From an uncultured delta proteobacterium (lineage in GTDB: Bacteria; Desulfobacterota; Binatia; DP-6): a DNA stretch of 64,000 nucleotides. Shown here one piece after another: positions 1 to 64,000 of this stretch. Every line of letters starts with the position of its first letter. Within the stretch, counting starts at the first letter, position 1. Location of the stretch: assembly GCA_963815115.1 (NCBI GenBank), contig CAWFFN010000007.1, forward strand, positions 960,001 to 1,024,000, in the 5' to 3' direction. Both the position numbers and the translations under genes were made by a program. The notes below the pieces were generated by a model. That model searched no databases. It was not told the origin of the DNA and saw nothing but the letters and a program-made list of their open reading frames with translations.

Positions 1-481
1 CACCGCCGCCGATGTCGGCGATCTGCACCCCCGGGATGGCGGGGAGGCCGGTTTCGGTGCCGGTGACGTCGATCACGCCCGCGAAGCCCAGGTAGTTCAC
101 GTCGTGGCCGACGCGGTCGCGATACGGGCCGTCCTGGCCGTAGCCGGAGATGGAGCAGTAGACCAGACGCGGGTTCAGCTTGCGCAGCGTCTCGTAGTCC
201 GCCCCGAGCTTCGTCGCGCCTCCGGGGCGGCCTCCCTCGAGCACGACGTCCGCATCGCGCACGAGCTTGTGGAAGATGGCCTGCCCGTCCGGGTCCTTCA
301 GATTGAGCGTCAGGCTGCGCTTGTTCCGCCCCAGCAGCGGGATGCCCATGCCCATCGGGTCGGTCGGCGAGTAGACCGCCAGGACGTCCATGCCGAGGTC
401 GGCGAGCAGCATGGAGCAGAACGGCCCCGGCAGCTGCCGGGAGAGATCGAGCATGCGAAACCGGGACAGAGCGACGGACAT
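1..481 (-). CDS. CaiB/BaiF family CoA-transferase (5' part; runs off the window start)
   Basis: Not in the ORF track. Manual translation from ATG 481 gives MSVALSRFRMLDLSRQLPGPFCSMLLADLG...RNKRSLTLNLK...LNPRLVYCSISGYGQDGPY...GHDVNY, the family III CoA-transferase motifs. Confidence 0.93.
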   Translation of the reverse strand, partial: MSVALSRFRMLDLSRQLPGPFCSMLLADLGMDVLAVYSPTDPMGMGIPLLGRNKRSLTLNLKDPDGQAIFHKLVRDADVVLEGGRPGGATKLGADYETLRKLNPRLVYCSISGYGQDGPYRDRVGHDVNYLGFAGVIDVTGTETGLPAIPGVQIADIGGG

Positions 482-590
482 GAACCCAATCCGAGTAGCA
501 AAGGTCTGACCCTCAGGTCCAGCGGGTGGCTCCCCGACCCTCCGCGGCCGAGGCATAATGCCGCCCGACCGATGCGTTCGGAGGTGGGTC

Positions 591-1004
591 ATGAACGAGA
601 CGATCCGTCTGGCGGACTACTTCTACCTTCATGCTCCGCAGCGCCCCGGCGAGGCCGCTCGCGTGCTCGGGGCGCTCAGGGATGCGGGCGTGAATCTCAT
701 CGCCCTGTCGGGCTTCCCGGAGGGCCGCCGCGCGCAGGTGGACCTGGTCCCCGAGGATGCGGCCGCCCTGCGATCGGTGGCCAAGAAGGCGCGCTGGAAG
801 CTCACCGGTCCCAAGAAGGCCTTCCTGGTCATGGGAGCCGACCGCATCGGAGCAATGGCGGATGTTGCCGAGAAGCTGGCCGCAGCGAAGATCAACATCG
901 TGTCCGCGCAGGCAATCACCGCGGGCTCCGGCCTCTACGGCGCCATCCTGTGGGTGGCGCCGCGCGACGTGAAGCGGGCCGCCAAAGCGCTCGGCATCAA
1001 CTGA
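591..1004 (+). CDS. Tandem ACT-domain protein
   Basis: GGAGG RBS before ATG 591. Two ACT-like repeats: PQRPGEAARVLGALRDAGVNL and DRIGAMADVAEKLAAAKINI. Confidence 0.8.
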   Translation: MNETIRLADYFYLHAPQRPGEAARVLGALRDAGVNLIALSGFPEGRRAQVDLVPEDAAALRSVAKKARWKLTGPKKAFLVMGADRIGAMADVAEKLAAAKINIVSAQAITAGSGLYGAILWVAPRDVKRAAKALGIN

Positions 1005-1005
1005 A

Positions 1006-1037
1006 AGCGGCGCACCCCCCGCGAGGGGTGCGCCGCT
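1006..1037. terminator. GC-rich hairpin between convergent genes (probable bidirectional terminator)
   Basis: 13-bp inverted repeat agcggcgcacccc / ggggtgcgccgct with a 6-nt loop, just after the stop at 1004. Confidence 0.7.
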
Positions 1038-1068
1038 CGATACGTTCGATGGGATCAGCCGGCGGCGA

Positions 1069-2334
1069 TCAACGCCCGGCGGCGACCAGTGCCGCGACGG
1101 TGAACCAGTCGTCGGTCACGCCCGCCTTCTCGCCCTGGTGGTAGTACCAGCCCTGCTCGCCGGGGAAGCGCGGGCTCGGCAGCGACGCCTTGGTCGCGTG
1201 CTCGAGCTGCATGTCGACCATGACGATGGCCGGCGCGAAGGGCATCTCGTCATCGTACGTGATCGCGTTGCTGCCCGGCACCGACTTCCGGAAGCTCACG
1301 TCGTTGATCCAGATCTTCCACAGCTCGCCCGAGCGATCGTAGATGTCGGTGAACGGAATGCCCCACGCCTCCTTGTCGATGAACAGCACGCGCTTCGAGT
1401 AGGCGTATTGCGGCAGCTTCGAGGTGCCCTCGACGACGTACACCTTGCGCTTCTCCCACACGTCGTCGTATGCCCAGTCGACCTTGCTGTCCCACTTCAC
1501 CGGGAAGTGCTCGGCGTGCAGGGTTCCGAGGATCTCCTTCTCGCCCAGGTACTTCCAGTCCATCCACCCAACCTGCCCGGCGTAGCCGTAGTAGCTGTCG
1601 ACGTCGGTGTCCTGACCGAAGAGGGCGTCGGAGCGCTGCGCGGTGGAGAGCCGCCGCACGCGGCGCAGCGACGGCAGGTAGAGCCAGGAGTCGTCCTGCT
1701 TGCCGGCCTCGACGTAGCGGTTGCCCAGGGCGCCGACCCCCTTCAGGTCGAACGGCTCGAGGATGGGATAGAGGCCCTGCTGCACGCGGTAGCCGTTGGG
1801 ATTGGGCTTCTCGGGCTTCGGATCGACGTAGAGCCGCGCCGTCCAGAAGAGGCGGCGGAAGTGGTCGAGGAGGAAGTGGCGCTCGACGGTCATCGGGCCG
1901 TCCTGGGGGATGGAGCCCGTGTCGGCGTCGAAGTTGCGCAGGTCGGTATCATCGAGGCCGTTCACGAACCCGTACTCGTAGTTCCACATGATCTTGAAGG
2001 CGAGCTGCGGGTCCTTCGTGTCGAGGTTGGGGAACGGCTGCCCGGCGACGTAGTTCTGCAGGCTGAGGCCGTCGGCCGCCAGCTTCACCTGGGGCGCGTA
2101 CTTCTCGGTGGCTTCCTTGTACGCCTTCGGCCACTCGACGCGCTTCGTCTCCGTGACCGTGATGGGGAAGCCCCGCTTCACGCACCACTCCATGCCCGGC
2201 GACAGCAGGTCCTTAGCCTTCGCGACGTTCCCGGCGTTGATCTTGTCGCCCGGTGCCACGTCTGCAAGGACGCTGCGTCCCCCCATGCCCGCGGTCACGA
2301 GCGCCACGAATGCCAGCCCAACTACTCTCTGCAT
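1069..2334 (-). CDS. DUF1329 family periplasmic protein (LolA-like lipid-carrier fold)
   Basis: Signal peptide. Motifs YKEATEKY, NYVAGQPFP, WLYLPSLRRVRR, YSKRVLFIDKE, YDRSGELWK. Confidence 0.88.
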   Translation of the reverse strand: MQRVVGLAFVALVTAGMGGRSVLADVAPGDKINAGNVAKAKDLLSPGMEWCVKRGFPITVTETKRVEWPKAYKEATEKYAPQVKLAADGLSLQNYVAGQPFPNLDTKDPQLAFKIMWNYEYGFVNGLDDTDLRNFDADTGSIPQDGPMTVERHFLLDHFRRLFWTARLYVDPKPEKPNPNGYRVQQGLYPILEPFDLKGVGALGNRYVEAGKQDDSWLYLPSLRRVRRLSTAQRSDALFGQDTDVDSYYGYAGQVGWMDWKYLGEKEILGTLHAEHFPVKWDSKVDWAYDDVWEKRKVYVVEGTSKLPQYAYSKRVLFIDKEAWGIPFTDIYDRSGELWKIWINDVSFRKSVPGSNAITYDDEMPFAPAIVMVDMQLEHATKASLPSPRFPGEQGWYYHQGEKAGVTDDWFTVAALVAAGR

Positions 2335-2412
2335 TGCTCAGTCCCCCCGGTTGTGAGACACGCAAAATCGCCGCTCATGATCGTTCCAGCGCGACCGCGG
2401 ACGAGTTCGGTC

Positions 2413-3018
2413 CTACACCGCGCCGCCGTTAAAAAGCAACGGGGTACGCGTCCCGATTCGACCGTCGGCGGTGTCGGCCGGCACCGCCCCGCGCGGCAGC
2501 GCATCGTAGATCATGTCCTCGTAGTCGCGGACCTGGCGGCCGATCAGCACGACCCCGCCATCTGGCCCCCGGCGCGCGTAGAGCGCCGTGCCGGTGGGGT
2601 TGGTGCCGCCGAGCGTCACGACCACGGCCTCGCCCTCCGCGCGCCCCAGCTCGACACGATCGGCCTGATCGTCCAGTCCGAAGGACGCGAGCTCGGCGGT
2701 GCTCGTCGCGATGTGATCGATCTCCTCGGTGGTGAGCAGCGCCTGCAGGAACCCGGTCACGAGGTCGTTGGGCAGCCGCATGCCCGTGGGCTCGACCACG
2801 ACCCAATCGCGGCCCTCGCGCCGCAGGCTGACCGCCCGGCCTCCGCGCACCAGCCGGATCGCCGCCACGTCGGCGGCCGACACCTGGAGGAAGCGCGCGC
2901 GCACGGGGCGTCCTCCCTCCTGCTGGGGTGCCGGCGGGCGCTCCCGGACGTAGAGGACCGCGAGGACCGCGAGCACGACGTAGAGGAACCCGACCTGCCG
3001 CCAGCCCATGCCGGTCAC
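2413..3018 (-). CDS. DUF4340 domain membrane-anchored periplasmic protein
   Basis: N-terminal TM helix. LASFGLD and LGGTNPTGTALYAR motifs. GTG start overlaps the upstream stop. Confidence 0.72.
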   Translation of the reverse strand: MTGMGWRQVGFLYVVLAVLAVLYVRERPPAPQQEGGRPVRARFLQVSAADVAAIRLVRGGRAVSLRREGRDWVVVEPTGMRLPNDLVTGFLQALLTTEEIDHIATSTAELASFGLDDQADRVELGRAEGEAVVVTLGGTNPTGTALYARRGPDGGVVLIGRQVRDYEDMIYDALPRGAVPADTADGRIGTRTPLLFNGGAV

Positions 3019-4400
3019 CGGCTCCAGCGACGCCGCGCCACCAGGGCCATCCCCACGAGCGCGAACAGCAGGGGCTGGACGACCGCGGCGGTCCAGAAGA
3101 CCTGGTCACCCTGCTCCGACGTCATGAAGAACTGGTTCCGCCCCGGTTCCTGGAGAGACCCGCGGTGCCCGATCACGTCGGGGTCGCGCGCCAGCCAGGC
3201 CACGGTGTTGACGAACAGGTCCTTGTTTCCGAGATACTCGATGAAGAAGTTGTTGGCGAACTCGGCGTTGCCGTAGACGACGAGCCGCCCCGTCCGCGCC
3301 TCGCCTCCGGCCGGTGTCGGGACCGTGAACTCCACCTCGGCCCCGACGGTCAGCGGCCCGCGCCGGTCGCGGCCGGTCACGAACACCGCGGCACCGGTCC
3401 GGACGACGCTCAGGTCGGTCGTGGCCCAGCTCTCCGCGCTGGTCCGCAGGAGCGGCGTGAACCACGTGCCGGGAATCTCCTCGGCGATCCGATCCACCGA
3501 GCGGGTGAGGGAGAAGAGCGGCGGCGCCTCCAGCGGGCCGACGATCGGGTGGCTACCGCGATCGTAGCCCACCTGCATCGTGAGATACTCGCCGCCGTAC
3601 ATGCGCGCCGCGGGGTCGACCACGACGTCGTCGGGCAACGCGACGCGGTACTGGCCGAGAAAGTTCGCCAGCGCCGGCGCGTGCTGCGGGTCGAGGAGCA
3701 CGACCGTGTTGCCCGGGCGCTGCAGGTAGCGATCGAGCGCCGCCAGCTCCTCCGGCATGTAGTCCTTCTGCGGGCCCGCGATGACCAGGACCGCGGTGCC
3801 GACCGGGACCTCGTCGCCGAGAAGCGAGACCGGAACCACCTCGTAGTACTCTTGCTCGAGAAAGATGCGCGCCGTGGCGTAGCCGCGCGCCCGGTCGTTG
3901 CTCGCCGGGTCGCCCTCCCCGTGCCCCGCGACCCAGGCGACCGTCTTGCGCTGCTGCCGCGTCACCTGGAGCACGGCCGCCACCAGGGTCTCCTCGCGAG
4001 GGTTCGAGAACACGCGCCGGCGGCCCTCGCTCTCCACCACGAGGGCGCCATAGGAGTCGACCCCGTACTCCCGGGCCAGCGCCGGGCTGCGGTTCACGTC
4101 CACCACGTCGACGTGCATCCGCCGCCCGACCACCCGCACCTGGCGCAGGAGGTCGTCGATGAGCGGGTTGCGCGGATCCTGCGAGCGCAGGAACGCCAGC
4201 ACGCGGACGTCGCGATCGAGCCCGCCGAGTACCTGGCGCGCGTGGTCGGAGAGCGTGTAGCGCCGCTCGGGCGTGAGATCGATGCGCCAGGAGCGGGCGT
4301 CGAGCAGCGCCTGGCCGAGGAACAAGATGCCGATCAGCGCCGGGATCGCGAGCGCGATGCGCAGCACCTGCCCGCGCCAGGTCAGCGCCGGCCGCGCCAT
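3015..4400 (-). CDS. GldG-like ABC transporter auxiliary periplasmic component
   Basis: True start ATG 4400 (MARPALTW); the 1007-aa track ORF is over-extended. Motifs IDLTPERRYTLS, GHGE, IAGPQKD, GRLVVYGNAEF, NKDLFVN; N- and C-terminal TM helices. Confidence 0.88.
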   Translation of the reverse strand: MARPALTWRGQVLRIALAIPALIGILFLGQALLDARSWRIDLTPERRYTLSDHARQVLGGLDRDVRVLAFLRSQDPRNPLIDDLLRQVRVVGRRMHVDVVDVNRSPALAREYGVDSYGALVVESEGRRRVFSNPREETLVAAVLQVTRQQRKTVAWVAGHGEGDPASNDRARGYATARIFLEQEYYEVVPVSLLGDEVPVGTAVLVIAGPQKDYMPEELAALDRYLQRPGNTVVLLDPQHAPALANFLGQYRVALPDDVVVDPAARMYGGEYLTMQVGYDRGSHPIVGPLEAPPLFSLTRSVDRIAEEIPGTWFTPLLRTSAESWATTDLSVVRTGAAVFVTGRDRRGPLTVGAEVEFTVPTPAGGEARTGRLVVYGNAEFANNFFIEYLGNKDLFVNTVAWLARDPDVIGHRGSLQEPGRNQFFMTSEQGDQVFWTAAVVQPLLFALVGMALVARRRWSR

Positions 4401-5128
4401 TGCCTGGCCTCCAGCACCCGGAGCGTGCCCCACACGAAGCAGCCGGTGAGGAAGAGGAAGAAGAAGACGTCGCGCAGGTCGATGATGCCGACCGAGAAGG
4501 GCTGGAAGTGGTTGAAGAGCGACACCGCCCGGACCAGCGGCAGCGTGTTGGTGGCGTTCGCCGCCTCGTTCCACGACAGCAGCCACAGGAGCAGGAGCGG
4601 CATGGCGGTCAGGAAGCCGGCCAGCACCTGGCTTTCGGTGAGGGACGACACGAAGAGGCCGTACGACGCGGCCATCGCGCCGAGCAGCGCGAGCCCCACG
4701 TAGCCCGCGATCAACGGGGCCAGCGGGAACTCCTGCACCCGCCACACGAGCAGCGGGTACGCCAGCGTGCAGCCCAGCAGCAGGCCGATGACCACGAGGC
4801 AGGCGCCGAGCTTCGCCGCCACCACGACGCCGTCGGACACGGGATACGTCAGCAGCAGCTCGAGCGTCCCGAGCCGCCGCTCCTCCGCGAGGAGGCGCAT
4901 GGTGAGCAGCGGGATCGCCAGCATCAGGACCAGGCGGACGTCGACGAAGACGAGCTGCCAGAAGTTCTCCATGATGCTGAAGCCGAACCCGAACTGGACG
5001 AAGTAGATCAGGTCGGAGTGGAAGTAGTAGCCGGTGTAGGCGAGGAAGGCCGCGGCGACGAGATAGACCAGCGGCGACGCGAAGTAGGTCCGCAGCTCCT
5101 TGCGCAGCAGTGCCGTGAACGCGCGCAT
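4382..5128 (-). CDS. GldF-like ABC-2 permease
   Basis: KELRTYFASP, PLLTMRLLAEERRLGTLELLLTYP; about 6 TM helices. Confidence 0.9.
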   Translation of the reverse strand: MRAFTALLRKELRTYFASPLVYLVAAAFLAYTGYYFHSDLIYFVQFGFGFSIMENFWQLVFVDVRLVLMLAIPLLTMRLLAEERRLGTLELLLTYPVSDGVVVAAKLGACLVVIGLLLGCTLAYPLLVWRVQEFPLAPLIAGYVGLALLGAMAASYGLFVSSLTESQVLAGFLTAMPLLLLWLLSWNEAANATNTLPLVRAVSLFNHFQPFSVGIIDLRDVFFFLFLTGCFVWGTLRVLEARQWRGRR

Positions 5129-5137
5129 CCGGCGCTC

Positions 5138-6064
5138 TCACCGGACCGCGCGCACGAACAGGTCCTCGAGGGTCGGCGTCTCCGTGCGCACCTCGAAGAG
5201 CGTCCAGCCACGCCCGACCACGAGGGCCGCGACGGCGCGCTGGACCGGCTCCGCGTGCTCCGCCCGGATGACGAAGCGGGGCCCCGTCTCGCCCGCCACG
5301 GCCTCGGTGTCGACGCCCAGCACGCCGGGCAGCGACCCCAGCGCGGCCGCGACCTCGGAGGGAGGGCCGTCGACCCGCACGACGACGTGCTCCGCTCCTT
5401 CGAGGCGCGCGGCGAGGCCCGCCGGCGTGTCCTCGGCCACGACCCGGCCGCCGGACATGATGACGATGCGCGAGCACAGCGCGCCGGCTTCGGCGAGGAC
5501 GTGGGTCGAGAGCAGCACCGTGCAGCCGTCGAGACCACGCAGCAGGTCGCGCATCTCCATCGTCTGGACCGGATCGAGCCCGACGGTGGGCTCGTCGAGT
5601 ACCAGGACGGGCGGGTCGCCGAGCAGCGCCTGGGCCAGGCCGACGCGCTGCCGGTAGCCCTTCGACAGGGCGCCATTCGGGCGATCGGCCACCGCCTCCA
5701 GCCCGCAGCGCGCGACCGCCTGATCGACTGCGCGCCGCGCCGCGACCGCGCCGAGCCGCTTCATGCCGGCCACGAAGCGCAGGTAGCGCCGCACCCGGAG
5801 CTCCGGGTAGAGCATCACCTGCTCGGGCAGGTAGCCGACTTCCCGGCGCGCCTCGACCGGACGCTGCGCGACGTCGATCCCGCCCACCCGCACCGCGCCC
5901 GCGGTGGGCGAGAAGTAGCCGATCAGGCAGCGCATGAGCGTGCTCTTGCCCGAGCCGTTCGGCCCGAGCAGCGCGGTCACCGCGCCCCGCCCCACCGTGA
6001 ACGACACGTCGTCCAGGGCCCGCACGGGCCCGTAGCACTTGGTGAGATGCTCGACCTGGATCAG
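5138..6064 (-). CDS. GldA-like ABC ATP-binding protein (probable CTG start)
   Basis: Walker A GPNGSGKST, signature LSKGYRQR, Walker B VLDEP. The conserved N-terminus (M)IQVEHLTKCYG extends upstream of the track GTG at 6025 to CTG 6064. Confidence 0.9.
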   Translation of the reverse strand: MIQVEHLTKCYGPVRALDDVSFTVGRGAVTALLGPNGSGKSTLMRCLIGYFSPTAGAVRVGGIDVAQRPVEARREVGYLPEQVMLYPELRVRRYLRFVAGMKRLGAVAARRAVDQAVARCGLEAVADRPNGALSKGYRQRVGLAQALLGDPPVLVLDEPTVGLDPVQTMEMRDLLRGLDGCTVLLSTHVLAEAGALCSRIVIMSGGRVVAEDTPAGLAARLEGAEHVVVRVDGPPSEVAAALGSLPGVLGVDTEAVAGETGPRFVIRAEHAEPVQRAVAALVVGRGWTLFEVRTETPTLEDLFVRAVR

Positions 6065-6071
6065 CGCGGAC

Positions 6072-6218
6072 TCAGTGTCCCGGGGCGCCCTTCTCGCCTT
6101 CCCGGCGCTTGCGCCTCCGGGCGTGGATGATCTCGTCCGCGATGATGACGAGGCCGCTGAAGGCGAGAACGATGACGATCGACTGGTAGAAACCGATGCT
6201 CTCCAAGATGTGCATCAT
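6072..6218 (-). CDS. Small 48-aa single-pass membrane protein (below ORF track cutoff)
   Basis: MMHILESIGFYQSIVIVLAFSGLVIIADEIIHARRRKRREGEKGAPGH. GGGAGA RBS upstream, GC3-biased codons, hydrophobic helix followed by a basic stretch; fills the gap between MMPL and the ATPase. Confidence 0.7.
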   Translation of the reverse strand: MMHILESIGFYQSIVIVLAFSGLVIIADEIIHARRRKRREGEKGAPGH

Positions 6219-6233
6219 GGCAGCGCCGTCTCC

Positions 6234-8915
6234 CTAGCTGACCGCGACCGCGGCCCGCTCGATGCCCGTCGTCGCCCGGCGCGTTCCTCGCGAGGCCTCC
6301 TTCACGATGAACTTGGGCCGGATGTACGAGATCAGCGCCGGTAGGAGCGTCACCGCGGACACGAAGCTGACGAGCATCCAGACGGCCAGGAGCCCGCCCA
6401 TGACGGCGTTGAAGCGGATGTTCGACAGCGTCCAGAGCGCGGTCCCGGCCACCATGCAGACGGCCGTGAAGCTCACCGCCTTGCCGGAGGTGCGGAGCGC
6501 AATGTGGATCGACTCGTCGAGGTCGCCGTTGATGCGGATCTCCTCGATCACCCGGCTCAGGATGTAGAGCCCGTAGTCGATGCCGAAGCCGACGCCGACG
6601 GTCACCAGCGGCAGCGTGTTGATGTTGATGCCGATCCCCACCGTCGCCATGATCCCGTTGATCACGATGTTGGAGATGAACAGCGGCAACAGCAGCAGGA
6701 GGCCAGCCATCGCCGAGCGGTAGGTGAACAGCACGATCACGAACATGGTGCCGAATCCGAGCAGGTTCATCATGAGGTCGTTGCGCACCAGGACCTCGTT
6801 GGCCGCGGCGAGCACCCCGATCAGGCCGCCGGCGAGCTTGAAGGTGGCCTTGTCCATCGGGTTCGCCGCGATGAACTCCTTGCAGCGCTCGATGATGCGG
6901 GCGACGCTGTCACCCTTGTGGTTGCGCGCGAAGAACGTCACGTGCGCCGTGGTGTAGTCGGGCGTCACGTACTTCGCCGTCTCGGTGGGCGGCGAGTTGG
7001 CGAAGAAGACGAAGAACGTCTGCCCGACGTCGCGCACCGTGTTGGGGATGACGCCCCACTTCGGCTCCAGCTCGTGGAAGACCATGTTCACCGTGCGCAG
7101 GATGTCGGTCAGCGAGAAGCTGTAGCCGATGTCCTGGTCGCGCTCGAGGTAGCGCTGGAAGTTCTCCATGGTGCGCAGCACCTGGGGGTCTTTCATGGCG
7201 TCGCGGTCGTGCCCCTCGGCCACGACGATGAGCGGCTCGACACCGCCGAACTTGTCCTGGATGTGGGCGTGCGACACGTTGTAGGGCGAATCCTCGAACA
7301 CGAGGGGCGAGGCGACGGTCGGGTCGCCCACGATCAGCCCGCGCATCTGGAAGGCGCCGATCGAAGTCAGGAGGGCCCAGAGCACCATGGTCGCGATCTT
7401 GCCCCTGCTGGAGAGGACGTGCTCGGTGCACCAGTCGACGAGGTTGCGGTACCATCCTCGCTCGCGCTCCATGACGACGTCCTTGTCGGGGGCGCGCAGG
7501 TAGTAGTAGACGATCGGGTTGAGCAGCATCTCGGAGATCGTGATGGCGAGGATCCACCACGATGCCACGATCGCGAGCTTGCGCAGCATCACGATCGGCA
7601 CCAGCATGATGACCAGCACACCGAAGGCGTCGGTGAGGATGCCGGAGAACGTCGGCACGAACAGCTCGGCGAACGCCCCCACGATGGCCTTGCGCTGGTC
7701 CCAGTTGTTGCGCTCGTACTCCTCGTAGTAGCGGTCGTGCATCTGGATGGCGTGGCTGACGGCCCGTGCCGTGATGAGGAACGGCATCACCAGGATGAGC
7801 GGGTCGAGCGCGAAGCCGATCAGGTGGATGAACCCGATCCCCCAGATCGCCGCGATGACGCCCGTCAGCGAAGGGCGCAGCGCACCGCGCCAGTCGTGGA
7901 AGTACATCCAGCGCAGCAGCCACTCGAAGCACCACGTCACGGTGAAGATCCAGAACACGTCACCCGTGTAGCTGTAGATCCATCCGTAGAGCCGCGGCTC
8001 GCCGGCGACGTAGATGGCGATGTCGGGCTCCGGGACGGTGATCTTCACGGTCTCCTGGGCGTCGCCGCGCTGCACCACCAGCGTGGCCTGGCTGCCGCGC
8101 GCCTTGTCGCTGATGATCTTGGCCACCGCCGTCCGGTCGGGCGTCTCGACGCCGTCCACCGACACGATGACGTCGCCGACCTTGAGCCCGGCATCACCCG
8201 CCGGCGTGCCCCGGTAGACCGCCTCGATCGCGGCGGGCGTCGGCTGATCGGGCTTGAGCGGGTCCTTGCCCTTGATCAGCGCGCCGAACCAGCCCTTCTC
8301 GAAGGGCGCGATCACGCGCTCGTTGAACTCGGTGAACGTCCGCCGGTGATCCAGGCGCCCCTCGATGAAGTTGGCGCGCACCAGGGCGGCCCGGTCGTCG
8401 AGCGAGACGAGGAGGCCGTAGACGCTCTCCGTGTTGTGCACGATGCGCTTGATGGAGGCGGCGTCCTCGGGCGTCTTGGGCAGGCCGATCATCACCGGCT
8501 CGGCGCGGAGAAAGCCGCCGGACTGCGCGCGCAGGTAGCGCGTGGTACGGTGCCCGATCGAGTCGATCTGGTTGTGGTTGACGCCGTAGACCTGATCGAC
8601 CGCCTCGGTGATCCGATAGATGCGGGCGAGCGTGGGCACGGTGAAGATGTCGCCGTCCTTCACCTCGACCATGAGCTGGACGTTGTTCGCGCCGCCGAAC
8701 GTCCCCGCGTACTTGTTGTGGATCTGGACGAAGGGATGGGTCTGGGGCAGGAGGTCGCCGAAGCTGGTCTCCAGCTTCAGCTGGAACGCCCAGTAGGCGA
8801 AGACCGCCGTCACCGCCAGGACGGCGATCATGATGGGGTTGCGGTAGTCGATCAGCCGCTCGCCGAGCCAGTAGAGGGCTCGTTTGTCCTGTTCGTTCGT
8901 CTCACCAGCGCTCAT
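6234..8915 (-). CDS. MMPL/RND family transporter with inserted PDZ domain
   Basis: Two-repeat RND topology; ITARAVSHAIQ, ILTDAFG, VGVGFGIDYGLY. PDZ-like segment GTPAGDAGLKVGDVIVSVDG in the first periplasmic loop. Confidence 0.92.
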   Translation of the reverse strand: MSAGETNEQDKRALYWLGERLIDYRNPIMIAVLAVTAVFAYWAFQLKLETSFGDLLPQTHPFVQIHNKYAGTFGGANNVQLMVEVKDGDIFTVPTLARIYRITEAVDQVYGVNHNQIDSIGHRTTRYLRAQSGGFLRAEPVMIGLPKTPEDAASIKRIVHNTESVYGLLVSLDDRAALVRANFIEGRLDHRRTFTEFNERVIAPFEKGWFGALIKGKDPLKPDQPTPAAIEAVYRGTPAGDAGLKVGDVIVSVDGVETPDRTAVAKIISDKARGSQATLVVQRGDAQETVKITVPEPDIAIYVAGEPRLYGWIYSYTGDVFWIFTVTWCFEWLLRWMYFHDWRGALRPSLTGVIAAIWGIGFIHLIGFALDPLILVMPFLITARAVSHAIQMHDRYYEEYERNNWDQRKAIVGAFAELFVPTFSGILTDAFGVLVIMLVPIVMLRKLAIVASWWILAITISEMLLNPIVYYYLRAPDKDVVMERERGWYRNLVDWCTEHVLSSRGKIATMVLWALLTSIGAFQMRGLIVGDPTVASPLVFEDSPYNVSHAHIQDKFGGVEPLIVVAEGHDRDAMKDPQVLRTMENFQRYLERDQDIGYSFSLTDILRTVNMVFHELEPKWGVIPNTVRDVGQTFFVFFANSPPTETAKYVTPDYTTAHVTFFARNHKGDSVARIIERCKEFIAANPMDKATFKLAGGLIGVLAAANEVLVRNDLMMNLLGFGTMFVIVLFTYRSAMAGLLLLLPLFISNIVINGIMATVGIGININTLPLVTVGVGFGIDYGLYILSRVIEEIRINGDLDESIHIALRTSGKAVSFTAVCMVAGTALWTLSNIRFNAVMGGLLAVWMLVSFVSAVTLLPALISYIRPKFIVKEASRGTRRATTGIERAAVAVS

Positions 8916-8930
8916 GGAATGCTCCTGCGC

Positions 8931-10019
8931 TCACCCCTGGACGGGGAGCCAGCTCTTGCCGCCGTCCTCGGTGTGATAGATGAGCCCGTATCCTCCGACC
9001 AGCCATCCGTACTGCTGGTCGGAGAAGCTGACGCCGCGCAGCCAGGTCGCCACCTCCTGCCCGATGTTCGCCCGCGTCCAGACGTCGGAGCCGGCCTCGG
9101 TCTTCACCACCTGTCCGGCCGCGCCGACCGCCCAGCCCGAGCCGTCGGCGAACTCGATGACGTCGTACAGCGGATCGACCATCTTGACCTCGCCGCCGTC
9201 CACCTTGTCGTAGGTCCACCTCTCGCCACCGTTCTTGGTGCGCGCGATGTGCGCCTCGAGACCCGCGGCGACCGCGTTCTCGGTGTTGCGGGCGGAGAGC
9301 CCGAAGAGCGTGGGGAGGTCGAGGAGGTCGAAGAAGCCGGTGCCATCGAGCAGCGTCTTGGTCTGCTCCTTCCAGGTCTCGCCACCGTCCTTCGTCCGCA
9401 GGATCTTGCCGAACTCGCCCACGATCCAGCCGTTCTGCTTGTCGGTGAACTTGACGTCGTAGAGGATCGGGTCGGCGGCGGCGAGGCTCTGCCCGCCCGA
9501 GAGGTCGCCCTCCATCGCCACCTTGCGGGAGCGCCACGTCTTGCCGCCGTCGGAGGTGGAGGTCAGGACCGACCGGTCGCCGACCGCCCAGGCGTTGTCG
9601 GCGTCGGCCGCGTCGACGTTGAACAGGTAGGCGCGCTTGACGCTGCCGTCGCCGTCCTCGAACGTCGCGTTCGATTCCTGCTTCGCCCACGTCTTGCCGC
9701 CGTCGGTCGTGGCGAGGATCAGCCCGTCCTGGCCGACGATCCAGCCCTTGTTCTCGTCGACGAACTTCACGCCGTAGAGCGCCACGTCGACGCCCGAGGG
9801 CAGGACCGTCCAGTTCATGCCGCGGTCGCGGGTCTCGACGATCTTGCCGCCGTACCCGACCACGATCACCCGGTCCTTGGAGAGGGCCTGCACATCGTAG
9901 AACCGGTCGGTTCGTGGGTAGATCGTCCGCTCGATGAGCGGCGTCATCTCGACCTCGTGATGGCACCCCAGTGTCAGCGCGACCAACACGATCCCCGACG
10001 GAATCGACCAACGGCGCAT
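8931..10019 (-). CDS. YCF48/BNR-repeat beta-propeller lipoprotein
   Basis: Start MRRWSIP with GGAG RBS; lipobox LTLGC; multiple Asp-box repeats (TxDGGxTW) and GWxVG motifs. Confidence 0.88.
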   Translation of the reverse strand: MRRWSIPSGIVLVALTLGCHHEVEMTPLIERTIYPRTDRFYDVQALSKDRVIVVGYGGKIVETRDRGMNWTVLPSGVDVALYGVKFVDENKGWIVGQDGLILATTDGGKTWAKQESNATFEDGDGSVKRAYLFNVDAADADNAWAVGDRSVLTSTSDGGKTWRSRKVAMEGDLSGGQSLAAADPILYDVKFTDKQNGWIVGEFGKILRTKDGGETWKEQTKTLLDGTGFFDLLDLPTLFGLSARNTENAVAAGLEAHIARTKNGGERWTYDKVDGGEVKMVDPLYDVIEFADGSGWAVGAAGQVVKTEAGSDVWTRANIGQEVATWLRGVSFSDQQYGWLVGGYGLIYHTEDGGKSWLPVQG

Positions 10020-10063
10020 GCAACTCCCTCCCTCGGGGCCGCGGCGCGACGACCCACCTGCGG

Positions 10064-10093
10064 GACGTAACAAACCGACTGCGAAAGTGTCAA
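10064..10093 (-). promoter_or_regulatory. Possible sigma70 promoter for the YCF48-MMPL operon
   Basis: Perfect TTGACA (10093-10088) followed 18 nt later by TG-T-TACGTC; the -10 is imperfect. Confidence 0.45.
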
Positions 10094-10563
10094 TGGGGCG
10101 AGGGTTCCTTGGGCTTCGCCCCCTTGGGGAACCACGTCGCCTGCTGGGCGGGTTCGAGCAGGACCTGCGAGTCGACCTTCCAGGCTCCGTTCTGTCGGAC
10201 CAGCGTGTAGAGCTCGTACTCGGTGAGGCCGAGGGTGTTCACGAAGCGATCCTGCGACTCCAGGATATTGGGGACCTGCGCCTTGTCACCTTCCACCTTT
10301 CCCGGGTACACCGTGAAGTCGAAGATCTTGACGTCGGCGAAGGCCATCATCGCCTTCTGCTCCTTGACGTACGCTTCCTTGTCCTTCCCCTGCCGCATCG
10401 CGTCCGACACCAGGTCGTACACCTGGTCGAACTTCTCCGCCTTGACCGCCTGGAGGTAGCGCTTGAGGACCTCCTCGGGGCTGCTCGTGTCCGCCGCCTG
10501 CGCCCGGGGTCCGGGCAGCAGCAGCGCTCCCAGCAGCAGCGTCCCGACGACTCCTCCACGCAT
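10090..10563 (-). CDS. Secreted NTF2-like (DUF4878-like) protein
   Basis: Signal peptide ending AQA; SPEEVLKRYLQAV...YDLVS N-terminus and LVRQNGAWKV C-terminal strand. Confidence 0.65.
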   Translation of the reverse strand: MRGGVVGTLLLGALLLPGPRAQAADTSSPEEVLKRYLQAVKAEKFDQVYDLVSDAMRQGKDKEAYVKEQKAMMAFADVKIFDFTVYPGKVEGDKAQVPNILESQDRFVNTLGLTEYELYTLVRQNGAWKVDSQVLLEPAQQATWFPKGAKPKEPSPH

Positions 10564-10631
10564 CCCGCGACCGCGTAGCACACGCGGCGCCGCCTTCGAA
10601 AGCCGCCGGTCCACCGGCGAGGAACTCCGCG

Positions 10632-10647
10632 TGGCACGCGGGTTGCT
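10632..10647 (+). promoter_or_regulatory. Sigma54 (-24/-12) promoter of the XRE gene
   Basis: TGGCAC-GCGGG-TTGCT, an exact match to the RpoN consensus, 35 nt before ATG 10683. Confidence 0.8.
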
Positions 10648-10682
10648 GCCACCCGCAGGACACCGCTGTGGAGACGCACCGC

Positions 10683-10907
10683 ATGAACGTGAACGCCGGC
10701 GACGTGATCCGTCGACTGAGGCGCAAGCTCAGCCTCACCCAGGAGGAGTTCGCGCACGCCATCGCAGTCACCGTCTCGACCGTGAATCGCTGGGAGAACG
10801 GCCACGCCGCGCCGAGCAAGCTGGCCTGGAAGGTCATCCGCGAGCTCGCCCGGAAGCGCGGCCTGGCCAGCCATTTCCAGTCCGAGGCGCCAGTCGCCCA
10901 GCGCTGA
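10683..10907 (+). CDS. XRE/Cro HTH transcriptional regulator (74 aa)
   Basis: IRRLRRKLSLTQEEFAHAIAVTVSTVNRWENG; GGAG RBS. Confidence 0.92.
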   Translation: MNVNAGDVIRRLRRKLSLTQEEFAHAIAVTVSTVNRWENGHAAPSKLAWKVIRELARKRGLASHFQSEAPVAQR

Positions 10908-10949
10908 GCGCGGACCGGTCCGCGCGTTCCCACCGCGGGAGCCGACGAG

Positions 10950-10991
10950 CGTCACGATTTTGCCGGACCGTCATTTCGCTGACGGTCCGGC
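10950..10991. promoter_or_regulatory. Candidate enhancer (UAS) sites
   Basis: Perfect 12-bp inverted repeat gccggaccgtca-N6-tgacggtccggc (10962-10991) plus a tandem site cgtca-N6-tgccg (10950-10965), about 90-130 bp upstream of a sigma54 promoter. Confidence 0.5.
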
Positions 10992-11078
10992 GGCGCCAGC
11001 GTCGAGCGATCGCCGGTCCGATGCGCGAATGGACGGCGTTTTTCGGCGGCGGCAGGACCGGACGCCAGTAGTGTCACG

Positions 11079-11094
11079 CGGCACGACCCTTGCG
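11079..11094 (+). promoter_or_regulatory. Sigma54 (-24/-12) promoter of the bEBP gene
   Basis: CGGCAC-GACCC-TTGCG. Confidence 0.65.
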
Positions 11095-11164
11095 TCACGG
11101 ATGGCACACCGGTGGGAACCAGCGGGCCCACCGACAACCATCGACGAGACGGAGAGAGGAACAG

Positions 11165-11349
11165 ATGCTTGCTCGCGATCTCCCCCTGGCGACCCTCGCC
11201 GAGCCCCCCGGACGCTCGAGCCCGTCCGTGTCGGAGAGCCGGCCGACGCTCATCGCGCCCGGCTCCGGCCCCTCGCGGGGCGGGGCTTCCCGCTGCGCGA
11301 GCTGCCGCGGCCAGCCTCCAGCCTCGCCGCCCCCGCGACCTTCGAGGGC

Positions 11350-11353
<4 letters not shown>
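11165..11353 (+). other. 62-codon ORF with strong RBS: leader ORF or frameshifted 5' end of the bEBP
   Basis: [13 protein letters not shown] then ATG 11165. Its stop overlaps the bEBP ATG (ATGA). C6 run at 11204-11209. Confidence 0.4.
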
Positions 11354-12267
<914 letters not shown>

Positions 12268-12292
12268 CGCGCGCGGCCGTCGCGCGCCCCCG

Positions 12293-13426
12293 TCAGACGC
12301 CGAGCACGTTGATCGTGCAGGCCGAGCCGAGGCCGATCACGTGCGCCAGCCCGACCTTCGCCCCCTCGACCTGGCGCGCGCCCGCGGTGCCGCGCAGATG
12401 CTGCGTGACCTCGAAGATGTTGGCGACGCCGGTGGCGCCCAGCGGATGGCCCTTCGAGAGCAGGCCCCCCGAGACGTTCACCGGAATGCGGCCGCCCCAC
12501 TCGACCTCGCCGTCGTCGATCAGGCGGCCGGCCTCGCCGTCCGCGCACAGGCCGAGGTTCTCGTAGTGCAGCAGCTCCGCGGTGGCGAAGCAGTCGTGGA
12601 GCTCGACCAGGTCGAGATCGTCGGGGCCGATCCCGGCGCGCTCGTAGGCGATCTTGGCGGCGTTGCGCGTGAGCGTGCTGACGTCGGGGAAGGTGAGGTC
12701 GCGCTCGGTCCACGGATCGGAGGTGAGGACCGAGGCGAGCACCTTCACCTTGGCGCCGAGCTGGCGCGCCTTCGCAGCCGAGACCACCACCGCGGCCGCG
12801 GCGCCGTCGCCCGTCGGGCAGCACATGTACAGCGTGTTCGGGTAGGCGACCACGCGCGCGCCCAGCACCTGCTCGAGCGGCGTCTCCACCTGATACTGCG
12901 ACAGCGGGTTGCGGGTCGAGTGCTTGTGGTTCTTCACCGCGATCTTGGCGAATTGCGCCTGGGTCGTGCCGTACTTCCGCATGTGCTCCATGCCGGCCTG
13001 ACCGAAGACCGCGGGCATGAGCCCGCTGCCGATCACGCCCTCGGTGCGGACGCCCGAGCCGCCTCCACCGCCGAGCAGGCCCATCTTGCCCATCTGCTCG
13101 ACGCCGACGGCGAGCGCGACGTCGCACTCTTCCGAGGCCACCGCCTGACACGCGGTGCGGAAGGCGGTCGATCCCGTCGCGCAGGCGTTGGCGACGTTCA
13201 CCACGGGGATGCCCGTCTGTCCGATCTCCTGCAGGATGCGCTGGCCGACCATGGCATTGGCCTGGAACAGGCATCCCGCCGCCATCATCTGGACGTCGTG
13301 GATGCCGAGGCCCGCGTCGTCGAGCGCGAGCAGCGCGGCCTCGCCCCCGAGCTCGGGAACGTCCTTCTCGGGGTAGCGCCCGAACTTGAGCATGCCGACG
13401 CCGGCGACGAACACCTCTGCTGCCAT
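12293..13426 (-). CDS. SCP2/SCP-x-type thiolase family protein
   Basis: NVANACATG, ELHDCF, VNVSGGLLSKGHPLGATG. Confidence 0.93.
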   Translation of the reverse strand: MAAEVFVAGVGMLKFGRYPEKDVPELGGEAALLALDDAGLGIHDVQMMAAGCLFQANAMVGQRILQEIGQTGIPVVNVANACATGSTAFRTACQAVASEECDVALAVGVEQMGKMGLLGGGGGSGVRTEGVIGSGLMPAVFGQAGMEHMRKYGTTQAQFAKIAVKNHKHSTRNPLSQYQVETPLEQVLGARVVAYPNTLYMCCPTGDGAAAAVVVSAAKARQLGAKVKVLASVLTSDPWTERDLTFPDVSTLTRNAAKIAYERAGIGPDDLDLVELHDCFATAELLHYENLGLCADGEAGRLIDDGEVEWGGRIPVNVSGGLLSKGHPLGATGVANIFEVTQHLRGTAGARQVEGAKVGLAHVIGLGSACTINVLGV

Positions 13427-13438
13427 GCGAAACCTCCT

Positions 13439-13873
13439 TCAGGCCGCGCGTCGCGCGGGGCGGAAGTAGAACGCGATCACGTCGTTGCCTTGCTTGTCCT
13501 GCTGGCTCACGCCGGTCGTCATCTCCACCGGCATGCCGAACCGGATCGCCTCGGGAGTCGGCTCGACGTCGATCAGGTTGCAGCGCACCGACACGCCTTC
13601 CGGCAGATCGACCACGCCGACGACGTAGGGCACCGGAACGCCCGGGAACGACTGGTGCACGATCGAGTACACCCACAACGTGCCGTGGCGTGACAGCGGG
13701 ACCTCCTCGAACCGCCCGCGCGCCCCGCACTTGCTGCACGCGATGCGGTGCCCGAGATAGGTGGCGCCGCAGCTCGCGCACCGGGTACCCACCAGGTACG
13801 GCTCGCCCTCGTCGGGGAGGCGGAGGAAGGGAACGATCGGCCGGCGGCCGCTCGCCACGGGAGCCTGCGTCAT
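13439..13873 (-). CDS. DUF35 Zn-ribbon/OB-fold protein (thiolase partner)
   Basis: Start MTQAPV; CASC...CSKC Zn ribbon; PYVVGVVDLPEG and GMPVEM OB-fold motifs. Confidence 0.9.
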   Translation of the reverse strand: MTQAPVASGRRPIVPFLRLPDEGEPYLVGTRCASCGATYLGHRIACSKCGARGRFEEVPLSRHGTLWVYSIVHQSFPGVPVPYVVGVVDLPEGVSVRCNLIDVEPTPEAIRFGMPVEMTTGVSQQDKQGNDVIAFYFRPARRAA

Positions 13874-13973
13874 GCGGTCGACGTAGCATTCCGCCGCTCG
13901 GCGTGTCGAGCCGCGGTTCAGCCGGCCCGTCGCATGCTGGACTCGCCCGGTGCCTCCGCCGTATGCCGACCGC

Positions 13974-14819
13974 ATGGCAGATCCCTTCCCGGATCCTTTC
14001 AAGGGCCGCGTGGCGGTCGTCACGGGCGGCGGCAGCGGCATCGGCGCCGCGATGGCGGCCGCCTTCGCCGCTCGTGGCGCGCACCTCGTGCTGGCGGACA
14101 TCGATCCCGCGGCGCTCGAGCGCTCGGCCGCATCCCTGCGCAGCGCCGGCGCCGAGGTGCTCACCGTGCCGACGGACGTGGGAGAGTCGGCGCAGGTGGA
14201 GGCGCTGGCCGACGCCGCGGTGGCTCGCTTCGGAGCGGTCCACGTGGTGTGCAACAACGCCGGCATCGCCGTCTTCGGCCGCCTGGTCGACGCGACCCAC
14301 GCGGACTGGGAGTACACCATGCGGGTGAACTTCTGGGGCGTCGTCCACGGCGTGGGGGTCTTTGCCCCGCGTCTCGTCGCCCAGGGTCAGGGCGGACACA
14401 TCGTCAACACGGCCTCGATGGCCGGCCTCGTCGGCATGGAATGGCTCGGCGTCTACTGCGCCTCGAAGTTCGCGGTCGTCGGCTTGACGGAGTCGCTCCA
14501 TCGCGAGCTCAAGCCGCACGGCATCGGCGTGAGCGTCCTCTGTCCCATGATCGTCCAGACCGACATCAACCGGAACTCGGTGCGCAACCGACCGGCGGCA
14601 CTCCGCAACCCGGGCGAGCCGGTCGACGTTCCCGAGCCCGGCCCCGAGGTCGAGGGCGCCATGAAGGGGGGCGTGATCGGCGTCGAGGAGGTCGCACGGC
14701 GCGTCGTCCGCGCCATCGAGCGGAGCGACCTCTACGTGCTCACGCACCCCGAGCAGCGCGGCTTCCTGCGCCGCCGCGCCGCGCGACTCGACCGCGCGTT
14801 CGAGCCCGATCGTTGGTAG
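13974..14819 (+). CDS. SDR family oxidoreductase
   Basis: TGGGSGIG, NNAG, NTAS, YCASK. Confidence 0.93.
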   Translation: MADPFPDPFKGRVAVVTGGGSGIGAAMAAAFAARGAHLVLADIDPAALERSAASLRSAGAEVLTVPTDVGESAQVEALADAAVARFGAVHVVCNNAGIAVFGRLVDATHADWEYTMRVNFWGVVHGVGVFAPRLVAQGQGGHIVNTASMAGLVGMEWLGVYCASKFAVVGLTESLHRELKPHGIGVSVLCPMIVQTDINRNSVRNRPAALRNPGEPVDVPEPGPEVEGAMKGGVIGVEEVARRVVRAIERSDLYVLTHPEQRGFLRRRAARLDRAFEPDRW

Positions 14820-14832
14820 GGCCGGGGTGAAA

Positions 14833-14866
14833 GCGGGCGGGCGCCTCCCCGGAAACGCCCGCCCGC
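14833..14866. terminator. Hairpin between convergent genes
   Basis: gcgggcgggcg / cgcccgcccgc 11-bp inverted repeat. Confidence 0.6.
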
Positions 14867-14872
14867 CCCTGC

Positions 14873-17302
14873 TCACTGGAGGTTGCGCTGGATGAAGGCG
14901 ACCAGGGCCGTCGGGACCGGATTGTCGCCGTTGTCCTCCGCCGTCACCACGTCGAGGTGGGCGAAGCCCTCGGCCATCACGACCTCGAATCCGCCCGGGA
15001 TGCCGCCGAACGTCGGGAACGCCGGGTTCGGATTGAAGCGGTCGACGATGCGCGGCGTCCCATTGCAGCTGGGCGCGGTGCAGACACCGATGCTCACCCC
15101 GAAGGCGGAGTAGACGCCCGGGACCGTCGCCAGCCCGTTGGTCCCGCCGAAGGAGATCACCGGGATGTTGATGCTTCCCGCCTGGGTGAGGTTCTCGATG
15201 TCGCGTCGGCCCCGACCGATCGAGAGTGCGCTCGAGTCGAGGTTGATCGCCTGCGAGCACTGGGCATCCGAGGTGCACGACGCGCCGACGTTGCCGACCG
15301 AGCACACGCCTGCGGTGCAGACGCCGGACACCGACGTCACGCTCGGACCCGCGACCGGGTAGTAGAGGTCGGTGAAGTTGGTGCCGCCCAGGTAGAAGTT
15401 CTTGACCATGCGGTCCATGCGGGTCACCTCCTTCTCCTGCCCCCACTTGGCGCCGTTGATCGTCGTCGGCGCCGGCCCGTTGAAGGGGGCGAGACAGGTC
15501 GGGGAAGGAGCCCCGCACGGCGGGAAGGAGGCTTCGGTGATGTCGAGCCAGCTCTGCACCTGGTCCCCCATGGGGCCCACCAAGGGCCCCGGCCCGCCGA
15601 GCGAGGTCGCGACGAAGGAGGCGAGGCTCGCCACGATCCCGTCGTCGTCGACGAAGTTGCCGAGGCCGCCTTCCGCCGTCGACGGAGGCAGCAGGCCGAG
15701 GCCGGCGAGATCGGGGACTTTCGCCACCGCGGTGTTGCCGGGTGAGCCCTGGTCCACCAGGAGGATGCTCTTCCCGTTGTCCGGATCGAGCGCGGCCTGG
15801 ATGCCGGTCACCTCGCCCGCGGCGAGGACCCGCGGGTTCAAGATGCCGGGGACGATGGCGTAGGAGGCCGTGGGCAGCGTGCACTTGGGAGGCGTCTGAC
15901 CCGTACAGTCGGCCGCCTCGGTCGGAATCGTGCATGGGGTCACGCCGTCGACGCAGCGGGCCGCGTTGTCGCGCACGGCGCCGAAGAGGCCGCCGTCGAA
16001 CTTGGCTTCGATGCGGTCGAGCGTGTCGTTGCTCAGGAACGCGCCTCCCACCGAGCCGCCGCCGCCCTCGAGCAGGACGAGACCGCGGAGCTTGGCATAG
16101 CCGGGGTCGGCGGAGCCGGCGCCGGTGAGGTTGAAGTCGGTGGAGGCGTAGCGCGCGGTGAAGCCGGTGCCCGCCGAGTGGCCGCCGAGGAAGACGTTCT
16201 GGTTGCGCGCCGCGGCGCGCGCGGCGGTGACGACGGCGTCGATGTCACGCGAGAAGACCAGGTTCGTCCAGCTCGCGATGAAGGGAAGATCGGCCTGGGT
16301 GTCATAGAACACCGCCCGGCGGTTCGGCCCCCCGGCCAGGACGGCGTCGAGGGGAATCGTCAGCTCGCCCCCGTAGAGCCAGTCGAGCGCGATCTCGGGG
16401 CTCAGGAACTCCTCCGCGATGTCGAGCCCGACGCTGTCCTCGAGCTGGTTCGTGCGGCGGTCGAATGCCCACACCTCCAGGATGAAGCCGGCGTTCTTGG
16501 CGCGCGTGATCACGTTCTCGGCCAGGATGCGGAAGTCGGACGCGCCGCCCTCGAAGCCGGGGACGAGGACGAGGATGCCATCCGGCTGCTGCGGGGGACC
16601 CGCGAGGTGGTGGCGGGTGTAGCGCGCGCTGTTCAGGCTGAAGCTGCCGCCGCCGAACTGGGTGAGCAGCTTGGGGTTCGTCACCACGACCCCGGGACTC
16701 CCCGGCGTCTCGGCGGGTTGCGCGCCGCTCGGGATGTTCTGCGTTTCCTGGACGACGAGACTCGTGCAGTCGTTCGCGGCGTCGAAGCTGCACGCGTCCG
16801 GCGCGAAGGGCGACACGTAGCACGCGTGGCGCACGATCTTGCCGTTCGGCGCGTCGACGCACTTCGCCGCCTTCTGCGCACCCGCCTTGGTCTTGCCGTT
16901 GGACGTCTTCGCCTCGCAGCACATGACGCGAGCGTCCGCCGCCGGGTAGCCGCAGGCCGCCTTGGAGTAGATCTTCTTCACCTCGCTCTTGCATTCCTTG
17001 CGCAGGGCGAAGGTGCCCAGGAGCGGCGAGCCGTCGGTGGCGTCGGTGATGACCGCCTTGGCGCAGCTCACGAACTTGCCGTGCTTCTTCTGCGGGGTCG
17101 ACGCGTCGAAATCGGCGCACGGGCACTGCCGCGCGATCACGCCGCGGACACCCGCGATGGCCTTGGCATCGCTCAAGGACGACGCGCCGGCGCGGCACTT
17201 GTCGGTGGCCCCGTGGGCAGGGCCGGCCAGCAACGCGATCGTGGCGAACAGCGTGCCGACGACGGTGGTCATCCGGCGCACGGCCTGCAGCGAGCTGAGC
17301 AT
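14873..17302 (-). CDS. Secreted alpha/beta-hydrolase (lipase-like) with Cys/Lys-rich N-terminal domain
   Basis: Signal peptide (..PAHGA); oxyanion VPGF, nucleophile elbow GHSAG, C-terminal GFAHLD. Confidence 0.78.
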   Translation of the reverse strand: MLSSLQAVRRMTTVVGTLFATIALLAGPAHGATDKCRAGASSLSDAKAIAGVRGVIARQCPCADFDASTPQKKHGKFVSCAKAVITDATDGSPLLGTFALRKECKSEVKKIYSKAACGYPAADARVMCCEAKTSNGKTKAGAQKAAKCVDAPNGKIVRHACYVSPFAPDACSFDAANDCTSLVVQETQNIPSGAQPAETPGSPGVVVTNPKLLTQFGGGSFSLNSARYTRHHLAGPPQQPDGILVLVPGFEGGASDFRILAENVITRAKNAGFILEVWAFDRRTNQLEDSVGLDIAEEFLSPEIALDWLYGGELTIPLDAVLAGGPNRRAVFYDTQADLPFIASWTNLVFSRDIDAVVTAARAAARNQNVFLGGHSAGTGFTARYASTDFNLTGAGSADPGYAKLRGLVLLEGGGGSVGGAFLSNDTLDRIEAKFDGGLFGAVRDNAARCVDGVTPCTIPTEAADCTGQTPPKCTLPTASYAIVPGILNPRVLAAGEVTGIQAALDPDNGKSILLVDQGSPGNTAVAKVPDLAGLGLLPPSTAEGGLGNFVDDDGIVASLASFVATSLGGPGPLVGPMGDQVQSWLDITEASFPPCGAPSPTCLAPFNGPAPTTINGAKWGQEKEVTRMDRMVKNFYLGGTNFTDLYYPVAGPSVTSVSGVCTAGVCSVGNVGASCTSDAQCSQAINLDSSALSIGRGRRDIENLTQAGSINIPVISFGGTNGLATVPGVYSAFGVSIGVCTAPSCNGTPRIVDRFNPNPAFPTFGGIPGGFEVVMAEGFAHLDVVTAEDNGDNPVPTALVAFIQRNLQ

Positions 17303-17400
17303 GATGTCGATCCTCCTTCGAGTGAGCGGCGAGTAGTAGCCTGGCGGGAGCGGAGAGGTCCAGGGCTCGCACCACCTACGCCCGCGCGCGGGCCGCGGTC

Positions 17401-17441
17401 CAATACATTGCCGTGGAGCGATTGAGACGTCTAGTGTATTG
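17401..17441. promoter_or_regulatory. Possible LysR operator / divergent promoter
   Basis: AT-rich inverted repeat caataca...tgtattg directly upstream of lysR and divergent from the hydrolase gene. Confidence 0.4.
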
Positions 17442-17451
17442 ATCGAGGCCG

Positions 17452-18372
17452 ATGGAGCTCCGCCACCTGCGCTACTTCCTCGCCGTGGCGGAGGAGCTGC
17501 ACTTCGGACGCGCCGCGATGCGCCTTGGCATCGCGCAGCCGCCGCTCAGCCAGCAGATCCGACAGCTCGAGCAGGAACTCGGGGTCACGCTGTTCCAGCG
17601 TACGAAACGGCGCGTCGAGATCACGCCCGCCGGGCAGGCGTTCTCCGACGAGGTGCGCCAGGTGTTCGCACAGACCGAACGCGCCGTGAGCACGGCGCAG
17701 CGTGCCGGGCGCGGCGAGATCGGCCAGCTCGACATCGGCTTTGCGCCCTCCGCCGACCTCGACATCCTGCCGCGCGTGCTGCGGGTGTGGAACGCGCGTT
17801 TCCCCGCCGTGCAGGTCGATCTCCATCCTTTCCTTCCCAGCGCACAGGCCGAGGCGTTGCGCGAGGGGCGCATCCACATCGGCTTCGTGCGTCTGCCCCT
17901 CGAGAAGCGCGGGCTGGTCGTCGAGACGATCCAGCGCGAGCCGTTGCTGGCGGTGCTGCCCGCGGGCCATCCGCTGGCGCGCCGCGCCCGTGTCCGCCTC
18001 GCCGAGCTGGCCGGGGATCGCATGATCATGTTCCCGCGCCGCATGGCTCCCGGATACTACGACCTGCTGATCAGCGCCTGCCGCGACGCCGGGTTCACGC
18101 CGCGCGTGCTCCAGGAGCCCGGCAGCATCCAGACGAATCTCGGCCTCGTCTCCGCCCGGCTGGGCGTGACCCTCATGCCGGCCTCGATCCGCAACCTGCG
18201 GCGCGCCGGCGTGATCTACCGGCCGCTGGCGCCGCCTGCGCCGCGCGCGGAGATGGCGGTGGCGTACCGCCGCGACGAGTGCTCGGGCGTCCTGCCGGCG
18301 TTTCTCGAGGTCCTGCACGAGGTGATCCGCCATCGGCCGCGGCCGCCCGCGGCGCTCGGCGGGTCGAGCTGA
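17452..18372 (+). CDS. LysR family regulator (AlsR/HcaR/BenM-like)
   Basis: MELRHLRYFLAVAEELHFGRAAMRLGIAQPPLSQQIRQLE. Confidence 0.96.
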   Translation: MELRHLRYFLAVAEELHFGRAAMRLGIAQPPLSQQIRQLEQELGVTLFQRTKRRVEITPAGQAFSDEVRQVFAQTERAVSTAQRAGRGEIGQLDIGFAPSADLDILPRVLRVWNARFPAVQVDLHPFLPSAQAEALREGRIHIGFVRLPLEKRGLVVETIQREPLLAVLPAGHPLARRARVRLAELAGDRMIMFPRRMAPGYYDLLISACRDAGFTPRVLQEPGSIQTNLGLVSARLGVTLMPASIRNLRRAGVIYRPLAPPAPRAEMAVAYRRDECSGVLPAFLEVLHEVIRHRPRPPAALGGSS

Positions 18373-18405
18373 GCCGGCGGCGACCCGGCGTCCATCGCCG
18401 CGCGC

Positions 18406-19875
18406 TCACCCGCAGTCGAGCGCGAGCTGGACGCCGACGTGGTCGGACGGCCAGCAGACCGCCGCCGGCGCCGGCCCGCACACCGGCGCGAACCGATTCG
18501 GGCGATCGGCGAAGAGCGCGGTCGCGGGGCCCGTGCCGTCGGACCGGCCGCGCTCGATCCGGCACCCCGGCGCGGGAACGAGGAAGACGAAGTCGATGCG
18601 CTCGGTCTCGTTGCTCGCCGGCGACTCGAGGTCCTGGAGGGTATCGTCCAGGCGGCCCGAGGTGCAGCCGACGCCGGTGACGGGCTCGCACTCCGTGCCG
18701 CCGGCGGCGGCATAGACGTCGAGCCACCCGCGGCGGGTGAGCTGCGCATGAGCGAAGCTCGCGGGCGGCGCGTTGAAGTCGCCGGTGATCACCGCCGGCG
18801 TCGGCACGTCGTGGCGGTCCTCGACGAGCTGCGCCAGCTGCACCGCCTGGCAGTCGAGGAGCGTCGCCGCCCCCGCCGCCACGCACTCCGACGGGCAGTT
18901 CGCCCCGCAGGGCTGGTCGCCCTCGCCGGTCCCGGAGCCGAGATGGGTGGTGAAGACGTCGAGCGGACCCAGCGGATGATCGAGCCGTACGTGAAGCACG
19001 TTGCGGTACCCCCCGAAGAGCGGCACGGTCTCGGCACGCCCCGCCGGGAAGCGGCTGAGGACCATCGCGTCGTCGACCTGGTTGGCGGGGTTGTAGACCG
19101 GCGTGTAGGCGCCGCCGCAGACGGCGGGCAGCGGACTCGTCAGGGCGGGCACCTGCGGGTTGCGCACCTCCTGGAGGGTGATCGCATCCGGACAGCCGGC
19201 GGCCTCGAGGGTGTCGAAGAACAGCGCGACTCGATCCGGGAAGCGGCAGAGGTTGGTTGCCGCCGGACACGACAGACCGTGCAGGATGTTGAGATCGGCG
19301 AGCGTGAGCGCGGTGCCGGGGCACGCCGCGGGCGCCGCCGCCTTGCGCGCGCGGAAGCGCAGGCGGACATTGGCGGCGACGGTGCCGCCGAAACCCGCGC
19401 ACCAGCGCAGCGTGCCGGCACGCAGGACGACCGACAGCGGGACGCGCTCTGCCGCGCTGAGCGCGCACGGCCACGCGCGTCCCCCGGCGGCGAGCACGAT
19501 CGCTCCGGGACGCAGCACCACACGCCGCACGCCCACGACGGCGCCGCTCGGGTCGCGATACCGCCAGCCGTTTCGCGCGCCGTCGCCCCCGATCGGCGCC
19601 CAGCGTGCGGCCGGCAGATCGGCGTTCACGTAGCACTGCCCGCGCCCCGCCCCTCCGTTGATCACGAGCGTCGCGCCCGTGCTGCGGAGATCGGGGAACG
19701 GCGGCGCGATCGCGGGATCCGCGAGGCGTCCGGCCGCGGAACGCCGATCGGCGTCGTGGGCGGCCGCCTGGAGACGGAGGAGCGCGCCCGCCACCGGACG
19801 ATCGGTCGCTCCGCCGCTCGGAGCGACCGTCAGGAGCAGCGTGGCGGCGAGCGCCGATGCCAGGCGGACACGCAT
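18406..19875 (-). CDS. Secreted endonuclease/exonuclease/phosphatase (EEP) with N-terminal Arg-rich domain
   Basis: Start MRVRLAS (the track ORF runs through the tRNA). Motifs NILHG, LQEV, TTHL, GDFN, RIDFVF, SDH. Confidence 0.85.
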   Translation of the reverse strand: MRVRLASALAATLLLTVAPSGGATDRPVAGALLRLQAAAHDADRRSAAGRLADPAIAPPFPDLRSTGATLVINGGAGRGQCYVNADLPAARWAPIGGDGARNGWRYRDPSGAVVGVRRVVLRPGAIVLAAGGRAWPCALSAAERVPLSVVLRAGTLRWCAGFGGTVAANVRLRFRARKAAAPAACPGTALTLADLNILHGLSCPAATNLCRFPDRVALFFDTLEAAGCPDAITLQEVRNPQVPALTSPLPAVCGGAYTPVYNPANQVDDAMVLSRFPAGRAETVPLFGGYRNVLHVRLDHPLGPLDVFTTHLGSGTGEGDQPCGANCPSECVAAGAATLLDCQAVQLAQLVEDRHDVPTPAVITGDFNAPPASFAHAQLTRRGWLDVYAAAGGTECEPVTGVGCTSGRLDDTLQDLESPASNETERIDFVFLVPAPGCRIERGRSDGTGPATALFADRPNRFAPVCGPAPAAVCWPSDHVGVQLALDCG

Positions 19876-19952
19876 GCCTCCGCTTCCCTCCCGCCGGTGC
19901 GGCAAGTCAAGGACGGGCCGCCAGAGCGAATGCTCCGGCGGCCCGCAAGAGG

Positions 19953-20025
19953 CTCCCCGGGCCGGACTCGAACCAGCGACCAATCGGTTAACAGCCGATC
20001 GCTCTACCGACTGAGCTACCGGGGA
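19953..20025 (-). tRNA. tRNA-Asn(GTT)
   Basis: TCCCCGGTAGCTCAGTCGGTAGAGC...CTGTTAA...GGTTCGAGTCC...CCGGGGAG cloverleaf; CCA not fully encoded. Confidence 0.97.
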
Positions 20026-20075
20026 ATGTCGGGCTCCATAGCGGAGGCCCCGTTGCCGGTCCAGTGGCGCCGCGC

Positions 20076-20672
20076 TCACATCTCGCGCCGACCTTCGAGC
20101 GCGCGCCCGACGGTCATCACGTCCGCGTACTCGATGTCGGCCCCGACGGGAAGCCCGTGCGCGATGCGCGTCACCTTGATGCCGAGCGGCTTCAGCAGCT
20201 TCGCCAGGTAGAGCGCCGTCGCCTCACCCTCGGCGGTCGGGTTCGTCGCCAGGATCACCTCGCGCACCGGCGTGTCGCGCAGGCGCACGAGGAGCGGCTG
20301 GATCTTGAGCTCGTCCGGACCGATGCCGTCGAGCGGTGCGAGCGTTCCGTGCAGGACGTGGTACCGGCCGCGGAACTCGCGCACGCGCTCGATCGCCAGC
20401 AGATCGGCCGGCTCCTCGACGACGCAGATCACCTCCGCGGCGCGCTGCGGGTCGCTGCACAGCGGGCAGGGATCGCTCTCGGTGAGCGCGAAGCAGATCG
20501 AGCACAGCCGCGTCTCGTCCTTCACCGCGAGCAGCGCGTCGGCCAGCGCCTGCGCGTAGTCGCGCTCCGCACGCAGGATGTGGAACGCCAGCCGCGAGGC
20601 CGTCTTCTCCCCGATGCCGGGCAGCCGCGCGAGCTGCTGGATCAGGCGGGCCATGGAGGGCGTCTGCGCCAT
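20076..20672 (-). CDS. recR: Recombination mediator RecR
   Basis: LPGIGEKTASRLAF, CSIC...CPLC Zn finger, TOPRIM ILATNPTAEGEATA. Confidence 0.98.
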   Translation of the reverse strand: MAQTPSMARLIQQLARLPGIGEKTASRLAFHILRAERDYAQALADALLAVKDETRLCSICFALTESDPCPLCSDPQRAAEVICVVEEPADLLAIERVREFRGRYHVLHGTLAPLDGIGPDELKIQPLLVRLRDTPVREVILATNPTAEGEATALYLAKLLKPLGIKVTRIAHGLPVGADIEYADVMTVGRALEGRREM

Positions 20673-20679
20673 CACCGGT

Positions 20680-21000
20680 TCACCCGAGCCCGGGGATCGG
20701 CAAGCCGCCGGTCACCTTCTGCATCTCGTCGGCGATGAGCGCGCGCGCGGCACGCAAGGCCTCGTTCACCGCGGCCACCACCAGGTCCTGGAGCATCGTG
20801 CGGTCGGGGCTCTCGAGCATCGAGGGGTCGATCTCGACGCGCAGGAGCTCCATGCGGCCGTTGACCACTGCCGTCACCATGCCGCCACCCGCGCGCCCCT
20901 CCGCCGTGCGCGCCGCGATCTCGTCCTGCACCGAGGTGAGCCGTTCCTGCAGCTGCTTGGCCTGCTGCAGCAGGCCCCCCAGATCGAAGCTCTTGCTCAT
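20680..21000 (-). CDS. ybaB: YbaB/EbfC nucleoid-associated protein
   Basis: MSKSFDLGGLLQQAKQLQ...AGGGMV...LQDLVVAAVNEA; canonical dnaX-ybaB-recR order. Confidence 0.95.
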   Translation of the reverse strand: MSKSFDLGGLLQQAKQLQERLTSVQDEIAARTAEGRAGGGMVTAVVNGRMELLRVEIDPSMLESPDRTMLQDLVVAAVNEALRAARALIADEMQKVTGGLPIPGLG

Positions 21001-21014
21001 GCGCTCTCCTTCGT

Positions 21015-22661
21015 TCACGGCCGCCGGTCGCGGACTCCGCGGACCTCGGCCCCGAAGATCTCGACGGCCGCCTGCACCAGCGGGTCGGCGAGGGTCTCCT
21101 CCTCTCGCCGCCGCGCTTGCGCGATCGGCGTGTCGCCGGCGCGGTCCGCGGGCACGGGGCCCACCTCCACCCGCAGCGCACGGCCGGCCACCTCGGACGC
21201 GATGGCGGCGAGCCGCGCCAGGGTCTCCTTGCCGGTGAGCTCGCGACGCAGCGCTTCGCTGTCGATGCCGATGCGCAGCACGGAGTCGGTGAGCCCGACC
21301 GGGCGCGCCGTGGCGAGCGTCATGTAGAGCGACACGCGCTCCCGGCGCACCCGCTCGAGGACCCGCTCCCAGAGGGCACCGGCCGCATCCGGAGCCGCGG
21401 TCGGGCGGGCGGGCGGCTCGCTGGCGCGGCGCGAGGCCGGCGGCGTCACCGGCGTGGCGCGCGGCGGGACGGGCGGCGCCTGGCCGCCCGCTTGACCACC
21501 CGCCGCGGGCGGCGCGCCCGCGAGCGCCTCGAGCCGCCCGAGGATCTCGTCCACCGGAAGGAGCGGCGGCAGGGTGGCGACGCGCAGGACGATCATCTCG
21601 AGGACGAGCTGAGGATCGATGGTCCGCGCGGGCGCCGCCAGCGTCTCGTCCGCCTCGAGCAGGAGGCCGAAGATGCGCTGCAGCTCGTCGGACGATCGGC
21701 GTCCCGCCTGCGCGACGAGCGCGGCCGTCTCGGCCTCCGGCAGCTCCCCGAGCAGCGTGCGATCGCCGGTCGCCGCCAGGACCGCGAGATGGCGTACGTG
21801 CTCGAGGAGATCGCGACAGAAGCGCTGCGCGTCGTAGCCGTGCTCGTGGAGCGTCGCCAGGTGCCGCAGGCAGGCCGCCGCATCGCCGGCGACGATGGCG
21901 TCGGCGACGGCCACCACGAGGGCGCGGTCCGCCGCCCCGAGCACGTTGCGCACCGTCGCCACGTCGGCGGGCCCGTCGATGGCGGCCAGCACCTGTTCGA
22001 GGAGCGACTGCGCGTCGCGCAGGCTGCCCTCGGCCTCGCGCGCGATCAGCGCGATGGCCTCGTCCGACAGCGCGACCTCCTCCCTGGCGACGGCCGCCCG
22101 CAGCTCGCCGATCAGCGTGGCCAGGTCGATGCGGCGGAGATCGTAGCGCTGGCAGCGCGACAGCACCGTCGGCAGCACCTTGTGCGGATCCGTCGTCGCG
22201 AGGATGAACTTGACGTGCGGCGGCGGCTCCTCGAGCGTCTTCAGCAGCGCGTTGAAGGAATGCGACGAGAGCATGTGCACCTCGTCGATGATGTAGATCT
22301 TGAAGCGGCTCTTGATCGGCCGGTGCGCGACGGTCTCCATCAGGTCGCGCATCTTCTCCACCTGGGTGTGCGACGCGCCGTCGATCTCGAGCACGTCGAA
22401 GGCGATGCCGTCGGCGATCTCCTGGCACGTGGAGCAGGCGTTGCAGGGCTCGGTGGCCGGGCCGCGCTCGCAGTTGAGCGCCTTGGCGAGGATGCGGGCC
22501 GTCGTGGTCTTGCCGACGCCGCGCGGGCCCGCGAACAGGAAGGCGTGGGCGACGCGGCCCGCCGTGATCGCGGCCTGGAGCGTGCGGGTCACGTGCTCCT
22601 GGCCGACGACGTCGGCAAAGCGCTGCGGCCGGAGCCGCCGCGCAAGCACCTGGTAGCTCAT
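21015..22661 (-). CDS. dnaX: DNA polymerase III subunit gamma/tau
   Basis: MSYQVLARRLRP, GPRGVGKTT, IIDEVHML, NALLKTLEEPP, SRC. Confidence 0.98.
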   Translation of the reverse strand: MSYQVLARRLRPQRFADVVGQEHVTRTLQAAITAGRVAHAFLFAGPRGVGKTTTARILAKALNCERGPATEPCNACSTCQEIADGIAFDVLEIDGASHTQVEKMRDLMETVAHRPIKSRFKIYIIDEVHMLSSHSFNALLKTLEEPPPHVKFILATTDPHKVLPTVLSRCQRYDLRRIDLATLIGELRAAVAREEVALSDEAIALIAREAEGSLRDAQSLLEQVLAAIDGPADVATVRNVLGAADRALVVAVADAIVAGDAAACLRHLATLHEHGYDAQRFCRDLLEHVRHLAVLAATGDRTLLGELPEAETAALVAQAGRRSSDELQRIFGLLLEADETLAAPARTIDPQLVLEMIVLRVATLPPLLPVDEILGRLEALAGAPPAAGGQAGGQAPPVPPRATPVTPPASRRASEPPARPTAAPDAAGALWERVLERVRRERVSLYMTLATARPVGLTDSVLRIGIDSEALRRELTGKETLARLAAIASEVAGRALRVEVGPVPADRAGDTPIAQARRREEETLADPLVQAAVEIFGAEVRGVRDRRP

Positions 22662-22675
22662 CGCGCCGCGATCGC

Positions 22676-22817
22676 GAGCCGGGGCATCCGACGGTGATGG
22701 CTAGGGTGCCCTGCGGCACAGAGGGACATTCGGTACCGTTGCTTCCTTCCGGACCTGGCGGGGTTCGCGACGCCGTCTTGCGCAGGACCTAGCCACCACC
22801 GCCCGATGCCCCGGCTC
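22676..22817 (-). ncRNA. ffs: Signal recognition particle 4.5S RNA (with flanking stem)
   Basis: Conserved domain IV CCAGGTCCGGAAGGAAGCAACGG within a long hairpin, upstream of dnaX. Mature ends approximate. Confidence 0.93.
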
Positions 22818-22859
22818 CGGCCCGAGCGTACCGGCGGGGCGAGGAAGGCGCAAGCTGAG

Positions 22860-22946
22860 CGGAGAGGGAGGGATTCGAACCCTCGGTACCTGTGAAGGTA
22901 CACACGCTCTCCAGGCGTGCCCCTTCGACCACTCGGGCACCTCTCC
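22860..22946 (-). tRNA. tRNA-Ser(GGA)
   Basis: GGAGAGGTGCCCGAGTGG...CACGC-CTGGAGA-GCGTG, long variable arm, GGTTCGAATCC. Confidence 0.96.
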
Positions 22947-23008
22947 GGACGCAGCACTACGGCCACGTCGCTGCACGCTTCCTCGTCGCCTCCCGCGCGC
23001 CATCGCAG

Positions 23009-23096
23009 CGGAGAGGGGGGGATTCGAACCCCCGATGCCACGAGGGCATACACGATTTCGAGTCGTGCCGTTTCAACCGGGCTCACGCACCTCTCC
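23009..23096 (-). tRNA. tRNA-Ser(CGA)
   Basis: GGAGAGGTG...CACGA-CTCGAAA-TCGTG, long variable arm, GGTTCGAATCC. Confidence 0.95.
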
Positions 23097-23109
23097 GAAG
23101 GCGCCCTGC

Positions 23110-24426
23110 CTAGCACACGCCTCCCTGGCAGTCGACGCGCGCGACGCTCGCTCCGGGCGACGGCGCCGCAACGAAGCGCGCATGCGTGCCCGCGCCACGC
23201 GGTCGGTAGAAGCGATCATCGAGCGCGGCCAGCAGCGCGCCGGTCCGGTCGCGTTCGACCAGCGCCAGGACCGCCCCTCCGAACCCGGCGCCCATGAGCC
23301 GCGCGCCGAGCGCCCCCGCCTCGCGTGCGAGGCACACCAGCGCGTCGGCGCGCGCGGTGCCGGTCTCGTAGTCGGCCGCGCCGCTGGCGTGCGAGACGTC
23401 GAGCAGGCGGCCGAGCGCCGGCAGGTCGCCGGCGGCGAGCGCCTGCTCTGCTGCCGCCACGCGCGCCGCCTCGCCGAGCACGTGGCGAACGCGGCGCCGC
23501 AGCACGAAGCGGTCGGGGTCGGCCAGGACCACCGTCTCCGGGACCAGCCTGTCGAAGGCGGCCGCGGTCAGCCCGGCATCCCTGCGCACCTGCGCGCGCG
23601 ACCGGGTGCCGTCCGGGAGGACGTCGAGGAGGTCGCCACGCGATGCGACCGCATCCTCGAGCTCGCCCAGGCGGACCAGGGGATGCCGCAGGCGATGCGC
23701 GAGGATGGCGCACGCCAGCCGGCACTCGATCACGCGCTGGTTGTAGTGGCCGCGTGCGATGCCGGCCTTGGCCGCATCCTCGAGGGTGTGCGCCAGGACG
23801 AATGCCGCCTGCGGCGGCACGGCGACGGCCCGCGCTCGCAGCGGAAAGAAGTCGAGCCGGAGCGCGTGCCCTGCCCGTCCGAGGAGGATCGCCGCCTGAT
23901 CCATGCCACCGCTCAGGACACCGACGTAACGCTCGCCGCGGGCGAGCACCTCGGCGAGCGCGAGGGGCTGCATCGCGATGCCCGCGAGGGCGAGCTGCGC
24001 CAGCGCCAGCGCAACGACGAGCGCGGAGGAGGAGGACACACCCGCCGCTGGCGGGATGGTGCCGTCGACCCGGAGCGCCACCCCGCCCGGGAGCAGCACC
24101 GTGCCGGCGTCGAGCAGCGCCTGGGTCGCGGCCTTGGCGTAGTTGCCCCAGTCGCCCGCGTCGAACGGCGGGATCGGCGCCACGGGCGCGTAGCGGCGTG
24201 GTGGAAAGCGGGCGTCGCTGCTCGCGACCTCGACCAGATCGCCGGCGCGCGCGGACCCGGCCACGAGGACGTCGCGCTCGATGGCGAAGGGCAGAACCGG
24301 GAGCCCGTTGTAGTCGGTGTGCTCGCCGATCAGATTGACGCGGCCGGGCGCGCGCGCCAGCACCGCCGGACCGTCGCTGCCGAGGCCGGCGAGCAGACGA
24401 GCCGCGCGATCGCCAGGCGCGTGCAT
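23110..24426 (-). CDS. galK: Galactokinase family GHMP kinase
   Basis: APGRVNLIGEHTDY, PPAAGVSSSSA, GGMDQ, GARLMGAGFGG. ATG overlaps the tadA stop. Confidence 0.85.
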   Translation of the reverse strand: MHAPGDRAARLLAGLGSDGPAVLARAPGRVNLIGEHTDYNGLPVLPFAIERDVLVAGSARAGDLVEVASSDARFPPRRYAPVAPIPPFDAGDWGNYAKAATQALLDAGTVLLPGGVALRVDGTIPPAAGVSSSSALVVALALAQLALAGIAMQPLALAEVLARGERYVGVLSGGMDQAAILLGRAGHALRLDFFPLRARAVAVPPQAAFVLAHTLEDAAKAGIARGHYNQRVIECRLACAILAHRLRHPLVRLGELEDAVASRGDLLDVLPDGTRSRAQVRRDAGLTAAAFDRLVPETVVLADPDRFVLRRRVRHVLGEAARVAAAEQALAAGDLPALGRLLDVSHASGAADYETGTARADALVCLAREAGALGARLMGAGFGGAVLALVERDRTGALLAALDDRFYRPRGAGTHARFVAAPSPGASVARVDCQGGVC

Positions 24427-24938
24427 CACGAGGTGCGGCGTGCCCGGAAGAAGTCCTGCAACAGGTCGCGTGCGGGGTCGGCCTCGACGCCGGCCTGCAC
24501 GACGATGGCGTGATTGAGTCGGGGGTCGGAGCCGAGGTCGTACAGCGAGCCAGCCGCTCCGCCCTTCGGATCGGCGCAGCCGTAGACCAGGCGGGCGACC
24601 CGCGCCTGGAGCGCCGCTCCCATGCACATGGCGCACGGCTCGACCGTCACGTAGAGCGTCGCGCCGGGCAGCCGGTAGTTTCCCGTCCGGCGGCCGGCCG
24701 CTCTGAGCGCTCGGACCTCGGCGTGGGCGGTCGGATCGTGCGCGGCGATGCTCCCGTTGCCGGCGCGCGCCAGGCGCCGGCCGTCGCTCACCACCACCGC
24801 ACCCACCGGCACCTCGCCGACCTGTCCGGCCCGCACGGCTTCCCGCAACGCCTGCCGCATCCAGTATCGATCGGCCTCGGTCGCCGGGGCATCCGCGGGA
24901 GCGGACCTCGCCGTCGGTCCCGAGGCCGATCGCTTCAC
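24426..24938 (-). CDS. tadA: tRNA adenosine(34) deaminase
   Basis: EVPVGAV, DPTAHAE, EPCAMC, DPKGGA. Confidence 0.96.
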   Translation of the reverse strand: MKRSASGPTARSAPADAPATEADRYWMRQALREAVRAGQVGEVPVGAVVVSDGRRLARAGNGSIAAHDPTAHAEVRALRAAGRRTGNYRLPGATLYVTVEPCAMCMGAALQARVARLVYGCADPKGGAAGSLYDLGSDPRLNHAIVVQAGVEADPARDLLQDFFRARRTS

Positions 24939-24942
24939 GTCG

Positions 24943-25197
24943 TCAGTGCCCCTGACTGGGCTGGGTGCCCTTCGTGTCGCCCTTCATGTCGCCACCCTTG
25001 GCGCCACCACTCGTGTCAGCCGCCTTGCACTTCTCCACGTCGGACTCGCTGATCACCATGGTCTCGGCCACGTCCTTCACGGACCGGCCGGTCTGCAGGT
25101 ACTTGTTCACCTGCTTGCAGTTGACCTCGGCGGCGAAACCGAACGTCGCCGAGCCGAGCACCAGGGCCCCCCCGAGAACGAATATTCCGAATCGCAT
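24943..25197 (-). CDS. Small secreted protein with two Cys and HTH-like pattern
   Basis: AAGGAGG RBS; signal peptide; mature part NCKQVNKYLQTGRSVKDVAETMVISESDVEKCK. Confidence 0.75.
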   Translation of the reverse strand: MRFGIFVLGGALVLGSATFGFAAEVNCKQVNKYLQTGRSVKDVAETMVISESDVEKCKAADTSGGAKGGDMKGDTKGTQPSQGH

Positions 25198-25564
25198 GCG
25201 CGCCTCCTTGCGCGTATATAACGCGCCCTATTCCTGCCCACTGGCAGCCAGTGTGCGGGCGTATACCAACGCCGCACCGGCAAGGAAAGTTACGCTTCCC
25301 CGCCTCCCCCGGGGGATCAGACTGCATGCCGGACCGCCCTTTCGGGGTTAGAAATCCTGCCCCGGATGGCACCTGCCACCTTCTTCCGGCGCTTGTTGGA
25401 TGGGACCCGAGGGGCGCAGTCGATTTTGGATGCCTGGCGGTACCTCAATACAGTAACGCCACAATATAGGCAGGAAATTTCGTCACTAAAGGTATTGCCG
25501 CACGAAGCCCCGCTCGATAGATACATAAGCGGGAATTTCCGCCGTGCCCGGCGAAAGGAGCATT

Positions 25565-25750
25565 ATGGCAAGTGAGGGGGAAGTTTGGGTGCAGCTCGCG
25601 ACACGCATTCCGAAGCAGCTTCATCGTGAGCTCAAACTGCACTGTGTGAAATCTGACGTCTCGGTGATGGATTTCGTCGTCGGGGCGCTGGAGGAGAAGT
25701 TGGCTAGAGAGTCCGGCGGCCGGTCCGAGCGCCGCCGGGCGCGCGCCTGA
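25565..25750 (+). CDS. Small ribbon-helix-helix DNA-binding protein
   Basis: AAGGAG RBS; alternating beta-strand VQLATRI then PKQLHRELKLHC and VSVMDFVVGALEEKL helices (ParG/Arc-like pattern). Confidence 0.72.
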   Translation: MASEGEVWVQLATRIPKQLHRELKLHCVKSDVSVMDFVVGALEEKLARESGGRSERRRARA

Positions 25751-25827
25751 AAGACGCGGACGGCGGCGGTGGGGTCGGGCATCGGCTCGGCCCTGCCCCT
25801 CCGGGCCTCGTGCCCTGCGGCCGCGAG

Positions 25828-26157
25828 ATGACGGCGTGCGTGGGGCTGACGCCGCGTGCGGGGCGGCTGCTGGCACGCGTTCGCCGGGGCTCCCCGGAGG
25901 GGGCCGACCTGGCGTTCCTGGTGAGCGGCGGCTGCTGCGGCGGCACCGCTCCGGTGCTGTGCCGTCGTGATGCCGTGCTGGACGGCTTCGACGTCCGTCT
26001 CGGGGAGATCGACGGGGTGCCGGTGTTCGCGCATCCCGACCATGCCCGCTACCTGGCAGGCAGCCCCCTCGTGATCGACGCCAGCGACGATCCGCGCAGC
26101 GACGTCTGGTCACTCGAGATGGCGCACGGCGGTCGCTTCGTCCTCGCTAGGGAGTAG
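25828..26157 (+). CDS. DUF779 family protein
   Basis: SGGCCGGTAP, DVRLGEIDGVP, WSLE...G.RF motifs. Confidence 0.72.
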   Translation: MTACVGLTPRAGRLLARVRRGSPEGADLAFLVSGGCCGGTAPVLCRRDAVLDGFDVRLGEIDGVPVFAHPDHARYLAGSPLVIDASDDPRSDVWSLEMAHGGRFVLARE

Positions 26158-26647
26158 CCGAACCGCGCCGCCCCGCCGAGGCGCGCCGCGCCTGGGTCCG
26201 GGCGACCTCGACCAGCTCGCGCGCGCGCGCCACGTGCGCCACGCCCGTGGGCTGCCCATCGGGTCCCGTCACGGTCACGGTGCCGTGGTCGAGCATCCGA
26301 CCGGTGATCCCCCCCTCCTGCTCGACGACGCCGGGCGCGAGCGGCGATGCCAGCGTGCGCTGCCGGTAGGTGCCCGAGCTCATCAGGAGCCGGCGCTCGG
26401 TCAGCAGGAAGGCGGTGTGCCGCCAGCGCAGGAGGCCGGGAACGAATCCCAGCGCGGCGACGAGCGTGCCGACGAGGGCGATCCGCACCTCGGTCGCGGG
26501 CGGCAGGTCGTTGTGCCGGATCAGGAGCATCACGACCAGGGCCACGAACAGGGCCATCGAGAGGGCTCCCCCGAACGTCATCGGGTGCAGGCTGGTCCGG
26601 AAGATCACCTGTTCTCCGGGCTCCAGCCGGTCCTCCACGCGCCCCAT
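26147..26647 (-). CDS. Membrane protein with bacterial PH (bPH_2) domain
   Basis: [15 protein letters not shown], 2 TM helices, [22 protein letters not shown]. Confidence 0.72.
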
Positions 26648-26780
26648 GCGGGCTCCGTTCCGTACGCGTAAACCACCGCAAGGGCAAGCCGGAGTGGAAC
26701 GCTCTTGCCCTAGGGCCGACGCCCACCGTAGAAACGAACCCCAGGTGGCGACGCCCGCGGCGGCGCAGCAAGAGGAGTCG

Positions 26781-28825
<2,045 letters not shown>

Positions 28826-28829
<4 letters not shown>

Positions 28830-31678
28830 GCACCAAGGAAGCCCCCGTCAATCCGCTGCTCGAGCTGCAGCGGATCGGCCAGTCACCGTGGCACGACAAC
28901 ATCCATCGCGGGCTGCTGCACGACGGAGCGCTCGCCCGCATGGCGCGCGACGGCGACGTCACCGGACTCACCTCCAACCCGACGATCTTCGACCAGGCGA
29001 TCGCCGAAGGGTCGGCGTACGACGAGGCGCTCGCGGCACTCGCGGCCGCCGGGCGGAGCCCGGAGGGAATCGTCGACACGCTGGTGATCGACGACATCCG
29101 GGCCGCGGCCGACGTCTTCCTGCCGGTGTTCCAGCGCACCCGGCGCGCCGACGGCTACGTCAGCATCGAGGTGGCTCCCGCGCTCGCCCACGACACCGCC
29201 GGCACGATCCGGGAGGCCCGCCGCCTGTGGCGAGCGGTGAATCGTCCCAACTTGATGGTGAAGATTCCCGGCACCCCCGAGGGCATCCCGGCCATCGCGG
29301 AGTGCATCGCGTCGGGCATCAACGTCAACGTGACGCTCATCTTCTCGCTGCGGCGCTATCGCGAGGTGATGGACGCCTACCTGGGCGGCCTCACGCAGCG
29401 TCTCGAGGCCGGGATGCGGGTCGATCGCATCGCCTCGGTGGCGAGCTTCTTCGTCAGCCGCATCGACACCGCCGTCGACCGGCTGCTCGAGGAGCGCATC
29501 GGGGCGGCCAGCGGCGAGCGGCGCGCGCGGCTGGAGCGCCTGCGGGGAAAGGCGGCCATCGCCCAGGCGAAGCTCGCCTACGTGGCCTTCCGCGAGACCT
29601 TCGCCAACGGACTCTTCGGCCTGCTGGCGCGCGAGGGGGCCCGTCCCCAGCGACCCCTCTGGGCGAGCACGTCGACCAAGAATCCGGCCTATCCGGACGT
29701 CTACTACGTCGAGGCGCTGATCGGCCCCGACACGGTGAACACCATGCCGCCGGCGACGCTGGCGGCCTATCGCGACCACGGCCACCCGGAGGATCGCATC
29801 GGGCAGGCGCTCGACCGCGCCCGCAGCGTGCTGTCCCAGCTCGCGCAGGACGGCATCGACATGGAGGCCGTCACCCAGCGGCTCGAGACCGAGGGCGTCG
29901 CCGCCTTCGCCCGGTCGTGGGAGAACCTGCTCGACACCGTCGCCCGGCGGCGGGAGGCCATGCGGCTGGCCGCTCGCACGACGGCCCGGCTCGGCCCCGC
30001 CGCACGCGGCGTGGCGCGCGCCGTCGCCGGGCTGGCGGCCGAGCGCGTCGGCGATCGCCTGTGGGCGGAGGATCCGGCTCTCTGGAAGCGCCAGGGCATA
30101 CCAGGCTCGGGCAGCTTTGCGTGGCTCGAGGTTCCGGAGGCGACCGCGCCCGCCGTCACCGCGATCACCGCCTTCGCGCAGGACGTGCGCGCAGCGGGGC
30201 TGAGCCAGGTGCTGGTGTGCGCCGTCGGGGCCGACGCGATGCCGGCGGACGTGCTGCGCCGCTGCGTCGGCGTCGCACGCGGCTGGCTCGACCTCCGCGT
30301 CCTCGACCCGGGCGATCCCGGAGCCGTGCTGGCGGCGGCGACGCGTGGCGACCCCGCACGCACCCTCTACCTCCTGGTCTCCTCGACACCGTCGCTGCCG
30401 GCGACGCTCGACGCCAGCTTCCGGCTGCTCTGGACGAGAGCGCGCGAGGTGCTCGGCGACGGCGCCGGTGCCCACTTCGCGGCCGTCAGCAGTCCCGGAG
30501 GCGCGCTCGAGTCGCTCGCCGTGGAGCACGGCTTCCGGCGCACGTTCCGGACGCCGGCCGACCTGGGCGGGCGTTGGGCTGCGCTCTCGCCGGTCGGGCT
30601 CGTGCCGGCGGCGCTCCTCGGCACCGATCTGGGTCGGCTGCTCGATCGGGCCCGACGCATGGCGACCGCGTGCAGCGCGGTCGTTCCTCCGCGCCAGAAC
30701 CCCGGCCTGTGGCTCGGCGCGACGCTCGGTGCGCTCGCCCTCAGCGGCCGCGACAAGCTCACCCTCGTGCTGCCCGATCGCCTCGCCAGCGTCGGCTCGT
30801 GGGTCGAGCAGCTCGTGGCGGGAGCGACCGGAAAGGACGGCCGCGGCCTGGTCCCCGTGGTGGGCGAGGCGCTCGGCACACCTGCCCTCTACGGCAAGGA
30901 TCGCCTGTTCGTTCACCTTCGCCTCGGCGCGCGACAGGACCGGGCAGCCGGCGCGCTGGCCCCGGCCGGCCATCCGGTCGTGACCCTCACGCTGAACGAC
31001 GCGTACGACCTCGGGGCGGAATTCGTGCGCTGGGAGATCGCCGCCGCGGTCGCGGCGCGCCTGCTCGACGTCCATCCCTTCGCCGAGCCGGAAGGCGTCG
31101 AGCTCGAAGCCGCGGCGCGACGCGCCGTCTCGGCCGCGCCGGACGACTCGCCGACGGTGCCGCTGGCACCGTCGGCCCCCGACTTCGTGGCGCGCCTCGG
31201 GACGCGCCTCGCCGCCGCGCGCGGCCGCCGCTGGGTGGCGCTGACGGCCTACGTCAGCCGGACGCCGCGCCGCGAGCGGCTGCTCGCCGACATCCGGTCG
31301 GCGATCCGCAAGCGGTTCGGTGTGGCCACCACGCTCGCGTTCGGGTCGGGAGCCCTCCGCACCACCGGACAGCTGCACGCGGGCGGCCCTCCCACGCTGA
31401 TCGCGCTCGACATCACGGCCGACGAACCGATCGACGCGCCCGTTCCGGGCACTGCCCGCGGCCTCGCCGCGCTGCAGATCGCCGAGGCGGCGGCACGCGC
31501 GCAGGTCCTGGTCGCGCACCGCCGACCCGTGGTGCGCGTGCATCTCGGCCGTCAGGTCGAGGCGGGACTCACCGCGACGCTGCTGGCGCTCCAGCGCCGC
31601 CCCGCTCCCCCCAAGAGCCGCCCGGCGGCGCACGGCAAGCCGGTCCCGGCGCGGACCCGCGCCGGTCGCCGGCGCTGA
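28826..31678 (+). CDS. tal: Transaldolase fused to degenerate glucose-6-phosphate isomerase domain
   Basis: GTG overlaps the tkt stop. Tal motifs [38 protein letters not shown]-like C-half ([14 protein letters not shown]) with altered catalytic motifs. Confidence 0.9.
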
Positions 31679-31685
31679 CGCCGGC

Positions 31686-32804
31686 TCAGCCGGCGCGCAG
31701 CAGCGCGAAGGCGCGCAGGAAGTTCGCGCCGAGGATCTTCTCGACCTGGCGTTCGGCGAAGCCGGTCTCGAGCAGGACCTGCACCAGCCGCGGGTAGCGA
31801 TCGGCGCCCGCGAGATCCGGTGGCGGGGTGATGGCGCCGTCGAAGTCGCTCCCGAGCGAGACGAAGTCCTCGCCCGCGACCCGGAGCACGTGCGCGATGT
31901 GCTCCGCCACCATGCCGGCATCGCCGGGGCCCCCGCGCCGGCGAAGGAACTGCTGGTGGAAGATGATGCCGATCGTTCCGCCCGTGTCGGCGATCGCCTT
32001 GATCTGCGCGTCACTCAGGTTGCGCCAGTGCGGCCGCACCGCGGCCACGCCCGTATGGCTGACCAGGAGCGGCTGGCTGCGGTCGTGCACCGCGACGGCG
32101 TCGAAGAACGCGCGCTCGTGGATGTGCGCCAGATCGACGAAGGTGCGCCGGGCGTTGAGCTGCGCCACCGCCTCGCGCCCCGCGTCGGTGAGCCCCTTCT
32201 CTGCGCGCGCGGCGCCCAGCGGGCTCGAGGTGGCGCCGTAGACGGCGTTGGTCAGGTGGACGAGCGTCGCGCGCACCACGCCGTCGTCGGGCAACGACAG
32301 CACGCCATCCGGTGCCGCCTCGAGCGCGTTCAGCCCCTGGATGGCGAGCAGGCACGCATGAGCCCCGCGCGCGCGTGCCTCGCGATATCCTTGCGGCGTC
32401 CGCACCTCGGCGAGGCGTCCCCCGGAGCGGGCGATGAGCCCGCGCAGCCGCGCCAGGTTTCGCTGGAACACGCGCCAGCGCGCGCGTGGCGTACGGAGCG
32501 GGTTGGTGGTGATCGACCACATCGCCCCGTCCAGGCCGCCGTCGATCATGCGGGGCACGTCGAGATGCCCGAAGAAGAAGCGTCCCAGCGGTCCGCCGCG
32601 GTGACGCGCCAGCGGGTCATAGCGCCACAACCGGGACGGGATCAAGGTATCGACGTGCAGATCGATCAACTCGCAGCGTCGGGCAAGCTGCACGGCGTCA
32701 AGCGAGCAGCCAATCGCCCTGGCGTGGACCGCCTCGTCGGTCACGTCGTGGAGCGGTCCTCGTGCGCCCTCGCCACGCCCCTCCGACCTTCGCCCGATTG
32801 CCAT
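31686..32804 (-). CDS. Membrane dipeptidase (peptidase M19)
   Basis: DLHVD, VDLAH, SHT, RNLSD, LGSDFDG, KILGANFLR. Start uncertain. Confidence 0.88.
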   Translation of the reverse strand: MAIGRRSEGRGEGARGPLHDVTDEAVHARAIGCSLDAVQLARRCELIDLHVDTLIPSRLWRYDPLARHRGGPLGRFFFGHLDVPRMIDGGLDGAMWSITTNPLRTPRARWRVFQRNLARLRGLIARSGGRLAEVRTPQGYREARARGAHACLLAIQGLNALEAAPDGVLSLPDDGVVRATLVHLTNAVYGATSSPLGAARAEKGLTDAGREAVAQLNARRTFVDLAHIHERAFFDAVAVHDRSQPLLVSHTGVAAVRPHWRNLSDAQIKAIADTGGTIGIIFHQQFLRRRGGPGDAGMVAEHIAHVLRVAGEDFVSLGSDFDGAITPPPDLAGADRYPRLVQVLLETGFAERQVEKILGANFLRAFALLRAG

Positions 32805-32916
32805 CGCGGCCGGCATTCTGTATTCCGCCCGAACTCGCAACAAGAAATCTCCTCGCGGCACGAGACCATCGCCGGCGGCCTGCGCGTCCGGCGGTCGCGA
32901 GGGGGAAAGGTACACC

Positions 32917-33840
32917 ATGCAATACGTCGGCCCGCGGACGTCGGTCCAGGGGCCGCGCGGATGTGTGTCCGCGCGGCTCGCCCTGACATTTCTGACCCTC
33001 GTCATGCTGCCGACCGAGAGCTGGGCGCTCGGCGCCCGCCTCAGCTGGCAACCGTCCCCGGACTCGCGGGTGACGGGCTATTTCCTCTACGTCCGCCAGG
33101 CCACCATGCCCTACGGCGTCGCCGTCGATGCCGGGGCACCGCACCCCGGGGCCGATGGCACGCTCGCGTACGACGTGTCCGGGCTCTCGGAGAACCAGGT
33201 CTACTTCGTCGCCCTCACCGCCTACACCGCCACACACCTCGAGAGCGGCCTGTCCAACGAGCTGCCGATCGGGACACCGAACCCCTGCGTGCAGGACGCG
33301 TGCGTCAGCAAGACGCAGTGCTCCGTGGTGAAGCTCCCGGACGGCACCGCATGTGGCGGCCCGGGCGGCGCGCTGTGCGGCGCCAGCTGCCTGGCGGGAA
33401 GCTGCGCCGGCATCTCGCCGCACGCGTTCACCCTGGACGGCATGCGCCTCCGCCTGTCCGGCAACGAGCTCCGCGTCACCGCGAGCGGACGGTTCACCTC
33501 GTCCCCGTCCTTCGATCCCGCCGCCGACGGCCTCGAGCTCACCGTCACCGATGATGCCGGCACGTCGCTCGCCCAGGTGACGCTCCCCGCCGGCGCGTTC
33601 GTCGGCAGCCCCGATGGCAGCTCCATCAAGCTCGTGCGCCAGAAGGGCAACCAGGGACCGGTGCGGCGGCTCCTCTTCCGCACCAAGGGCGGCGAGACGC
33701 GCTGGAAGCTCCGACTCTCGGGGGCGCCCCCTGCGGGTCTGCCGAGCGCCGGCGCCGTCACCCTCGAGAGCGGCAGCGCCTGCCTGGCGAGCTCCGTCCT
33801 GGCCTGCAGGGTACGCGCCGCGTCGGCCTCCTGTCGCTGA
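32917..33840 (+). CDS. Secreted fibronectin type III protein with Cys-rich linker and basic C-terminal domain
   Basis: Signal peptide; LSWQP...VTGY.LY...GL....YFVALTAY...ESGLSNE Fn3 pattern. Confidence 0.75.
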   Translation: MQYVGPRTSVQGPRGCVSARLALTFLTLVMLPTESWALGARLSWQPSPDSRVTGYFLYVRQATMPYGVAVDAGAPHPGADGTLAYDVSGLSENQVYFVALTAYTATHLESGLSNELPIGTPNPCVQDACVSKTQCSVVKLPDGTACGGPGGALCGASCLAGSCAGISPHAFTLDGMRLRLSGNELRVTASGRFTSSPSFDPAADGLELTVTDDAGTSLAQVTLPAGAFVGSPDGSSIKLVRQKGNQGPVRRLLFRTKGGETRWKLRLSGAPPAGLPSAGAVTLESGSACLASSVLACRVRAASASCR

Positions 33841-33858
33841 CCGGCACCCGGTTCCGGG

Positions 33859-36000
33859 TCAGCCCGCGGCGGCCACCGGCGCGGCGTCGATCGCGAGCCA
33901 GGGCGGGTCGGCCTCGCCCTCGGAGCCGCTGAAGACGAACGTGTCGTCTTCCCGCGAGAAGCCGTTCGACGGCAGGAAGTCGTGGCAGGGCGCATTGTGC
34001 GGCGTCACGACGAGGCGCGTGAGGAGCGCTTCGCCGTTTCGCCTCAGCACGCGCTTGATGTGGTTCATGACGGCGCGCTCGATGCCGTAGCCGAACACGC
34101 GGCAGCTCAGGACGAACACGGGAATCTCCATCCCGCGGGCGGTCCGCCGGGCCACCGCGATGCAGACGGTGCCGTTCGAGCCGAACCGGTCCGACGCGGA
34201 CGCGAGCAGGATCGTCGTCGCCGGGTCCTCGTGCCAGCCCTTGACCTCGGCGAACGTCGTCCGGCTGGCCTGCAGGTTGAACTGGTTGGTGCGGTTGACC
34301 AGCTCCGCGACGCGCTTCAGATCGGCGGCGTCGGCCTCCCGGATCTGGACCCGGAGCTCGAGATTGGCCAGCAACTCCCGCTCGTCCTCGGCCGAGGCGC
34401 GCGTCAGCAGCTCACTTCGCTGATGGTACTGGCGGTACATCTCCGTGCGGTCCGTTCCGCCCGACTCGAGTAGACCGGCCCACAGCTCGAGCCGGCGCCA
34501 CGCCCGCTCGGACGTGGCGTCCAGGGTGACGATGCCGGGGACGCCCTGCGCCACCATCGCCCGCTCGTCCGGGCGATCGTCGATGAAGACGAAATCCTTC
34601 GCCTTCAGGTTGAGGCTCTCGGCGATCCGCTTCGTGTTGCGCACCTTCGAGTCCCAGTTGATCTCGCGGTGGACGAAGTCGTCCTCCCGGAGCAGCCCGC
34701 CGGCGAAGTGGACCTTGTCGGGGTCGTTCTTCGAGTTGACCGCCAGCACCACCCCCTTCCGCTTGAGCGCGACGAGCACGCGCTGCCGGTCCAGGTGGTG
34801 TCGCACCGCACCTTCGCCGATCACGCCATCCCAGAGCGTGTTGTCGAGATCGCACACCACGAGCTTCTTCTTCATCAGGTCGAGCACGACCGCGACGACG
34901 TCCACGTAGACGTCGGCCAGCAGGCGCCCGAGCATCGCCGGATGCTGGTACTCGGCGGCGTGCAGATAGCGGCCGAGGCGGGCCTCGCCGTGGGCACGGA
35001 TCCAGGAGGTCTCGTCGAGGACGTGCAGATGCTCGAAGGTCTCCCGGTTGAGCGTCTCGACCGCGGCCGCCACCTGCCGGTTCAGGACGGCGGCCAGGCG
35101 GCGGCGGCCCGGCGAGGTCGCGATCCGTCGCAGCGTACTGCGCGCGGATCCGTCCGAGCGGATCACCTGGGCCGTGTTGTGCACGATCACCGGACACTCG
35201 AAGCGCTCGGCGAGCAGGGCCAGCGTCGGCATCACCTGCGCGAAGGCTTCGCTCCCCACGGCCCGTGCCTGCCACGGTCCCGACGCGGCGGCGCGAAGAT
35301 GGTGGAGCGGCTCGAGGGAGGGCACGAACTCGTAGGTGAACGGGCTGTAGAACACCGCGTGGTACTGCGCCGGATCGAGTGCACCGATCTCGCGGCGAAG
35401 CTGGGCCGGGTTCTTCGAGGTGGCGAAGGTGGGGACGAGCGTGATGCCTTCCGCCGCCAGCGCCGGCTGGGCGAACGTGACGATGTCGAGATACAGACAG
35501 TCGCCGACCAGGAGGACGCGCGCCTCGCGCTCCCCTTCGGCGAGCACCGCGGCGTAGGCACGCTCCAGGACGTCGTCCAGGGCGGCCTTCTCGGCCGCGT
35601 CGAGCTGGACGTCCAGGACGTCGTGGAAGACCCGCTTCTCGTCCTCGACGACGCGCTTGCGGAACGCGCTGCGCTCGGCGCCCTGGAGGGGGTCGTAGTG
35701 CAGCTGCTTGAGCTTCTCTCCGGTGAAGAGGTGCTCGTAGAGCGCGTCGCCGGTCTCGAATCGGAGCGCCAGGTAGTCGACCAGGGGTCGCTTCTCGGCG
35801 TCCAGCACGAATTCCACCCCCCCTTCGGCCACCATCCTCGTCGTGCGTTCCCACTCCGCCACGACGTCGTAGAGCCGCTCGCTCAGTCGCTCCCGGTTGT
35901 CGGCCAGGGCGCGCGCGAGGCGAGGCCTGGCGACGACGCCTGCGGATCCGCCGCCGCGGCCGTCACGGATCCCTTGTGAGCGACAGGAAAGCGTGGCCAT
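33859..36000 (-). CDS. FkbH-like HAD-IIIC glyceryl-transferase/phosphatase with long N-terminal SGNH-like region
   Basis: VCDLDNTLWDG, NSKN, FIDD, RTNQFN, LSCRV; upstream VLLVGDC...QHP. Confidence 0.88.
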   Translation of the reverse strand: MATLSCRSQGIRDGRGGGSAGVVARPRLARALADNRERLSERLYDVVAEWERTTRMVAEGGVEFVLDAEKRPLVDYLALRFETGDALYEHLFTGEKLKQLHYDPLQGAERSAFRKRVVEDEKRVFHDVLDVQLDAAEKAALDDVLERAYAAVLAEGEREARVLLVGDCLYLDIVTFAQPALAAEGITLVPTFATSKNPAQLRREIGALDPAQYHAVFYSPFTYEFVPSLEPLHHLRAAASGPWQARAVGSEAFAQVMPTLALLAERFECPVIVHNTAQVIRSDGSARSTLRRIATSPGRRRLAAVLNRQVAAAVETLNRETFEHLHVLDETSWIRAHGEARLGRYLHAAEYQHPAMLGRLLADVYVDVVAVVLDLMKKKLVVCDLDNTLWDGVIGEGAVRHHLDRQRVLVALKRKGVVLAVNSKNDPDKVHFAGGLLREDDFVHREINWDSKVRNTKRIAESLNLKAKDFVFIDDRPDERAMVAQGVPGIVTLDATSERAWRRLELWAGLLESGGTDRTEMYRQYHQRSELLTRASAEDERELLANLELRVQIREADAADLKRVAELVNRTNQFNLQASRTTFAEVKGWHEDPATTILLASASDRFGSNGTVCIAVARRTARGMEIPVFVLSCRVFGYGIERAVMNHIKRVLRRNGEALLTRLVVTPHNAPCHDFLPSNGFSREDDTFVFSGSEGEADPPWLAIDAAPVAAAG

Positions 36001-36156
36001 CCGCTGCAACCCTAAAGGACGAACTCTAGCACGGGAATGGGTCGGCGGCCCGCGGGCCCCGCGAGTGCACGTGCCGGGGCCGAGCCTGTATCATCGCCGC
36101 CGGTGTATCCGTCGGTTCGAGACCATGGACCACCCGGCGCGCTCGAGCCGGTACTC

Positions 36157-37377
36157 GTGGCAGCCCAGCCGCGCTGGGGGGCCGTCAGCCGCAACGTCGT
36201 CCTGCTCGGACTCACCAGCCTGCTCACGGACATCTCCTCGGAGTCGTTGAGTGCGGTGCTCCCGCTGTACTTCATGTTCGAGCTCGGCATGACGCCGCTG
36301 CAGTTCGGGCTGCTCGACGGCCTGTACCAGGGCTCCAGCGCGCTCGTCCGGGTCGCCGGCGGCCTCGTGGCGGATGCCGGCAGCCGCTACAAGCCGGTCG
36401 CGCTGGTCGGCTACGCCCTGTCGGCGTTCTGCAAGCTCGGCCTCCTCGTCGTGGGGTCGGCCTGGGCTCCGATCGCCTCCCTGCTGATGATCGACCGGCT
36501 CGGCAAGGGACTCCGGACCGCGCCGCGTGACGCCCTGATCACCCTCAGCAGCGAGCCGTCGCGTCTCGGCGAGGCGTTCGGCGCCCATCGGGCCATGGAC
36601 ACCGTCGGGGCGGTGCTGGGACCCATCCTCGCCGTGCTGGTGCTGGCAGCGGCGCCGGGGGCCTACGACGCGGTGTTCGTCATCAGCTTCGCCGTCGCCC
36701 TGGTCGGTCTCGCGGTCCTCGCCCTCTTCGTCGAGAACCGGAGCGATCCGCATGCCCTCGCGACGCCCGGGCCGCGGCCGCACGTCCGCCTGCGCGCCGC
36801 CTTCGCCAGCCGGCGCTTTCGCGCTCTGGTGGTCGCGGGTGGAATCCTCGGTCTGCTGACCGCCAGCGACGCGCTGATCTACCTCTTGCTGCAACGACGC
36901 GGCGCCGTCCCGATCACGCTCTTTCCCCTGTTGTTCGTGGGCACGGCCGTGGTGTATCTGCTGCTCGCGCTGCCCGTCGGACGTCTGGCGGACCGCTGGG
37001 GGCGCCACCGGGTGTTTCTCGCCGGCCATGGACTGGTGCTCGGCATCTACGTGCTCCTGCTCACCTCCACCCTGCCCGCCACGGGAATCGCGGCGTGCGT
37101 CGGGTTGCTCGGGGCGTACTACGCCGCGACCGACGGCGTCTTGTCGGCGCTCGCCAGCAGCGTGCTCGAGAAGGAACAGCTCACCACCGGCCTGGCGGTC
37201 GTCAGCACCACGACGGCGGTGGCGCGGCTGCTGGCATCGTCGCTCTTCGGCGCCGTGTGGAGCTGGCGGGGACCGACCGATGCTCTCGCGGCCTTCGGCG
37301 GGGGACTCCTCGTCGCCGCCGTCATCGCAGCCGGCCTGCTACGCGTGAGCCGCCCGTGGGTGGCCGCTCCGGAGTGA
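36157..37377 (+). CDS. MFS transporter
   Basis: SLLTDISSE, DRLGKGLRTAPRDALI, AFGAHRAMD, GRLADRWGR; about 12 TM helices. Start uncertain. Confidence 0.9.
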   Translation: MAAQPRWGAVSRNVVLLGLTSLLTDISSESLSAVLPLYFMFELGMTPLQFGLLDGLYQGSSALVRVAGGLVADAGSRYKPVALVGYALSAFCKLGLLVVGSAWAPIASLLMIDRLGKGLRTAPRDALITLSSEPSRLGEAFGAHRAMDTVGAVLGPILAVLVLAAAPGAYDAVFVISFAVALVGLAVLALFVENRSDPHALATPGPRPHVRLRAAFASRRFRALVVAGGILGLLTASDALIYLLLQRRGAVPITLFPLLFVGTAVVYLLLALPVGRLADRWGRHRVFLAGHGLVLGIYVLLLTSTLPATGIAACVGLLGAYYAATDGVLSALASSVLEKEQLTTGLAVVSTTTAVARLLASSLFGAVWSWRGPTDALAAFGGGLLVAAVIAAGLLRVSRPWVAAPE

Positions 37378-38429
37378 CCCTCGTGTCCCGTCGCGTCCTG
37401 CTCTTCGTCGTGATCGCGGTCTGCTGCGTCGGCGGCGCCGGCGCGTACCTCCTGCACGCCGCCCGGCGGTCGGCCCTGCCAGCCGTCCAGCCGCAGCGGT
37501 CGGACGGCGCGGGACGTCCGCTCGCGCCCGGGGAATCCCCGCCGTCCGGTCCGCTGGTCGTCTTCCGACACACCTCGACCGACCAGTACAATGGCGTGCT
37601 GGGCGTCTCGCCGCTCGCCGACCCCAGCGCTCCGCGCTTCGTGGACGGACTCCGCTGCGAGCGCGTGCACATGGCCGCGGGCAAGGGCGTCTGCTTGGTG
37701 GCCAACCGGGGCGTCTTCACCACCTACCGCGCCGTGCTCTTCGACCAGAGCTTCAAACCGCGCGGCGAGCTTCCGCTGGCGGGCGTTCCCAGCCGGGTCC
37801 AGGTCGCGCCCGACGGAAGGCTGGCCGGCACCACCGTGTTCGTCAGCGGTCACTCCTACTCGGACGGCGGCTTCTCGACCCGCACCTCGATCGCCGACCT
37901 CGATACGGGCAAGTGGCTGGTCGAGGATCTGGAGACGTTCACCGTACGCCGCAAGGGCCAGCAGATCCAGTCACCCGACTTCAACTTCTGGGGCGTCACC
38001 TTCCGGTCGGACGGCCGCACCTTCTACGCCACGCTCGGCACGGGCGCCGAGACGTTGCTGGTCAAGGGCGACGTCGACGCGCGCGTCATGGACGTGATCG
38101 AGGAGAGCGTCGAGTGCCCCTCGCTGTCACCCGACGGCCGGCGCGTGGCCTTCAAGCAACGCAGCGGCGGCGTCACCGGTCCGGTGACGTGGCGCCTCTG
38201 GGTGCTCGAGCTCGACACCGGCAAGCGGCATCCGCTCGCGGAGACGCGCAACGTGGACGATCAGGCACAGTGGCTCGACGACGGGCACGTACTCTACGCC
38301 ATCCCCGCCGGAGCCGACCGCCCGACCGTCATGGACGTGTGGGCGGTGCCTGCAGACGGCGCCGGAGAGCCCCGCCTGTTCCTCCCGGGGGCCTATTCCG
38401 CGGCCGTCGAGCGGGCAGCCCGCGGATAG
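37374..38429 (+). CDS. Membrane-anchored TolB-like (PD40) beta-propeller protein
   Basis: GTG overlaps the MFS stop; N-terminal TM helix; CERV, NFWGVTF, VECPSLSPDGRRVAFK, VDDQAQW. Confidence 0.8.
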   Translation: MTLVSRRVLLFVVIAVCCVGGAGAYLLHAARRSALPAVQPQRSDGAGRPLAPGESPPSGPLVVFRHTSTDQYNGVLGVSPLADPSAPRFVDGLRCERVHMAAGKGVCLVANRGVFTTYRAVLFDQSFKPRGELPLAGVPSRVQVAPDGRLAGTTVFVSGHSYSDGGFSTRTSIADLDTGKWLVEDLETFTVRRKGQQIQSPDFNFWGVTFRSDGRTFYATLGTGAETLLVKGDVDARVMDVIEESVECPSLSPDGRRVAFKQRSGGVTGPVTWRLWVLELDTGKRHPLAETRNVDDQAQWLDDGHVLYAIPAGADRPTVMDVWAVPADGAGEPRLFLPGAYSAAVERAARG

Positions 38430-38441
38430 AACCCGGCCTGG

Positions 38442-41400
38442 TCAGGGGCAGACCAGACCGCTGCGCAGGGCCTTCACGTCCGCGACTCTCGCCTGGAGCA
38501 GCTGGGTGAACTCGGCCGCGATCTGCGGCGAGATCTGCTTCCGGCCGTTGCGGGAGCGAACCTTGGCGACCGTCGCCAGCAACCGGTGCCCGGCCGAGCG
38601 TAGTGCCGCGCGCGCCCGCGGAAGCCGGCCGGCGCCACAGAGCGAAGCCGACCGGTGTACGTCGTCCTGCGCCCGATCGATCCGCTTCCCGATTCCGGAG
38701 GCGAGACCCCCGAGCTGCGACGAGGCCTCTTCGGCCCGCCCATGGAGCGCGTCGATGCGGCAGACCACGCCGTCCATGCTGACCGCGGGGTCACATCCCG
38801 GAGGCAGCGTCGTGCTCGTGGTGCTGGTGGTGGGGACGGTCGTCGACGAGGTCGTGGTCGAGGAGGTGGTCGAGGTCGTGGTCGAGCTCGTCGCGGGATT
38901 CGTGCTGGTCGACGTCGTCGGCGGGACGGTCTCCGTCGTGCTGGTCGTCGTCGAGCTGGTCGGCGGCTCGGTCGAGCTGGTCGTCGATTCCGTCGTGCTC
39001 GTCGTGGTGGTCCCGGCCACGATGGTCGTCGTCGTCGAGGCGGTCGTGGTCGAGGTGCCCGGCTCCGTCGTGCTCGTGGTGGTGGTCGACGTAGTCGTGC
39101 TTGCCGGGATGGTCGTCGTGGGACCGTCCGCGAAGACGGCCGTGTACGTGGTGTCGGCGTCGGGGGTGGTGATCGTGTGGAACTGGACGCCGGCATCCGA
39201 CCAGCTGTCGAACGTCAGCGGGCCCTGCGGAGACGGCGCCCCGACGACCCGCTTGACGCCCACCACGCCCGTGAGCTGCGCGGGCGCCGTCACCGGCTGC
39301 CCGTCGAGGTTGAGCTGCAGGCCCGGCGGGCTGCTGTCGAGGCGGAGCGTCGCGAGACGCGGCTGGATGGACACCGAGGCGACCCCGGTGAGTCCGAAGG
39401 AGTCGGTGGCGCGCAGGACGATCTCGTAGCTGACGTTCGGAGAGGTCTCGCCCGAGTCGTTCGTCTCGAACTGGAGTGACGGCCCGGTCTGCCCGCTCAG
39501 GAAAGGGTGGTAGTGCGTGTCATGGTGGAATCGCACCTCCCACTGGAGAGCCGAATCGGACACGGCGCCGTCGTGGGCGTCGCTCGCGCTTCCGGCAACC
39601 TGGATGGTCTCCCCGCCCGAGAACAACGAGCCGTCGACGGGCTGGCTGATCGTCACGACGGGCGGCGTCCCGACGGTGATGGGCAGTCGTACGCTGTCGG
39701 AACCCTGCGTGTCGCTCACCGTGAGGGTGGCGGTGTAGAGCCCCTGGGCCGGGTAGCCGTGCAAGGGTGCCGCGTCTTCCGACGTCGGGGTGCCGTCGCC
39801 GAAGTCCCACAGGACCTGCAGCGGGTCGTCGTCGGCGGCAAACACCACGTCGACGAAGTAGTTCAACGAACGATAGGAGTCCGAGGGAAAGGTGCTGGTG
39901 CTGCCGTAGCCGAAGACGCCGTTGTTGCCCGATACTCCCGTCGCCAGCGCGTGCAGCGGTGGAGCATCCACTCCCTGATTCGCGAAGTAGTCGAGCTCGC
40001 CGCTGAAGTGTCCGTTCGGGCTGAAGTACGACGCCACGTAGACGGTGTTCGGCACGATCGCCACCGGCGTCGCGAAGCTCACCTCTTGCCAGCCGGAATC
40101 GCTCTCCGCGGTGAAGGTCGCCGTCGCCAGCAGGGTGCCGGCGCTCGACCACAGGTTCCCGACGTGCGTGCCCGTGTTGGCCGGGCCCTTGTAGAAGCGG
40201 ATGCCCGTCACGAATCCCGGCACATCGGACCTGAACTTGACCCCGAGCTCCACCGCGTCGGTGTCGCCGCCGTCCACGATCGCCGGCACCGTGGTCGCGG
40301 GCCAGATCGACTCGAGGCCGCTGATGCTCGGAACGTGGGACGATCCGGAGCTGGAGAACTGCACCGCGAGCGGCGGCGCGCCCTGCGACGGCGTCGCCGT
40401 GGCGCGCGCCACCGGCGGCGTGTTCGACCCGGTCGTCGCGATGCGGTGCACCTCGCCCGCGATGACGTCGGGGTAGTAGAGCGACCCGTCCGGCCCCGCG
40501 ATCAGGTCGGTGTTGCCCTGCAGGTTGGTGGCAAAGGGGATCGCCGGCCCGGAGGCGGTGACGCCGTCGGCGGCGAGGACCACCCGGCGGATGAAGCCCA
40601 CGACGTAGTCCCCGAAGAAGTAGCTCTGCTGGTAGTCTCCCGGGAAGTTCGTTTCGGAGCCGAAGTCGCCGCCGGTGATGGCGGCGCTGCCCTTGGGAAA
40701 ACCGACGTGACTGTACGTGAAGATGGGCTGAGTGAACTGCGGGAAGGTCGCGGAATTGAAGGTACCCTCGGTCGTGGGCCAGCCGTAGTTCTTCTTCTCC
40801 AGGACCCAGTCGACCTCTTCCCAGCTGTTCTCTCCCACGTCGCCGCAGAAGAGCCGGCCGTCGGGATGGAACCTGCAGCGCCAGGGGTTGCGGAAGCCGA
40901 GTGCCCACACCTCGGGTCGCGCGTCGAAGAGACCGACGAACGGGTTGTCGAAAGGCACGGTACCGTCGGAGTTCAGGCGGAGGATCTTGCCGTTGAGCGA
41001 GTCCGGGTCCTGCGCCTTCGTGTGGATCGCTCCGCCGTCTCCGACGGCGACGTAGAGCTTGCCGTCCTGCGGCCCGAAGCCGATCCAGCCGCCGTTGTGG
41101 TTGCCGGCGTCCGAGTCGATGTCGTCGAGGAGCACGACGTGGCTGGTCGGGTCCGCGACGTCCGGATTGCCCTGGTATCCGGCGGTCACGCGAGCGACGC
41201 GGTTCTTGGCGGTCTGGCACTGAGGCGTGCCGGGAACCTTGCACACCGAGTAGTAGAGGTAGACGAAGGAGTTGAGCGCGAAGTCCGGATCGAAGGCAAC
41301 GCCGAGCAGCCCTCGCTCGAGGAAGTCGTCGAAGGTCACCGACGGCTCGACCAGCTGCCTGACGTCGAGGAACGGCGTGCCGAGAAGCACCCCGTCCTTC

Positions 41401-41618
41401 ACGACGCGAAGCTGGCCCGTCTGCTGCGCGATGAACAGCCGCCCGTCGGGAGCGAAGGTGAGACCCACGGGCTGCGAGAGGCCGAAGGCGATGGTGGTGT
41501 CCTGGAACCCCGGCGGCACGTCGGCGAGCGCCCAGGCGCCCGAGAGCAGACATGCTGCGGCGGCGAGGACCGCGACGCGAATCCCCGGAATGCGGTGTTT
41601 GCGAGGTGCGATATTCAT
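38442..41618 (-). CDS. Secreted PQQ-dependent sugar dehydrogenase (GSDH)-PKD(DUF4082 insert)-Ig protein with Thr-rich stalk
   Basis: Signal peptide; ERGLLG, NHNGG, GKILR, GFRNPW, GDVG, NYGWP; DUF4082 [10 protein letters not shown]...GIRFYK...VDVVF; WDFGDG. Confidence 0.9.
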   Translation of the reverse strand: MNIAPRKHRIPGIRVAVLAAAACLLSGAWALADVPPGFQDTTIAFGLSQPVGLTFAPDGRLFIAQQTGQLRVVKDGVLLGTPFLDVRQLVEPSVTFDDFLERGLLGVAFDPDFALNSFVYLYYSVCKVPGTPQCQTAKNRVARVTAGYQGNPDVADPTSHVVLLDDIDSDAGNHNGGWIGFGPQDGKLYVAVGDGGAIHTKAQDPDSLNGKILRLNSDGTVPFDNPFVGLFDARPEVWALGFRNPWRCRFHPDGRLFCGDVGENSWEEVDWVLEKKNYGWPTTEGTFNSATFPQFTQPIFTYSHVGFPKGSAAITGGDFGSETNFPGDYQQSYFFGDYVVGFIRRVVLAADGVTASGPAIPFATNLQGNTDLIAGPDGSLYYPDVIAGEVHRIATTGSNTPPVARATATPSQGAPPLAVQFSSSGSSHVPSISGLESIWPATTVPAIVDGGDTDAVELGVKFRSDVPGFVTGIRFYKGPANTGTHVGNLWSSAGTLLATATFTAESDSGWQEVSFATPVAIVPNTVYVASYFSPNGHFSGELDYFANQGVDAPPLHALATGVSGNNGVFGYGSTSTFPSDSYRSLNYFVDVVFAADDDPLQVLWDFGDGTPTSEDAAPLHGYPAQGLYTATLTVSDTQGSDSVRLPITVGTPPVVTISQPVDGSLFSGGETIQVAGSASDAHDGAVSDSALQWEVRFHHDTHYHPFLSGQTGPSLQFETNDSGETSPNVSYEIVLRATDSFGLTGVASVSIQPRLATLRLDSSPPGLQLNLDGQPVTAPAQLTGVVGVKRVVGAPSPQGPLTFDSWSDAGVQFHTITTPDADTTYTAVFADGPTTTIPASTTTSTTTTSTTEPGTSTTTASTTTTIVAGTTTTSTTESTTSSTEPPTSSTTTSTTETVPPTTSTSTNPATSSTTTSTTSSTTTSSTTVPTTSTTSTTLPPGCDPAVSMDGVVCRIDALHGRAEEASSQLGGLASGIGKRIDRAQDDVHRSASLCGAGRLPRARAALRSAGHRLLATVAKVRSRNGRKQISPQIAAEFTQLLQARVADVKALRSGLVCP
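38808..39119 (-). repeat. About 100-aa Thr/Ser-rich low-complexity linker
   Basis: TTTSTTTTSTTEPGTSTTTASTTTT... encoded by imperfect ACC/ACG triplet repeats. Confidence 0.9.
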
Positions 41619-41671
41619 GGAGTCCTATAAGGAGCGGGCCGAAGGCATGGCTCGTGCTTCCCCCCCTGCTA

Positions 41672-41699
41672 TGACGCACGCCTGGACCCGATTGCGTCA
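41672..41699. promoter_or_regulatory. Palindromic candidate operator upstream of the GSDH gene
   Basis: TGACGCA-N14-TGCGTCA. Confidence 0.35.
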
Positions 41700-41722
41700 C
41701 TGGGGGCGGACCGGGGATCGGC

Positions 41723-42940
41723 CTAGCGCGACGTGTCCGCGGGGACTGCGCTCCGCGAGGCCGCGTGCCGCGCACTGAGCCACAGCAGCCAGCCCAGGAA
41801 TACGAGACAGATGGCGCTCCGCCACTGCCCGAGCAGCGGGATGCCGAGCTGGCAGATCAGCCGGGAGGGGATGAAGAAGAGGCCCAGCAGCACGGCTACC
41901 ACCAGGCCGGCGCCGGGGCGGCCCCGGAGATGGAGCGTCAGGGAGACGGCCAGGGGTGCCAGGTACACGGCGTCGAGGTCGTGCCCGTAGACGATCGTCA
42001 GGGTGATCAGGGGAAGCAGCGCGGGCACGTCGTCCTCGCAGATGCGGTCCCTGAACCACCAGAGGATCGCCGTGAGCATGATCCCGGCGACCGTCAGGTC
42101 CAGCGCCGGCCCTCCGGCCGCGGCGATCAGGCTCGGGAGACCGACGACGAAGCAGGAGCCAAGGAGATTCGGCAGGTGCGTCTTGTAGTCCGCGACCGCG
42201 CCCAGCCACGCCTTCATCTCCGTGATCGGGCCGTGCAGCAGGAGCGGATACGCCATCAGCAGGCCGGCCACGACGCCCGACACCACGATCATCCGCCAGC
42301 GGCGCTCGAGCAGGAACCACAGCAGGGGAAGCATCAGGAGCTGCGGCTTGATGCTCGCGATCGCCAGGCAGACGCCGGCCAGATCCGGCCGGCGCTTGCG
42401 ATCGAGATACCACGCGCCCTGGAGCGCGGTCGCTCCGACCAGCGATATCTGTCCGAGCCACAGCGTCTGGATGGTGAACGTCGAGAACGCGAACAGCGCC
42501 GGGAAGTACCAGATGACGCTTCGAGACGCCGGCAGCAGTCCCGGCGTCACCGGCTCCCACGCCATGCGGGCGGTCAGCCATCCAAGCAACGCGAGCGCCA
42601 GCAGATCGATCACGTGCACCAGACGCATCGCGGTGCTCTCGCTCAGGAGCGCGAGCCCCATGTAGAACGGCGCGGCGACGGGCGGGCTGGCGAAGGCCGG
42701 CAGGTAGGGATCTTCGCGCGGGAAGTGGCGGTCGAGCGACGACCGGTCGTACGGGCTCTCTCCGGCCAGCCAGCTGCGGCCCGCCGCCTGGAACACGGCG
42801 AGGTCCATGGCCCAGACCCCGTGCCGCGCGACACCGAGAATGCCGAAGCCGGTGAGCGCGCTCAGAGCGATCGCCAGCACGAGCGGTCGCGCCCACCGCT
42901 GAAGCGCGGCGCCGCGGGGAATGCGAGCGCCGGAGGACAT
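41723..42940 (-). CDS. GT87/DUF2029 family GT-C glycosyltransferase (paralog 1)
   Basis: MDLAVF...GESPY, FASPP, WLGQ, SIKPQ; polytopic. Confidence 0.82.
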   Translation of the reverse strand: MSSGARIPRGAALQRWARPLVLAIALSALTGFGILGVARHGVWAMDLAVFQAAGRSWLAGESPYDRSSLDRHFPREDPYLPAFASPPVAAPFYMGLALLSESTAMRLVHVIDLLALALLGWLTARMAWEPVTPGLLPASRSVIWYFPALFAFSTFTIQTLWLGQISLVGATALQGAWYLDRKRRPDLAGVCLAIASIKPQLLMLPLLWFLLERRWRMIVVSGVVAGLLMAYPLLLHGPITEMKAWLGAVADYKTHLPNLLGSCFVVGLPSLIAAAGGPALDLTVAGIMLTAILWWFRDRICEDDVPALLPLITLTIVYGHDLDAVYLAPLAVSLTLHLRGRPGAGLVVAVLLGLFFIPSRLICQLGIPLLGQWRSAICLVFLGWLLWLSARHAASRSAVPADTSR

Positions 42941-43134
42941 CACGTCGACGGGATCCGCACCAGCCTGGGCCCTCTATCGTGGACCCGGGATTCTCGCCAG
43001 CCTGTCGACGAGGACGATCGGCCACGCATGACCTCGACCCGCCGGCAGCGCGTTGCGCGCACCCCGGTCGTGCCGTAGATGCAGGGAGCCACGGCTCCGC
43101 GCGCGCCGGGCGCAGCCTCGATCCGCAGGAGACG

Positions 43135-43905
43135 ATGTCGCCATCGATCGATCCACCCCGCCTCTCGCACGCGACGTGGCAACACCCGGCGTTCGCGCTC
43201 ACCGCCGATCAGGACTGGGCGCCCGCCTGGGCTTCCGAGCAGCTCCTCGCAGCCGCCGCGGCGCTCGGAATGCCGCTGCACGTGTTCCGGACCAACCCCT
43301 GCCCCGTGCTCGACGAGGCCGCCGCACGAGGTCGAATCACCCAGGGATGGCATCCGAACTTCCTGCCGGGCTCGGACCACGGCGACACGCCCGAGCAGGT
43401 GATCGCCTATTGCCGCGCGCATTTTCCCGGCTGCCGCACCGCCAGGGCGCACTGCTTCATGGAGCACACCATGGCCTGGGACGCGCTCGCCGCGGCGGGG
43501 GTCATCGCCGATTCCCAGCTTCCGACCTACTTCCAGGAAGGGCTCGTCCCGCTCATGCATGCGTCGGGCATCTGGCGGCTTCCGGTCTACTTCGAGGACG
43601 ACATCTTCTTCCGCTCGTTCCCGCTCGATCTGCCTCTGGACCGCATCCAGGCGACCCTCTTCGGGCCCGGGCTGAAGGTGCTCAACTTCCATCCCACGTT
43701 CGTCGCCGCGAACGTGCCCTCGCCGGCCTACTACGCCGAGATCAAGACCCGCTGGTTCTCGCCCGCCGGCGACCACCGGAAGCTGGTCCATCCCGGCCGG
43801 GGCACCAGGGCGGTGCTCGAGGAGCTGGCGGCACTGGTCACGTCGAAGGGGTTCGCCTTCGAATCCTTCGAGGCCCTGGTCGACCGCCTCCCCGCAGTCG
43901 GCTGA
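43135..43905 (+). CDS. WbmS-like polysaccharide/NDP-sugar deacetylase (cytoplasmic)
   Basis: AGGAG RBS; TADQDWAP, GWHPNF, RAH, YFEDD, NFHP; no signal peptide. Confidence 0.78.
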   Translation: MSPSIDPPRLSHATWQHPAFALTADQDWAPAWASEQLLAAAAALGMPLHVFRTNPCPVLDEAAARGRITQGWHPNFLPGSDHGDTPEQVIAYCRAHFPGCRTARAHCFMEHTMAWDALAAAGVIADSQLPTYFQEGLVPLMHASGIWRLPVYFEDDIFFRSFPLDLPLDRIQATLFGPGLKVLNFHPTFVAANVPSPAYYAEIKTRWFSPAGDHRKLVHPGRGTRAVLEELAALVTSKGFAFESFEALVDRLPAVG

Positions 43906-43924
43906 TCGCGCACGATCCCGGGGA

Positions 43925-44932
43925 TCAGGCCCTGATCGCGAGGACGTGAGTGGTCTCGGGAAAGTGCACCAGCGTGTCGGCACGCGTCGCGAAGAACTCG
44001 TCCACCGCCTTCTTCACGCCGGAGAAGGGAACCTTCGCGCCCCGCGGCAGCTCGGGTTCCTCGGCGCAGTAGTCGTGAAACAGCATCATGCCGCCGGGCT
44101 CGAGCTTGGGGTGGAAGAACCGGCAGCATTCCATCGCCGGCTCGTACAGATCCGCGTCGTAGTAGACGAAGGCGAAGCGCTCGTCCCGCACGGCCGCCAG
44201 CGTGTCCGCGAAGAATCCCGGATGAATCCGGACGTTCGGGAAGGGCGCGAGGTAGCTTCGCACCTTGGGGAGAGTCGTGTCGGCGAACTCGCTGCGTCGC
44301 TGCGAGGGGTCGTGCGCCGACAGATCCGGAAACCCCGCGAAGCTGTCGAAGAGGCGAAGCGTCCGCCGACCGAGGATGTCACCGCCCGCGAGCAGGCTGC
44401 AGAAGGCATTGCCGCCCTGGAACACGCCGAGCTCCGCGACGTCGCCCGCGAGGTTGGCCCGATCGAGGTGCTTGAGCAGCTCCAGGTAGAGCCAGGTCCC
44501 GGCAAAGCCGCTCAGGTTCTGCGGATGGGTGTAGATTGAGAGCACGCGCGCCGTCGCGAACAGCTCGGGCGACGCCTCGATCCCCAGCGAGGCCTTCAGG
44601 CGGTGGCGATAGCTCTCGAAGTGCAGGACGGAGCAGTCGATCCAGCCGTCGGGGAAGCTCAGGCCGAATGCTGCGAGGCGGTCCCCGATCGCCCGGATGG
44701 CCGCCCCCGTATAGGCGAAGATGATCACGCGATACTCGGCGAGATTCACCCGATCGAGCTCCGCGGGCGACACGATGGGGATGCCGAACAGCGTCGTGCC
44801 CTGGGATTCCGGGCTGTCGTCGACGATGAACTCGAGGTCGAGCGGGGTCTCGCGTAACGTGAGCAGGGTGGCAAGACCCGCTCCGTAGCCGATCAGCTTG
44901 CTGCGCTTGAGCGCGTCGAGATCGATGTCCAT
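43925..44932 (-). CDS. TylF/MycF/NovP-type O-methyltransferase with N-terminal Rossmann-like domain
   Basis: GDVAELGVFQG, FDSFAGFP, GFFADTL, DADLYEP, FHDY, GVKKAVDEF; N-terminal GYGAG...FIVDD. Confidence 0.88.
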   Translation of the reverse strand: MDIDLDALKRSKLIGYGAGLATLLTLRETPLDLEFIVDDSPESQGTTLFGIPIVSPAELDRVNLAEYRVIIFAYTGAAIRAIGDRLAAFGLSFPDGWIDCSVLHFESYRHRLKASLGIEASPELFATARVLSIYTHPQNLSGFAGTWLYLELLKHLDRANLAGDVAELGVFQGGNAFCSLLAGGDILGRRTLRLFDSFAGFPDLSAHDPSQRRSEFADTTLPKVRSYLAPFPNVRIHPGFFADTLAAVRDERFAFVYYDADLYEPAMECCRFFHPKLEPGGMMLFHDYCAEEPELPRGAKVPFSGVKKAVDEFFATRADTLVHFPETTHVLAIRA

Positions 44933-44934
44933 GC

Positions 44935-45684
44935 CTACTTGATGAACTCTTCCGGAGGCACCTTCTTGACCACGCGCGCCGGATTCCCGAGGACGAGCGT
45001 CGCCTCGGGCACGTCCTGGAACACCACCGCGCCGAGCGCGACCACGGCCTCGCGTCCCACCGTGATGCCCGGATGCAGGGAAGCACCCGTCCCGACCCTC
45101 GCCCCCGCCCGGATCACCGGCCCCCGGCTCTCGCAGGGAATCGCCCGGCGGTGGCTGATCACCGTGCCCGATGCGGTACAGACCCGGGCTCCGATGAAGA
45201 CGTCGTCCTCGACGACCGTGTTCTCCGAGAGATACGAGGCGGTGAAGATGAGGCACCGGCTCCCGATCGTGACGTGGAACTCCAGGTTGACCCCGCGCCC
45301 CACCACGCTCTTCGCACCGATGGTGCAGTTCTCGCGGACCGAGGCCAGGTCGCCGAGGAAGGCCTCCTTTCCGATCCGGCATCCCGCGTACACGATCGCG
45401 CCGGTACCGATCAGCGCGCCGTCCTCGATCGTCGTCTGATTCCCGGTCGCCTGGGCTCCGAGGGTCGCGACCGCCGAGCTGTGCGGCCGCTTCCCGATCA
45501 CGGCGTGGTCCTGGACGGTCACGCCGCTGCCGATCGCGGTGCCGGGAAAGATCACGACGTGGCTCCCGATGCGCGTCCCGGCACCGATCCGGACGGCATC
45601 GTGGATGACCGCGAAGTGCGCGAACGACACGGACTCGTCGATCGTCGCCTCGGGCGAGATGACGTTGCCGTCAGACGGGGGCAC
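44935..45684 (-). CDS. Left-handed beta-helix (hexapeptide) N-acyltransferase
   Basis: Extended hexapeptide repeats; C-terminal VFQDVP...GNPAR. Confidence 0.88.
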   Translation of the reverse strand: MPPSDGNVISPEATIDESVSFAHFAVIHDAVRIGAGTRIGSHVVIFPGTAIGSGVTVQDHAVIGKRPHSSAVATLGAQATGNQTTIEDGALIGTGAIVYAGCRIGKEAFLGDLASVRENCTIGAKSVVGRGVNLEFHVTIGSRCLIFTASYLSENTVVEDDVFIGARVCTASGTVISHRRAIPCESRGPVIRAGARVGTGASLHPGITVGREAVVALGAVVFQDVPEATLVLGNPARVVKKVPPEEFIK

Positions 45685-45707
45685 CTCGCCGCCTTCCTTC
45701 CGGGAAC

Positions 45708-45953
45708 TCAGCTCGACCCGCCGGGGTCCCGTCCCTGCCGCAGCAGCTCCGCGCGCAGCGCGGCGACGGCGGTGAGGGACGGAATGTCATCGGACGAGAA
45801 GTGCACGTCGAACGCCTCCTCCACGGCCAGGATCAGCGCAAAGTGACGGAGCGAATCCCACTCCGGGGTGTTCTCCATCGAGGTGCTCTCCTGCACCAGC
45901 TCGGGAGAGACCTGGAGGGCCTCCGCCACCGTCGCGACCAGCTTGTCGCTCAC
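45708..45953 (-). CDS. Acyl carrier protein
   Basis: GTG overlaps the FkbH stop; EWDSLRHFALILAVEEAFDV with the phosphopantetheine Ser. Confidence 0.9.
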   Translation of the reverse strand: MSDKLVATVAEALQVSPELVQESTSMENTPEWDSLRHFALILAVEEAFDVHFSSDDIPSLTAVAALRAELLRQGRDPGGSS

Positions 45954-47671
45954 TGATCGCCTCGCCAGCTCACACTGAAGAGGTCCTGGCGCGGGCCATC
46001 GACCGCCCCCGCGAGCTCGAACCGCCGGCTGCCGTCCCGCTGCTCCTCCAGGAGGCGGAAGCCCGCCCGCTCGAGAAACCCGCCGGCCACCGCGTTGCGT
46101 GGTCCCGGCACGAAGGTGGCCCGGATGGCCTCGCGGGAACCCCGCCGGACGCGATCGACGCAGGCGGCGAGGAACGCGTCCTCGAAGCTCCGGCCGATGA
46201 CCCGGCAGCTCATCATGAAGCTGTCGAGCTCCCAGCGAGCATTGGCCTGCTGGTGCTCGAGGATCGCGAGTGCGATCCAGCCGTGGTCGGTGAATCGATC
46301 CTTGAGCGAAGCGGCGATCACCATCCAGCTCGGATCGTTCAGGACGCGGGCCATCTCCGCCTCGGTATACCGCTTGAGGGTGAGATTGAACTGGTTCGTC
46401 TTCTGGGTGAGCTGCGCGCTCCGCGCCAGCAGCGAGGCGTCGTTCACGCTGAAGACGGCCTCCATGCGCAGGGATCGCAGGAACTCCTCGGGGCTGCCGC
46501 ACTCCTGCAACGCGGCGGCCGTCTGCGCCCGGGCGCGGTACTGCTCGGTCTTGGCGCGGTCCTCGCTGGTGACGTTCGCCTTGTAGAACCATCGCCACGC
46601 CAGCTCCTCGCCGAAGGCCGGGAGACCGGCGGGATCGGACGGGAATTCCGGGACCGTGACCTCGGGAAGCGCGGATCGCACCTGCTCTCGCTCGACGGGA
46701 TTGTCGTCCACGAACACGAAGCTGTCCAAGCCCACCCCGAGGGTGGCGGCGAGCCGGCCGAGCCCCTCCGACTTCGACCCCCAGCCCACGTGGCGGGCAG
46801 CGATACGATCCGGCCGCAGCACCATCTCGGGGCGGGTCGCAAAGACCTCGTCGACGTCCTCCGGGTTGTTGCGCGAGCACAGGGCCACGAGCACGCCCCG
46901 GCTCTCGAGCGCTGCGACGGTGCGCTGGAACTCCGTGTAGGCGCGTCCGATGCCGTCTCCGCCGAGACGGATGCCGCCCACACCATCCTCACCGACGATC
47001 CCGCCCCAGAGCGTGTTGTCGCAGTCGAGCGCCAGCACCTTCTTCGTTCGCCCCAGGACCGCGTTCCAGTGGGACGCGAGCCGCTCGGCGAGGGCCTTCA
47101 TGCCTCGAGCCGAGAGCGGCATGCGGGCCAGGAAGTCCATCCGGGCGTCGTAGGTGACGCCCGCGCCCAGCGCGTGGGTCACGCGCTCGCGCTCGAAGAG
47201 CGACCAGCCCGCTGCTTCCCGGCACCGGCGCCGCACCTGGGCGTTGAACACCCCGGTCGCGACCGCCACGGGATCCAGCTCGGAATCGTTCAGGCCGGCG
47301 ACGGCACCCGGGAACTCCACCTCGGCGGTGGACAGGATCCAGCTCACCTCCGGATGCCGCGCGGACAGCGAGGAGATGGCCCCGAGAAGGAATTCCGCCG
47401 CCTGGGTGCCAGCCTCCTCGGGAGCGATCTCGGGACGGGGTCCCGTGAGCTGCCGCTCGAAGAGGTCGCGCGCCTCCGGAAAGACGACGGCCGCGCGGGG
47501 CGGGTCGCTCTCGAAGTCCTCGTCTGCTCCCGACCACAGCCGGAGCTCGCGATCGAACCCGCAGACCACGATCTCGGGCTTCAATCCGTAGCTCTGGAGC
47601 GCTTTCCGGAAGACCGGGGCGAACAGCTCCCACGAGGCGCGGCCGACGACGAAGATGCGCCCATCGCTCAT
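45950..47671 (-). CDS. FkbH-like HAD-IIIC glyceryl-ACP synthase
   Basis: ALDCDNTLWGG, CSRN, FVDDNPVER, KTNQFNLT, MSCRV. Confidence 0.92.
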   Translation of the reverse strand: MSDGRIFVVGRASWELFAPVFRKALQSYGLKPEIVVCGFDRELRLWSGADEDFESDPPRAAVVFPEARDLFERQLTGPRPEIAPEEAGTQAAEFLLGAISSLSARHPEVSWILSTAEVEFPGAVAGLNDSELDPVAVATGVFNAQVRRRCREAAGWSLFERERVTHALGAGVTYDARMDFLARMPLSARGMKALAERLASHWNAVLGRTKKVLALDCDNTLWGGIVGEDGVGGIRLGGDGIGRAYTEFQRTVAALESRGVLVALCSRNNPEDVDEVFATRPEMVLRPDRIAARHVGWGSKSEGLGRLAATLGVGLDSFVFVDDNPVEREQVRSALPEVTVPEFPSDPAGLPAFGEELAWRWFYKANVTSEDRAKTEQYRARAQTAAALQECGSPEEFLRSLRMEAVFSVNDASLLARSAQLTQKTNQFNLTLKRYTEAEMARVLNDPSWMVIAASLKDRFTDHGWIALAILEHQQANARWELDSFMMSCRVIGRSFEDAFLAACVDRVRRGSREAIRATFVPGPRNAVAGGFLERAGFRLLEEQRDGSRRFELAGAVDGPRQDLFSVSWRGDQ

Positions 47672-48072
47672 CTCTCGACCCATTCGATGAGTCCCAGCGC
47701 GTGGTAGAGGACGAAGGCCATGCGTCTGCCCTCGAAGGCCTGCGAGGGCACCGGCGGGCGCACGACGATGCCGCCACTCGATCGCGCCCCCTTGATCATC
47801 TCGTCGAAGTTGTCACACCGGAAGCACAGGTGATCGGGGTGTCCGCTGTCTGCTCCGGCGGTCTTGATGCGAGAGCCGGCACAGGGTTCCACGAGCTCGA
47901 TGCGGCCGCCCTGGAAGGTCAGGAAGGCGACCCGGACCTGATCCGCGCTCACCAGCGTTGCGGGCAGCTCCACTCGCGCACCCAGCATCTCCCACCTCCG
48001 GGTCGACGCTGCCATGTCCGTCACCAGGTAGGCTGTGTGATGGAGCTCCGGGTTCTCGGGAGCAGGTACCAT
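47668..48072 (-). CDS. VOC family protein (methylmalonyl-CoA epimerase-like)
   Basis: LHHTAY, RIELVEP, DHLCF, LIEWVE: the four metal-ligand positions H/E/H/E are retained. Stop overlaps the FkbH start. Confidence 0.85.
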   Translation of the reverse strand: MVPAPENPELHHTAYLVTDMAASTRRWEMLGARVELPATLVSADQVRVAFLTFQGGRIELVEPCAGSRIKTAGADSGHPDHLCFRCDNFDEMIKGARSSGGIVVRPPVPSQAFEGRRMAFVLYHALGLIEWVER

Positions 48073-48224
48073 TCTCGACCGAAATTATCGCTCGGGAGGG
48101 GGCATGTGTCGAGCGACCGACACGACGGGACGGTGAGCGCGCCAGTGCACGCGGCGACGAGCAGCGGAGCACTGCGTCCGCCGTCGTCGCCGCACGCACA
48201 TCGCGCGAAGCGACTCGAAGCAGA

Positions 48225-51200
48225 TCAGGGCGTCGTGAAGATCACGTCCACCCAGTAGTTCAACGTCCGATACGTGGTCGTCGGGAAGACGCTGGTTGCT
48301 CCGTACGAGAACACGCCGTTCCCGCCCGAGACGCCGTCCGCCAGGGCATGGAGAGGCGCATTGTCCACGCCCTGCCCTGCGAAGAAGTCGAGGTTTCCGC
48401 TGTAGTGCCCGTTCGGTGCGAAATACGACGCCACGTAGGTCGTGTTCGCGGCGATCGCCACGGGGGTGGCGAAGTTCATCTGCTGCCACCCCGAAGCGGA
48501 CTCGCCCGTGAAGTTCACCGTCCCGAGGCGCGTCCCGGCGGCCGACCAGATGCTCCCGACGTGGGTCCCCGTGTTCCCGGGGCTCTTGTAGAAGCGAATT
48601 CCCGTGATGTGCCCGGCGACGTCGGAGCGGAACTTGACGCCCAGCTCCACCGCGGCGGTGTCGCCGCCATCCACGATGGCCGGGACCGGGTTGCCCGGCC
48701 AGATCATCGTGGTCGCCGCGTTGATGGTGATGCCGAGCGCCTTGGTGGTGTTCTGCGCACCCGCGGTCACCCGGACGGTGAAGTTCGACGTGCCGGTCGC
48801 GGTCGGGGTGCCCGAGATCACGCCCGAATTCGCGTTGAGCGTCAGTCCCGCCGGCAGCGTCCCGGTGGCGAGCGCCCACGAGTACGGGGGCGTCCCGCCG
48901 CTGGCCGCCAGCGTCGCCGTGTAGGCGCCTCCCACGGTGCCCGCGGGAAGCGACGTCGTGGTGATGGTCAACGGACCGGCCGCGACCGTGAGCCCGGTGC
49001 TCCCGGTGACCGAACCGAGCGTTGCCGAGATCGTCGTCGTCCCGGTCGACACCGCGGTGGCCAGCCCGCCGGTCGTCACCGTGGCCACCGCCGTGGCCGA
49101 CGACGCGAAGGTCACCTGATTGGTCACGTCGAGCGTGCTCGAGTCCGAGTACGTCGCCGTGGCGGTGAACTGCTGCGTCCCGCCCGTCGTGATCGTCGGG
49201 TTGGCGGGTGTCACCGCGATCGACGTCAGCGTCGGTGGCGGCTGCGGGCTGAACACGACGTCCACCCAGTAGTTCAACGACCGGAAGCTGTTCACCGGGA
49301 AGGTGCTGGTCGCCCCGTACGCGAACACGCCGTTGGGGCCCGACACGCCGGTCATCAGCGCGTGTAACGGGGGAGTATCCACGCCCTGCGTCGCGAAGTA
49401 GTCGAGATTGCCGCTCTCATGAGCGTTGGGAGCGAAGTACGAGGCGACGTAGACCGTGTTCGCCTGGATCGCCACCGGCGTGGAGAAGTTCACCTGCTGC
49501 CAGCCGGTGGGCGTCTCGCCGGTGAAGGTCGCCGTCGCGAGCCGGGTTCCGTTGATCGACCACAGGCTGCCGATGTGGGTGCCCGTGTTCGCGGCGCTCT
49601 TGTAGAAGCGGATCCCGAGGATGGAGCCCGCCGTCTCGGAGCGGAACTTGACGCCCAGCTCCACGGAGGAAGTGTCGCCGCCGTCCACGATCGCCGGCGT
49701 CGGATTGCTCGGCCAGATCGTCACGGTCGGCATGCTGACCGTGATGCTCAGGGGACGCGTGACGGTGTCCTCGCCCGCGCTCACCTCGGCGGTGAAGTTG
49801 AAGGTGCCGACCGCGGTCGGGGTTCCCGAGATCACGCCACTGCTCGCGGTGAGTGTGAGGCCGTCCGGCAGGGCTCCCGCCGCGATCGACCACGTGTAGG
49901 GCGGCATCCCGCCGAGTGCCGACAGGTCCGTGTTGTAGGCCGTGTTCAGGGTCGCCGGGGGCAGCGAGGCCGTGGTGATGGTGAGCGGCCCCGACTGCAC
50001 GGTCAGTCCGGTGCTTCCGTTGACCGAGCCGAGGGTTGCGGTGATGGTCGTCCCACCCGCACCGCCGGCCGTGGCGACGCCCGCTGCGTTGATGGTCGCC
50101 GCCGCCGTGTTCGAGGAGGTCCAGGTCACCTGGTTGGTCAGGTCCTGCGTGGTCACGTCCGAGTACAGCCCGGTGGCCGTGTATTGCTGCGTTCCGCCCA
50201 CCGTCACCGTGGCGTTGCTCGGCGACACCTGGATCGTGGTGAGCGTGGGCGACACGACATTGACGGTGCGCTGCGCCGGGGTGCCGAGGTTGGCGCTGTC
50301 ATCCACCGCGCGCGCGCGAAGGGACGTGGAGCCCACCACGGTGGGCAGCCAGGCATAGGTCCAGGACGTGCGTCCGACCGCGGGATGCCAGGTCACCCCT
50401 CCGTCCGTCGACACCTCGACGCCGCCCACCTGTCCGCCGGTGTCGCTCGCCGTTCCGCTGATGGTCAACGGCTTGCCGTTCGAAACTGTCGCCCCGGCCG
50501 CCGGCGACGTGATGGTCGCCGTGGGCGCGGTGGTGTCGGCCGAGGCCGTGGCCGCGACGAGTCCGGACTGTAGCGAGGTAGGCTGCACGCCCATGTCGGC
50601 GAACAGGTTGACCGTCGCCTGCTGCATGTTCGCGTCGGTCGCGGGTCCGGCGTAGTCGTGCTGCGCGTCCAGGCCCCAGGGCCACTGGATGGTGCCGGCG
50701 CCGAAGACGAGCGAACCGGAGGAGTTCTTGTAAAGGGTGAGATGGTGAGTCGCCGTGCCCGACGCGTATGTCGTGCCGTAGTCCTGCAGGTACTGCACGC
50801 CGGACACGGTCGTGCTCGACATGCGGACGATACCTGCCGGTCGAACGCCGTTGTCGATATCCTCGTCCCACTCGGTACCGAGGACGCCCGTCGGGAGCGT
50901 CGCGGTCTGGCCCGCGGCCAGCGAGGCGATGCTGGTATTGCGCCAGAAGCGCATCTTGCCGTCGGCGGCGGGAACCAGCATCGCGTCGTTGCGGATCCCG
51001 TTGACCGTGAAGAGCGACCCGTTGAGCGCGTTCTCGGGACGGCCGCCGTCGGCCGGCGGGCTGAAGCGCGGGTCGCGCCACGAGCCCGTCCACACGTTCG
51101 GCATGGGATCGATCTTGGCGTTGGCGTGCGTCTCCTTGTAGCAGACCAGCGTGCGGTACGGCGTGTTCGAGCCGTCGATGCTGTTCTCCCAGCGCGTCTT

Positions 51201-54200
51201 CCAGAAGCCGTGGTTGCCGCTGAAGATCGCGATGTGGACGCCGGCGGCGCGCGCCGCCTCGACGTTGGTCCGCTCGCCGCCCGACCAGTACTCGTCGTGG
51301 CCCACGGGCATGTACACGCGGTGCTCCAGCAGCTCGGACCCGCGTCGATCGGTGTCCATCCCGGTCGTGTAGCTGACGTCGTAGCCGTTGCGCTCGAGCC
51401 ACCGGACCATCGGGTACTCGGTGTTGAACAGCCAGCTCTCGGTCGAACCGTTGGGGAACTCGCAGCAGCGCGTGGTGAACGGGCGGTTGTAGCTCACCTT
51501 GTAGGCGCGGCCGACCGGCGAGCCGAAGTAGAGGCTGTTGCCGCCGTAGGTGTTGTAGGCCTGCCAGGTGGTGTCCGAGGTCTGGAACAGCAGGTCGGAG
51601 TGGCCGGCATCGTCACGCACGATGAAGGGGATGTGGCTGGCGCGGCCGTCCTCGGGATCCTGGCGCACCAGCTTGGCGACGTAGATGCCTGAGGTCGCGG
51701 TCGCCGGCACGCTCCACGACGCCGACACCGCCCAGTTGCCGCAGTCGACCAGGCCGGTGGTCACGTCGGAGAGACACGCAGGCTGGCTCTGCGGCAGCGT
51801 CGCCGACGGCTGCACGGTCGCCACCAGACGCGCGCCGAGGCCGCCGTAGTAGCCGAGACGGTAGATGTCGATGCGATAGGTGCTCGAGCCGGTCTGGACC
51901 TTGAAGTCGACCGCCTCCCCCTTGTTCACGCTGATGTCGGTCGCGAAGCCCTGGATGTCGGGGTCACCCGCGCCGCTCACGTCCCACTGGCTGGCCGGGT
52001 TGCCCGGGAGCAGGTTCTCCGCTGCGATCTCGTTCTGCCCGATCGAGACGACCAGGCTCTGGGTCGCCGTCTGCGCTCCCGAGGTCACGCGCACGGTCAC
52101 CGTCGACAGCCCGTTCGCCGTGGGCGTCCCCGAGATCACCCCGGTGCCCGGGGCCAGCGTCAGGCCGGCGGGCAGGGTCCCGCTCGCGATCGACCAGGTA
52201 TACGGCGAGCTCCCGCCGATCGCCGCCAGCGTCGCGCTGTAGGCGGTGTTCTTCACGCCGACCGGGAGCTGCGTCGTCGTGATCGTCACGCCCCCCGGCG
52301 GCTGGACCGTGAGGGTCGTGGTCCCGTTCAGCTCGCCCAGTGCGCCGGTGATGGTCGTCGTCCCCTGGCTCACGGCCGTCGCGCGGCCCGTGCCGTTGAT
52401 CGTCGCGATCGCGGGGCTCGCGGAGGTCCACGTCACCTGCGTGGTCAGGTCCTGGGTGCTCTGGTCGGAGTACGTGCCGGTGGCCGTGAACTGCTGCGTC
52501 CCGCCGATGCCCACCGCCGGATCGGCCGGCGTCACCGCGATCGACGTCAGCTGCGCGGTCGCCTGCGCGCTGAACACCACGTCGACCCAGTAGTTCAGGG
52601 AGCGATAGGTGCTGTTGGGGAAGACGCTGGCGGCGCCGTAGGCGTACACGCCGTTGCCGCCCGATGCCGCGTCCGCCAGGGCGTGCAGCGGCGGGTTGTC
52701 GAGCTGTTCCACGAAGTAGTCGAAGTTGCCGCTGTAGTGACCGTTGGGGGCGAAGTACGACGCGACGTAGGTGGTGTTCGCAGCGATCGCCACCGGCGTG
52801 GCGAAGTTCACCTGCTGCCATCCCGAGGCCGTCTCGGCGGTGAAGGTCACCGTGGCGAGGCGCGTGCCGGTGCTCGACCACAGGTTGCCGATATGGGCGC
52901 CCGTGTTGCCCGCGCTCTTGTAGAAGCGCAGGCCCGAGACGAAGCCGGGCACCTCGGAACGGAACTTGACGCCCAGCTCGACCGGGAGCGTATCGCCGCC
53001 GTCCACGATGTCCGGCGTCGGGGTGTTCGTCCACAGCGTGTAGCCGCCGGCCGGCGCCTCGCAGGCGTCCGTGGTCGCGTTGCAGGTCTGGCCCACCGGG
53101 CACGACGACGTGCTGACGCACACGCCGTTGGTGCAGAGATCCGCCGTGCAGGCGATGCCGTCGGTGCACGGCGCCGTATTGTTCTGGAAGACGCAGCCGG
53201 TGACGGCGTCACAGGAGTCGTCCGTGCAGGGGTTGCCGTCGTTGCAGACAGGCGGGGTGCCCGAAATGCAGGTGCCCGCCTGGCACGTCTCGACGCCGTT
53301 GCAGGCGTTGCCGTCGGTGCAGCTCGTACCGTTCGGCGCCTTCACGTCCGTCGGGCAGGCGCCGCTGGAGCCGGTGCAGGCCTCCGCGATGTCGCAGGGG
53401 CTCGCCGGTCCCCGGCACACCGTGCCGGCGGCGACGAACGTGTCGGTCGGGCAGGCCGGGCTGGAGCCGGTGCAGCTCTCGGCCTGATCGCACACGCCCG
53501 ACGCCGGGCGGCACAGCGCGCCGGCCACGGCGAGGACGTCGGCCGGGCAGGTGGCGCTGGAGCCGGTGCAGGTCTCGGCGACGTCGCAGAGGCCGGCGGC
53601 CGGCCGGCAGACTGCCCCTGCTCCCGCGAACTGGCAGCCGCCGGTGCAGCAGGCGCCGCCGTCACAGGCTTCGCCCGGATCGATCTGGCCGTTGCCGCAC
53701 TGGCCGGTCGCGCTCACGATCACCGTCGCGCTCTGCGAGGCGGTACCGTTGCGCTGATCGGTCACGGTGAGGGTCGCCGTGTAGGTTCCCGCGCTGGCAT
53801 AGGTGTGCGCCGGATCGGCCTGCGTCGAGTTGCCACCGTCCCCGAAGTCCCAGCCGTAGGTGAGCGTGGTGAACTCGGGGTCGGACGACCCCGAGCCCGT
53901 GAACTGCACGGCCAGCGGCGCGACGCCGCCCAGCGGATTGGCCGACACCACCGCGACCGGTGGCTGGTTCACGTACTGCGCGGTGTAGGTGGCCGGGGCC
54001 GTCCCGACCAGGAAGTCGTGCGAGGTCCCGGTCACCCCGTCGGCCCACTTGAAGAACGTGAGCCCGCCCTGGATCGGCTCGACCGAGACCGTGTCCTCGG
54101 ATCCCACCACGGGGTGGGCGAGCAGCGGCGACGCCTGCGTGAGGCCTTCGTTCTCGTAGTTGACCAGGAGGCCGATGGGATCGGTGGTGAGCGTGATGAG

Positions 54201-56270
54201 CGTGGTCTGCGGGAAGATGTTCACGCACTGGGTATCGGTGAGCGTCTGGTCGACGGTGGCCGTCACGCAGATCTCGTAGTGCGTGTTGTCACCGTGCTGG
54301 ATGACGTCGAACGTGCCGCCCGAGCCGCCGGGAAGGAGATTGAAGTGGATGTGCTCGTTGTGATGGAGGCGCAGCTCCCAGGTGAGTTGTGACGGATCGA
54401 CGGGCTGCCCGCCGGTCGTGGCGAACCCGGCGTAGGTGATCACGTCGCCGATCTGGTACGTGCTGCCGTCCACCGGTGACGTGATGTGCGCGAGCGGGGG
54501 CTCGTTGCCCACGGTGACCACCACGGTGGTGCTCCGCGTCGCGAAGGGCGTCGACTGCTCGGTGAGGGTCAAGGTGGCGGTGTACACGCCGGACGCGGTG
54601 TAGGTGTAGGTCGGATTCTGCTGGGTCGAGGTGCCGACGCCGTCACCGAAATCCCAGCCGTAGGAGAGCAGCTGCCCATCGGGATCGAACGACCCCACGC
54701 TGGAGAACGCGACGGTGAGCGGTGCCGTACCGATGGTGGGCGTGGCGTTGGCCACGGCCGTGGGCGGCGTGTTCCCCGCACCGACGTAGCGAATGCGGCG
54801 CACCTGGCTGCCCGACCCGTTGAGCACCACGACGTAGAGGTTGCTGTCGGGGCCGTTCAGCACCTGCACCATGCCGGCGCTGTTCTCCTTGCCGAAGTTG
54901 TTGACCGTCGCTTTCCCCTGGGCGTCGAACGTGAGGTAGCGGATCCACTGCCGGTTGTAGTCGAGGATGAACTCGGCGTTCTGGAACTGGGGCGGGTAGA
55001 CCGTGCCACGGTAGAAGGTCCCGCCGTTGGCCGAGGCGCCGCCGGCGGTGCCGGTGCCGTCGACGTGGCTGTGGTCGTACGAGAAGATCGGCGCCTTCAC
55101 CGCGCCCGGACCCTGCGAGTAGAGCGCGTTGCACGACGTGCTGGTGCTGCCGTCGTTGCCGTAGCTGCCCTGGCGCAAGCTGGTCGTCACACCGCTCTCG
55201 GCCGGCGCCGGATTGCCCGCGGCACCGCCTTCGTAGCAGGGCCAGCCGAAGTTGGCGCCCTTGCCGGTGTTGATCTCCTCCCACGTGTTCCAGCCCACGT
55301 CGCCGATGTAGACCTCGTTGGTGACCGGGTGGACCGTGAAGCGGAAGGGGTTGCGCAGGCCCATCGCGTAGACCTTGGAACGGTTACACGTCGGGCAGGT
55401 GGCATCGTAGAACGGGTTGTCGGGCAAGCCCAGGCCGGTCGCTGGATCGATCCGCATGATCTTGCCCGCCAGGCTGTTGACGTTCTGCGAGCGGAGCGCG
55501 CGGGGATCGACCGCGGTGTAGTTGGAGCCATCGCCGCTGCCGACGAAGAGCGAGCCGTCGTTGCCGAACATGACGGTGCCGATCGAGTGCGAGTCCTCGT
55601 CGGAGGGGATGCAGTTGTCGATCGGGGCACCGGCCATGGTGAGGCCGGTCATGCACGACGCCTTGGTGGTGTCGCGGCCGTCGTTCGGGTTGCCGATGTT
55701 GGCGGCCGTGCTGTTCGTGCCGAGCAGGATGACGTGTCCGGGACCACCGGGCACGGTCTGCGTCTGGTCGCTCCCGGGCAGCGCCACGTTGTAGCCCTGC
55801 GCGGGATCGGCCTCGACGCGAATCAGGCGAGAGACGCGAGCGCCGATCGCGATGTTGGAGAACCCTGGCGGGTTCCAGGTGAACAGCAGGTAGACGTACG
55901 GCGTGTGGGGAAAATCGGGATGGATCGCGACGCCCAGCAGACCGCGGTCGTTCGAGTTCGAGACCTGCGAGGTGATGTCGAGGAACGGGGTCGGGAGCAG
56001 CGTACCGTTCTGGTACACCCGCACCACCCCGCCCTTCAGCGTGATGAACATCCGGCCGTCGGGCGCGAAGGCGATGCCCGTTGCGAACGGCAGATTGCTC
56101 GCGACGACGTCCTCGACGAAGCCGGACGGCGTGAAGGTCAGGATCGCATCCGACGGTGCCGGCTTGGCGATGACGGCCAGGCCGGTGATCAGCGCCACGG
56201 CCCAGCCCCAGAAGCGGCTCGGGCGGCGACGGCCGATCGACGACCGGCGGGAGTCACACTTGACGTTCAT
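48225..56270 (-). CDS. Giant secreted multidomain protein (about 2,680 aa): GSDH, PKD x2, disintegrin-like repeats, DUF4082 x3, Big_2/He_PIG Ig repeats, dimethylformamidase-beta-like domain
   Basis: AAAGGAA RBS before GTG/ATG at 56273/56270; signal peptide ending PSDA; motifs [28 protein letters not shown] x3, [14 protein letters not shown]. Confidence 0.9.
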
Positions 56271-56487
56271 CACGGCAGGATTCCTTTCATTCATCAACGA
56301 CTGACTTGCGCACCCCGAAAGAAGCCCCTGGCAGGCCGTGCAGACTCCCGGTGTCCGATTGGCATAAGGGACGGACCGAACTCCGCTTCCGGGTCGCCCT
56401 GTCCTTGGCTCATCGGAGGCCCGTTCCCTCCCCGGGACAGTCCTGACGAGAGTCGATGCTCGATCGAGCCCCGCATTCACGCAGTGC

Positions 56488-56503
56488 AGCAAGGCGTGTG
56501 CCG
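56488..56503 (-). promoter_or_regulatory. Sigma54 (-24/-12) promoter of the giant protein gene
   Basis: CGGCAC-ACGCC-TTGCT on the minus strand with an AT-rich tract immediately upstream. Confidence 0.68.
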
Positions 56504-56853
56504 GCAAAAGCCTTATTGAATGGCGGCGTTGCCAGTGCATACGCGCATGATTGATCCGCAGCACCGCGTTTCCGCCAGGGATGGGCCCCGCCACCGTCAC
56601 GGCAGGGTTGGCAGCGGACACCGCCACTGCCATAGACAGCCCCTCACCGGGGACGGTATGAGGGCCCCGCTCCGCGGCTCGCATGCCGGGGAGCACGTGG
56701 CGCAATCACCCTCACCCGAGTGCTCGAACCCTCGATTTCCTCGCTCGGTCCCAGCCAGCCGAGCGACCGCGCGGCCCGGCGAATCGCCCCGGCAGCGATG
56801 GCCGCCGACCAGGCGGGGCCGGGGCGGGCCCCGGTCGCGGGGGGCACCTGACG

Positions 56854-58347
56854 ATGTCGCGCACCACCGCTCGCGCCCTCGTCGCCGGAGCCTTCGCGCT
56901 CTACGTCCTGCTTCACCTCGTCACCGTCGCGCGCTCGCACATTCCCTGGTTCGACGACACGTTCTTCGCCAGCATCGGCGAGACGCTGCGAAGGACCGGC
57001 GAGTTCAGGCTGACCGTCTCGCCGCTCTGGTTCCCCAAGCCCGTCTACCTCTACGGTCCCATCTACTTCCTCCTGGTCGCCGGTTCGTTCGCCACGCTCG
57101 GCTTCGGCGTGCTGCAGTACCGCCTGACCGGCCTCGTCGCCGCCTTCGTCCTGCTCGCCGTCGCCTACCGCATTCTCCAGCGCGAGGGCGTCGAGCGACG
57201 CATCGCCCTCGGGGCGTGCGTGCTCATGGCGCTGGACCCGATCCTCCTGGAGATCCTCCGCATCGGCCGGATGGACCTCCTGGCGCTCCTCTTCGTCCTG
57301 CTCGCCTACCTGCTGTTGGTGGACGCGAGACAGACCACGGGACGCGCGGCCCTGCTGTATGCCGCCGGCTCGGGTGCCCTCGCGTCCCTCGCGGTCCTGA
57401 CGACCCCGCGACCGGGCTACGCCCTCGTCCCGCTGGGGCTCATCCTGCTACATCGGTGCTGGACCGGCCCGATCGGGTCGCGCGTGGCCCAGCTGCTCGC
57501 CTGGGGGGCTGGCTTCGTCCCGCTGTGCATCGTCTGGCTGGTCTACGCTTTCGGCAGCCTGCCGGGACTCCTCGCCTACTTCTCGGAATTCGCCGACACC
57601 TATGCGGGTACGGGCCTCGCGACCGTCTCGATCCAGAAGCCGATTCTCGCGATCCTGCTCGTCCTGACGCTGCTCACGCTGTTCAGGGATCCGCGCCGCC
57701 TGCTGAACGAGCTCCCGGTCTTCCTCGGACTGGGGATCGTGCTCTTCTTCCTGTTCGTCAAGAACAAGGGAACCTTCGGAGGCGGCTACGCGATCCTCCT
57801 CATCCCGTTCGAGTACATGGCGCTGGGCTGGCTGATCGCGAATTGCCCTCCCCTCTCGGGCCCACGGTCCCGTCGAGCCGTCCAGGCCACCTCGTTCGTC
57901 CTGCTGCTCCTGCTGAACGGCGGCGCGTTCCTGGCGATCGTCGCATCGGACTTTCTGCTCTGGCCCGCTCTCGACCCGAGCGCGGCCCAGAGCCTGATCG
58001 TCGAGAAGATCCCGCCCGGATCGAAGGTGGTGGGCGACGACAAGTTCTACTTTCTCGTGACCCGCGCCGGTTCCGACTTCCAGTACCTCGAGCGGGGCGG
58101 GACGGTCGCCGAACGGGTGAGCTATCACAAGGACACGTTCGGCTTCGACTACGTCGTCACGGCCCTGGACGAGAGCTCGGAGATCCTGAGCGCCTACCTC
58201 GCCGCCACGAATCTCGTGAAGGTGGGCACCATCGATCACCCGAGCGTCAGCGCGCTGACCAGGTACCCGCTGTTCGCCCGCGGCAAGTTCATGCTCTGGG
58301 TCTTCACCACCAACTACGGCGGGACGCTCTACAAGCGGGTCCGTTGA
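56854..58347 (+). CDS. ArnT/PMT-like (GT83/GT39) GT-C glycosyltransferase
   Basis: PWFDD after TM1, YGPIY, RIGRMD, TTPRP; polytopic with a C-terminal periplasmic domain. Confidence 0.8.
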   Translation: MSRTTARALVAGAFALYVLLHLVTVARSHIPWFDDTFFASIGETLRRTGEFRLTVSPLWFPKPVYLYGPIYFLLVAGSFATLGFGVLQYRLTGLVAAFVLLAVAYRILQREGVERRIALGACVLMALDPILLEILRIGRMDLLALLFVLLAYLLLVDARQTTGRAALLYAAGSGALASLAVLTTPRPGYALVPLGLILLHRCWTGPIGSRVAQLLAWGAGFVPLCIVWLVYAFGSLPGLLAYFSEFADTYAGTGLATVSIQKPILAILLVLTLLTLFRDPRRLLNELPVFLGLGIVLFFLFVKNKGTFGGGYAILLIPFEYMALGWLIANCPPLSGPRSRRAVQATSFVLLLLLNGGAFLAIVASDFLLWPALDPSAAQSLIVEKIPPGSKVVGDDKFYFLVTRAGSDFQYLERGGTVAERVSYHKDTFGFDYVVTALDESSEILSAYLAATNLVKVGTIDHPSVSALTRYPLFARGKFMLWVFTTNYGGTLYKRVR

Positions 58348-58360
58348 CCGCGTCCGACCG

Positions 58361-59596
58361 TCACAGCCTGGACGGAGTCAGCCCTCGCCGAGCTCCGAGT
58401 CCGATGCCCGCCGTTCCCCGCCTGAGGCTCATGGCCATGAGCCAGCCCACGGCCACGCACAGCGCGAGGACGCGAAGATGGAGCAGGAGCGGACTGACAT
58501 AGGGTTCGAGCAGGCTGTTCGGCAGGGTCACGATCAGCATCAGGCCGAGCGCCAGCACCGATGCAGCGGCTCGTTCGTGCACGTGGCGCCAGAACGCCGG
58601 GATGAGGGGGATCAGGGCGGCGATGTCGTAGCCGTGGGCGAAGCCGAAGAGCAGCGACATGCCGACCAGGATGGGCAGCACGTCGTCGTCGACGACGCTG
58701 GCCCGCGACCACCAGAACCACCCGAGGATGAGCAACGCCAGCGGCAGGAGGACCGGTGCGTCGACTCCCGCCACGAAGAGCAGGTTGCGCAGCCCGAAGA
58801 CCATTCGCGATCCGAGGGTGTTGTACGAACCGGCGCTGTATCGCCACGCCGCAGCGGACCAGTCCGACATCAGCTGAACGGGGCCGCTGATGAGGAGCGG
58901 CACCGCGGCCAGCGCCGCGACGCCCAGCGCGGCGGCCGCGAGCACCCGCCACCGGCGTTCGAGGACCAGCCACAGCATCGGGAGCGCACTCACCTGCGGC
59001 TTGATGGTGGCGATGGCGAGGAGCAAACCGCCGATCAGCCATCGATCGCGCCGGGCCAGGCGCCAGCCCAGCATGAGCGCCAGGATCACGATGAGCGTCG
59101 TCTGGCCGGCCCAGATGACGAACGCGGTGGACGGGTTGCCGAGGACGAGGGCGGGGATCGCCCACCACGCCGCATCCCCGAGTCCTGCCCGGCTGCGGCG
59201 TCCCGGATCGCGGGCGCATCGCAGGCTGAGGGCGGCGAGCCCCAGGGCCGCGGCGAGGTTGAGGCCGGTCATGAGCGCCCGGGCACCGACCGGCGACCAC
59301 GCCGCGAGCAGCATGCATAGGGGCGCGATCTGCGGCGGGTAGGCGAAGTCGTAGCGCGCGACCGCTTCCGCGAGCCACGGGTCGGCGGGATGCACCGACC
59401 CCGGCACGTAGGCGTTGAGGCCCTCGCGCCAGTAGAGCCCCGCCAGGTACAGGAAGCGCATATCCAGATTGGTCTGCGCCAGTCCGCCGTGTCCCGCCCC
59501 GAAGAGGCCGAGGGCGACCGTCACGCCGACGGCGCACAGGAGGATCACCGACCCGAAGCGCGGGTCATGCATGCGCGAATGTCGAACCGACGTCAT
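58361..59596 (-). CDS. GT87/DUF2029 family GT-C glycosyltransferase (paralog 2)
   Basis: LDMRFL...GLNAY, FAYPP, WAGQ, TIKPQ, HGYD. Confidence 0.83.
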   Translation of the reverse strand: MTSVRHSRMHDPRFGSVILLCAVGVTVALGLFGAGHGGLAQTNLDMRFLYLAGLYWREGLNAYVPGSVHPADPWLAEAVARYDFAYPPQIAPLCMLLAAWSPVGARALMTGLNLAAALGLAALSLRCARDPGRRSRAGLGDAAWWAIPALVLGNPSTAFVIWAGQTTLIVILALMLGWRLARRDRWLIGGLLLAIATIKPQVSALPMLWLVLERRWRVLAAAALGVAALAAVPLLISGPVQLMSDWSAAAWRYSAGSYNTLGSRMVFGLRNLLFVAGVDAPVLLPLALLILGWFWWSRASVVDDDVLPILVGMSLLFGFAHGYDIAALIPLIPAFWRHVHERAAASVLALGLMLIVTLPNSLLEPYVSPLLLHLRVLALCVAVGWLMAMSLRRGTAGIGLGARRGLTPSRL

Positions 59597-59670
59597 GCTC
59601 CTCGAACGGCACCCTGACGCTCGCGCTGCTGCCGGCGAGCGCGCAGGGATCACGCTGAGCGTGGTGCTCT

Positions 59671-60630
59671 TCAGGCCGACCAGGCAGCGGGAGCGGTCTG
59701 CAACACGTGCCCGGCGGCGGTCTTCGCCTCGATGATGTACCGCGGCCGGCGTCGGGACTCGTCGAGAGCGCGCCACAGGTACTCGCCGAGCACGCCCATC
59801 ATCACCATCTGGATGCCACCCACCAGCAGGACCACGACCATCAACGACGACCAGCCCTGCACGGGAGCGCCGCGCAGGGAGTTGAGGATCACCAGGGCCG
59901 CGTAGACGAAGCCCGCGCAGGCCACGGCGAACCCGACGTACGACATGAACCGGATCGGCACGTAGCTGAACGACGTGACGGAATCGACGACGAGCTTCAG
60001 CTTCTTCTTGAGGCTCCACCCCGACCTGCCGTGCAGACGGGCTCCTTTGTCGTAGGTGATGGTGGCCTGCCGGAATCCCATCCAGGTGATGAGGGCGAGG
60101 ATGCTGGCGTTGCTCTCGCTGAACCGGGAGAAGGCTTCGACCACGTCGCGGTCGAGGAGGAAGAAGTCGGCACCCGTGGCCGGCATCTCCTTCATGTCGA
60201 CCACGCTTCGCATCAGCCAGTAGTACAGGCGCGAGAACCCGACCGTCGTCGCCTTCTCGCCCTCACGAAGAGCCCGGGCCGCCCACACGACCTTGACGCC
60301 CTCCTTCCATTGCTCGAGCAGCTGCGGGATCACCTCGGGGGGATCCTGCAGGTCCGCGGCCAGGGCCGTCACGCAGTCCCCCCGCGCCTCGTGCAGGCCG
60401 CACGTCACCGCGGCGTGCGCGCCGAAGTTCCTGGCGAAGCGCAGCCCGCGCACCCGCCGGTCGCGCTCGGCGAGCCGGGTGACGACGGCGAACGTCGCGT
60501 CCTGGGAATGGTCGTCCACCACGACCCACTCCCAGTCGAGCCCGAGGGACTCCATGGTCGCGCGGATGCGCTCGTAGAGAACGGGCAGGTTCGCCGCTTC
60601 GTTGTACGCCGGAGTGACGATGGAGATCAT
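59671..60630 (-). CDS. GT2 polyprenyl-phosphate glycosyltransferase (GtrB/ArnC-like)
   Basis: SIVTPAYNE, VDDHS.D, RNFG, ADLQDPP, two C-terminal TM helices, GEYLWR...RRP.Y. Confidence 0.92.
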   Translation of the reverse strand: MISIVTPAYNEAANLPVLYERIRATMESLGLDWEWVVVDDHSQDATFAVVTRLAERDRRVRGLRFARNFGAHAAVTCGLHEARGDCVTALAADLQDPPEVIPQLLEQWKEGVKVVWAARALREGEKATTVGFSRLYYWLMRSVVDMKEMPATGADFFLLDRDVVEAFSRFSESNASILALITWMGFRQATITYDKGARLHGRSGWSLKKKLKLVVDSVTSFSYVPIRFMSYVGFAVACAGFVYAALVILNSLRGAPVQGWSSLMVVVLLVGGIQMVMMGVLGEYLWRALDESRRRPRYIIEAKTAAGHVLQTAPAAWSA

Positions 60631-60646
60631 GGGCACCTCGCTCGAT

Positions 60647-61789
60647 TCAGCGCGCGCCACAGGCGCGCCGCAACCCGTCCGCGACCTGCTCCTGCTCCTG
60701 CCGCGTCATCTGCCCATACAGCGGCAGGATGATGCAATGGTCCTGGGCCGCCTCCGAGTGCGGCAGCGCGTGCCGCGCCGCGCTGCCCTCGTAGCTCGGC
60801 TCGCGATGGCTGCACATGACGCCGCGCCGGGTCGCGATGCCCTGGTCGAGCATCCGCTGCATGACCTCGCGCTGATCGCACCGAGCGGGCAGCCGCACGC
60901 AGAAGCTCTGCCAGTTGCTCCGGGCCCAGTCGGGCTCTCGCGGCTGGATCAGACCGGGCACGTCGGCCAGCAGCGCCCGGTAGCGCTCGACCAGCGCCCG
61001 GCGGACGGAGACCACCTCGGGCAGCCGCTTCAGCTGCTCCCGGCCGACGGCCGCCTGGATGTCGGTCATGCGGTAGTTGTATCCGAGCACCGGGTAGGAC
61101 TCGAAGATGACCGTGTTGGCGCCGTGTCGTACCGTGTCGGGGACGCTCATCCCGTGCTGTCGCAGCAGCCTGCAGCGCGCATCCCAGTCCGCGTTGCCGG
61201 TGGTGATCATGCCGCCATCACCCGTGCTCATCACCTTGCGGGGGTGAAACGAGAAGCAGGCGATGTCGCCGTGCGGGCGGCCGATCTTCTCCCACCGGCC
61301 GCTCCAGCAGATCTCGCTGCCGCTGGCGCACGCCGCATCCTCGATCACGGCGAGTCCGGCCCGACGCGCCACCGGCAGGATCGCCGCCATGTCGCAGGGC
61401 ATCCCCATCTGGTGCACGCACAGGACGGCGCGCGTGCGATCCGTCAGCGCGCCCTCGAGCTGCGTCGGGTCGATGTTGAAGGTGTCGGGCTCCACATCGA
61501 CGAAGATCGGCGTCGCACCGCAGTAGCGGATGGCGTTCGCCGTGGCGATGTAGGAGTGGCTCACCGTGACGACGTCGTCGCCGGGACCCACCCCCGCGGC
61601 CAGGAGCGCCAGGTGCAGCGCCGTGGTACAGCTCGACACCGCACACGCGTGCTCGGCGCCCACGAAGGCCGCGAACTCGCGCTCGAAGGCGGCCACCTCC
61701 GGTCCCTGCGTGATCCAGCCGCTCAGGATGGCGCGGCCGGCCGCCGCGACCTCCCGCTCGTCCATCACGGGTTTGATGATCGGGATCAT
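60647..61789 (-). CDS. DegT/DnrJ/EryC1/StrS aminotransferase
   Basis: SSCTTALH, IEDAAC, FSFHPRK, GDGG, GYNYRM. Confidence 0.95.
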   Translation of the reverse strand: MIPIIKPVMDEREVAAAGRAILSGWITQGPEVAAFEREFAAFVGAEHACAVSSCTTALHLALLAAGVGPGDDVVTVSHSYIATANAIRYCGATPIFVDVEPDTFNIDPTQLEGALTDRTRAVLCVHQMGMPCDMAAILPVARRAGLAVIEDAACASGSEICWSGRWEKIGRPHGDIACFSFHPRKVMSTGDGGMITTGNADWDARCRLLRQHGMSVPDTVRHGANTVIFESYPVLGYNYRMTDIQAAVGREQLKRLPEVVSVRRALVERYRALLADVPGLIQPREPDWARSNWQSFCVRLPARCDQREVMQRMLDQGIATRRGVMCSHREPSYEGSAARHALPHSEAAQDHCIILPLYGQMTRQEQEQVADGLRRACGAR

Positions 61790-62757
61790 GCGGCGACGGT
61801 CGCGTTCGCGCGCCACCACTCGACGAGTCGACCGAGCCCCTCGCGGAGATCGACCTGGGCGCGGAAGCCCAGCAGGCGCTCGGCCTTCGCGGTGTCGGCC
61901 AGGCGCCGGGGCACCGGGTTGACCTTGCGCTCCGGACCGTACTCCGGCCGCAGGGTGGAACTCATCGTCGCGAGGAGCGCGTCCGCGAGCTGGTTGAGAC
62001 TCGTCTCCCGGCCGCTGCCGACGTTGAACACGTCGTCGGTCACGTCCGACTGCAACGCCAGGATGTTCGCGCGCGCCACGTCCTCGATGTAGACGAAGTC
62101 CATCGTCTGGGTGCCGTCGCCGAGGATGAGGGGCGGCTGTCCGGCGGCGATACGCTCCATCCACCGGATCAGCACCTCGGTGTACTTGCCGTGGATGTCC
62201 ATGCGCGGCCCGTAGACGTTGAAGTACCGCAAGGCGACGTAGGGCAGCCCGTACATGTCGTTGAACGAGCGCAGGAGCCCTTCGAGCATGATCTTGCTCG
62301 CGCCGTACCACGTCCGGTTGTTGTAGGGGTGGTGGTCCTCACGGGTCGGGAAGGTATCGGCCATCCCGTAGATCGACGCGGAGGACGCGGTCACGACCTT
62401 CTTGACGCCTGCGGCCTGCGCCGCCTCGACGACGTTGAAGGTGCCGTCACACATCACCTCGAGCGCCGCGCGCGGCTCGGCCGCACAGGCGGTGATCCGC
62501 AGCGTCGCCATGTGGATGACCGCGTCGATTCCCTCCATGACCTGGTGAACGGTGCCGACGTCCCGGATGTCGCCGCGCACCAGCGTCACGCGCCCATCCG
62601 CCAGCGCGTGCTCCACGTTGCCGAGGCTCCCGCGCTCGAGGTTGTCCACGATGACGATGCGGCCGGGGTCGTGGTCGTGCAGCAGCAGGTCGATGGTCGT
62701 CGATCCGACGAGGCCGCAGCCGCCGGTGACCAGGATGTTCGCGCCGTCGAGCTTCAT
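61786..62757 (-). CDS. NAD-dependent epimerase/dehydratase
   Basis: TGGCGLVG, SSASIYG, YGASK, LRYFNVYGP. Confidence 0.95.
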   Translation of the reverse strand: MKLDGANILVTGGCGLVGSTTIDLLLHDHDPGRIVIVDNLERGSLGNVEHALADGRVTLVRGDIRDVGTVHQVMEGIDAVIHMATLRITACAAEPRAALEVMCDGTFNVVEAAQAAGVKKVVTASSASIYGMADTFPTREDHHPYNNRTWYGASKIMLEGLLRSFNDMYGLPYVALRYFNVYGPRMDIHGKYTEVLIRWMERIAAGQPPLILGDGTQTMDFVYIEDVARANILALQSDVTDDVFNVGSGRETSLNQLADALLATMSSTLRPEYGPERKVNPVPRRLADTAKAERLLGFRAQVDLREGLGRLVEWWRANATVAA

Positions 62758-62776
62758 GTCGAGGTTTTTCCGCCTT

Positions 62777-63427
62777 TCAGAGCTGTCGTGCCGGATTGCC
62801 AGCCACTCGCGCGCCGGCCGGGACGTCCCGGATCACGCTGGAGCCCATGCCGACCAGAGCGCGATCGCCGAGACACAGGCCGTTCATGATGCTCGCGCCG
62901 CTGCCGATGTAGCAGTTCTCTCCCACCGTGGTGTTGCCGGCGATGGTGACGTTCGAGCCGATCAGGGTCCAGTCGCGCACCACCACGTCGTGATGGATGA
63001 CCGTGTTGGGCAGGATGCAGACGTGGTCGCCGATGACCGCGTTGCTGGTGATCGCGACCCCGGCCATGACGAGGACGTTCTTCCCCACCACGGCGAGCGA
63101 CGAGATGCGGGCGCTGGGATGCACGACGCGGGCGAAGCGATCGGCGCCGAGCCCGAGCCCGTCGATGATCTCGCGCCGGACCTGGTAGGACGTCGCGCTG
63201 CCGGGGACCGCCAGCACCGCCGCATCGGCCCGCTTCGCGAGCACGCCGCGATCGAAGACCGGATGGCCATGGGCATTCCCGGCCCGCTTCTCCGGCGTGT
63301 CGTCCACGAATCCCACGCAGCGGTACGCGTTCCCCAGGCAGTCGAGGGCCTCGAGGCCGTTGCCGTTGCAGGGGAAGATCAGCAGTGGCGACGCGTCCGG
63401 CACGTTCCTGGTCTCGCTTCGGGTCAT
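62777..63427 (-). CDS. NeuD/PglD-like sugar acetyltransferase
   Basis: GFVDD, VHPSA, IHHD catalytic His, GNPAR. Confidence 0.9.
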   Translation of the reverse strand: MTRSETRNVPDASPLLIFPCNGNGLEALDCLGNAYRCVGFVDDTPEKRAGNAHGHPVFDRGVLAKRADAAVLAVPGSATSYQVRREIIDGLGLGADRFARVVHPSARISSLAVVGKNVLVMAGVAITSNAVIGDHVCILPNTVIHHDVVVRDWTLIGSNVTIAGNTTVGENCYIGSGASIMNGLCLGDRALVGMGSSVIRDVPAGARVAGNPARQL

Positions 63428-63437
63428 CCCGGGCCGA

Positions 63438-64000
63438 TCACGCGGCCCGGGCGAGGCGGCGCACGGCGCCGCACACCGTCTCGCATTGCGCCGCGGTCAG
63501 CTCGGGGAACATGGGCAGGGACAGGACCTCCCGCGCCGCGTGCTCGGAGGCGGGAAACCGGCCGGCGCGATAGCCCAGGTCGGCGAAGGCGGGCTGGAGA
63601 TGCACCGGGATCGGGTAGTGAACGCCGGTGTGGATGCCGTCGCGCTGGAGCGCGTCCTGCCACTCCTGCCGGCTACCGGTGCGAACGGCATAGATGTGGT
63701 AGACGTGGCGCATGGCGGTCGCCGGCGGCAGCGTCTCCACGCCGCCGTCGATCAGCAGCTCGTCGTAGCGCGCGGCGGCGGCACGGCGGGCCTCCGTCCA
63801 GTCTTCCAGGTGGCGCAGCTTCACGCGCAGCACCGCGCCCTGGATCCCCTCCATGCGATAGTTGTAGCCCTTCAGCACGTGCTGGTACTTCTTCTCGGCG
63901 CCCCAGTCGCGCAGCATCCGGAGCGTGCGCGTGTACTCGGGGCTATCCGTCACCACGATCCCGCCCTCGCCGTACGCGCCGAGGTTCTTGCCGGGATAGA
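63438..64000 (-). CDS. Second DegT family aminotransferase (3' part; 5' end beyond window)
   Basis: YPGKNLGAYGEGG, GYNYRM, HYPIPVH, LSLPMFPEL. Confidence 0.93.
   Translation of the reverse strand, partial: YPGKNLGAYGEGGIVVTDSPEYTRTLRMLRDWGAEKKYQHVLKGYNYRMEGIQGAVLRVKLRHLEDWTEARRAAAARYDELLIDGGVETLPPATAMRHVYHIYAVRTGSRQEWQDALQRDGIHTGVHYPIPVHLQPAFADLGYRAGRFPASEHAAREVLSLPMFPELTAAQCETVCGAVRRLARAA

Follow-up and report, generated by a model that had tools for sequence, protein, structure and literature searches.

A mosaic surface-polysaccharide island combining giant secreted DUF4082 proteins and an FkbH-type acyl gene set in an uncultured Binatia bacterium

A common logic underlies the Arn system, the Lgm system of Bordetella, and the PpgS/Rv3779 system of mycobacteria. 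The flagellin-glycan locus of Campylobacter jejuni holds an fkbH-domain gene, and its sugar carries a di-O-methylglyceroyl amide; this was the only precedent that we found. In streptococci, according to PMC12041528, GtrB-type enzymes partner with PgtC2 or with the Pgf machinery in adding sugars to Ser/Thr-rich regions outside the cytoplasm. Here, we describe a locus found in a stretch of 64,000 nucleotides (the window) from an uncultured, high-GC, Gram-negative soil bacterium. An initial annotation had interpreted positions 33859-64000 as a candidate undescribed surface-glycosylation system.

Our analysis revealed that positions 33859-64000 are the 30-kb left half of a ~69-kb surface-polysaccharide island (C7:993,859 to ~1,063,000), which is encoded mostly on the minus strand and extends ~39 kb past the window end. 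Housekeeping genes (RecR, DnaX, transketolase, and M19 dipeptidase) occupy the left flank. The leftmost island gene is FkbH1, whose N-terminal ~380 aa received no domain call; it adjoins the M19 dipeptidase gene in G000, G001, and G003. At the far end lie an initiating sugar transferase and Wzx-like, Wzy_C, Wzz/GNVR, and Wza genes, followed by unrelated genes; because the island ends in this set, it is, by predicted gene function, a Wzx/Wzy-type polysaccharide locus. All of the genes that the initial annotation had listed were recovered in place (Pfam, NCBIfam), and it had noted that polymerase or export genes may lie beyond the window. It had also named an ordinary polysaccharide locus on the flanks, or modules unlinked in other genomes, as grounds against such a system, and this is largely what we found, with wzx, wzy_C, wzz, and wza-type genes flanking the stretch. 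Within 33859-64000, a Pfam scan of 25 ORFs (GC3-supported and long ones) detected no ketosynthase, Wzy/Wzz, or Wzm/Wzt. UDP-GlcNAc 6-dehydrogenase was not found within the island, and the classical WbpA-dependent uronic-acid route is therefore incomplete here. Gene clustering in the island exceeds chance, since every DUF4082 domain (4/4) and every GT87 match (3/3) of the 6.9-Mb genome falls inside it; PMT_2 is common genome-wide, with 2 of 22 matches in the island.

Table 1. Features of the island, with positions in the window
Feature	Position	Strand	Remarks
FkbH1	33859-36009	-	716 aa; FkbH/HAD-IIIC domain; TIGR01686 207.4 bits (cut-off 146.65)
MFS transporter	36037-37377	+	PF07690 E 7.5e-31
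Membrane-anchored protein, possible beta-propeller	37374-38429	+	351 aa; frame chosen by GC3 0.91
Secreted GSDH beta-propeller-DUF4082-PKD protein	38442-41618	-	1058 aa; Pfam; signal peptide read from sequence
GT87_a, GT-C fold glycosyltransferase	41723-42943	-	PF09594 73.1 bits
WbmS-like polysaccharide deacetylase	42979-43905	+	PF22537 E 1.1e-28; PDB 3hft WbmS E 6.9e-11
TylF-family O-methyltransferase	43925-~44899 (start uncertain)	-	PF05711 E 3.2e-17
Hexapep_a, hexapeptide (LbH) N-acyltransferase	44935-45684	-	PF00132
ACP-like carrier protein	45708-45950	-	80 aa; WDSL serine motif; ACP models weak, 29.3 bits (cut-off 71)
FkbH2	45950-47683	-	577 aa; TIGR01686 276.2 bits
VOC (glyoxalase-fold) protein	47668-48072	-	PF13669 E 1.8e-12; methylmalonyl-CoA epimerase match weak
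Giant secreted protein	ORF 48225-56705; likely true start ATG 56294	-	2,689 aa from 56294; Pfam
Sigma-54-like -24/-12 element	56489-56503	-	one mismatch; ~195 nt upstream of the giant's start; 4 such matches in window versus 3.28 expected, not above chance
PMT2_a, ArnT/PMT-like GT-C	56683-58347	+	PF13231 27.3 bits (cut-off 26.1); PF02366 25.6 bits
GT87_b, GT-C	58361-59653 (start GTG 59653 or ATG 59596)	-	PF09594 64.8 bits
GT2_a, GtrB/ArnC/PgfS-like polyprenyl-phosphate glycosyltransferase	59671-60660	-	full-length matches, under equivalog cut-offs
DegT_a sugar aminotransferase	60647-61780	-	PF01041 E 4e-110
Epim_SDR, SDR epimerase/4,6-dehydratase	61786-62757	-	PF01370 E 3e-56
Hexapep_b, NeuD/PglB/VioB-type N-acetyltransferase	62777-63427	-	TIGR03570 158.7 bits (cut-off 160.8)
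DegT_b, 3' part in window	63438-64000 (gene to window-equivalent 64736)	-	full length L001:441-1736
Beyond window, nearer part			DegT, GFO, ArnE/F-like protein, hexapeptide transferase, WecB, AT3-SGNH, GT87, PMT_2, GT2, GT4, GT2, Wzy_C, MurJ-like
Beyond window, farther part			GFO, WecG, DegT, Bac_transf, NusG-like, Wzz/GNVR, Wza

Relatives of the DUF4082 proteins were surveyed by tblastn (E <= 1e-6) in 73 loci, drawn from the top-ranking 80 out of at least 652, with neighbors recorded within 10 kb. In this biased sample, which comprises the loci most like the window's domains, amino-sugar genes were frequent neighbors (DegT in 31/73, SDR in 25/73, hexapeptide transferase in 24/73, and GFO in 18/73). 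Cassette identities in the listed loci were at orthologue level, mostly 42-80% (47-71% for DegT_a in other phyla and mostly 52-80% for Epim_SDR), and the genes were usually on the same strand and directly adjacent. No DegT was present within 10 kb in 42 of the 73 loci, and the link between giant and cassette is therefore frequent, not universal; DegT accompanied 24 of 43 loci with DMFA2_C versus 7 of 30 without it. In sampled loci, the giant had the sugar genes on one side and Wzx, GT2, GT4, or Wzy_C on the other. In different phyla, giant and cassette adjoin each other far more often than the DegT baseline would predict; that baseline was taken from five genomes chosen from DegT-positive loci (~3-7 strong DegT genes each in 2.9-5.9 Mb, roughly 2% per 20 kb). 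Because loci of this kind contain relatives in many phyla, chance insertion does not account for the DUF4082 proteins.

The conserved unit that the initial annotation had proposed (DUF4082 with FkbH-ACP-VOC and GT-C enzymes) was not recovered: in the DUF4082 loci of other phyla, FkbH and GT87 were each present in 0/73 and PMT_2 in 1/73. Nor was the unit constant within the genus, where gene content differs between G000/G001 on one side and G002 and G003 on the other. Missing from G003 are GT87_a, GT87_b, the small DUF4082 gene, and the FkbH2 block in its entirety; the gene order there reads PMT2_a-like, Hexapep_c, ArnE/F-like, GFO, DegT, Hexapep_b, SDR, DegT_a, GT2_a, giant. A link of GT-C and FkbH modules to DUF4082 is limited to one genus and, in part, a second; these are kin and not independent cases. 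Of 41 related genomes, the same five contain both PMT2_a-like genes (E <= 1e-20) and DUF4082; in one of the genomes examined, G010, the island is rearranged, and the PMT2_a-like gene and the main DUF4082 cluster are on separate contigs. The linkages conserved elsewhere are those of DUF4082/dimethylformamidase-like giants with amino-sugar genes and of FkbH2-like genes with ACP, VOC, and hexapeptide acyltransferase. Around FkbH2-like genes in 80 metagenome loci of glycan type, we found ACP (42/80), hexapeptide acyltransferase (15/80), VOC (14/80), DegT (12/80), WbmS-like (1/80), and TylF (1/80) genes. The island is a real mosaic of known kinds of genes with two orphan modules, the giant secreted amidase-like proteins and the glycerate-type (FkbH) acyl gene set, both of which are widespread but unstudied. 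Overall, the earlier interpretation is partly supported: the amino-sugar synthesis and the lipid-carrier route are plausible and the presence of DUF4082 is nonrandom, but one self-contained conserved system is not supported.

The giant consists of a signal-like segment, a GSDH propeller, PKD, Cys-rich repeats, three DUF4082 domains, a dimethylformamidase (DMFase)-like DMFA2_C domain, and Big_2/He_PIG/Big_7 domains. The DMFA2_C match is full length (Pfam E 1.3e-102). Aligned to DMFase 6lvb, a similarity that is itself weak (E 5e-6), the giant retains the equivalents of Y440, H519, and E521, with a Y399 equivalent taken from an ambiguous alignment. Across 45 copies, the equivalents of the DMFase Fe ligands and neighbor were kept in 37 (Y440), 44 (H519), and 44 (E521). 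Precomputed Pfam accessions join DUF4082 in relatives to other catalytic-type domains, which we take to be galactose/glyoxal-oxidase-type and phosphatase-type. DUF4082 itself is predicted to fold as a PHR-like beta-sandwich (pLDDT 78.5, TM ~0.55), with modest matches; PHR domains and capsid proteins rank first, and neither is a proven carbohydrate binder. The 1058-aa protein additionally carries a Thr/Ser stalk of ~120 residues and a C-terminal Cys-bracketed helical domain.

Both FkbH proteins score above the TIGR01686 cut-off. FkbH2 matches BF1531 (PDB 3slr, E 1e-42), and its DxDxT motif and SCRV cysteine are invariant in five sequences. Hexapep_a is closest among solved structures to QdtC (8e-18) and to 3mqg, a lipopolysaccharide-biosynthesis acetyltransferase (3e-16); that it uses an acyl-ACP donor is a guess based on adjacency, given that its nearest solved relatives are named acetyltransferases. 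The TylF orthologue in G001 is 90% identical. With FkbH2, ACP, VOC, a QdtC/WlbB-like N-acyltransferase, TylF, and a de-N-acetylase side by side, the N-acylated, possibly O-methylated amino sugar of the initial annotation is plausible, and a glycerate-type acyl group is probably what the acyl block adds to it. A polyprenyl-phosphate route is likewise plausible: GT2_a matches PgfS (its best NCBIfam match, E 3.6e-63, 213.6 bits versus an equivalog cut-off of 500) and ArnC (7.3e-50) over the full length, and GT-C genes adjoin it, PMT2_a being divergent to the giant gene. A small membrane protein gave a weak ArnF/ArnE match (NCBIfam).

We consider it somewhat probable that the island is a four-module mosaic polysaccharide locus with secreted DUF4082 editing enzymes, its chemistry being read from family membership with many matches under equivalog cut-offs. 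Module 1, for core Wzx/Wzy-type assembly and export, lies wholly outside the window, and its genes are present (initiating phosphoglycosyl transferase, WecG/TagA glycosyltransferase, GT4 and GT2 glycosyltransferases, MurJ/Wzx-like flippase, Wzy_C, Wzz/GNVR, Wza, and NusG-like antiterminator). Module 2 is a two-branch amino-sugar cassette, with the genes of one branch (SDR, DegT_a, and Hexapep_b) and of the other (GFO 3-dehydrogenase, DegT_b, Hexapep_c, and then WecB-type 2-epimerase) in place; it would produce di- or tri-N-acylated hexoses from UDP-GlcNAc. In module 3, GT2_a or GT2_b would put a sugar on the lipid carrier, the ArnE/F-like protein would flip the loaded carrier, and PMT_2 or GT87 GT-C enzymes would add the sugar in the periplasm, most likely as polymer side-branches. 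Module 4 is the lineage-specific N-acyl block (FkbH2, ACP, VOC, Hexapep_a, TylF, and WbmS-like deacetylase): FkbH2 may charge ACP with glycerate, which VOC may epimerize, the deacetylase would expose the amine, Hexapep_a would transfer the glyceroyl group, and TylF would O-methylate. The predicted product, a sugar bearing an (O-methyl)glyceroyl amide, would resemble that of the C. jejuni flagellin glycan. The two DUF4082 proteins would be secreted enzymes and not passengers, docked onto the amino-sugar polymer by their beta-sandwich modules, and the iron-amidase-like DMFA2_C domain of the giant and the GSDH propellers may edit the exported polymer by de-N-acylation or oxidation.

Could the same genes instead glycosylate protein, much as streptococcal Pgf and GtrB/PgtC2 do? 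GT2_a would then make a polyprenyl-phosphate sugar that PMT_2/GT87 enzymes move to Ser/Thr of co-encoded secreted proteins, chiefly the stalk of the 1058-aa protein. PgfS heads the GT2_a matches, PMT/PMT_2 is the protein-mannosyltransferase family, the stalk gene is 100 bp from GT87_a, and PMC12041528 gives the streptococcal precedent on Ser/Thr-rich regions. Yet the PgfS match falls far under its cut-off, the giant has no such stalk, G003 retains giants but not GT87_a, GT87_b, or the stalked protein, and GT-C genes occur in only one of the 73 DUF4082 loci of other phyla. The stalk is moreover not tied to this locus, since at least 22 ORFs scattered over the genome carry comparable ones. Putative attachment of the sugar to the co-encoded secreted proteins is possible; O-glycosylation as the explanation of the island is, in our view, unlikely. 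Charge modification of the Arn/Lgm type, in which DegT_a, the N-acyltransferase, GT2_a, the WbmS-like deacylase, the ArnE/F-like protein, and PMT2_a place a free-amine sugar on lipid A/LPS core with the polymer genes as mere neighbors, appears quite improbable. The component list does parallel ArnB/ArnA-N/ArnC/ArnD/ArnE-F/ArnT, with DegT_a matching ArnB (3e-79), GT2_a and the small membrane protein matching as above, PMT_2 being the ArnT fold family, and a de-N-acylase present. However, every match is under its equivalog cut-off, the deacylase belongs to the WbmS-like family (PF22537) and not to that of ArnD/LgmC, an ArnA-like formyltransferase/decarboxylase is lacking, and a dedicated ArnT may lie elsewhere given the 22 PMT_2 matches in the genome. 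In other phyla, moreover, DegT_a and SDR orthologues accompany the giant with no ArnC/ArnT-type gene found beside them.

The DUF4082 proteins might also be noncatalytic, forming an adhesin, a matrix scaffold, or an S-layer-like coat, with DUF4082 as the noncovalent anchor to the amino-sugar polymer, in the way that SLH domains bind secondary cell-wall polymers. The beta-sandwich fold, the alternation of several DUF4082 copies with Ig-like domains and Cys-rich repeats, and the conservation of the genes beside those for the polymer's sugars are consistent with this, but retention of the DMFA2_C metal-site residues in 37-44 of 45 copies is unexpected for a purely structural domain, and Pfam accessions assign other enzyme-type domains to relatives, so that we regard this explanation as doubtful. 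That the island has no functional unity and is a recombination hot spot gathering unrelated glycan and secreted-protein genes by chance is very improbable and was already disfavored. The differing gene content within the genus and the rearrangement in G010 would suit it, whereas the giant-cassette adjacency in many phyla, the confinement of the genome's DUF4082 and GT87 genes to the island, and the recurrence elsewhere of the FkbH-ACP-VOC-hexapeptide combination argue against it.

Three items were absent from the list in the initial annotation: the DMFA2_C domain of the giant, the MFS transporter, and the membrane-anchored protein at 37374-38429. An MFS protein 49% identical was found in the DUF4082 locus L040 of an Opitutaceae MAG. 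The membrane-anchored protein has a weak PD40 match (E 7e-4, under the Pfam cut-off), and its orthologues occur in G001, G010, and 3 of the 73 DUF4082 loci (L040, L050, and L051).

Do the genes at 33859-64000 form a surface-glycosylation system of an undescribed kind, for which the initial annotation had proposed them as a candidate? All of the genes that it listed are present in this stretch. Because the G+C content of the window is ∼70%, raw open reading frame (ORF) lists were rich in spurious frames; genes were therefore chosen by third-position G+C and scanned against Pfam and NCBIfam, with 25 ORFs covered in 33859-64000. The ease with which false ORFs arise at such G+C is illustrated by 37403-38426 (+), a wrong frame over a real gene that stays open for 342 codons without a stop, with a first-position G+C of 0.91. 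Both FkbH proteins scored above the TIGR01686 cut-off of 146.65 bits (207.4 bits for FkbH1 and 276.2 bits for FkbH2), as did the two GT87 proteins (73.1 and 64.8 bits; cut-off, 25) and the PMT_2 protein (27.3 bits; cut-off, 26.1) with their own models. An acyl carrier protein (ACP)-like ORF of 80 aa abuts FkbH2 and carries a WDSL motif; its scores with ACP models were weak and below cut-off. Beyond the earlier list, we found an MFS transporter, a membrane-anchored protein with a weak PD40 match (37374-38429), and a full-length N,N-dimethylformamidase-like DMFA2_C domain (E 1.3e-102) in the giant, the larger of the two secreted DUF4082 proteins. The giant gene and the PMT_2 gene are divergently oriented. 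The start of the giant is most likely the ATG at 56294, which gives a protein of 2,689 aa whose N terminus has a hydrophobic, signal-like stretch.

Features of the island and its surroundings. Coordinates without a prefix are those of the window; C7 is the contig, and L001, L002 and L185 are stretches of the source genome past the window end. Suffixes a to c in the text denote copies of one family within the island. The last column gives the DUF4082 loci of other genomes, of 73, that contain a match (tblastn, E <= 1e-6).
Feature	Location	Remarks	DUF4082 loci (of 73)
VOC protein (one)	33859-64000
Hexapeptide acyltransferases (two)	33859-64000		24/73
WbmS-like deacetylase (one)	33859-64000
TylF-type O-methyltransferase (one)	33859-64000
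GT87 (two)	33859-64000
PMT_2 GT-C (one)	33859-64000
GT2 (one)	33859-64000		10/73
DegT aminotransferases (two)	33859-64000		31/73
SDR epimerase/dehydratase (one)	33859-64000		25/73
Secreted GSDH-DUF4082-PKD proteins (two)	33859-64000	giant, 48225-56294 (-); small DUF4082 protein, 38442-41618 (-)
Rest of DegT_b	past window end, same strand
GFO/IDH/MocA oxidoreductase	past window end, same strand		18/73
Small ArnE/F-like membrane protein	past window end, same strand
Third hexapeptide transferase	past window end, same strand
WecB-type 2-epimerase	past window end, same strand	above its cut-off: 457 bits vs 210
AT3-SGNH O-acyltransferase	past window end, same strand
Third GT87	past window end, same strand
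Second PMT_2	past window end, same strand
Second DPM1/ArnC-like GT2	past window end, same strand
GT4 and GT2 genes	past window end, same strand		9/73 (GT4)
Wzy_C protein	past window end, same strand	E 5.3e-17
MurJ/Wzx-like flippase	past window end, same strand	E 1.5e-10
GFO	further right
WecG/TagA transferase	further right
Third DegT	further right
Bac_transf initiating phosphoglycosyl transferase	further right, L002:13215-14612	E 7.9e-67; outside window	6/73
NusG-like factor	further right
Wzz/GNVR	further right	GNVR E 3.8e-10; Wzz E 2.3e-5
Wza (Poly_export)	further right	E 7.7e-17
444-aa ORF	L001:12172-13503 (-)	no Pfam or NCBIfam match; conserved within genus
752-aa ORF	L002:8980-11235 (-)	no Pfam match; conserved within genus; frame doubtful because of atypical codon-position G+C
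2,894-aa GH94/glucoamylase-type protein	L185:8713-17394 (+) = C7:1071713-1080394	resembles cyclic beta-1,2-glucan synthase; 9 kb beyond Wza; histidine kinase and response regulator adjoin

The locus continues past the window end in the 6.9-Mb assembly that holds the contig. The Wzy_C match there is a family-level call that spans polymerase, ligase or O-oligosaccharyltransferase, and the MurJ-family match, our flippase candidate, lies on a partial ORF. An initiating transferase, a Wzx-type flippase with Wzy_C, and Wzz/GNVR with Wza, the parts by which a Wzx/Wzy locus is recognized, are all present. Genes left of FkbH1 are housekeeping genes, and those right of Wza (a WD40 protein, an enoyl-CoA hydratase, an L,D-transpeptidase and a cyclic-glucan-synthase-like giant) are also unrelated; with export genes on its right and unrelated flanks on both sides, the island is therefore ∼69 kb long and of the Wzx/Wzy/Wza type. 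Taken as a whole, the locus belongs with the Wzx/Wzy polysaccharide islands and does not represent a new type of system. The initial annotation had itself named flanking Wzx/Wzy genes as the mark of an ordinary O-antigen-type locus, and such genes lie right of the window; in place of an undescribed, self-contained system we find a lineage-specific mosaic set in an ordinary Wzx/Wzy island. An actinobacterial cell-wall locus, which the 70% G+C and the GT87 genes could suggest, was set aside in view of a sigma-54 activator, Wza and Wzz/GNVR; the activator and Wza mark the host as Gram-negative.

Could the secreted proteins have entered such a locus by chance? An alignment of 14 DUF4082 domains led to 73 distinct loci (from the best 80 of at least 652 matches) in Acidobacteriota, Nitrospira, Verrucomicrobiota, Planctomycetota, Geobacter/Desulfobulbales, Methylobacter, Burkholderiales, Actinomycetes, Chloroflexia and cyanobacteria. 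These were searched with the island proteins by tblastn at E <= 1e-6 and again at E <= 1e-3, and the sole change at the looser threshold was one weak ArnE/F-like match. Clustering of all ORFs in the 73 loci returned the same recurrent families; several clusters that recurred as "unknown" turned out to be ORFs antisense to DegT genes. Judging from the ∼3 to 7 strong DegT genes per genome in five of the locus genomes, a DegT gene is expected in ∼2% of random 20-kb windows, compared with 42% observed, and this baseline is if anything high because the five genomes were chosen among DegT-positive loci. Identities to the island proteins in 24 listed loci were 47 to 71% for DegT_a, 44 to 76% for DegT_b, mostly 42 to 74% for GFO_a, 43 to 73% for Hexapep_c and mostly 52 to 80% for SDR, and at this level the matches to the amino-sugar cassette are orthologue-like. 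The usual order is GFO, Hexapep_c, DegT_b, hexapeptide transferase, SDR, DegT_a and Hexapep_b, directly adjoining the giant on the same strand. In each of seven sampled loci the giant lay among sugar genes together with at least one of Bac_transf, Wzx, GT2, GT4, Wzy_C, a Wzc-like protein or Wza. Giants thus recur in amino-sugar loci of many phyla, as regular members beside the sugar genes, which argues against insertion by chance and bears out the proposed link between DUF4082 proteins and a glycan.

The proposed linkage of DUF4082 with FkbH and GT-C genes fared differently. By tblastn at E <= 1e-6, FkbH, GT87, PMT_2, ACP, VOC and the deacetylase each had 0/73 matches, and TylF likewise had 0/73; profile hidden Markov models run on the same loci gave FkbH 0, GT87 0 and PMT_2 1 (E 3.3e-4). 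The island giants carry GSDH propellers, and the FkbH-ACP-VOC and GT-C modules beside them are, save for that one weak PMT_2 match, absent from the 73 loci. As far as these sequence searches reach, neither the FkbH part nor the GT-C part accompanies DUF4082 outside the lineage; the linkage is confined to one genus and, in part, a second.

Several individual loci deserve mention. In the window, the MFS gene and the gene of the ∼350-aa membrane protein (36037-38429) adjoin DUF4082 genes. The MFS gene has a 49% identical counterpart in locus L040, where a gene for a relative of the ∼350-aa membrane protein directly follows it (L040:11657-13985 covers both genes); relatives of that membrane protein, 44 to 45% identical, occur in 3/73 loci (L040, L050:2672-3694 and L051:5774-6634). 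In a Methylobacter metagenome-assembled genome (L035:11582-19255), cassette proteins are 69 to 80% identical to those of the source genome (Hexapep_b, 47%). Because such identity is high for different phyla, the comparison suggests that the cassette and giant have been horizontally transferred.

We then asked how the island is conserved among 41 related genomes. FkbH2-like sequences were present in 9/41, with close ones only in G001, of the same genus (89% identity), and G010, of another genus (69%); the FkbH2-like genes of G024 and G006, at about 40% identity, lie in unrelated contexts. G001 is collinear across the entire island. In its stretch C12:50001-130000 (L013-L016), FkbH1, GT87_a, VOC, DegT_a, SDR, Hexapep_b, DegT_b and the giant are each split into 2 or 3 adjacent tblastn pieces, a pattern that suggests frameshifts in the assembly more than genuine pseudogenes. 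G010 is rearranged. It retains a DMFA2_C-DUF4082 protein, the deacetylase, Hexapep_a, ACP, FkbH2, VOC and a giant, as well as DegT_a, GT2_a, the MFS gene, the membrane protein, the small DUF4082 protein and amino-sugar genes; GT87_a, GT87_b, TylF, PMT2_a and FkbH1 are absent from the 63 kb seen, and a PMT2_a-like gene lies on a separate contig.

Within the genus of the source organism, the island of G003 is without FkbH2, ACP, VOC, Hexapep_a, TylF, the deacetylase, GT87_a, GT87_b and the small DUF4082 gene, and runs from a PMT2_a-like gene through Hexapep_c, the ArnE/F-like gene, GFO, DegT, Hexapep_b, SDR, DegT_a and GT2_a directly to the giants. A further member, G002, has a giant beside two PMT_2 genes at a contig end. 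The island is a natural experiment, with and without the acyl block (FkbH2, ACP, VOC, Hexapep_a, TylF and deacetylase) in one genus. DUF4082 and PMT2_a-like genes (E <= 1e-20) occurred in the same 5/41 genomes, which are kin from two genera only, and GT87 was widespread (28/41). In the source genome itself, 4/4 DUF4082 domains and 3/3 GT87 matches lie inside the island, compared with only 2/22 PMT_2 matches. The giant-cassette module and the FkbH module are two orphan modules that deserve experiments.

What sugars might the cassette make? The best named match of GFO_a is UDP-GlcNAc 3-dehydrogenase (E 1e-46; 159.6 bits vs a cut-off of 450), and DegT_b and Hexapep_c have family-level matches. 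Together with the WecB equivalog, these genes are like those of the WbpB/WbpE/WbpD/WbpI pathway to a UDP-2,3-diacetamido sugar; SDR, DegT_a and a NeuD/PglB/VioB-type acetyltransferase are like those of the PglF/E/D or LegB/C/H pathways to a 2,4-diacetamido-6-deoxy sugar. The difference from the Wbp pathway is that the island has no UDP-GlcNAc 6-dehydrogenase (WbpA): the genome contains 4 UDPG_MGDP_dh_N matches, with 0 in C7:993,859-1,063,000. The GFO branch therefore probably acts on UDP-GlcNAc itself.

We next considered the acyl block. FkbH2 retains the DxDxT residues of the HAD part (D220, D222 and T224) as invariant positions, and its C493, part of an SCRV motif, does not vary among 5 sequences; this residue is a candidate for the catalytic cysteine of the acyl-enzyme intermediate. 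The HAD part of FkbH2 resembles Bacteroides fragilis BF1531, an unstudied protein (E 1e-42). Hexapep_a is nearest to QdtC and to 3mqg, a lipopolysaccharide-biosynthesis acetyltransferase, both presumably sugar 3-N-acetyltransferases, and VOC has weak similarity to methylmalonyl-CoA epimerase and glyoxalase I. VOC may act as a 2-epimerase of glyceryl-ACP. FkbH is tied in bafilomycin and tetronate papers, reportedly, to glyceryl units and bisphosphoglycerate. With FkbH/OzmB glyceryl-ACP loading in polyketide and tetronate pathways the block shares an FkbH above cut-off, DxDxT and an adjoining small ACP, but its partners here are sugar-modifying: no ketosynthase, FkbI/FkbK-type dehydrogenase or FabH-like enzyme was found among the 25 scanned ORFs of 33859-64000. 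A survey of 80 metagenome loci that carry FkbH2-like genes (30 to 44% identity; no control set) placed homologues of this ACP in 42 loci, a hexapeptide transferase in 15, VOC in 14, DegT in 12, GT4 and GT2 in 10 each, and a WbmS-like gene and TylF in 1 each, all of which are lower bounds because many contigs are only 2 to 5 kb long. Judged by these neighbours, the block repeatedly accompanies genes for glycans and not those for polyketide synthases.

For FkbH in a glycan locus, the one printed precedent that we found is in Campylobacter jejuni. The available text of one source reports an fkbH-domain gene, cj1302, in the flagellin-glycosylation locus of C. jejuni NCTC 11168 (PMC7099621). In another, pseudaminic acid of C. 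jejuni carries a 5-(2,3-di-O-methylglyceroyl)amino group, and the authors hypothesize that the acetamido group is cleaved first and the methylglyceroyl group put in its place (PMC3068675). The two cases thus have in common an FkbH-domain gene in a glycan locus, with an O-methylated glyceroyl amide on the C. jejuni glycan. By gene content, the window joins all the parts for an acyl swap, namely, deacetylase (de-N-acetylase), FkbH2, ACP, N-acyltransferase and O-methyltransferase; the likeness is drawn from the described gene functions. The differences are that the C. jejuni sugar is a nonulosonic acid on flagellin, compared with the setting here of a hexosamine cassette among genes for a Wzx/Wzy polymer, and that the available text mentions no VOC partner and does not state a tie of cj1302 to glyceroyl synthesis. 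If this reading is true, the set of FkbH, ACP, VOC and hexapeptide transferase would be a route by which glycans in general, and not only polyketides, acquire glycerate-type units, here as N-acyl sugars, and the genetic origin of the di-O-methylglyceroyl sugars on Campylobacter flagellin could be tested.

How might a lipid-carried sugar be transferred, and to what? The island has five GT-C genes of two families (three GT87 and two PMT_2), most of them in two GT87/PMT_2/GT2 triads, PMT2_a/GT87_b/GT2_a and GT87_c/PMT2_b/GT2_b, with GT87_a apart. GT2_a matched PgfS with 213.6 bits (cut-off, 500) and ArnC with 169.8 bits (cut-off, 529), both over nearly the whole model and at family level. The small ArnE/F-like protein outside the window gave 35.9 bits with ArnF (cut-off, 99), 29.5 with ArnE and 29.9 with TMEM234 (cut-off, 30.1). 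Like the Arn (ArnB/C/D/E/F/T) and Gtr-type O-antigen side-branch systems, this one locus combines a DegT aminotransferase, a GtrB/ArnC-type GT2, an ArnE/F-like protein, a de-N-acylase and GT-C enzymes; unlike them, all of its matches fall below equivalog cut-offs, its deacylase is of another family and it has two triads. A de-N-acylase of the ArnD/LgmC family, which is a Pfam family other than PF22537, was not found here, the sole deacylase found being WbmS-like (PF22537). By analogy, the GT-C part with its ArnE/F-like protein and deacylase resembles the logic of Arn, Lgm or Gtr systems. The sugar chemistry and lipid-carrier route of the initial annotation are plausible on gene content, with matches below equivalog level.

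We consider the polymer the most probable acceptor, given that both triads sit among polymer genes. Transfer to protein, which the earlier reading had entertained for the co-encoded proteins, ranks second. The Pgf system is said to O-glycosylate Ser/Thr-rich regions in streptococci. GtrB/PgtC2-type enzymes are likewise described, in the available text of one study, as glycosylating Ser/Thr-rich regions there (PMC12041528). PgfS is the best named match of GT2_a, and GT-C enzymes of the PMT family, an epimerase-type SDR and the 1058-aa DUF4082 protein, which has a Thr/Ser stalk, lie close by; all of this would fit a protein acceptor. The host here is Gram-negative, though, and many stalked proteins are spread across its genome: at least 22 GC3-supported ORFs elsewhere have 36 to 60 Ser/Thr per 60-residue window (e.g., C7:952378-953874, C7:317642-320035 and C9:1220319-1222262). 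Poly-Thr stalks are, on these sequences, a general feature of the secreted proteins of this organism, which weakens the case for the stalk as a locus-specific glycosylation target, and G003 keeps its giants without the stalked DUF4082 protein, GT87_a or GT87_b. Lipid A would be the third candidate, behind the polymer and protein.

The stalk of the 1058-aa protein is followed by a C-terminal helical domain of ∼120 aa (38445-38849, minus strand) that is Cys bracketed and ends in CP. This domain recurs with 27 to 32% identity, after Thr-rich linkers, at C5:1450665-1451060, C5:800716-801072 and C9:723390-723749 and may be a lineage-specific anchoring or sorting domain.

What could the giant do? 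DUF4082 is scarcely named in the literature that we found. In the giant it matched with 503.8 bits in three stretches, and DMFA2_C matched with 344.4 bits over positions 1 to 370 of 374. A structural model of DUF4082 (pLDDT 78.5) is a beta-sandwich nearest to PHR domains (TM about 0.55); a Foldseek search of the PDB named no function, its matches being limited to PHR domains, capsid proteins and, weakly, CBMs. Between phyla, identity of the domain is 55 to 67%. A single length band contained 3,925 matching proteins; DMFA2_C and Ig-like domains accompany DUF4082 in very many of them, and other catalytic-type domains, to judge by the Pfam accessions, in some.

The giant's DMFA2_C domain weakly matches the large subunit of Paracoccus N,N-dimethylformamidase (DMFase; PDB 6lvb; E 5e-6). 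In DMFase, Y440 and E521 are iron ligands, with H519 nearby, according to the available text of its description (PMC7686228). Y1726, H1803 and E1805 of the giant align with Y440, H519 and E521, and in 45 DMFA2_C copies from 42 loci the Y is conserved in 37/45, the H in 44/45 and the E in 44/45; a candidate Y399 equivalent, whose position is uncertain, is Y in 44/45 copies. DegT neighbours were commoner with DMFA2_C (24/43 loci) than without it (7/30), and the giant of this island adjoins DegT, GFO, hexapeptide transferase and SDR genes. Since the metal-site residues are kept, the DMFA2_C domain is present and DegT is associated with it, the giant is probably a secreted enzyme that edits an amino-sugar polymer, probably by N-acyl removal, with DUF4082 as a docking module. 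Unlike in Paracoccus DMFase, the domain is embedded here in a secreted 2,689-aa multidomain protein, and the substrate surely differs.

A bolder scheme is tentative and, in our judgment, rather unlikely. DUF4082/DMFase-like giants would form a new extracellular polysaccharide-editing class, in which a 2-Tyr-1-carboxylate iron amidase, a new carbohydrate-esterase-type family, would strip N-acyl groups from an exported poly-N-acyl amino-sugar polymer to which DUF4082, as a new carbohydrate-binding module family, would bring it. In this lineage, the FkbH-ACP-VOC module, paired with the giant, would give the polymer an (O-methyl)glyceroyl amide, and surface charge would be controlled through the choice of removable acyl groups. 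If true, a domain family of thousands of soil and water bacteria would have its first functional context, with an iron amidase acting on amino-sugar polymers once they have been exported.

A sigma-54 consensus scan of the window gave 4 matches compared with 3.28 expected, which is not significant overall. One sigma-54-like element with one mismatch, 56489-56503 (-), lies between the divergent giant gene and PMT2_a, ∼195 nt upstream of the giant start; its position alone is suggestive. A perfect -24/-12 consensus at 10632-10646 (+) lies just upstream of a 79-aa ORF (10668-10907), which is followed by a sigma-54 activator gene (10960-12264; Sigma54_activat, E 7.6e-66), and the three may form a unit under its own control. 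In two Acidobacteria loci (L080 and L092), too, the amino-sugar cassette has sigma-54 activators at its flanks.

Follow-up and report, generated by a model that had tools for sequence, protein, structure and literature searches.

Enzymes of the glyoxalase I class form 2-hydroxyacyl thioesters via a metal-bound enediolate. SepA, of the VOC family, epimerises a 4-keto sugar at C3, working beside a carbonyl with only an H/E/H/E residue set according to the excerpted text of PMC9978623. N-glyceroyl and di-O-methylglyceroyl pseudaminic acids are also known, and their genes are reported as unassigned in the excerpts of PMC5378307 and PMC3068675. In Campylobacter jejuni, the FkbH-domain gene cj1302 has a neighbour, cj1301, that the excerpt of PMC7099621 gives as 'annotated as an epimerase'. 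The locus described here lies in a 64,000-nucleotide stretch of DNA (the window) and carries five packed genes that probably load, alter and attach a three-carbon glyceryl unit, with a surface-glycan amino sugar as the acceptor.

The gene calls put five genes together on the minus strand, for a VOC metalloenzyme, an FkbH-like enzyme, an acyl carrier protein (ACP), a left-handed beta-helix (LbH) acyltransferase and a TylF-type methyltransferase, with a WbmS-like gene converging on them (Table 1), and our reading of the junctions agrees with the initial annotation, including its two 4-nt overlaps. ATGA is common to the VOC stop and the FkbH start (47671/47668) and GTGA to the FkbH stop and the ACP start (45953/45950), so that the first three genes are coupled; an alternative FkbH ATG at 47683 would lengthen the overlap with VOC to 16 nt. 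The ACP and LbH genes are 23 nt apart, with a GGAAGGAAGG stretch inside, and the LbH and methyltransferase genes 2 nt, with the methyltransferase start corrected to the ATG at 44932. The promoter consensus scan returned 2 sites in 5.4 kb versus 0.1 expected. The cassette had been called PKS-free, which holds: the sole ketosynthase-like match on the contig is a 35-bit fragment 30 kb off (window 13085-13303), and the 15 other such matches of the genome are all on other contigs. An FkbI/FkbK-type dehydrogenase gene is absent from the six genes.

Table 1. Positions of the cassette, its flanking genes and the sugar genes in the window
Feature	Position	Strand	Match or remark
GT87-family GT-C glycosyltransferase, downstream of WbmS-like gene	41723-42943	-	PF09594, 73 bits
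WbmS-like putative sugar deacetylase, 256 aa	43135-43905	+	PF22537, 101.6 bits
TylF-type metal-dependent O-methyltransferase, 335 aa	43925-44932	-	PF05711, 64 bits, residues 153-290
LbH acyltransferase, QdtC/WlbB type, 249 aa	44935-45684	-	Hexapep, 87 bits
Acyl carrier protein, dedicated, 81 aa	45708-45953	-	PP-binding 17.5 bits, under Pfam cut-off; ACP NCBIfam models 22-30 bits
FkbH-like enzyme, 573 aa	45950-47671	-	TIGR01686, 276 bits vs cut-off 146.65; HAD-IIIC, 57 bits
VOC metalloenzyme, 134 aa	47668-48072	-	Glyoxalase_4, 48 bits
Promoter-like site TCGACA-17-GATAAT	48084-48112	-	12 nt upstream of VOC start; consensus match only
PMT_2 GT-C	56683-58347	+	likely same locus
GT87-like GT-C	58361-59650	-	translation read against 41723 gene; no NCBIfam family matched
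PgfS/ArnC-like GT2	59671-60660	-	PgfS 214 bits, ArnC 170; under equivalog cut-offs
DegT	60647-61780	-	likely sugar supply
SDR	61786-62757	-	likely sugar supply
NeuD/PglB/VioB LbH	62777-63496	-	NeuD_NnaD 158 bits, under equivalog cut-off
Second DegT, cut by window end	63438-63998	-	likely sugar supply

In FkbH, a HAD-IIIC phosphatase domain lies between an N-terminal domain and a C-terminal acyl-Cys domain, and 3slr (BF1531) matches residues 169-349 of the protein at 150 bits. The DxDxT and SCR motifs named earlier were found at D216-x-D218-x-T220 and S488-C489-R490; across 18 relatives, D216, D218, S488, C489 and R490 never vary, and T220 is nearly invariant (90% or more). The ACP likewise carries the expected DSL motif, as WDSL with Ser34. 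From its family, FkbH is very probably the maker of glyceryl-S-ACP: it would take 1,3-bisphosphoglycerate, less a phosphate, to glyceryl-S-Cys489 and hand the D-glyceryl unit to the Ser34-phosphopantetheine of the adjacent ACP. The trait is accessory, since FkbH matches turned up in only 8 of the 41 close relatives. A second FkbH-domain protein lies at 33859-36009 of the window, with neither ACP nor transferase.

The VOC metalloenzyme packs two modules into a single chain, as a member of the MMCE/C. acetobutylicum-GlxI type. Among solved proteins it comes closest to the Clostridium acetobutylicum "glyoxalase I" (3hdp/2qh0), then to methylmalonyl-CoA epimerases, and Foldseek aligned its AF2 model (pLDDT 91.9) with 3hdp at TM 0.86-0.88, MMCEs at 0.66-0.75 and E. 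coli GlxI at 0.39. The H/E/H/E metal ligands pointed out in the initial annotation are H12, E59, H81 and E130, the only invariant polar residues among 29 FkbH-linked VOCs. Through these the enzyme would hold a divalent metal, chelate the thioester carbonyl and 2-OH of the carrier-bound glyceryl and form an enediolate at C2, with the two metal-bound glutamates as acid/base, as in SepA and glyoxalase I; reprotonation on the opposite face, giving L-glyceryl-ACP, would be the likeliest outcome. That the VOC works on an ACP-bound acyl group seems reasonably likely, and C2 epimerisation of glyceryl-ACP is plausible, but its proposed identity as specifically an epimerase can be held only tentatively, at about one chance in three. 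Orthology to MMCE is ruled out (TIGR03081, 28.9 bits versus a cut-off of 114.95), the Glu of PEHGV in human MCEE corresponds to a variable position of the VOC family that the window's clade fills with Asp, and members of this clade also stand apart from FkbH, since only 3 of the 30 best-scoring loci in 401 genomes of the same phylum, the window's counted, have FkbH within 1.5 kb.

To place the module, we compared 80 FkbH loci of other genomes together with the window (81 loci). FkbH has an ACP with it in 76 of these and a VOC of the same clade in 36, the VOC being absent from 45; all 36 VOC-positive loci have an ACP. They carry at least nine phylum-level labels, the record titles naming Acidobacteriota, Gemmatimonadota, Actinobacteria, Thermotogae, Nitrospirae, Bacteroidota, Bacillota, Gammaproteobacteria and 'delta proteobacterium'. 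VOC and FkbH share a strand in 35 of the 36 and mostly adjoin, with a gap of ≤60 nt or an overlap in 21 loci as measured from the longest FkbH ORF; VOC follows FkbH with a 4-nt overlap in four loci, and the ACP in one. Because VOC-profile matches number only 6 per 6.9 Mb in the genome, yet 36 of 81 FkbH loci carry one, their proximity is not due to chance, and adjacency conserved across phyla argues for a functional VOC-FkbH-ACP link, making the VOC a widespread partner of the FkbH loader. The acyltransferase of FkbH loci varies (LbH, PseH-type GNAT, AAC(3)-like or unknown), and the VOC co-occurs with LbH in 8 loci, PseH-type GNAT in 5, AAC(3)-like in 2 and an unknown protein, c12, in 12. This variety, together with an ACP-VOC pair in genome G006 that has neither FkbH nor sugar genes nearby, suggests that the VOC is tied to the donor and not to the acceptor. 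In four Clostridia/Thermotogae loci (L034, L045, L061 and L016), the order is NeuB-GNAT-ACP-FkbH-VOC-PseG-like, also written PseI-PseH-ACP-FkbH-VOC-PseG; the GNAT of L034 is a PseH equivalog (101 bits versus 93), with PseC- and PseB-like genes next. Bacteroidota FkbH loci contain GT4, Bac_transf, LbH, KASIII, SDR and DegT. With such glycan neighbours and a changing acyltransferase, FkbH-ACP(-VOC) appears to serve amino sugar acylation as a portable acyl-donor module.

The same enediolate chemistry could instead dehydrate or isomerise glyceryl-ACP, the enediolate losing its 3-OH to give pyruvoyl-ACP (enol-pyruvoyl-ACP); the end product would carry pyruvoyl, lactoyl or, once reduced and methylated, 2-methoxypropionyl as its N-acyl group. 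FabG-like SDRs do stand beside the module in some VOC-positive loci (Bacteroidota; 5 of 36), and the FkbH-DH-KR loading modules of polyketide synthases convert glyceryl to lactoyl, which also speaks for this route. However, SDR/FabG genes are commoner in VOC-negative loci (13 of 45), the window's cassette contains no reductase gene, and dehydration is not among the known VOC reaction types, the excerpt of PMC9978623 naming isomerase, epimerase and dioxygenase; we consider it unlikely.

The LbH enzyme matches QdtC (68 bits), WlbB (63) and FdtD (60), which N-acetylate NDP-amino sugars, and no NCBIfam model scored above its cut-off. Copies 80-94% identical occupy the same position in genomes G010 and G001, and same-cluster LbH genes occur in 19 of the 81 loci, some dozen of them, from several phyla, directly next to FkbH or ACP, which supports the earlier assignment of this enzyme as the acyl-transfer outlet. 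By its family, it is slightly favoured as the N-acylase of an NDP-amino sugar with glyceryl-ACP as donor. Every solved LbH relative uses acetyl-CoA, which counts against an ACP donor and would fit an ordinary N-acetyltransferase, with the glyceryl going into an O-acyl substituent, a lipid head group or some small metabolite. The 32 loci of 81 without any of four transferase-like families within 6 kb (27+22 loci have one) and the solitary second FkbH-domain protein point the same way. Nevertheless, the gene sits between ACP and methyltransferase at the short spacings given above, the adjoining LbH genes recur across phyla, a separate NeuD-type acetyltransferase is already in the locus, and in L034 ACP-FkbH comes after a PseH equivalog, all of which make an ordinary acetyltransferase improbable.

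That the VOC is a true glyoxalase I, detoxifying 2-oxoaldehydes or making lactoyl-S-ACP from methylglyoxal and the holo-ACP thiol, is somewhat less probable again. The closest solved proteins, deposited as glyoxalase I or lactoylglutathione lyase, match the VOC family profile at 144 bits, and the occurrence of the clade far from FkbH and the G006 pair would agree with it, but canonical E. coli GlxI reaches just 26.5 bits, translational coupling to FkbH in many phyla makes no sense for a detoxifier, and a VOC that loaded the ACP alone would leave FkbH without a task in the 36 loci with both. Epimerisation of a keto-sugar intermediate with the acyl group untouched, for which SepA shares the H/E/H/E set (PMC9978623), the window's SDR and DegT imply such an intermediate and DegT is commoner in VOC-positive (9 of 36) than in VOC-negative loci (3 of 45), is equally improbable, because the VOC adjoins FkbH or ACP with sugar genes elsewhere (none in G006), accompanies four different transferase families and is of the one-chain MMCE type, whereas SepA is a domain-swapped GloA2 type in the excerpt of PMC9978623, and because the complete Pse operon of L034 requires no additional epimerase.

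The glycan setting is represented in the window by two DegT genes, a NeuD-type LbH, an SDR, an ArnC/PgfS-like GT2 and three GT-C genes. Those at 56683-63998, among which a PseC-like score reached 310 bits (under the equivalog cut-off), likely provide sugar supply and transfer for the same locus; the GT87 gene next to the WbmS-like gene is conserved in G001 but not in G010. The QdtC/WlbB-type LbH would acylate the amine of an NDP-amino sugar that the DegT and SDR enzymes produce; on gene content only, the GT2 would transfer the sugar to polyprenyl phosphate, and the GT-C enzymes would deliver it outside the cytoplasm. Taken whole, the reading of the cassette as a module that supplies an acyl donor and transfers the acyl group onto a surface-glycan amino sugar remains tentative, at a little under an even chance.

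The proposed acyl swap, in which the WbmS-like enzyme would strip the N-acetyl group first and free the amine for re-acylation, follows the logic of LpxC and then LpxD. The protein matches 3hft (WbmS) at 46 bits, its N-terminus is not hydrophobic, and its gene ends 19 nt from the methyltransferase stop. In G001 (71%) and G010 (79%) it keeps its place next to the cassette, and the two occur together only in three genomes of one family among the close relatives. WbmS-like genes were found in none of the 80 wider FkbH loci, but other deacetylase families lie near FkbH in 19 of 80, a raw count that has no control rate for glycan loci generally. An acyl swap by this enzyme is thus weakly supported, and deacetylation as the first step is doubtful.

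The methyltransferase has an extra Rossmann-like domain at about residues 1-100, for which Atlas gave C2185-like_N (score 0.83) as a lead only; distant relatives combine PF22674 with TylF. SpnH, MycF and NovP match it at 43-60 bits, Foldseek matched its AF2 model (pLDDT 90.7) to NovP, MycF, SpnH and CalS11, and none of D196, D259 and D287 varies among 24 sequences. It would place an O-methyl group on either a glyceroyl or a sugar hydroxyl; the solved relatives act on sugar hydroxyls, which counts against the glyceroyl target. The methylation step itself fares better: in G010, a genome of a sister genus, an unrelated class I SAM methyltransferase takes the place of the TylF-type gene within the cassette, a non-orthologous replacement suggesting that the methyl step is kept.

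Real genes and shadow ORFs were told apart by third-position G+C in this window of ~70% G+C, and between 43.1 and 48.1 kb we found five genes in series on the minus strand and, converging on them, a single gene on the plus strand. This is the gene set claimed in the initial annotation, and the tight coupling claimed for it was also recovered from the sequence: the VOC and FkbH genes have ATGA in common, the FkbH and ACP genes have GTGA in common, and gaps of 23 nt and 2 nt separate the LbH acyltransferase gene from the ACP gene and from the TylF-type methyltransferase gene, respectively. A promoter-like site, which is a consensus match only, lies directly upstream of the VOC gene.

Features of the cassette and its surroundings; positions refer to the window unless another locus is named
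Feature	Position	Strand	Description
Secreted paralogue	38442-41618	-	1058 aa; GSDH, DUF4082 and PKD domains by Pfam
GT87 GT-C gene	41723-42943		downstream of cassette
WbmS-like protein	43135-43905	+	PF22537, 101.6 bits (cut-off 27); 3hft, 46 bits
TylF-type methyltransferase	43925-44932	-	335 aa; PF05711, 64 bits (cut-off 23)
LbH acyltransferase	44935-45684	-	249 aa; Hexapep, 87 bits
ACP	45708-45953	-	81 aa; WDSL
FkbH	45950-47671	-	573 aa; TIGR01686, 276.2 bits (cut-off 146.65); HAD-IIIC, 57 bits (cut-off 35.75)
VOC	47668-48072	-	134 aa; Glyoxalase_4, 48 bits
Giant secreted protein	48225-56705	-	2826 aa; upstream of cassette; tblastn relative of the 1058-aa protein
Arn/Pgf-like gene set	56683-63998		PMT_2 GT-C, second GT87-like GT-C, PgfS/ArnC-like GT2, two DegT, SDR, NeuD/PglB/VioB-type LbH
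Replacement methyltransferase of related genome G010	L094 8347-9120	-	Methyltransf_23

FkbH (TIGR01686) enzymes convert 1,3-bisphosphoglycerate to glyceryl-S-ACP, and FkbH/OzmB-type glyceryl-ACP formation belongs to methoxymalonyl-ACP, tetronate and lactate-starter polyketide pathways. The cassette resembles these systems in its FkbH domain, which scores above the curated cut-off, in its adjoining dedicated ACP, and in the DxDxT and SCR motifs, both of which are present as originally described: HAD motif I and the acyl-accepting Cys of SCR are in place, none of D216, D218, S488, C489 and R490 varies across 18 aligned relatives, and T220 is conserved in at least 90%. It differs from them in having glycan-gene neighbours and a VOC gene translationally coupled to FkbH, and in lacking a PKS, an FkbI/FkbK dehydrogenase and an FabH-like tetronate enzyme. 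The absence of a PKS, which had been claimed at the outset, was borne out, the sole ketosynthase match on the contig being a 35-bit fragment 30 kb from the cassette. A polyketide or a tetronate as product was rejected for want of a KS or KASIII gene close to the cassette, and the methoxymalonyl-ACP pathway (FkbG/H/I/J/K) because its dehydrogenases are missing: all six ORFs at 43.1-48.1 kb are assigned, and none is of the FkbK or FkbI type.

The cassette sits within a glycan locus. The upstream Arn/Pgf-like gene set is, as we infer from gene content, of the type in which an N-acylated amino sugar is made, loaded on polyprenyl phosphate and transferred outside the cytoplasm, and the fact that this locus encodes a pair of aminotransferases and a pair of LbH enzymes suggests a sugar whose two amines bear different acyl groups. 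The giant secreted proteins on either side could be the glycosylation targets; the translation of the 2826-aa protein reads as a series of repeating Ig-like modules with a Cys-rich segment, and giant genes related to the 2826-aa and 1058-aa pair hold the same position in two related genomes, G001 and G010. Our preferred reading is that the cassette joins a glyceryl-carrier donor module to an N-acyltransferase and a methyltransferase and decorates an amino sugar.

To describe the FkbH neighbourhood in other genomes, we scored 8000 candidate FkbH proteins of cassette length, with 6785 matches at E ≤ 1e-3, and took 80 FkbH loci from species-representative genomes, which were compared by tblastn and by all-against-all ORF clustering, the cluster representatives being named with Pfam and NCBIfam. 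With the window proteins as tblastn queries, the ACP was matched in 51 of the 80 loci, the VOC in 27, the LbH enzyme in 12, the TylF-type protein in 4, and the WbmS-like and GT87 proteins in none. The more sensitive clustering, over 81 loci including the window, placed an ACP in 76, a VOC in 36 and a member of the LbH cluster in 19, so that the neighbourhood conservation proposed as a check of the pathway was found. VOC and FkbH lie on the same strand in 35 of the 36 VOC-positive loci. The VOC gene overlaps the longest FkbH ORF or lies within 60 nt of it in 21 loci, and in seven more it overlaps an over-extended FkbH ORF, some of these having gaps of ~180-250 nt by tblastn-matched coordinates. 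It follows FkbH with a 4-nt overlap in four loci and follows the ACP in one. Three loci do not conform: the VOC is 493 nt away in L005, 1033 nt away in L082 and on the opposite strand in L077. The genome that holds the window contains six VOC-profile matches in 6.9 Mb, and for VOC and FkbH to adjoin by chance the expectation would fall well under 1%. The VOC is a true partner of FkbH-ACP, being conserved and regularly translationally coupled. Its partnership appears to follow the acyl donor and not the acceptor sugar, because all 36 VOC-positive loci carry an ACP, because the VOC is found with each of four transferase-like partners, and because in genome G006 an ACP is paired with a VOC while both FkbH and sugar genes are absent, this VOC scoring 129 bits against the family profile. 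This pair lies in L130 (6597-11714 of G006:C10) in the order DUF1329/LolA-like protein, ACP, VOC, 323-aa protein, aldehyde dehydrogenase.

The partners of the module vary among lineages. PseH acylates the amine destined to become N7 of pseudaminic acid (Pse), and in four Clostridia/Thermotogae loci (L034, L045, L061, L016) the genes run NeuB-GNAT-ACP-FkbH-VOC-PseG-like. The only GNAT tested, that of L034, qualifies as a PseH equivalog (101 bits vs 93) and is followed by PseC-like and PseB-like genes; these four operons are candidates for the synthesis of N7-glyceroyl pseudaminic acid. Bacteroidota loci carry GT4, Bac_transf, LbH, a second ACP, SDR, KASIII and DegT. KASIII, a FabG-like SDR and the second ACP are added to VOC-FkbH-ACP in L024, L025, L033, L052 and L075, and these additions suggest chain extension of a glyceryl starter. 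Acidobacterial loci have sulfotransferases, a UDP-glucose dehydrogenase and, after the ACP, a protein of ~375 aa (cluster c12), and an AAC(3)-like N-acetyltransferase adjoins FkbH in about ten loci. FkbH-ACP followed by a protein of ~375-400 aa (cluster c33) recurs in L046, L056 and L064, and also in L030; a Polysacc_deac_1 deacetylase comes directly after c33 in L056 and L064 and further on in L046. No Pfam or NCBIfam match was obtained for the clusters c12, c33, c162 and c198 or for the 323-aa protein of G006. The c12 and c33 proteins may be new acyltransferases.

The metal ligands attributed to the VOC by the initial annotation, H12/E59/H81/E130, are invariant in 29 sequences. Methylmalonyl-CoA epimerase (MMCE) activity had been named as an alternative that would overturn glyceryl-ACP epimerisation. 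The VOC scores 28.9 bits against the MMCE equivalog model TIGR03081, far below the cut-off of 114.95, and is not an MMCE orthologue. A better MMCE candidate (67 bits to the profile) is encoded elsewhere in the genome, on contig C5. The likeness to MMCEs (TIGR03081; 1jc4, 3rmu, 6wf6) lies in the fold type, in the four-ligand metal site and in the proposed class of substrate, an acyl thioester with an acidic alpha-proton. The difference lies at the Glu within PEHGV of human MCEE, which we take to be the second catalytic Glu (strand 3), one of the two bases of MMCE. The corresponding column is variable in the 29 VOCs, with D throughout the clade to which the window belongs, E in only three (L017, L033, L034) and other residues elsewhere, and this lack of conservation argues against a strict MMCE mechanism.

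We built a family profile from 29 FkbH-linked VOCs and matched it against solved structures. The C. acetobutylicum 'glyoxalase I' (2qh0/3hdp) scored 144 bits, followed by human MCEE (72 bits), S. coelicolor MMCE (55-60 bits), P. shermanii MMCE (45 bits) and E. coli glyoxalase I (1f9z, 26.5 bits). The FkbH-linked VOC of C. sporogenes alone reached 108 bits against 2qh0, and the window VOC 37.6 bits against 3hdp at 23-26% identity. An AF2 model of the VOC (pLDDT 91.9) superposed on 3hdp with a TM of 0.86-0.88 and an rmsd of 1.7, on MMCEs with a TM of 0.66-0.75, and on the domain-swapped E. coli GlxI with a TM of 0.39. In the model, the fold is of the one-chain, two-module MMCE type, dissimilar to the canonical domain-swapped GlxI in both score and TM. 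The substrates of glyoxalase I are thiol hemithioacetals of methylglyoxal, and the C. acetobutylicum protein, which is the best match to the FkbH-linked family in both sequence and fold, differs from the role proposed here in that both its deposition and its description name it a glyoxalase I of the glutathione type. The available part of one report attributes glyoxalase I activity to this one-chain protein and describes the one-chain active site that the two have in common (PMC5412262). A second comparison is SepA of septacidin biosynthesis, a VOC-family sugar C3 epimerase with an H/E/H/E site, in which, according to the accessible portion of the study, the two metal-bound Glu form the acid-base pair that inverts a carbon beside a carbonyl (PMC9978623). 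SepA is, in the same portion, a GloA2-type domain-swapped dimer acting on a 4-keto heptose (PMC9978623), whereas the VOC here would have the one-chain architecture, and its link is to a carrier protein. Epimerisation at C2 is our leading guess for the VOC reaction, and it is put forward tentatively. The exclusivity of the VOC-FkbH link is weakened by a reverse check of 401 genomes of the same phylum: the VOC had a match at E ≤ 1e-22 in 71, and among the best 30 VOC loci only three, the window included, have FkbH within 1.5 kb. A literature search for glyceryl-ACP and epimerase gave no description of glyceryl-ACP among the matches listed. Searches in which most subscription journals lay outside the coverage found the pairing of FkbH with glyoxalase nowhere and, for FkbH with lipopolysaccharide or glyceroyl, returned irrelevant or polyketide papers only.

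On the acceptor side, the best solved relatives of the LbH enzyme are QdtC (68 bits over residues 23-240), WlbB (63 bits) and FdtD (60 bits), all of them N-acetyltransferases of NDP-amino sugars, and LpxA and LpxD models gave partial matches only, far below their cut-offs. By sequence, the LbH enzyme would share with QdtC, WlbB and FdtD both the fold and the NDP-amino-sugar acceptors; those three use acetyl-CoA, and the cassette enzyme is encoded next to an ACP. The methyltransferase is related to the sugar O-methyltransferases SpnH, MycF, NovP and CalS11, with a TMt of 0.77-0.79 to SpnH, and its D196, D259 and D287, presumably the metal ligands, are invariant in 24 sequences. Its residues 1-100 form an extra Rossmann-like N-terminal domain, which in distant relatives carries PF22674 (C2185-like_N) and for which an Atlas match of 0.83 is a lead only; this domain may bind a nucleotide sugar.

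It had also been proposed that the WbmS-like protein deacetylates the sugar before the LbH enzyme re-acylates it with glyceryl. In lipid A synthesis the deacetylase LpxC first frees the amine, which LpxD, an enzyme of the LbH fold, then acylates with ACP as the acyl donor, and the same deacetylate-then-acylate logic might, by analogy, apply to the WbmS-like and LbH pair. The deacetylase activity of the WbmS family (PF22537) is the depositor's name. The WbmS part of the proposal did not extend beyond close relatives: the gene flanks the cassette in three genomes, all from a single family, and is absent from every one of the 80 wider loci. However, 19 of these 80 loci have other deacetylases (two Polysacc_deac_1 clusters and PIG-L) at distances of 0.2-4.6 kb from FkbH, a count that stands without a background rate for glycan loci. 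We therefore grade the swap as only possible, and on balance improbable.

Among the 41 related genomes searched, eight had an FkbH match of any kind; the cassette is an accessory glycan-decoration trait in this organism. In G001, of the same genus, the order MFS-GSDH-GT87-WbmS-methyltransferase-LbH-ACP-FkbH-VOC-giant protein is fully kept, with identities of 71-94% for the cassette genes, and several genes are split in tblastn. In this locus (L093, G001:C12:78000-97900) the FkbH, VOC, GT87 and WbmS-like genes each appear as two overlapping pieces in different frames, and the split genes either are frameshifted pseudogenes or carry assembly indels. G010, of another genus in the same family, keeps the WbmS-like protein (79%), LbH (80%), ACP (68%), FkbH (69%), VOC (76%) and the giant protein. 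It lacks the TylF-type gene and instead encodes a class I SAM methyltransferase (Methyltransf_23, 63.6 bits) between LbH and ACP. That an unrelated enzyme with the same activity has taken the place of the TylF-type one is the strongest evidence we have for methylation as part of the pathway. An RmlC-like gene occupies the position of the window's GT87 gene in G010 (L094).

N-glyceroyl and O-methylglyceroyl groups occur on pseudaminic acids and other amino sugars of flagellins, S-layers and LPS. In C. jejuni, we take the neighbours of cj1301 and cj1302 to be ACPs, a methyltransferase, an LbH enzyme and FabH. In the literature, the only connection of FkbH to glycans that we came across is a sentence about these two genes in the available part of a paper, which sets the FkbH-domain cj1302 of strain NCTC 11168 beside cj1301, 'annotated as an epimerase', in flagellin glycosylation (PMC7099621). 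As far as that sentence goes, the likeness to the cassette is an FkbH-domain gene with an 'epimerase' gene in a glycan-decoration locus. Pse of the same strain carries a methylated (di-O-methyl) glyceroyl N-acyl group, according to the accessible text of another study (PMC3068675). The window differs from the C. jejuni Pse locus in that it has no NeuB gene. N7 is the N-glyceroyl position of Pse in T. forsythia and V. vulnificus, and the available text of this 2017 Tannerella forsythia study called the genetic and biochemical basis of such groups 'a major challenge' (PMC5378307). It is conceivable, though we consider it somewhat unlikely, that the widespread VOC-FkbH-ACP module is the missing genetic basis of N-glyceroyl and methylglyceroyl decorations, supplying a carrier-bound glyceroyl group that is C2-inverted (L-) or otherwise remodelled at C2 for N-acylation of amino sugars, including N7 of Pse. 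If so, the VOC would be the first carrier-protein-dependent 2-hydroxyacyl-thioester epimerase, and the clade of the C. acetobutylicum 'glyoxalase I' would have ACP thioesters among its native substrates. An epimerase of carrier-bound 2-hydroxyacyl groups would be a new reaction for a well-studied superfamily and would explain how the stereochemistry of antigenic glyceroyl groups is set. A donor module of FkbH and ACP, combining with one N-acyltransferase or another, is a testable candidate for the genes of glyceroyl decoration.

The 6.9-Mb genome has two FkbH matches only, the 573-aa cassette copy and a 716-aa copy encoded 8 kb from the cassette (33859-36009, minus strand; TIGR01686, 207 bits; DLDNT and LSCRV). 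The N-terminal ~380 aa of the latter match no family, and no ACP gene adjoins it; the ORF upstream (36012-36290, minus strand) was considered as an ACP and ruled out on examination. Genome G003 encodes a 715-aa counterpart of this second protein, which is 36% identical to the cassette FkbH.
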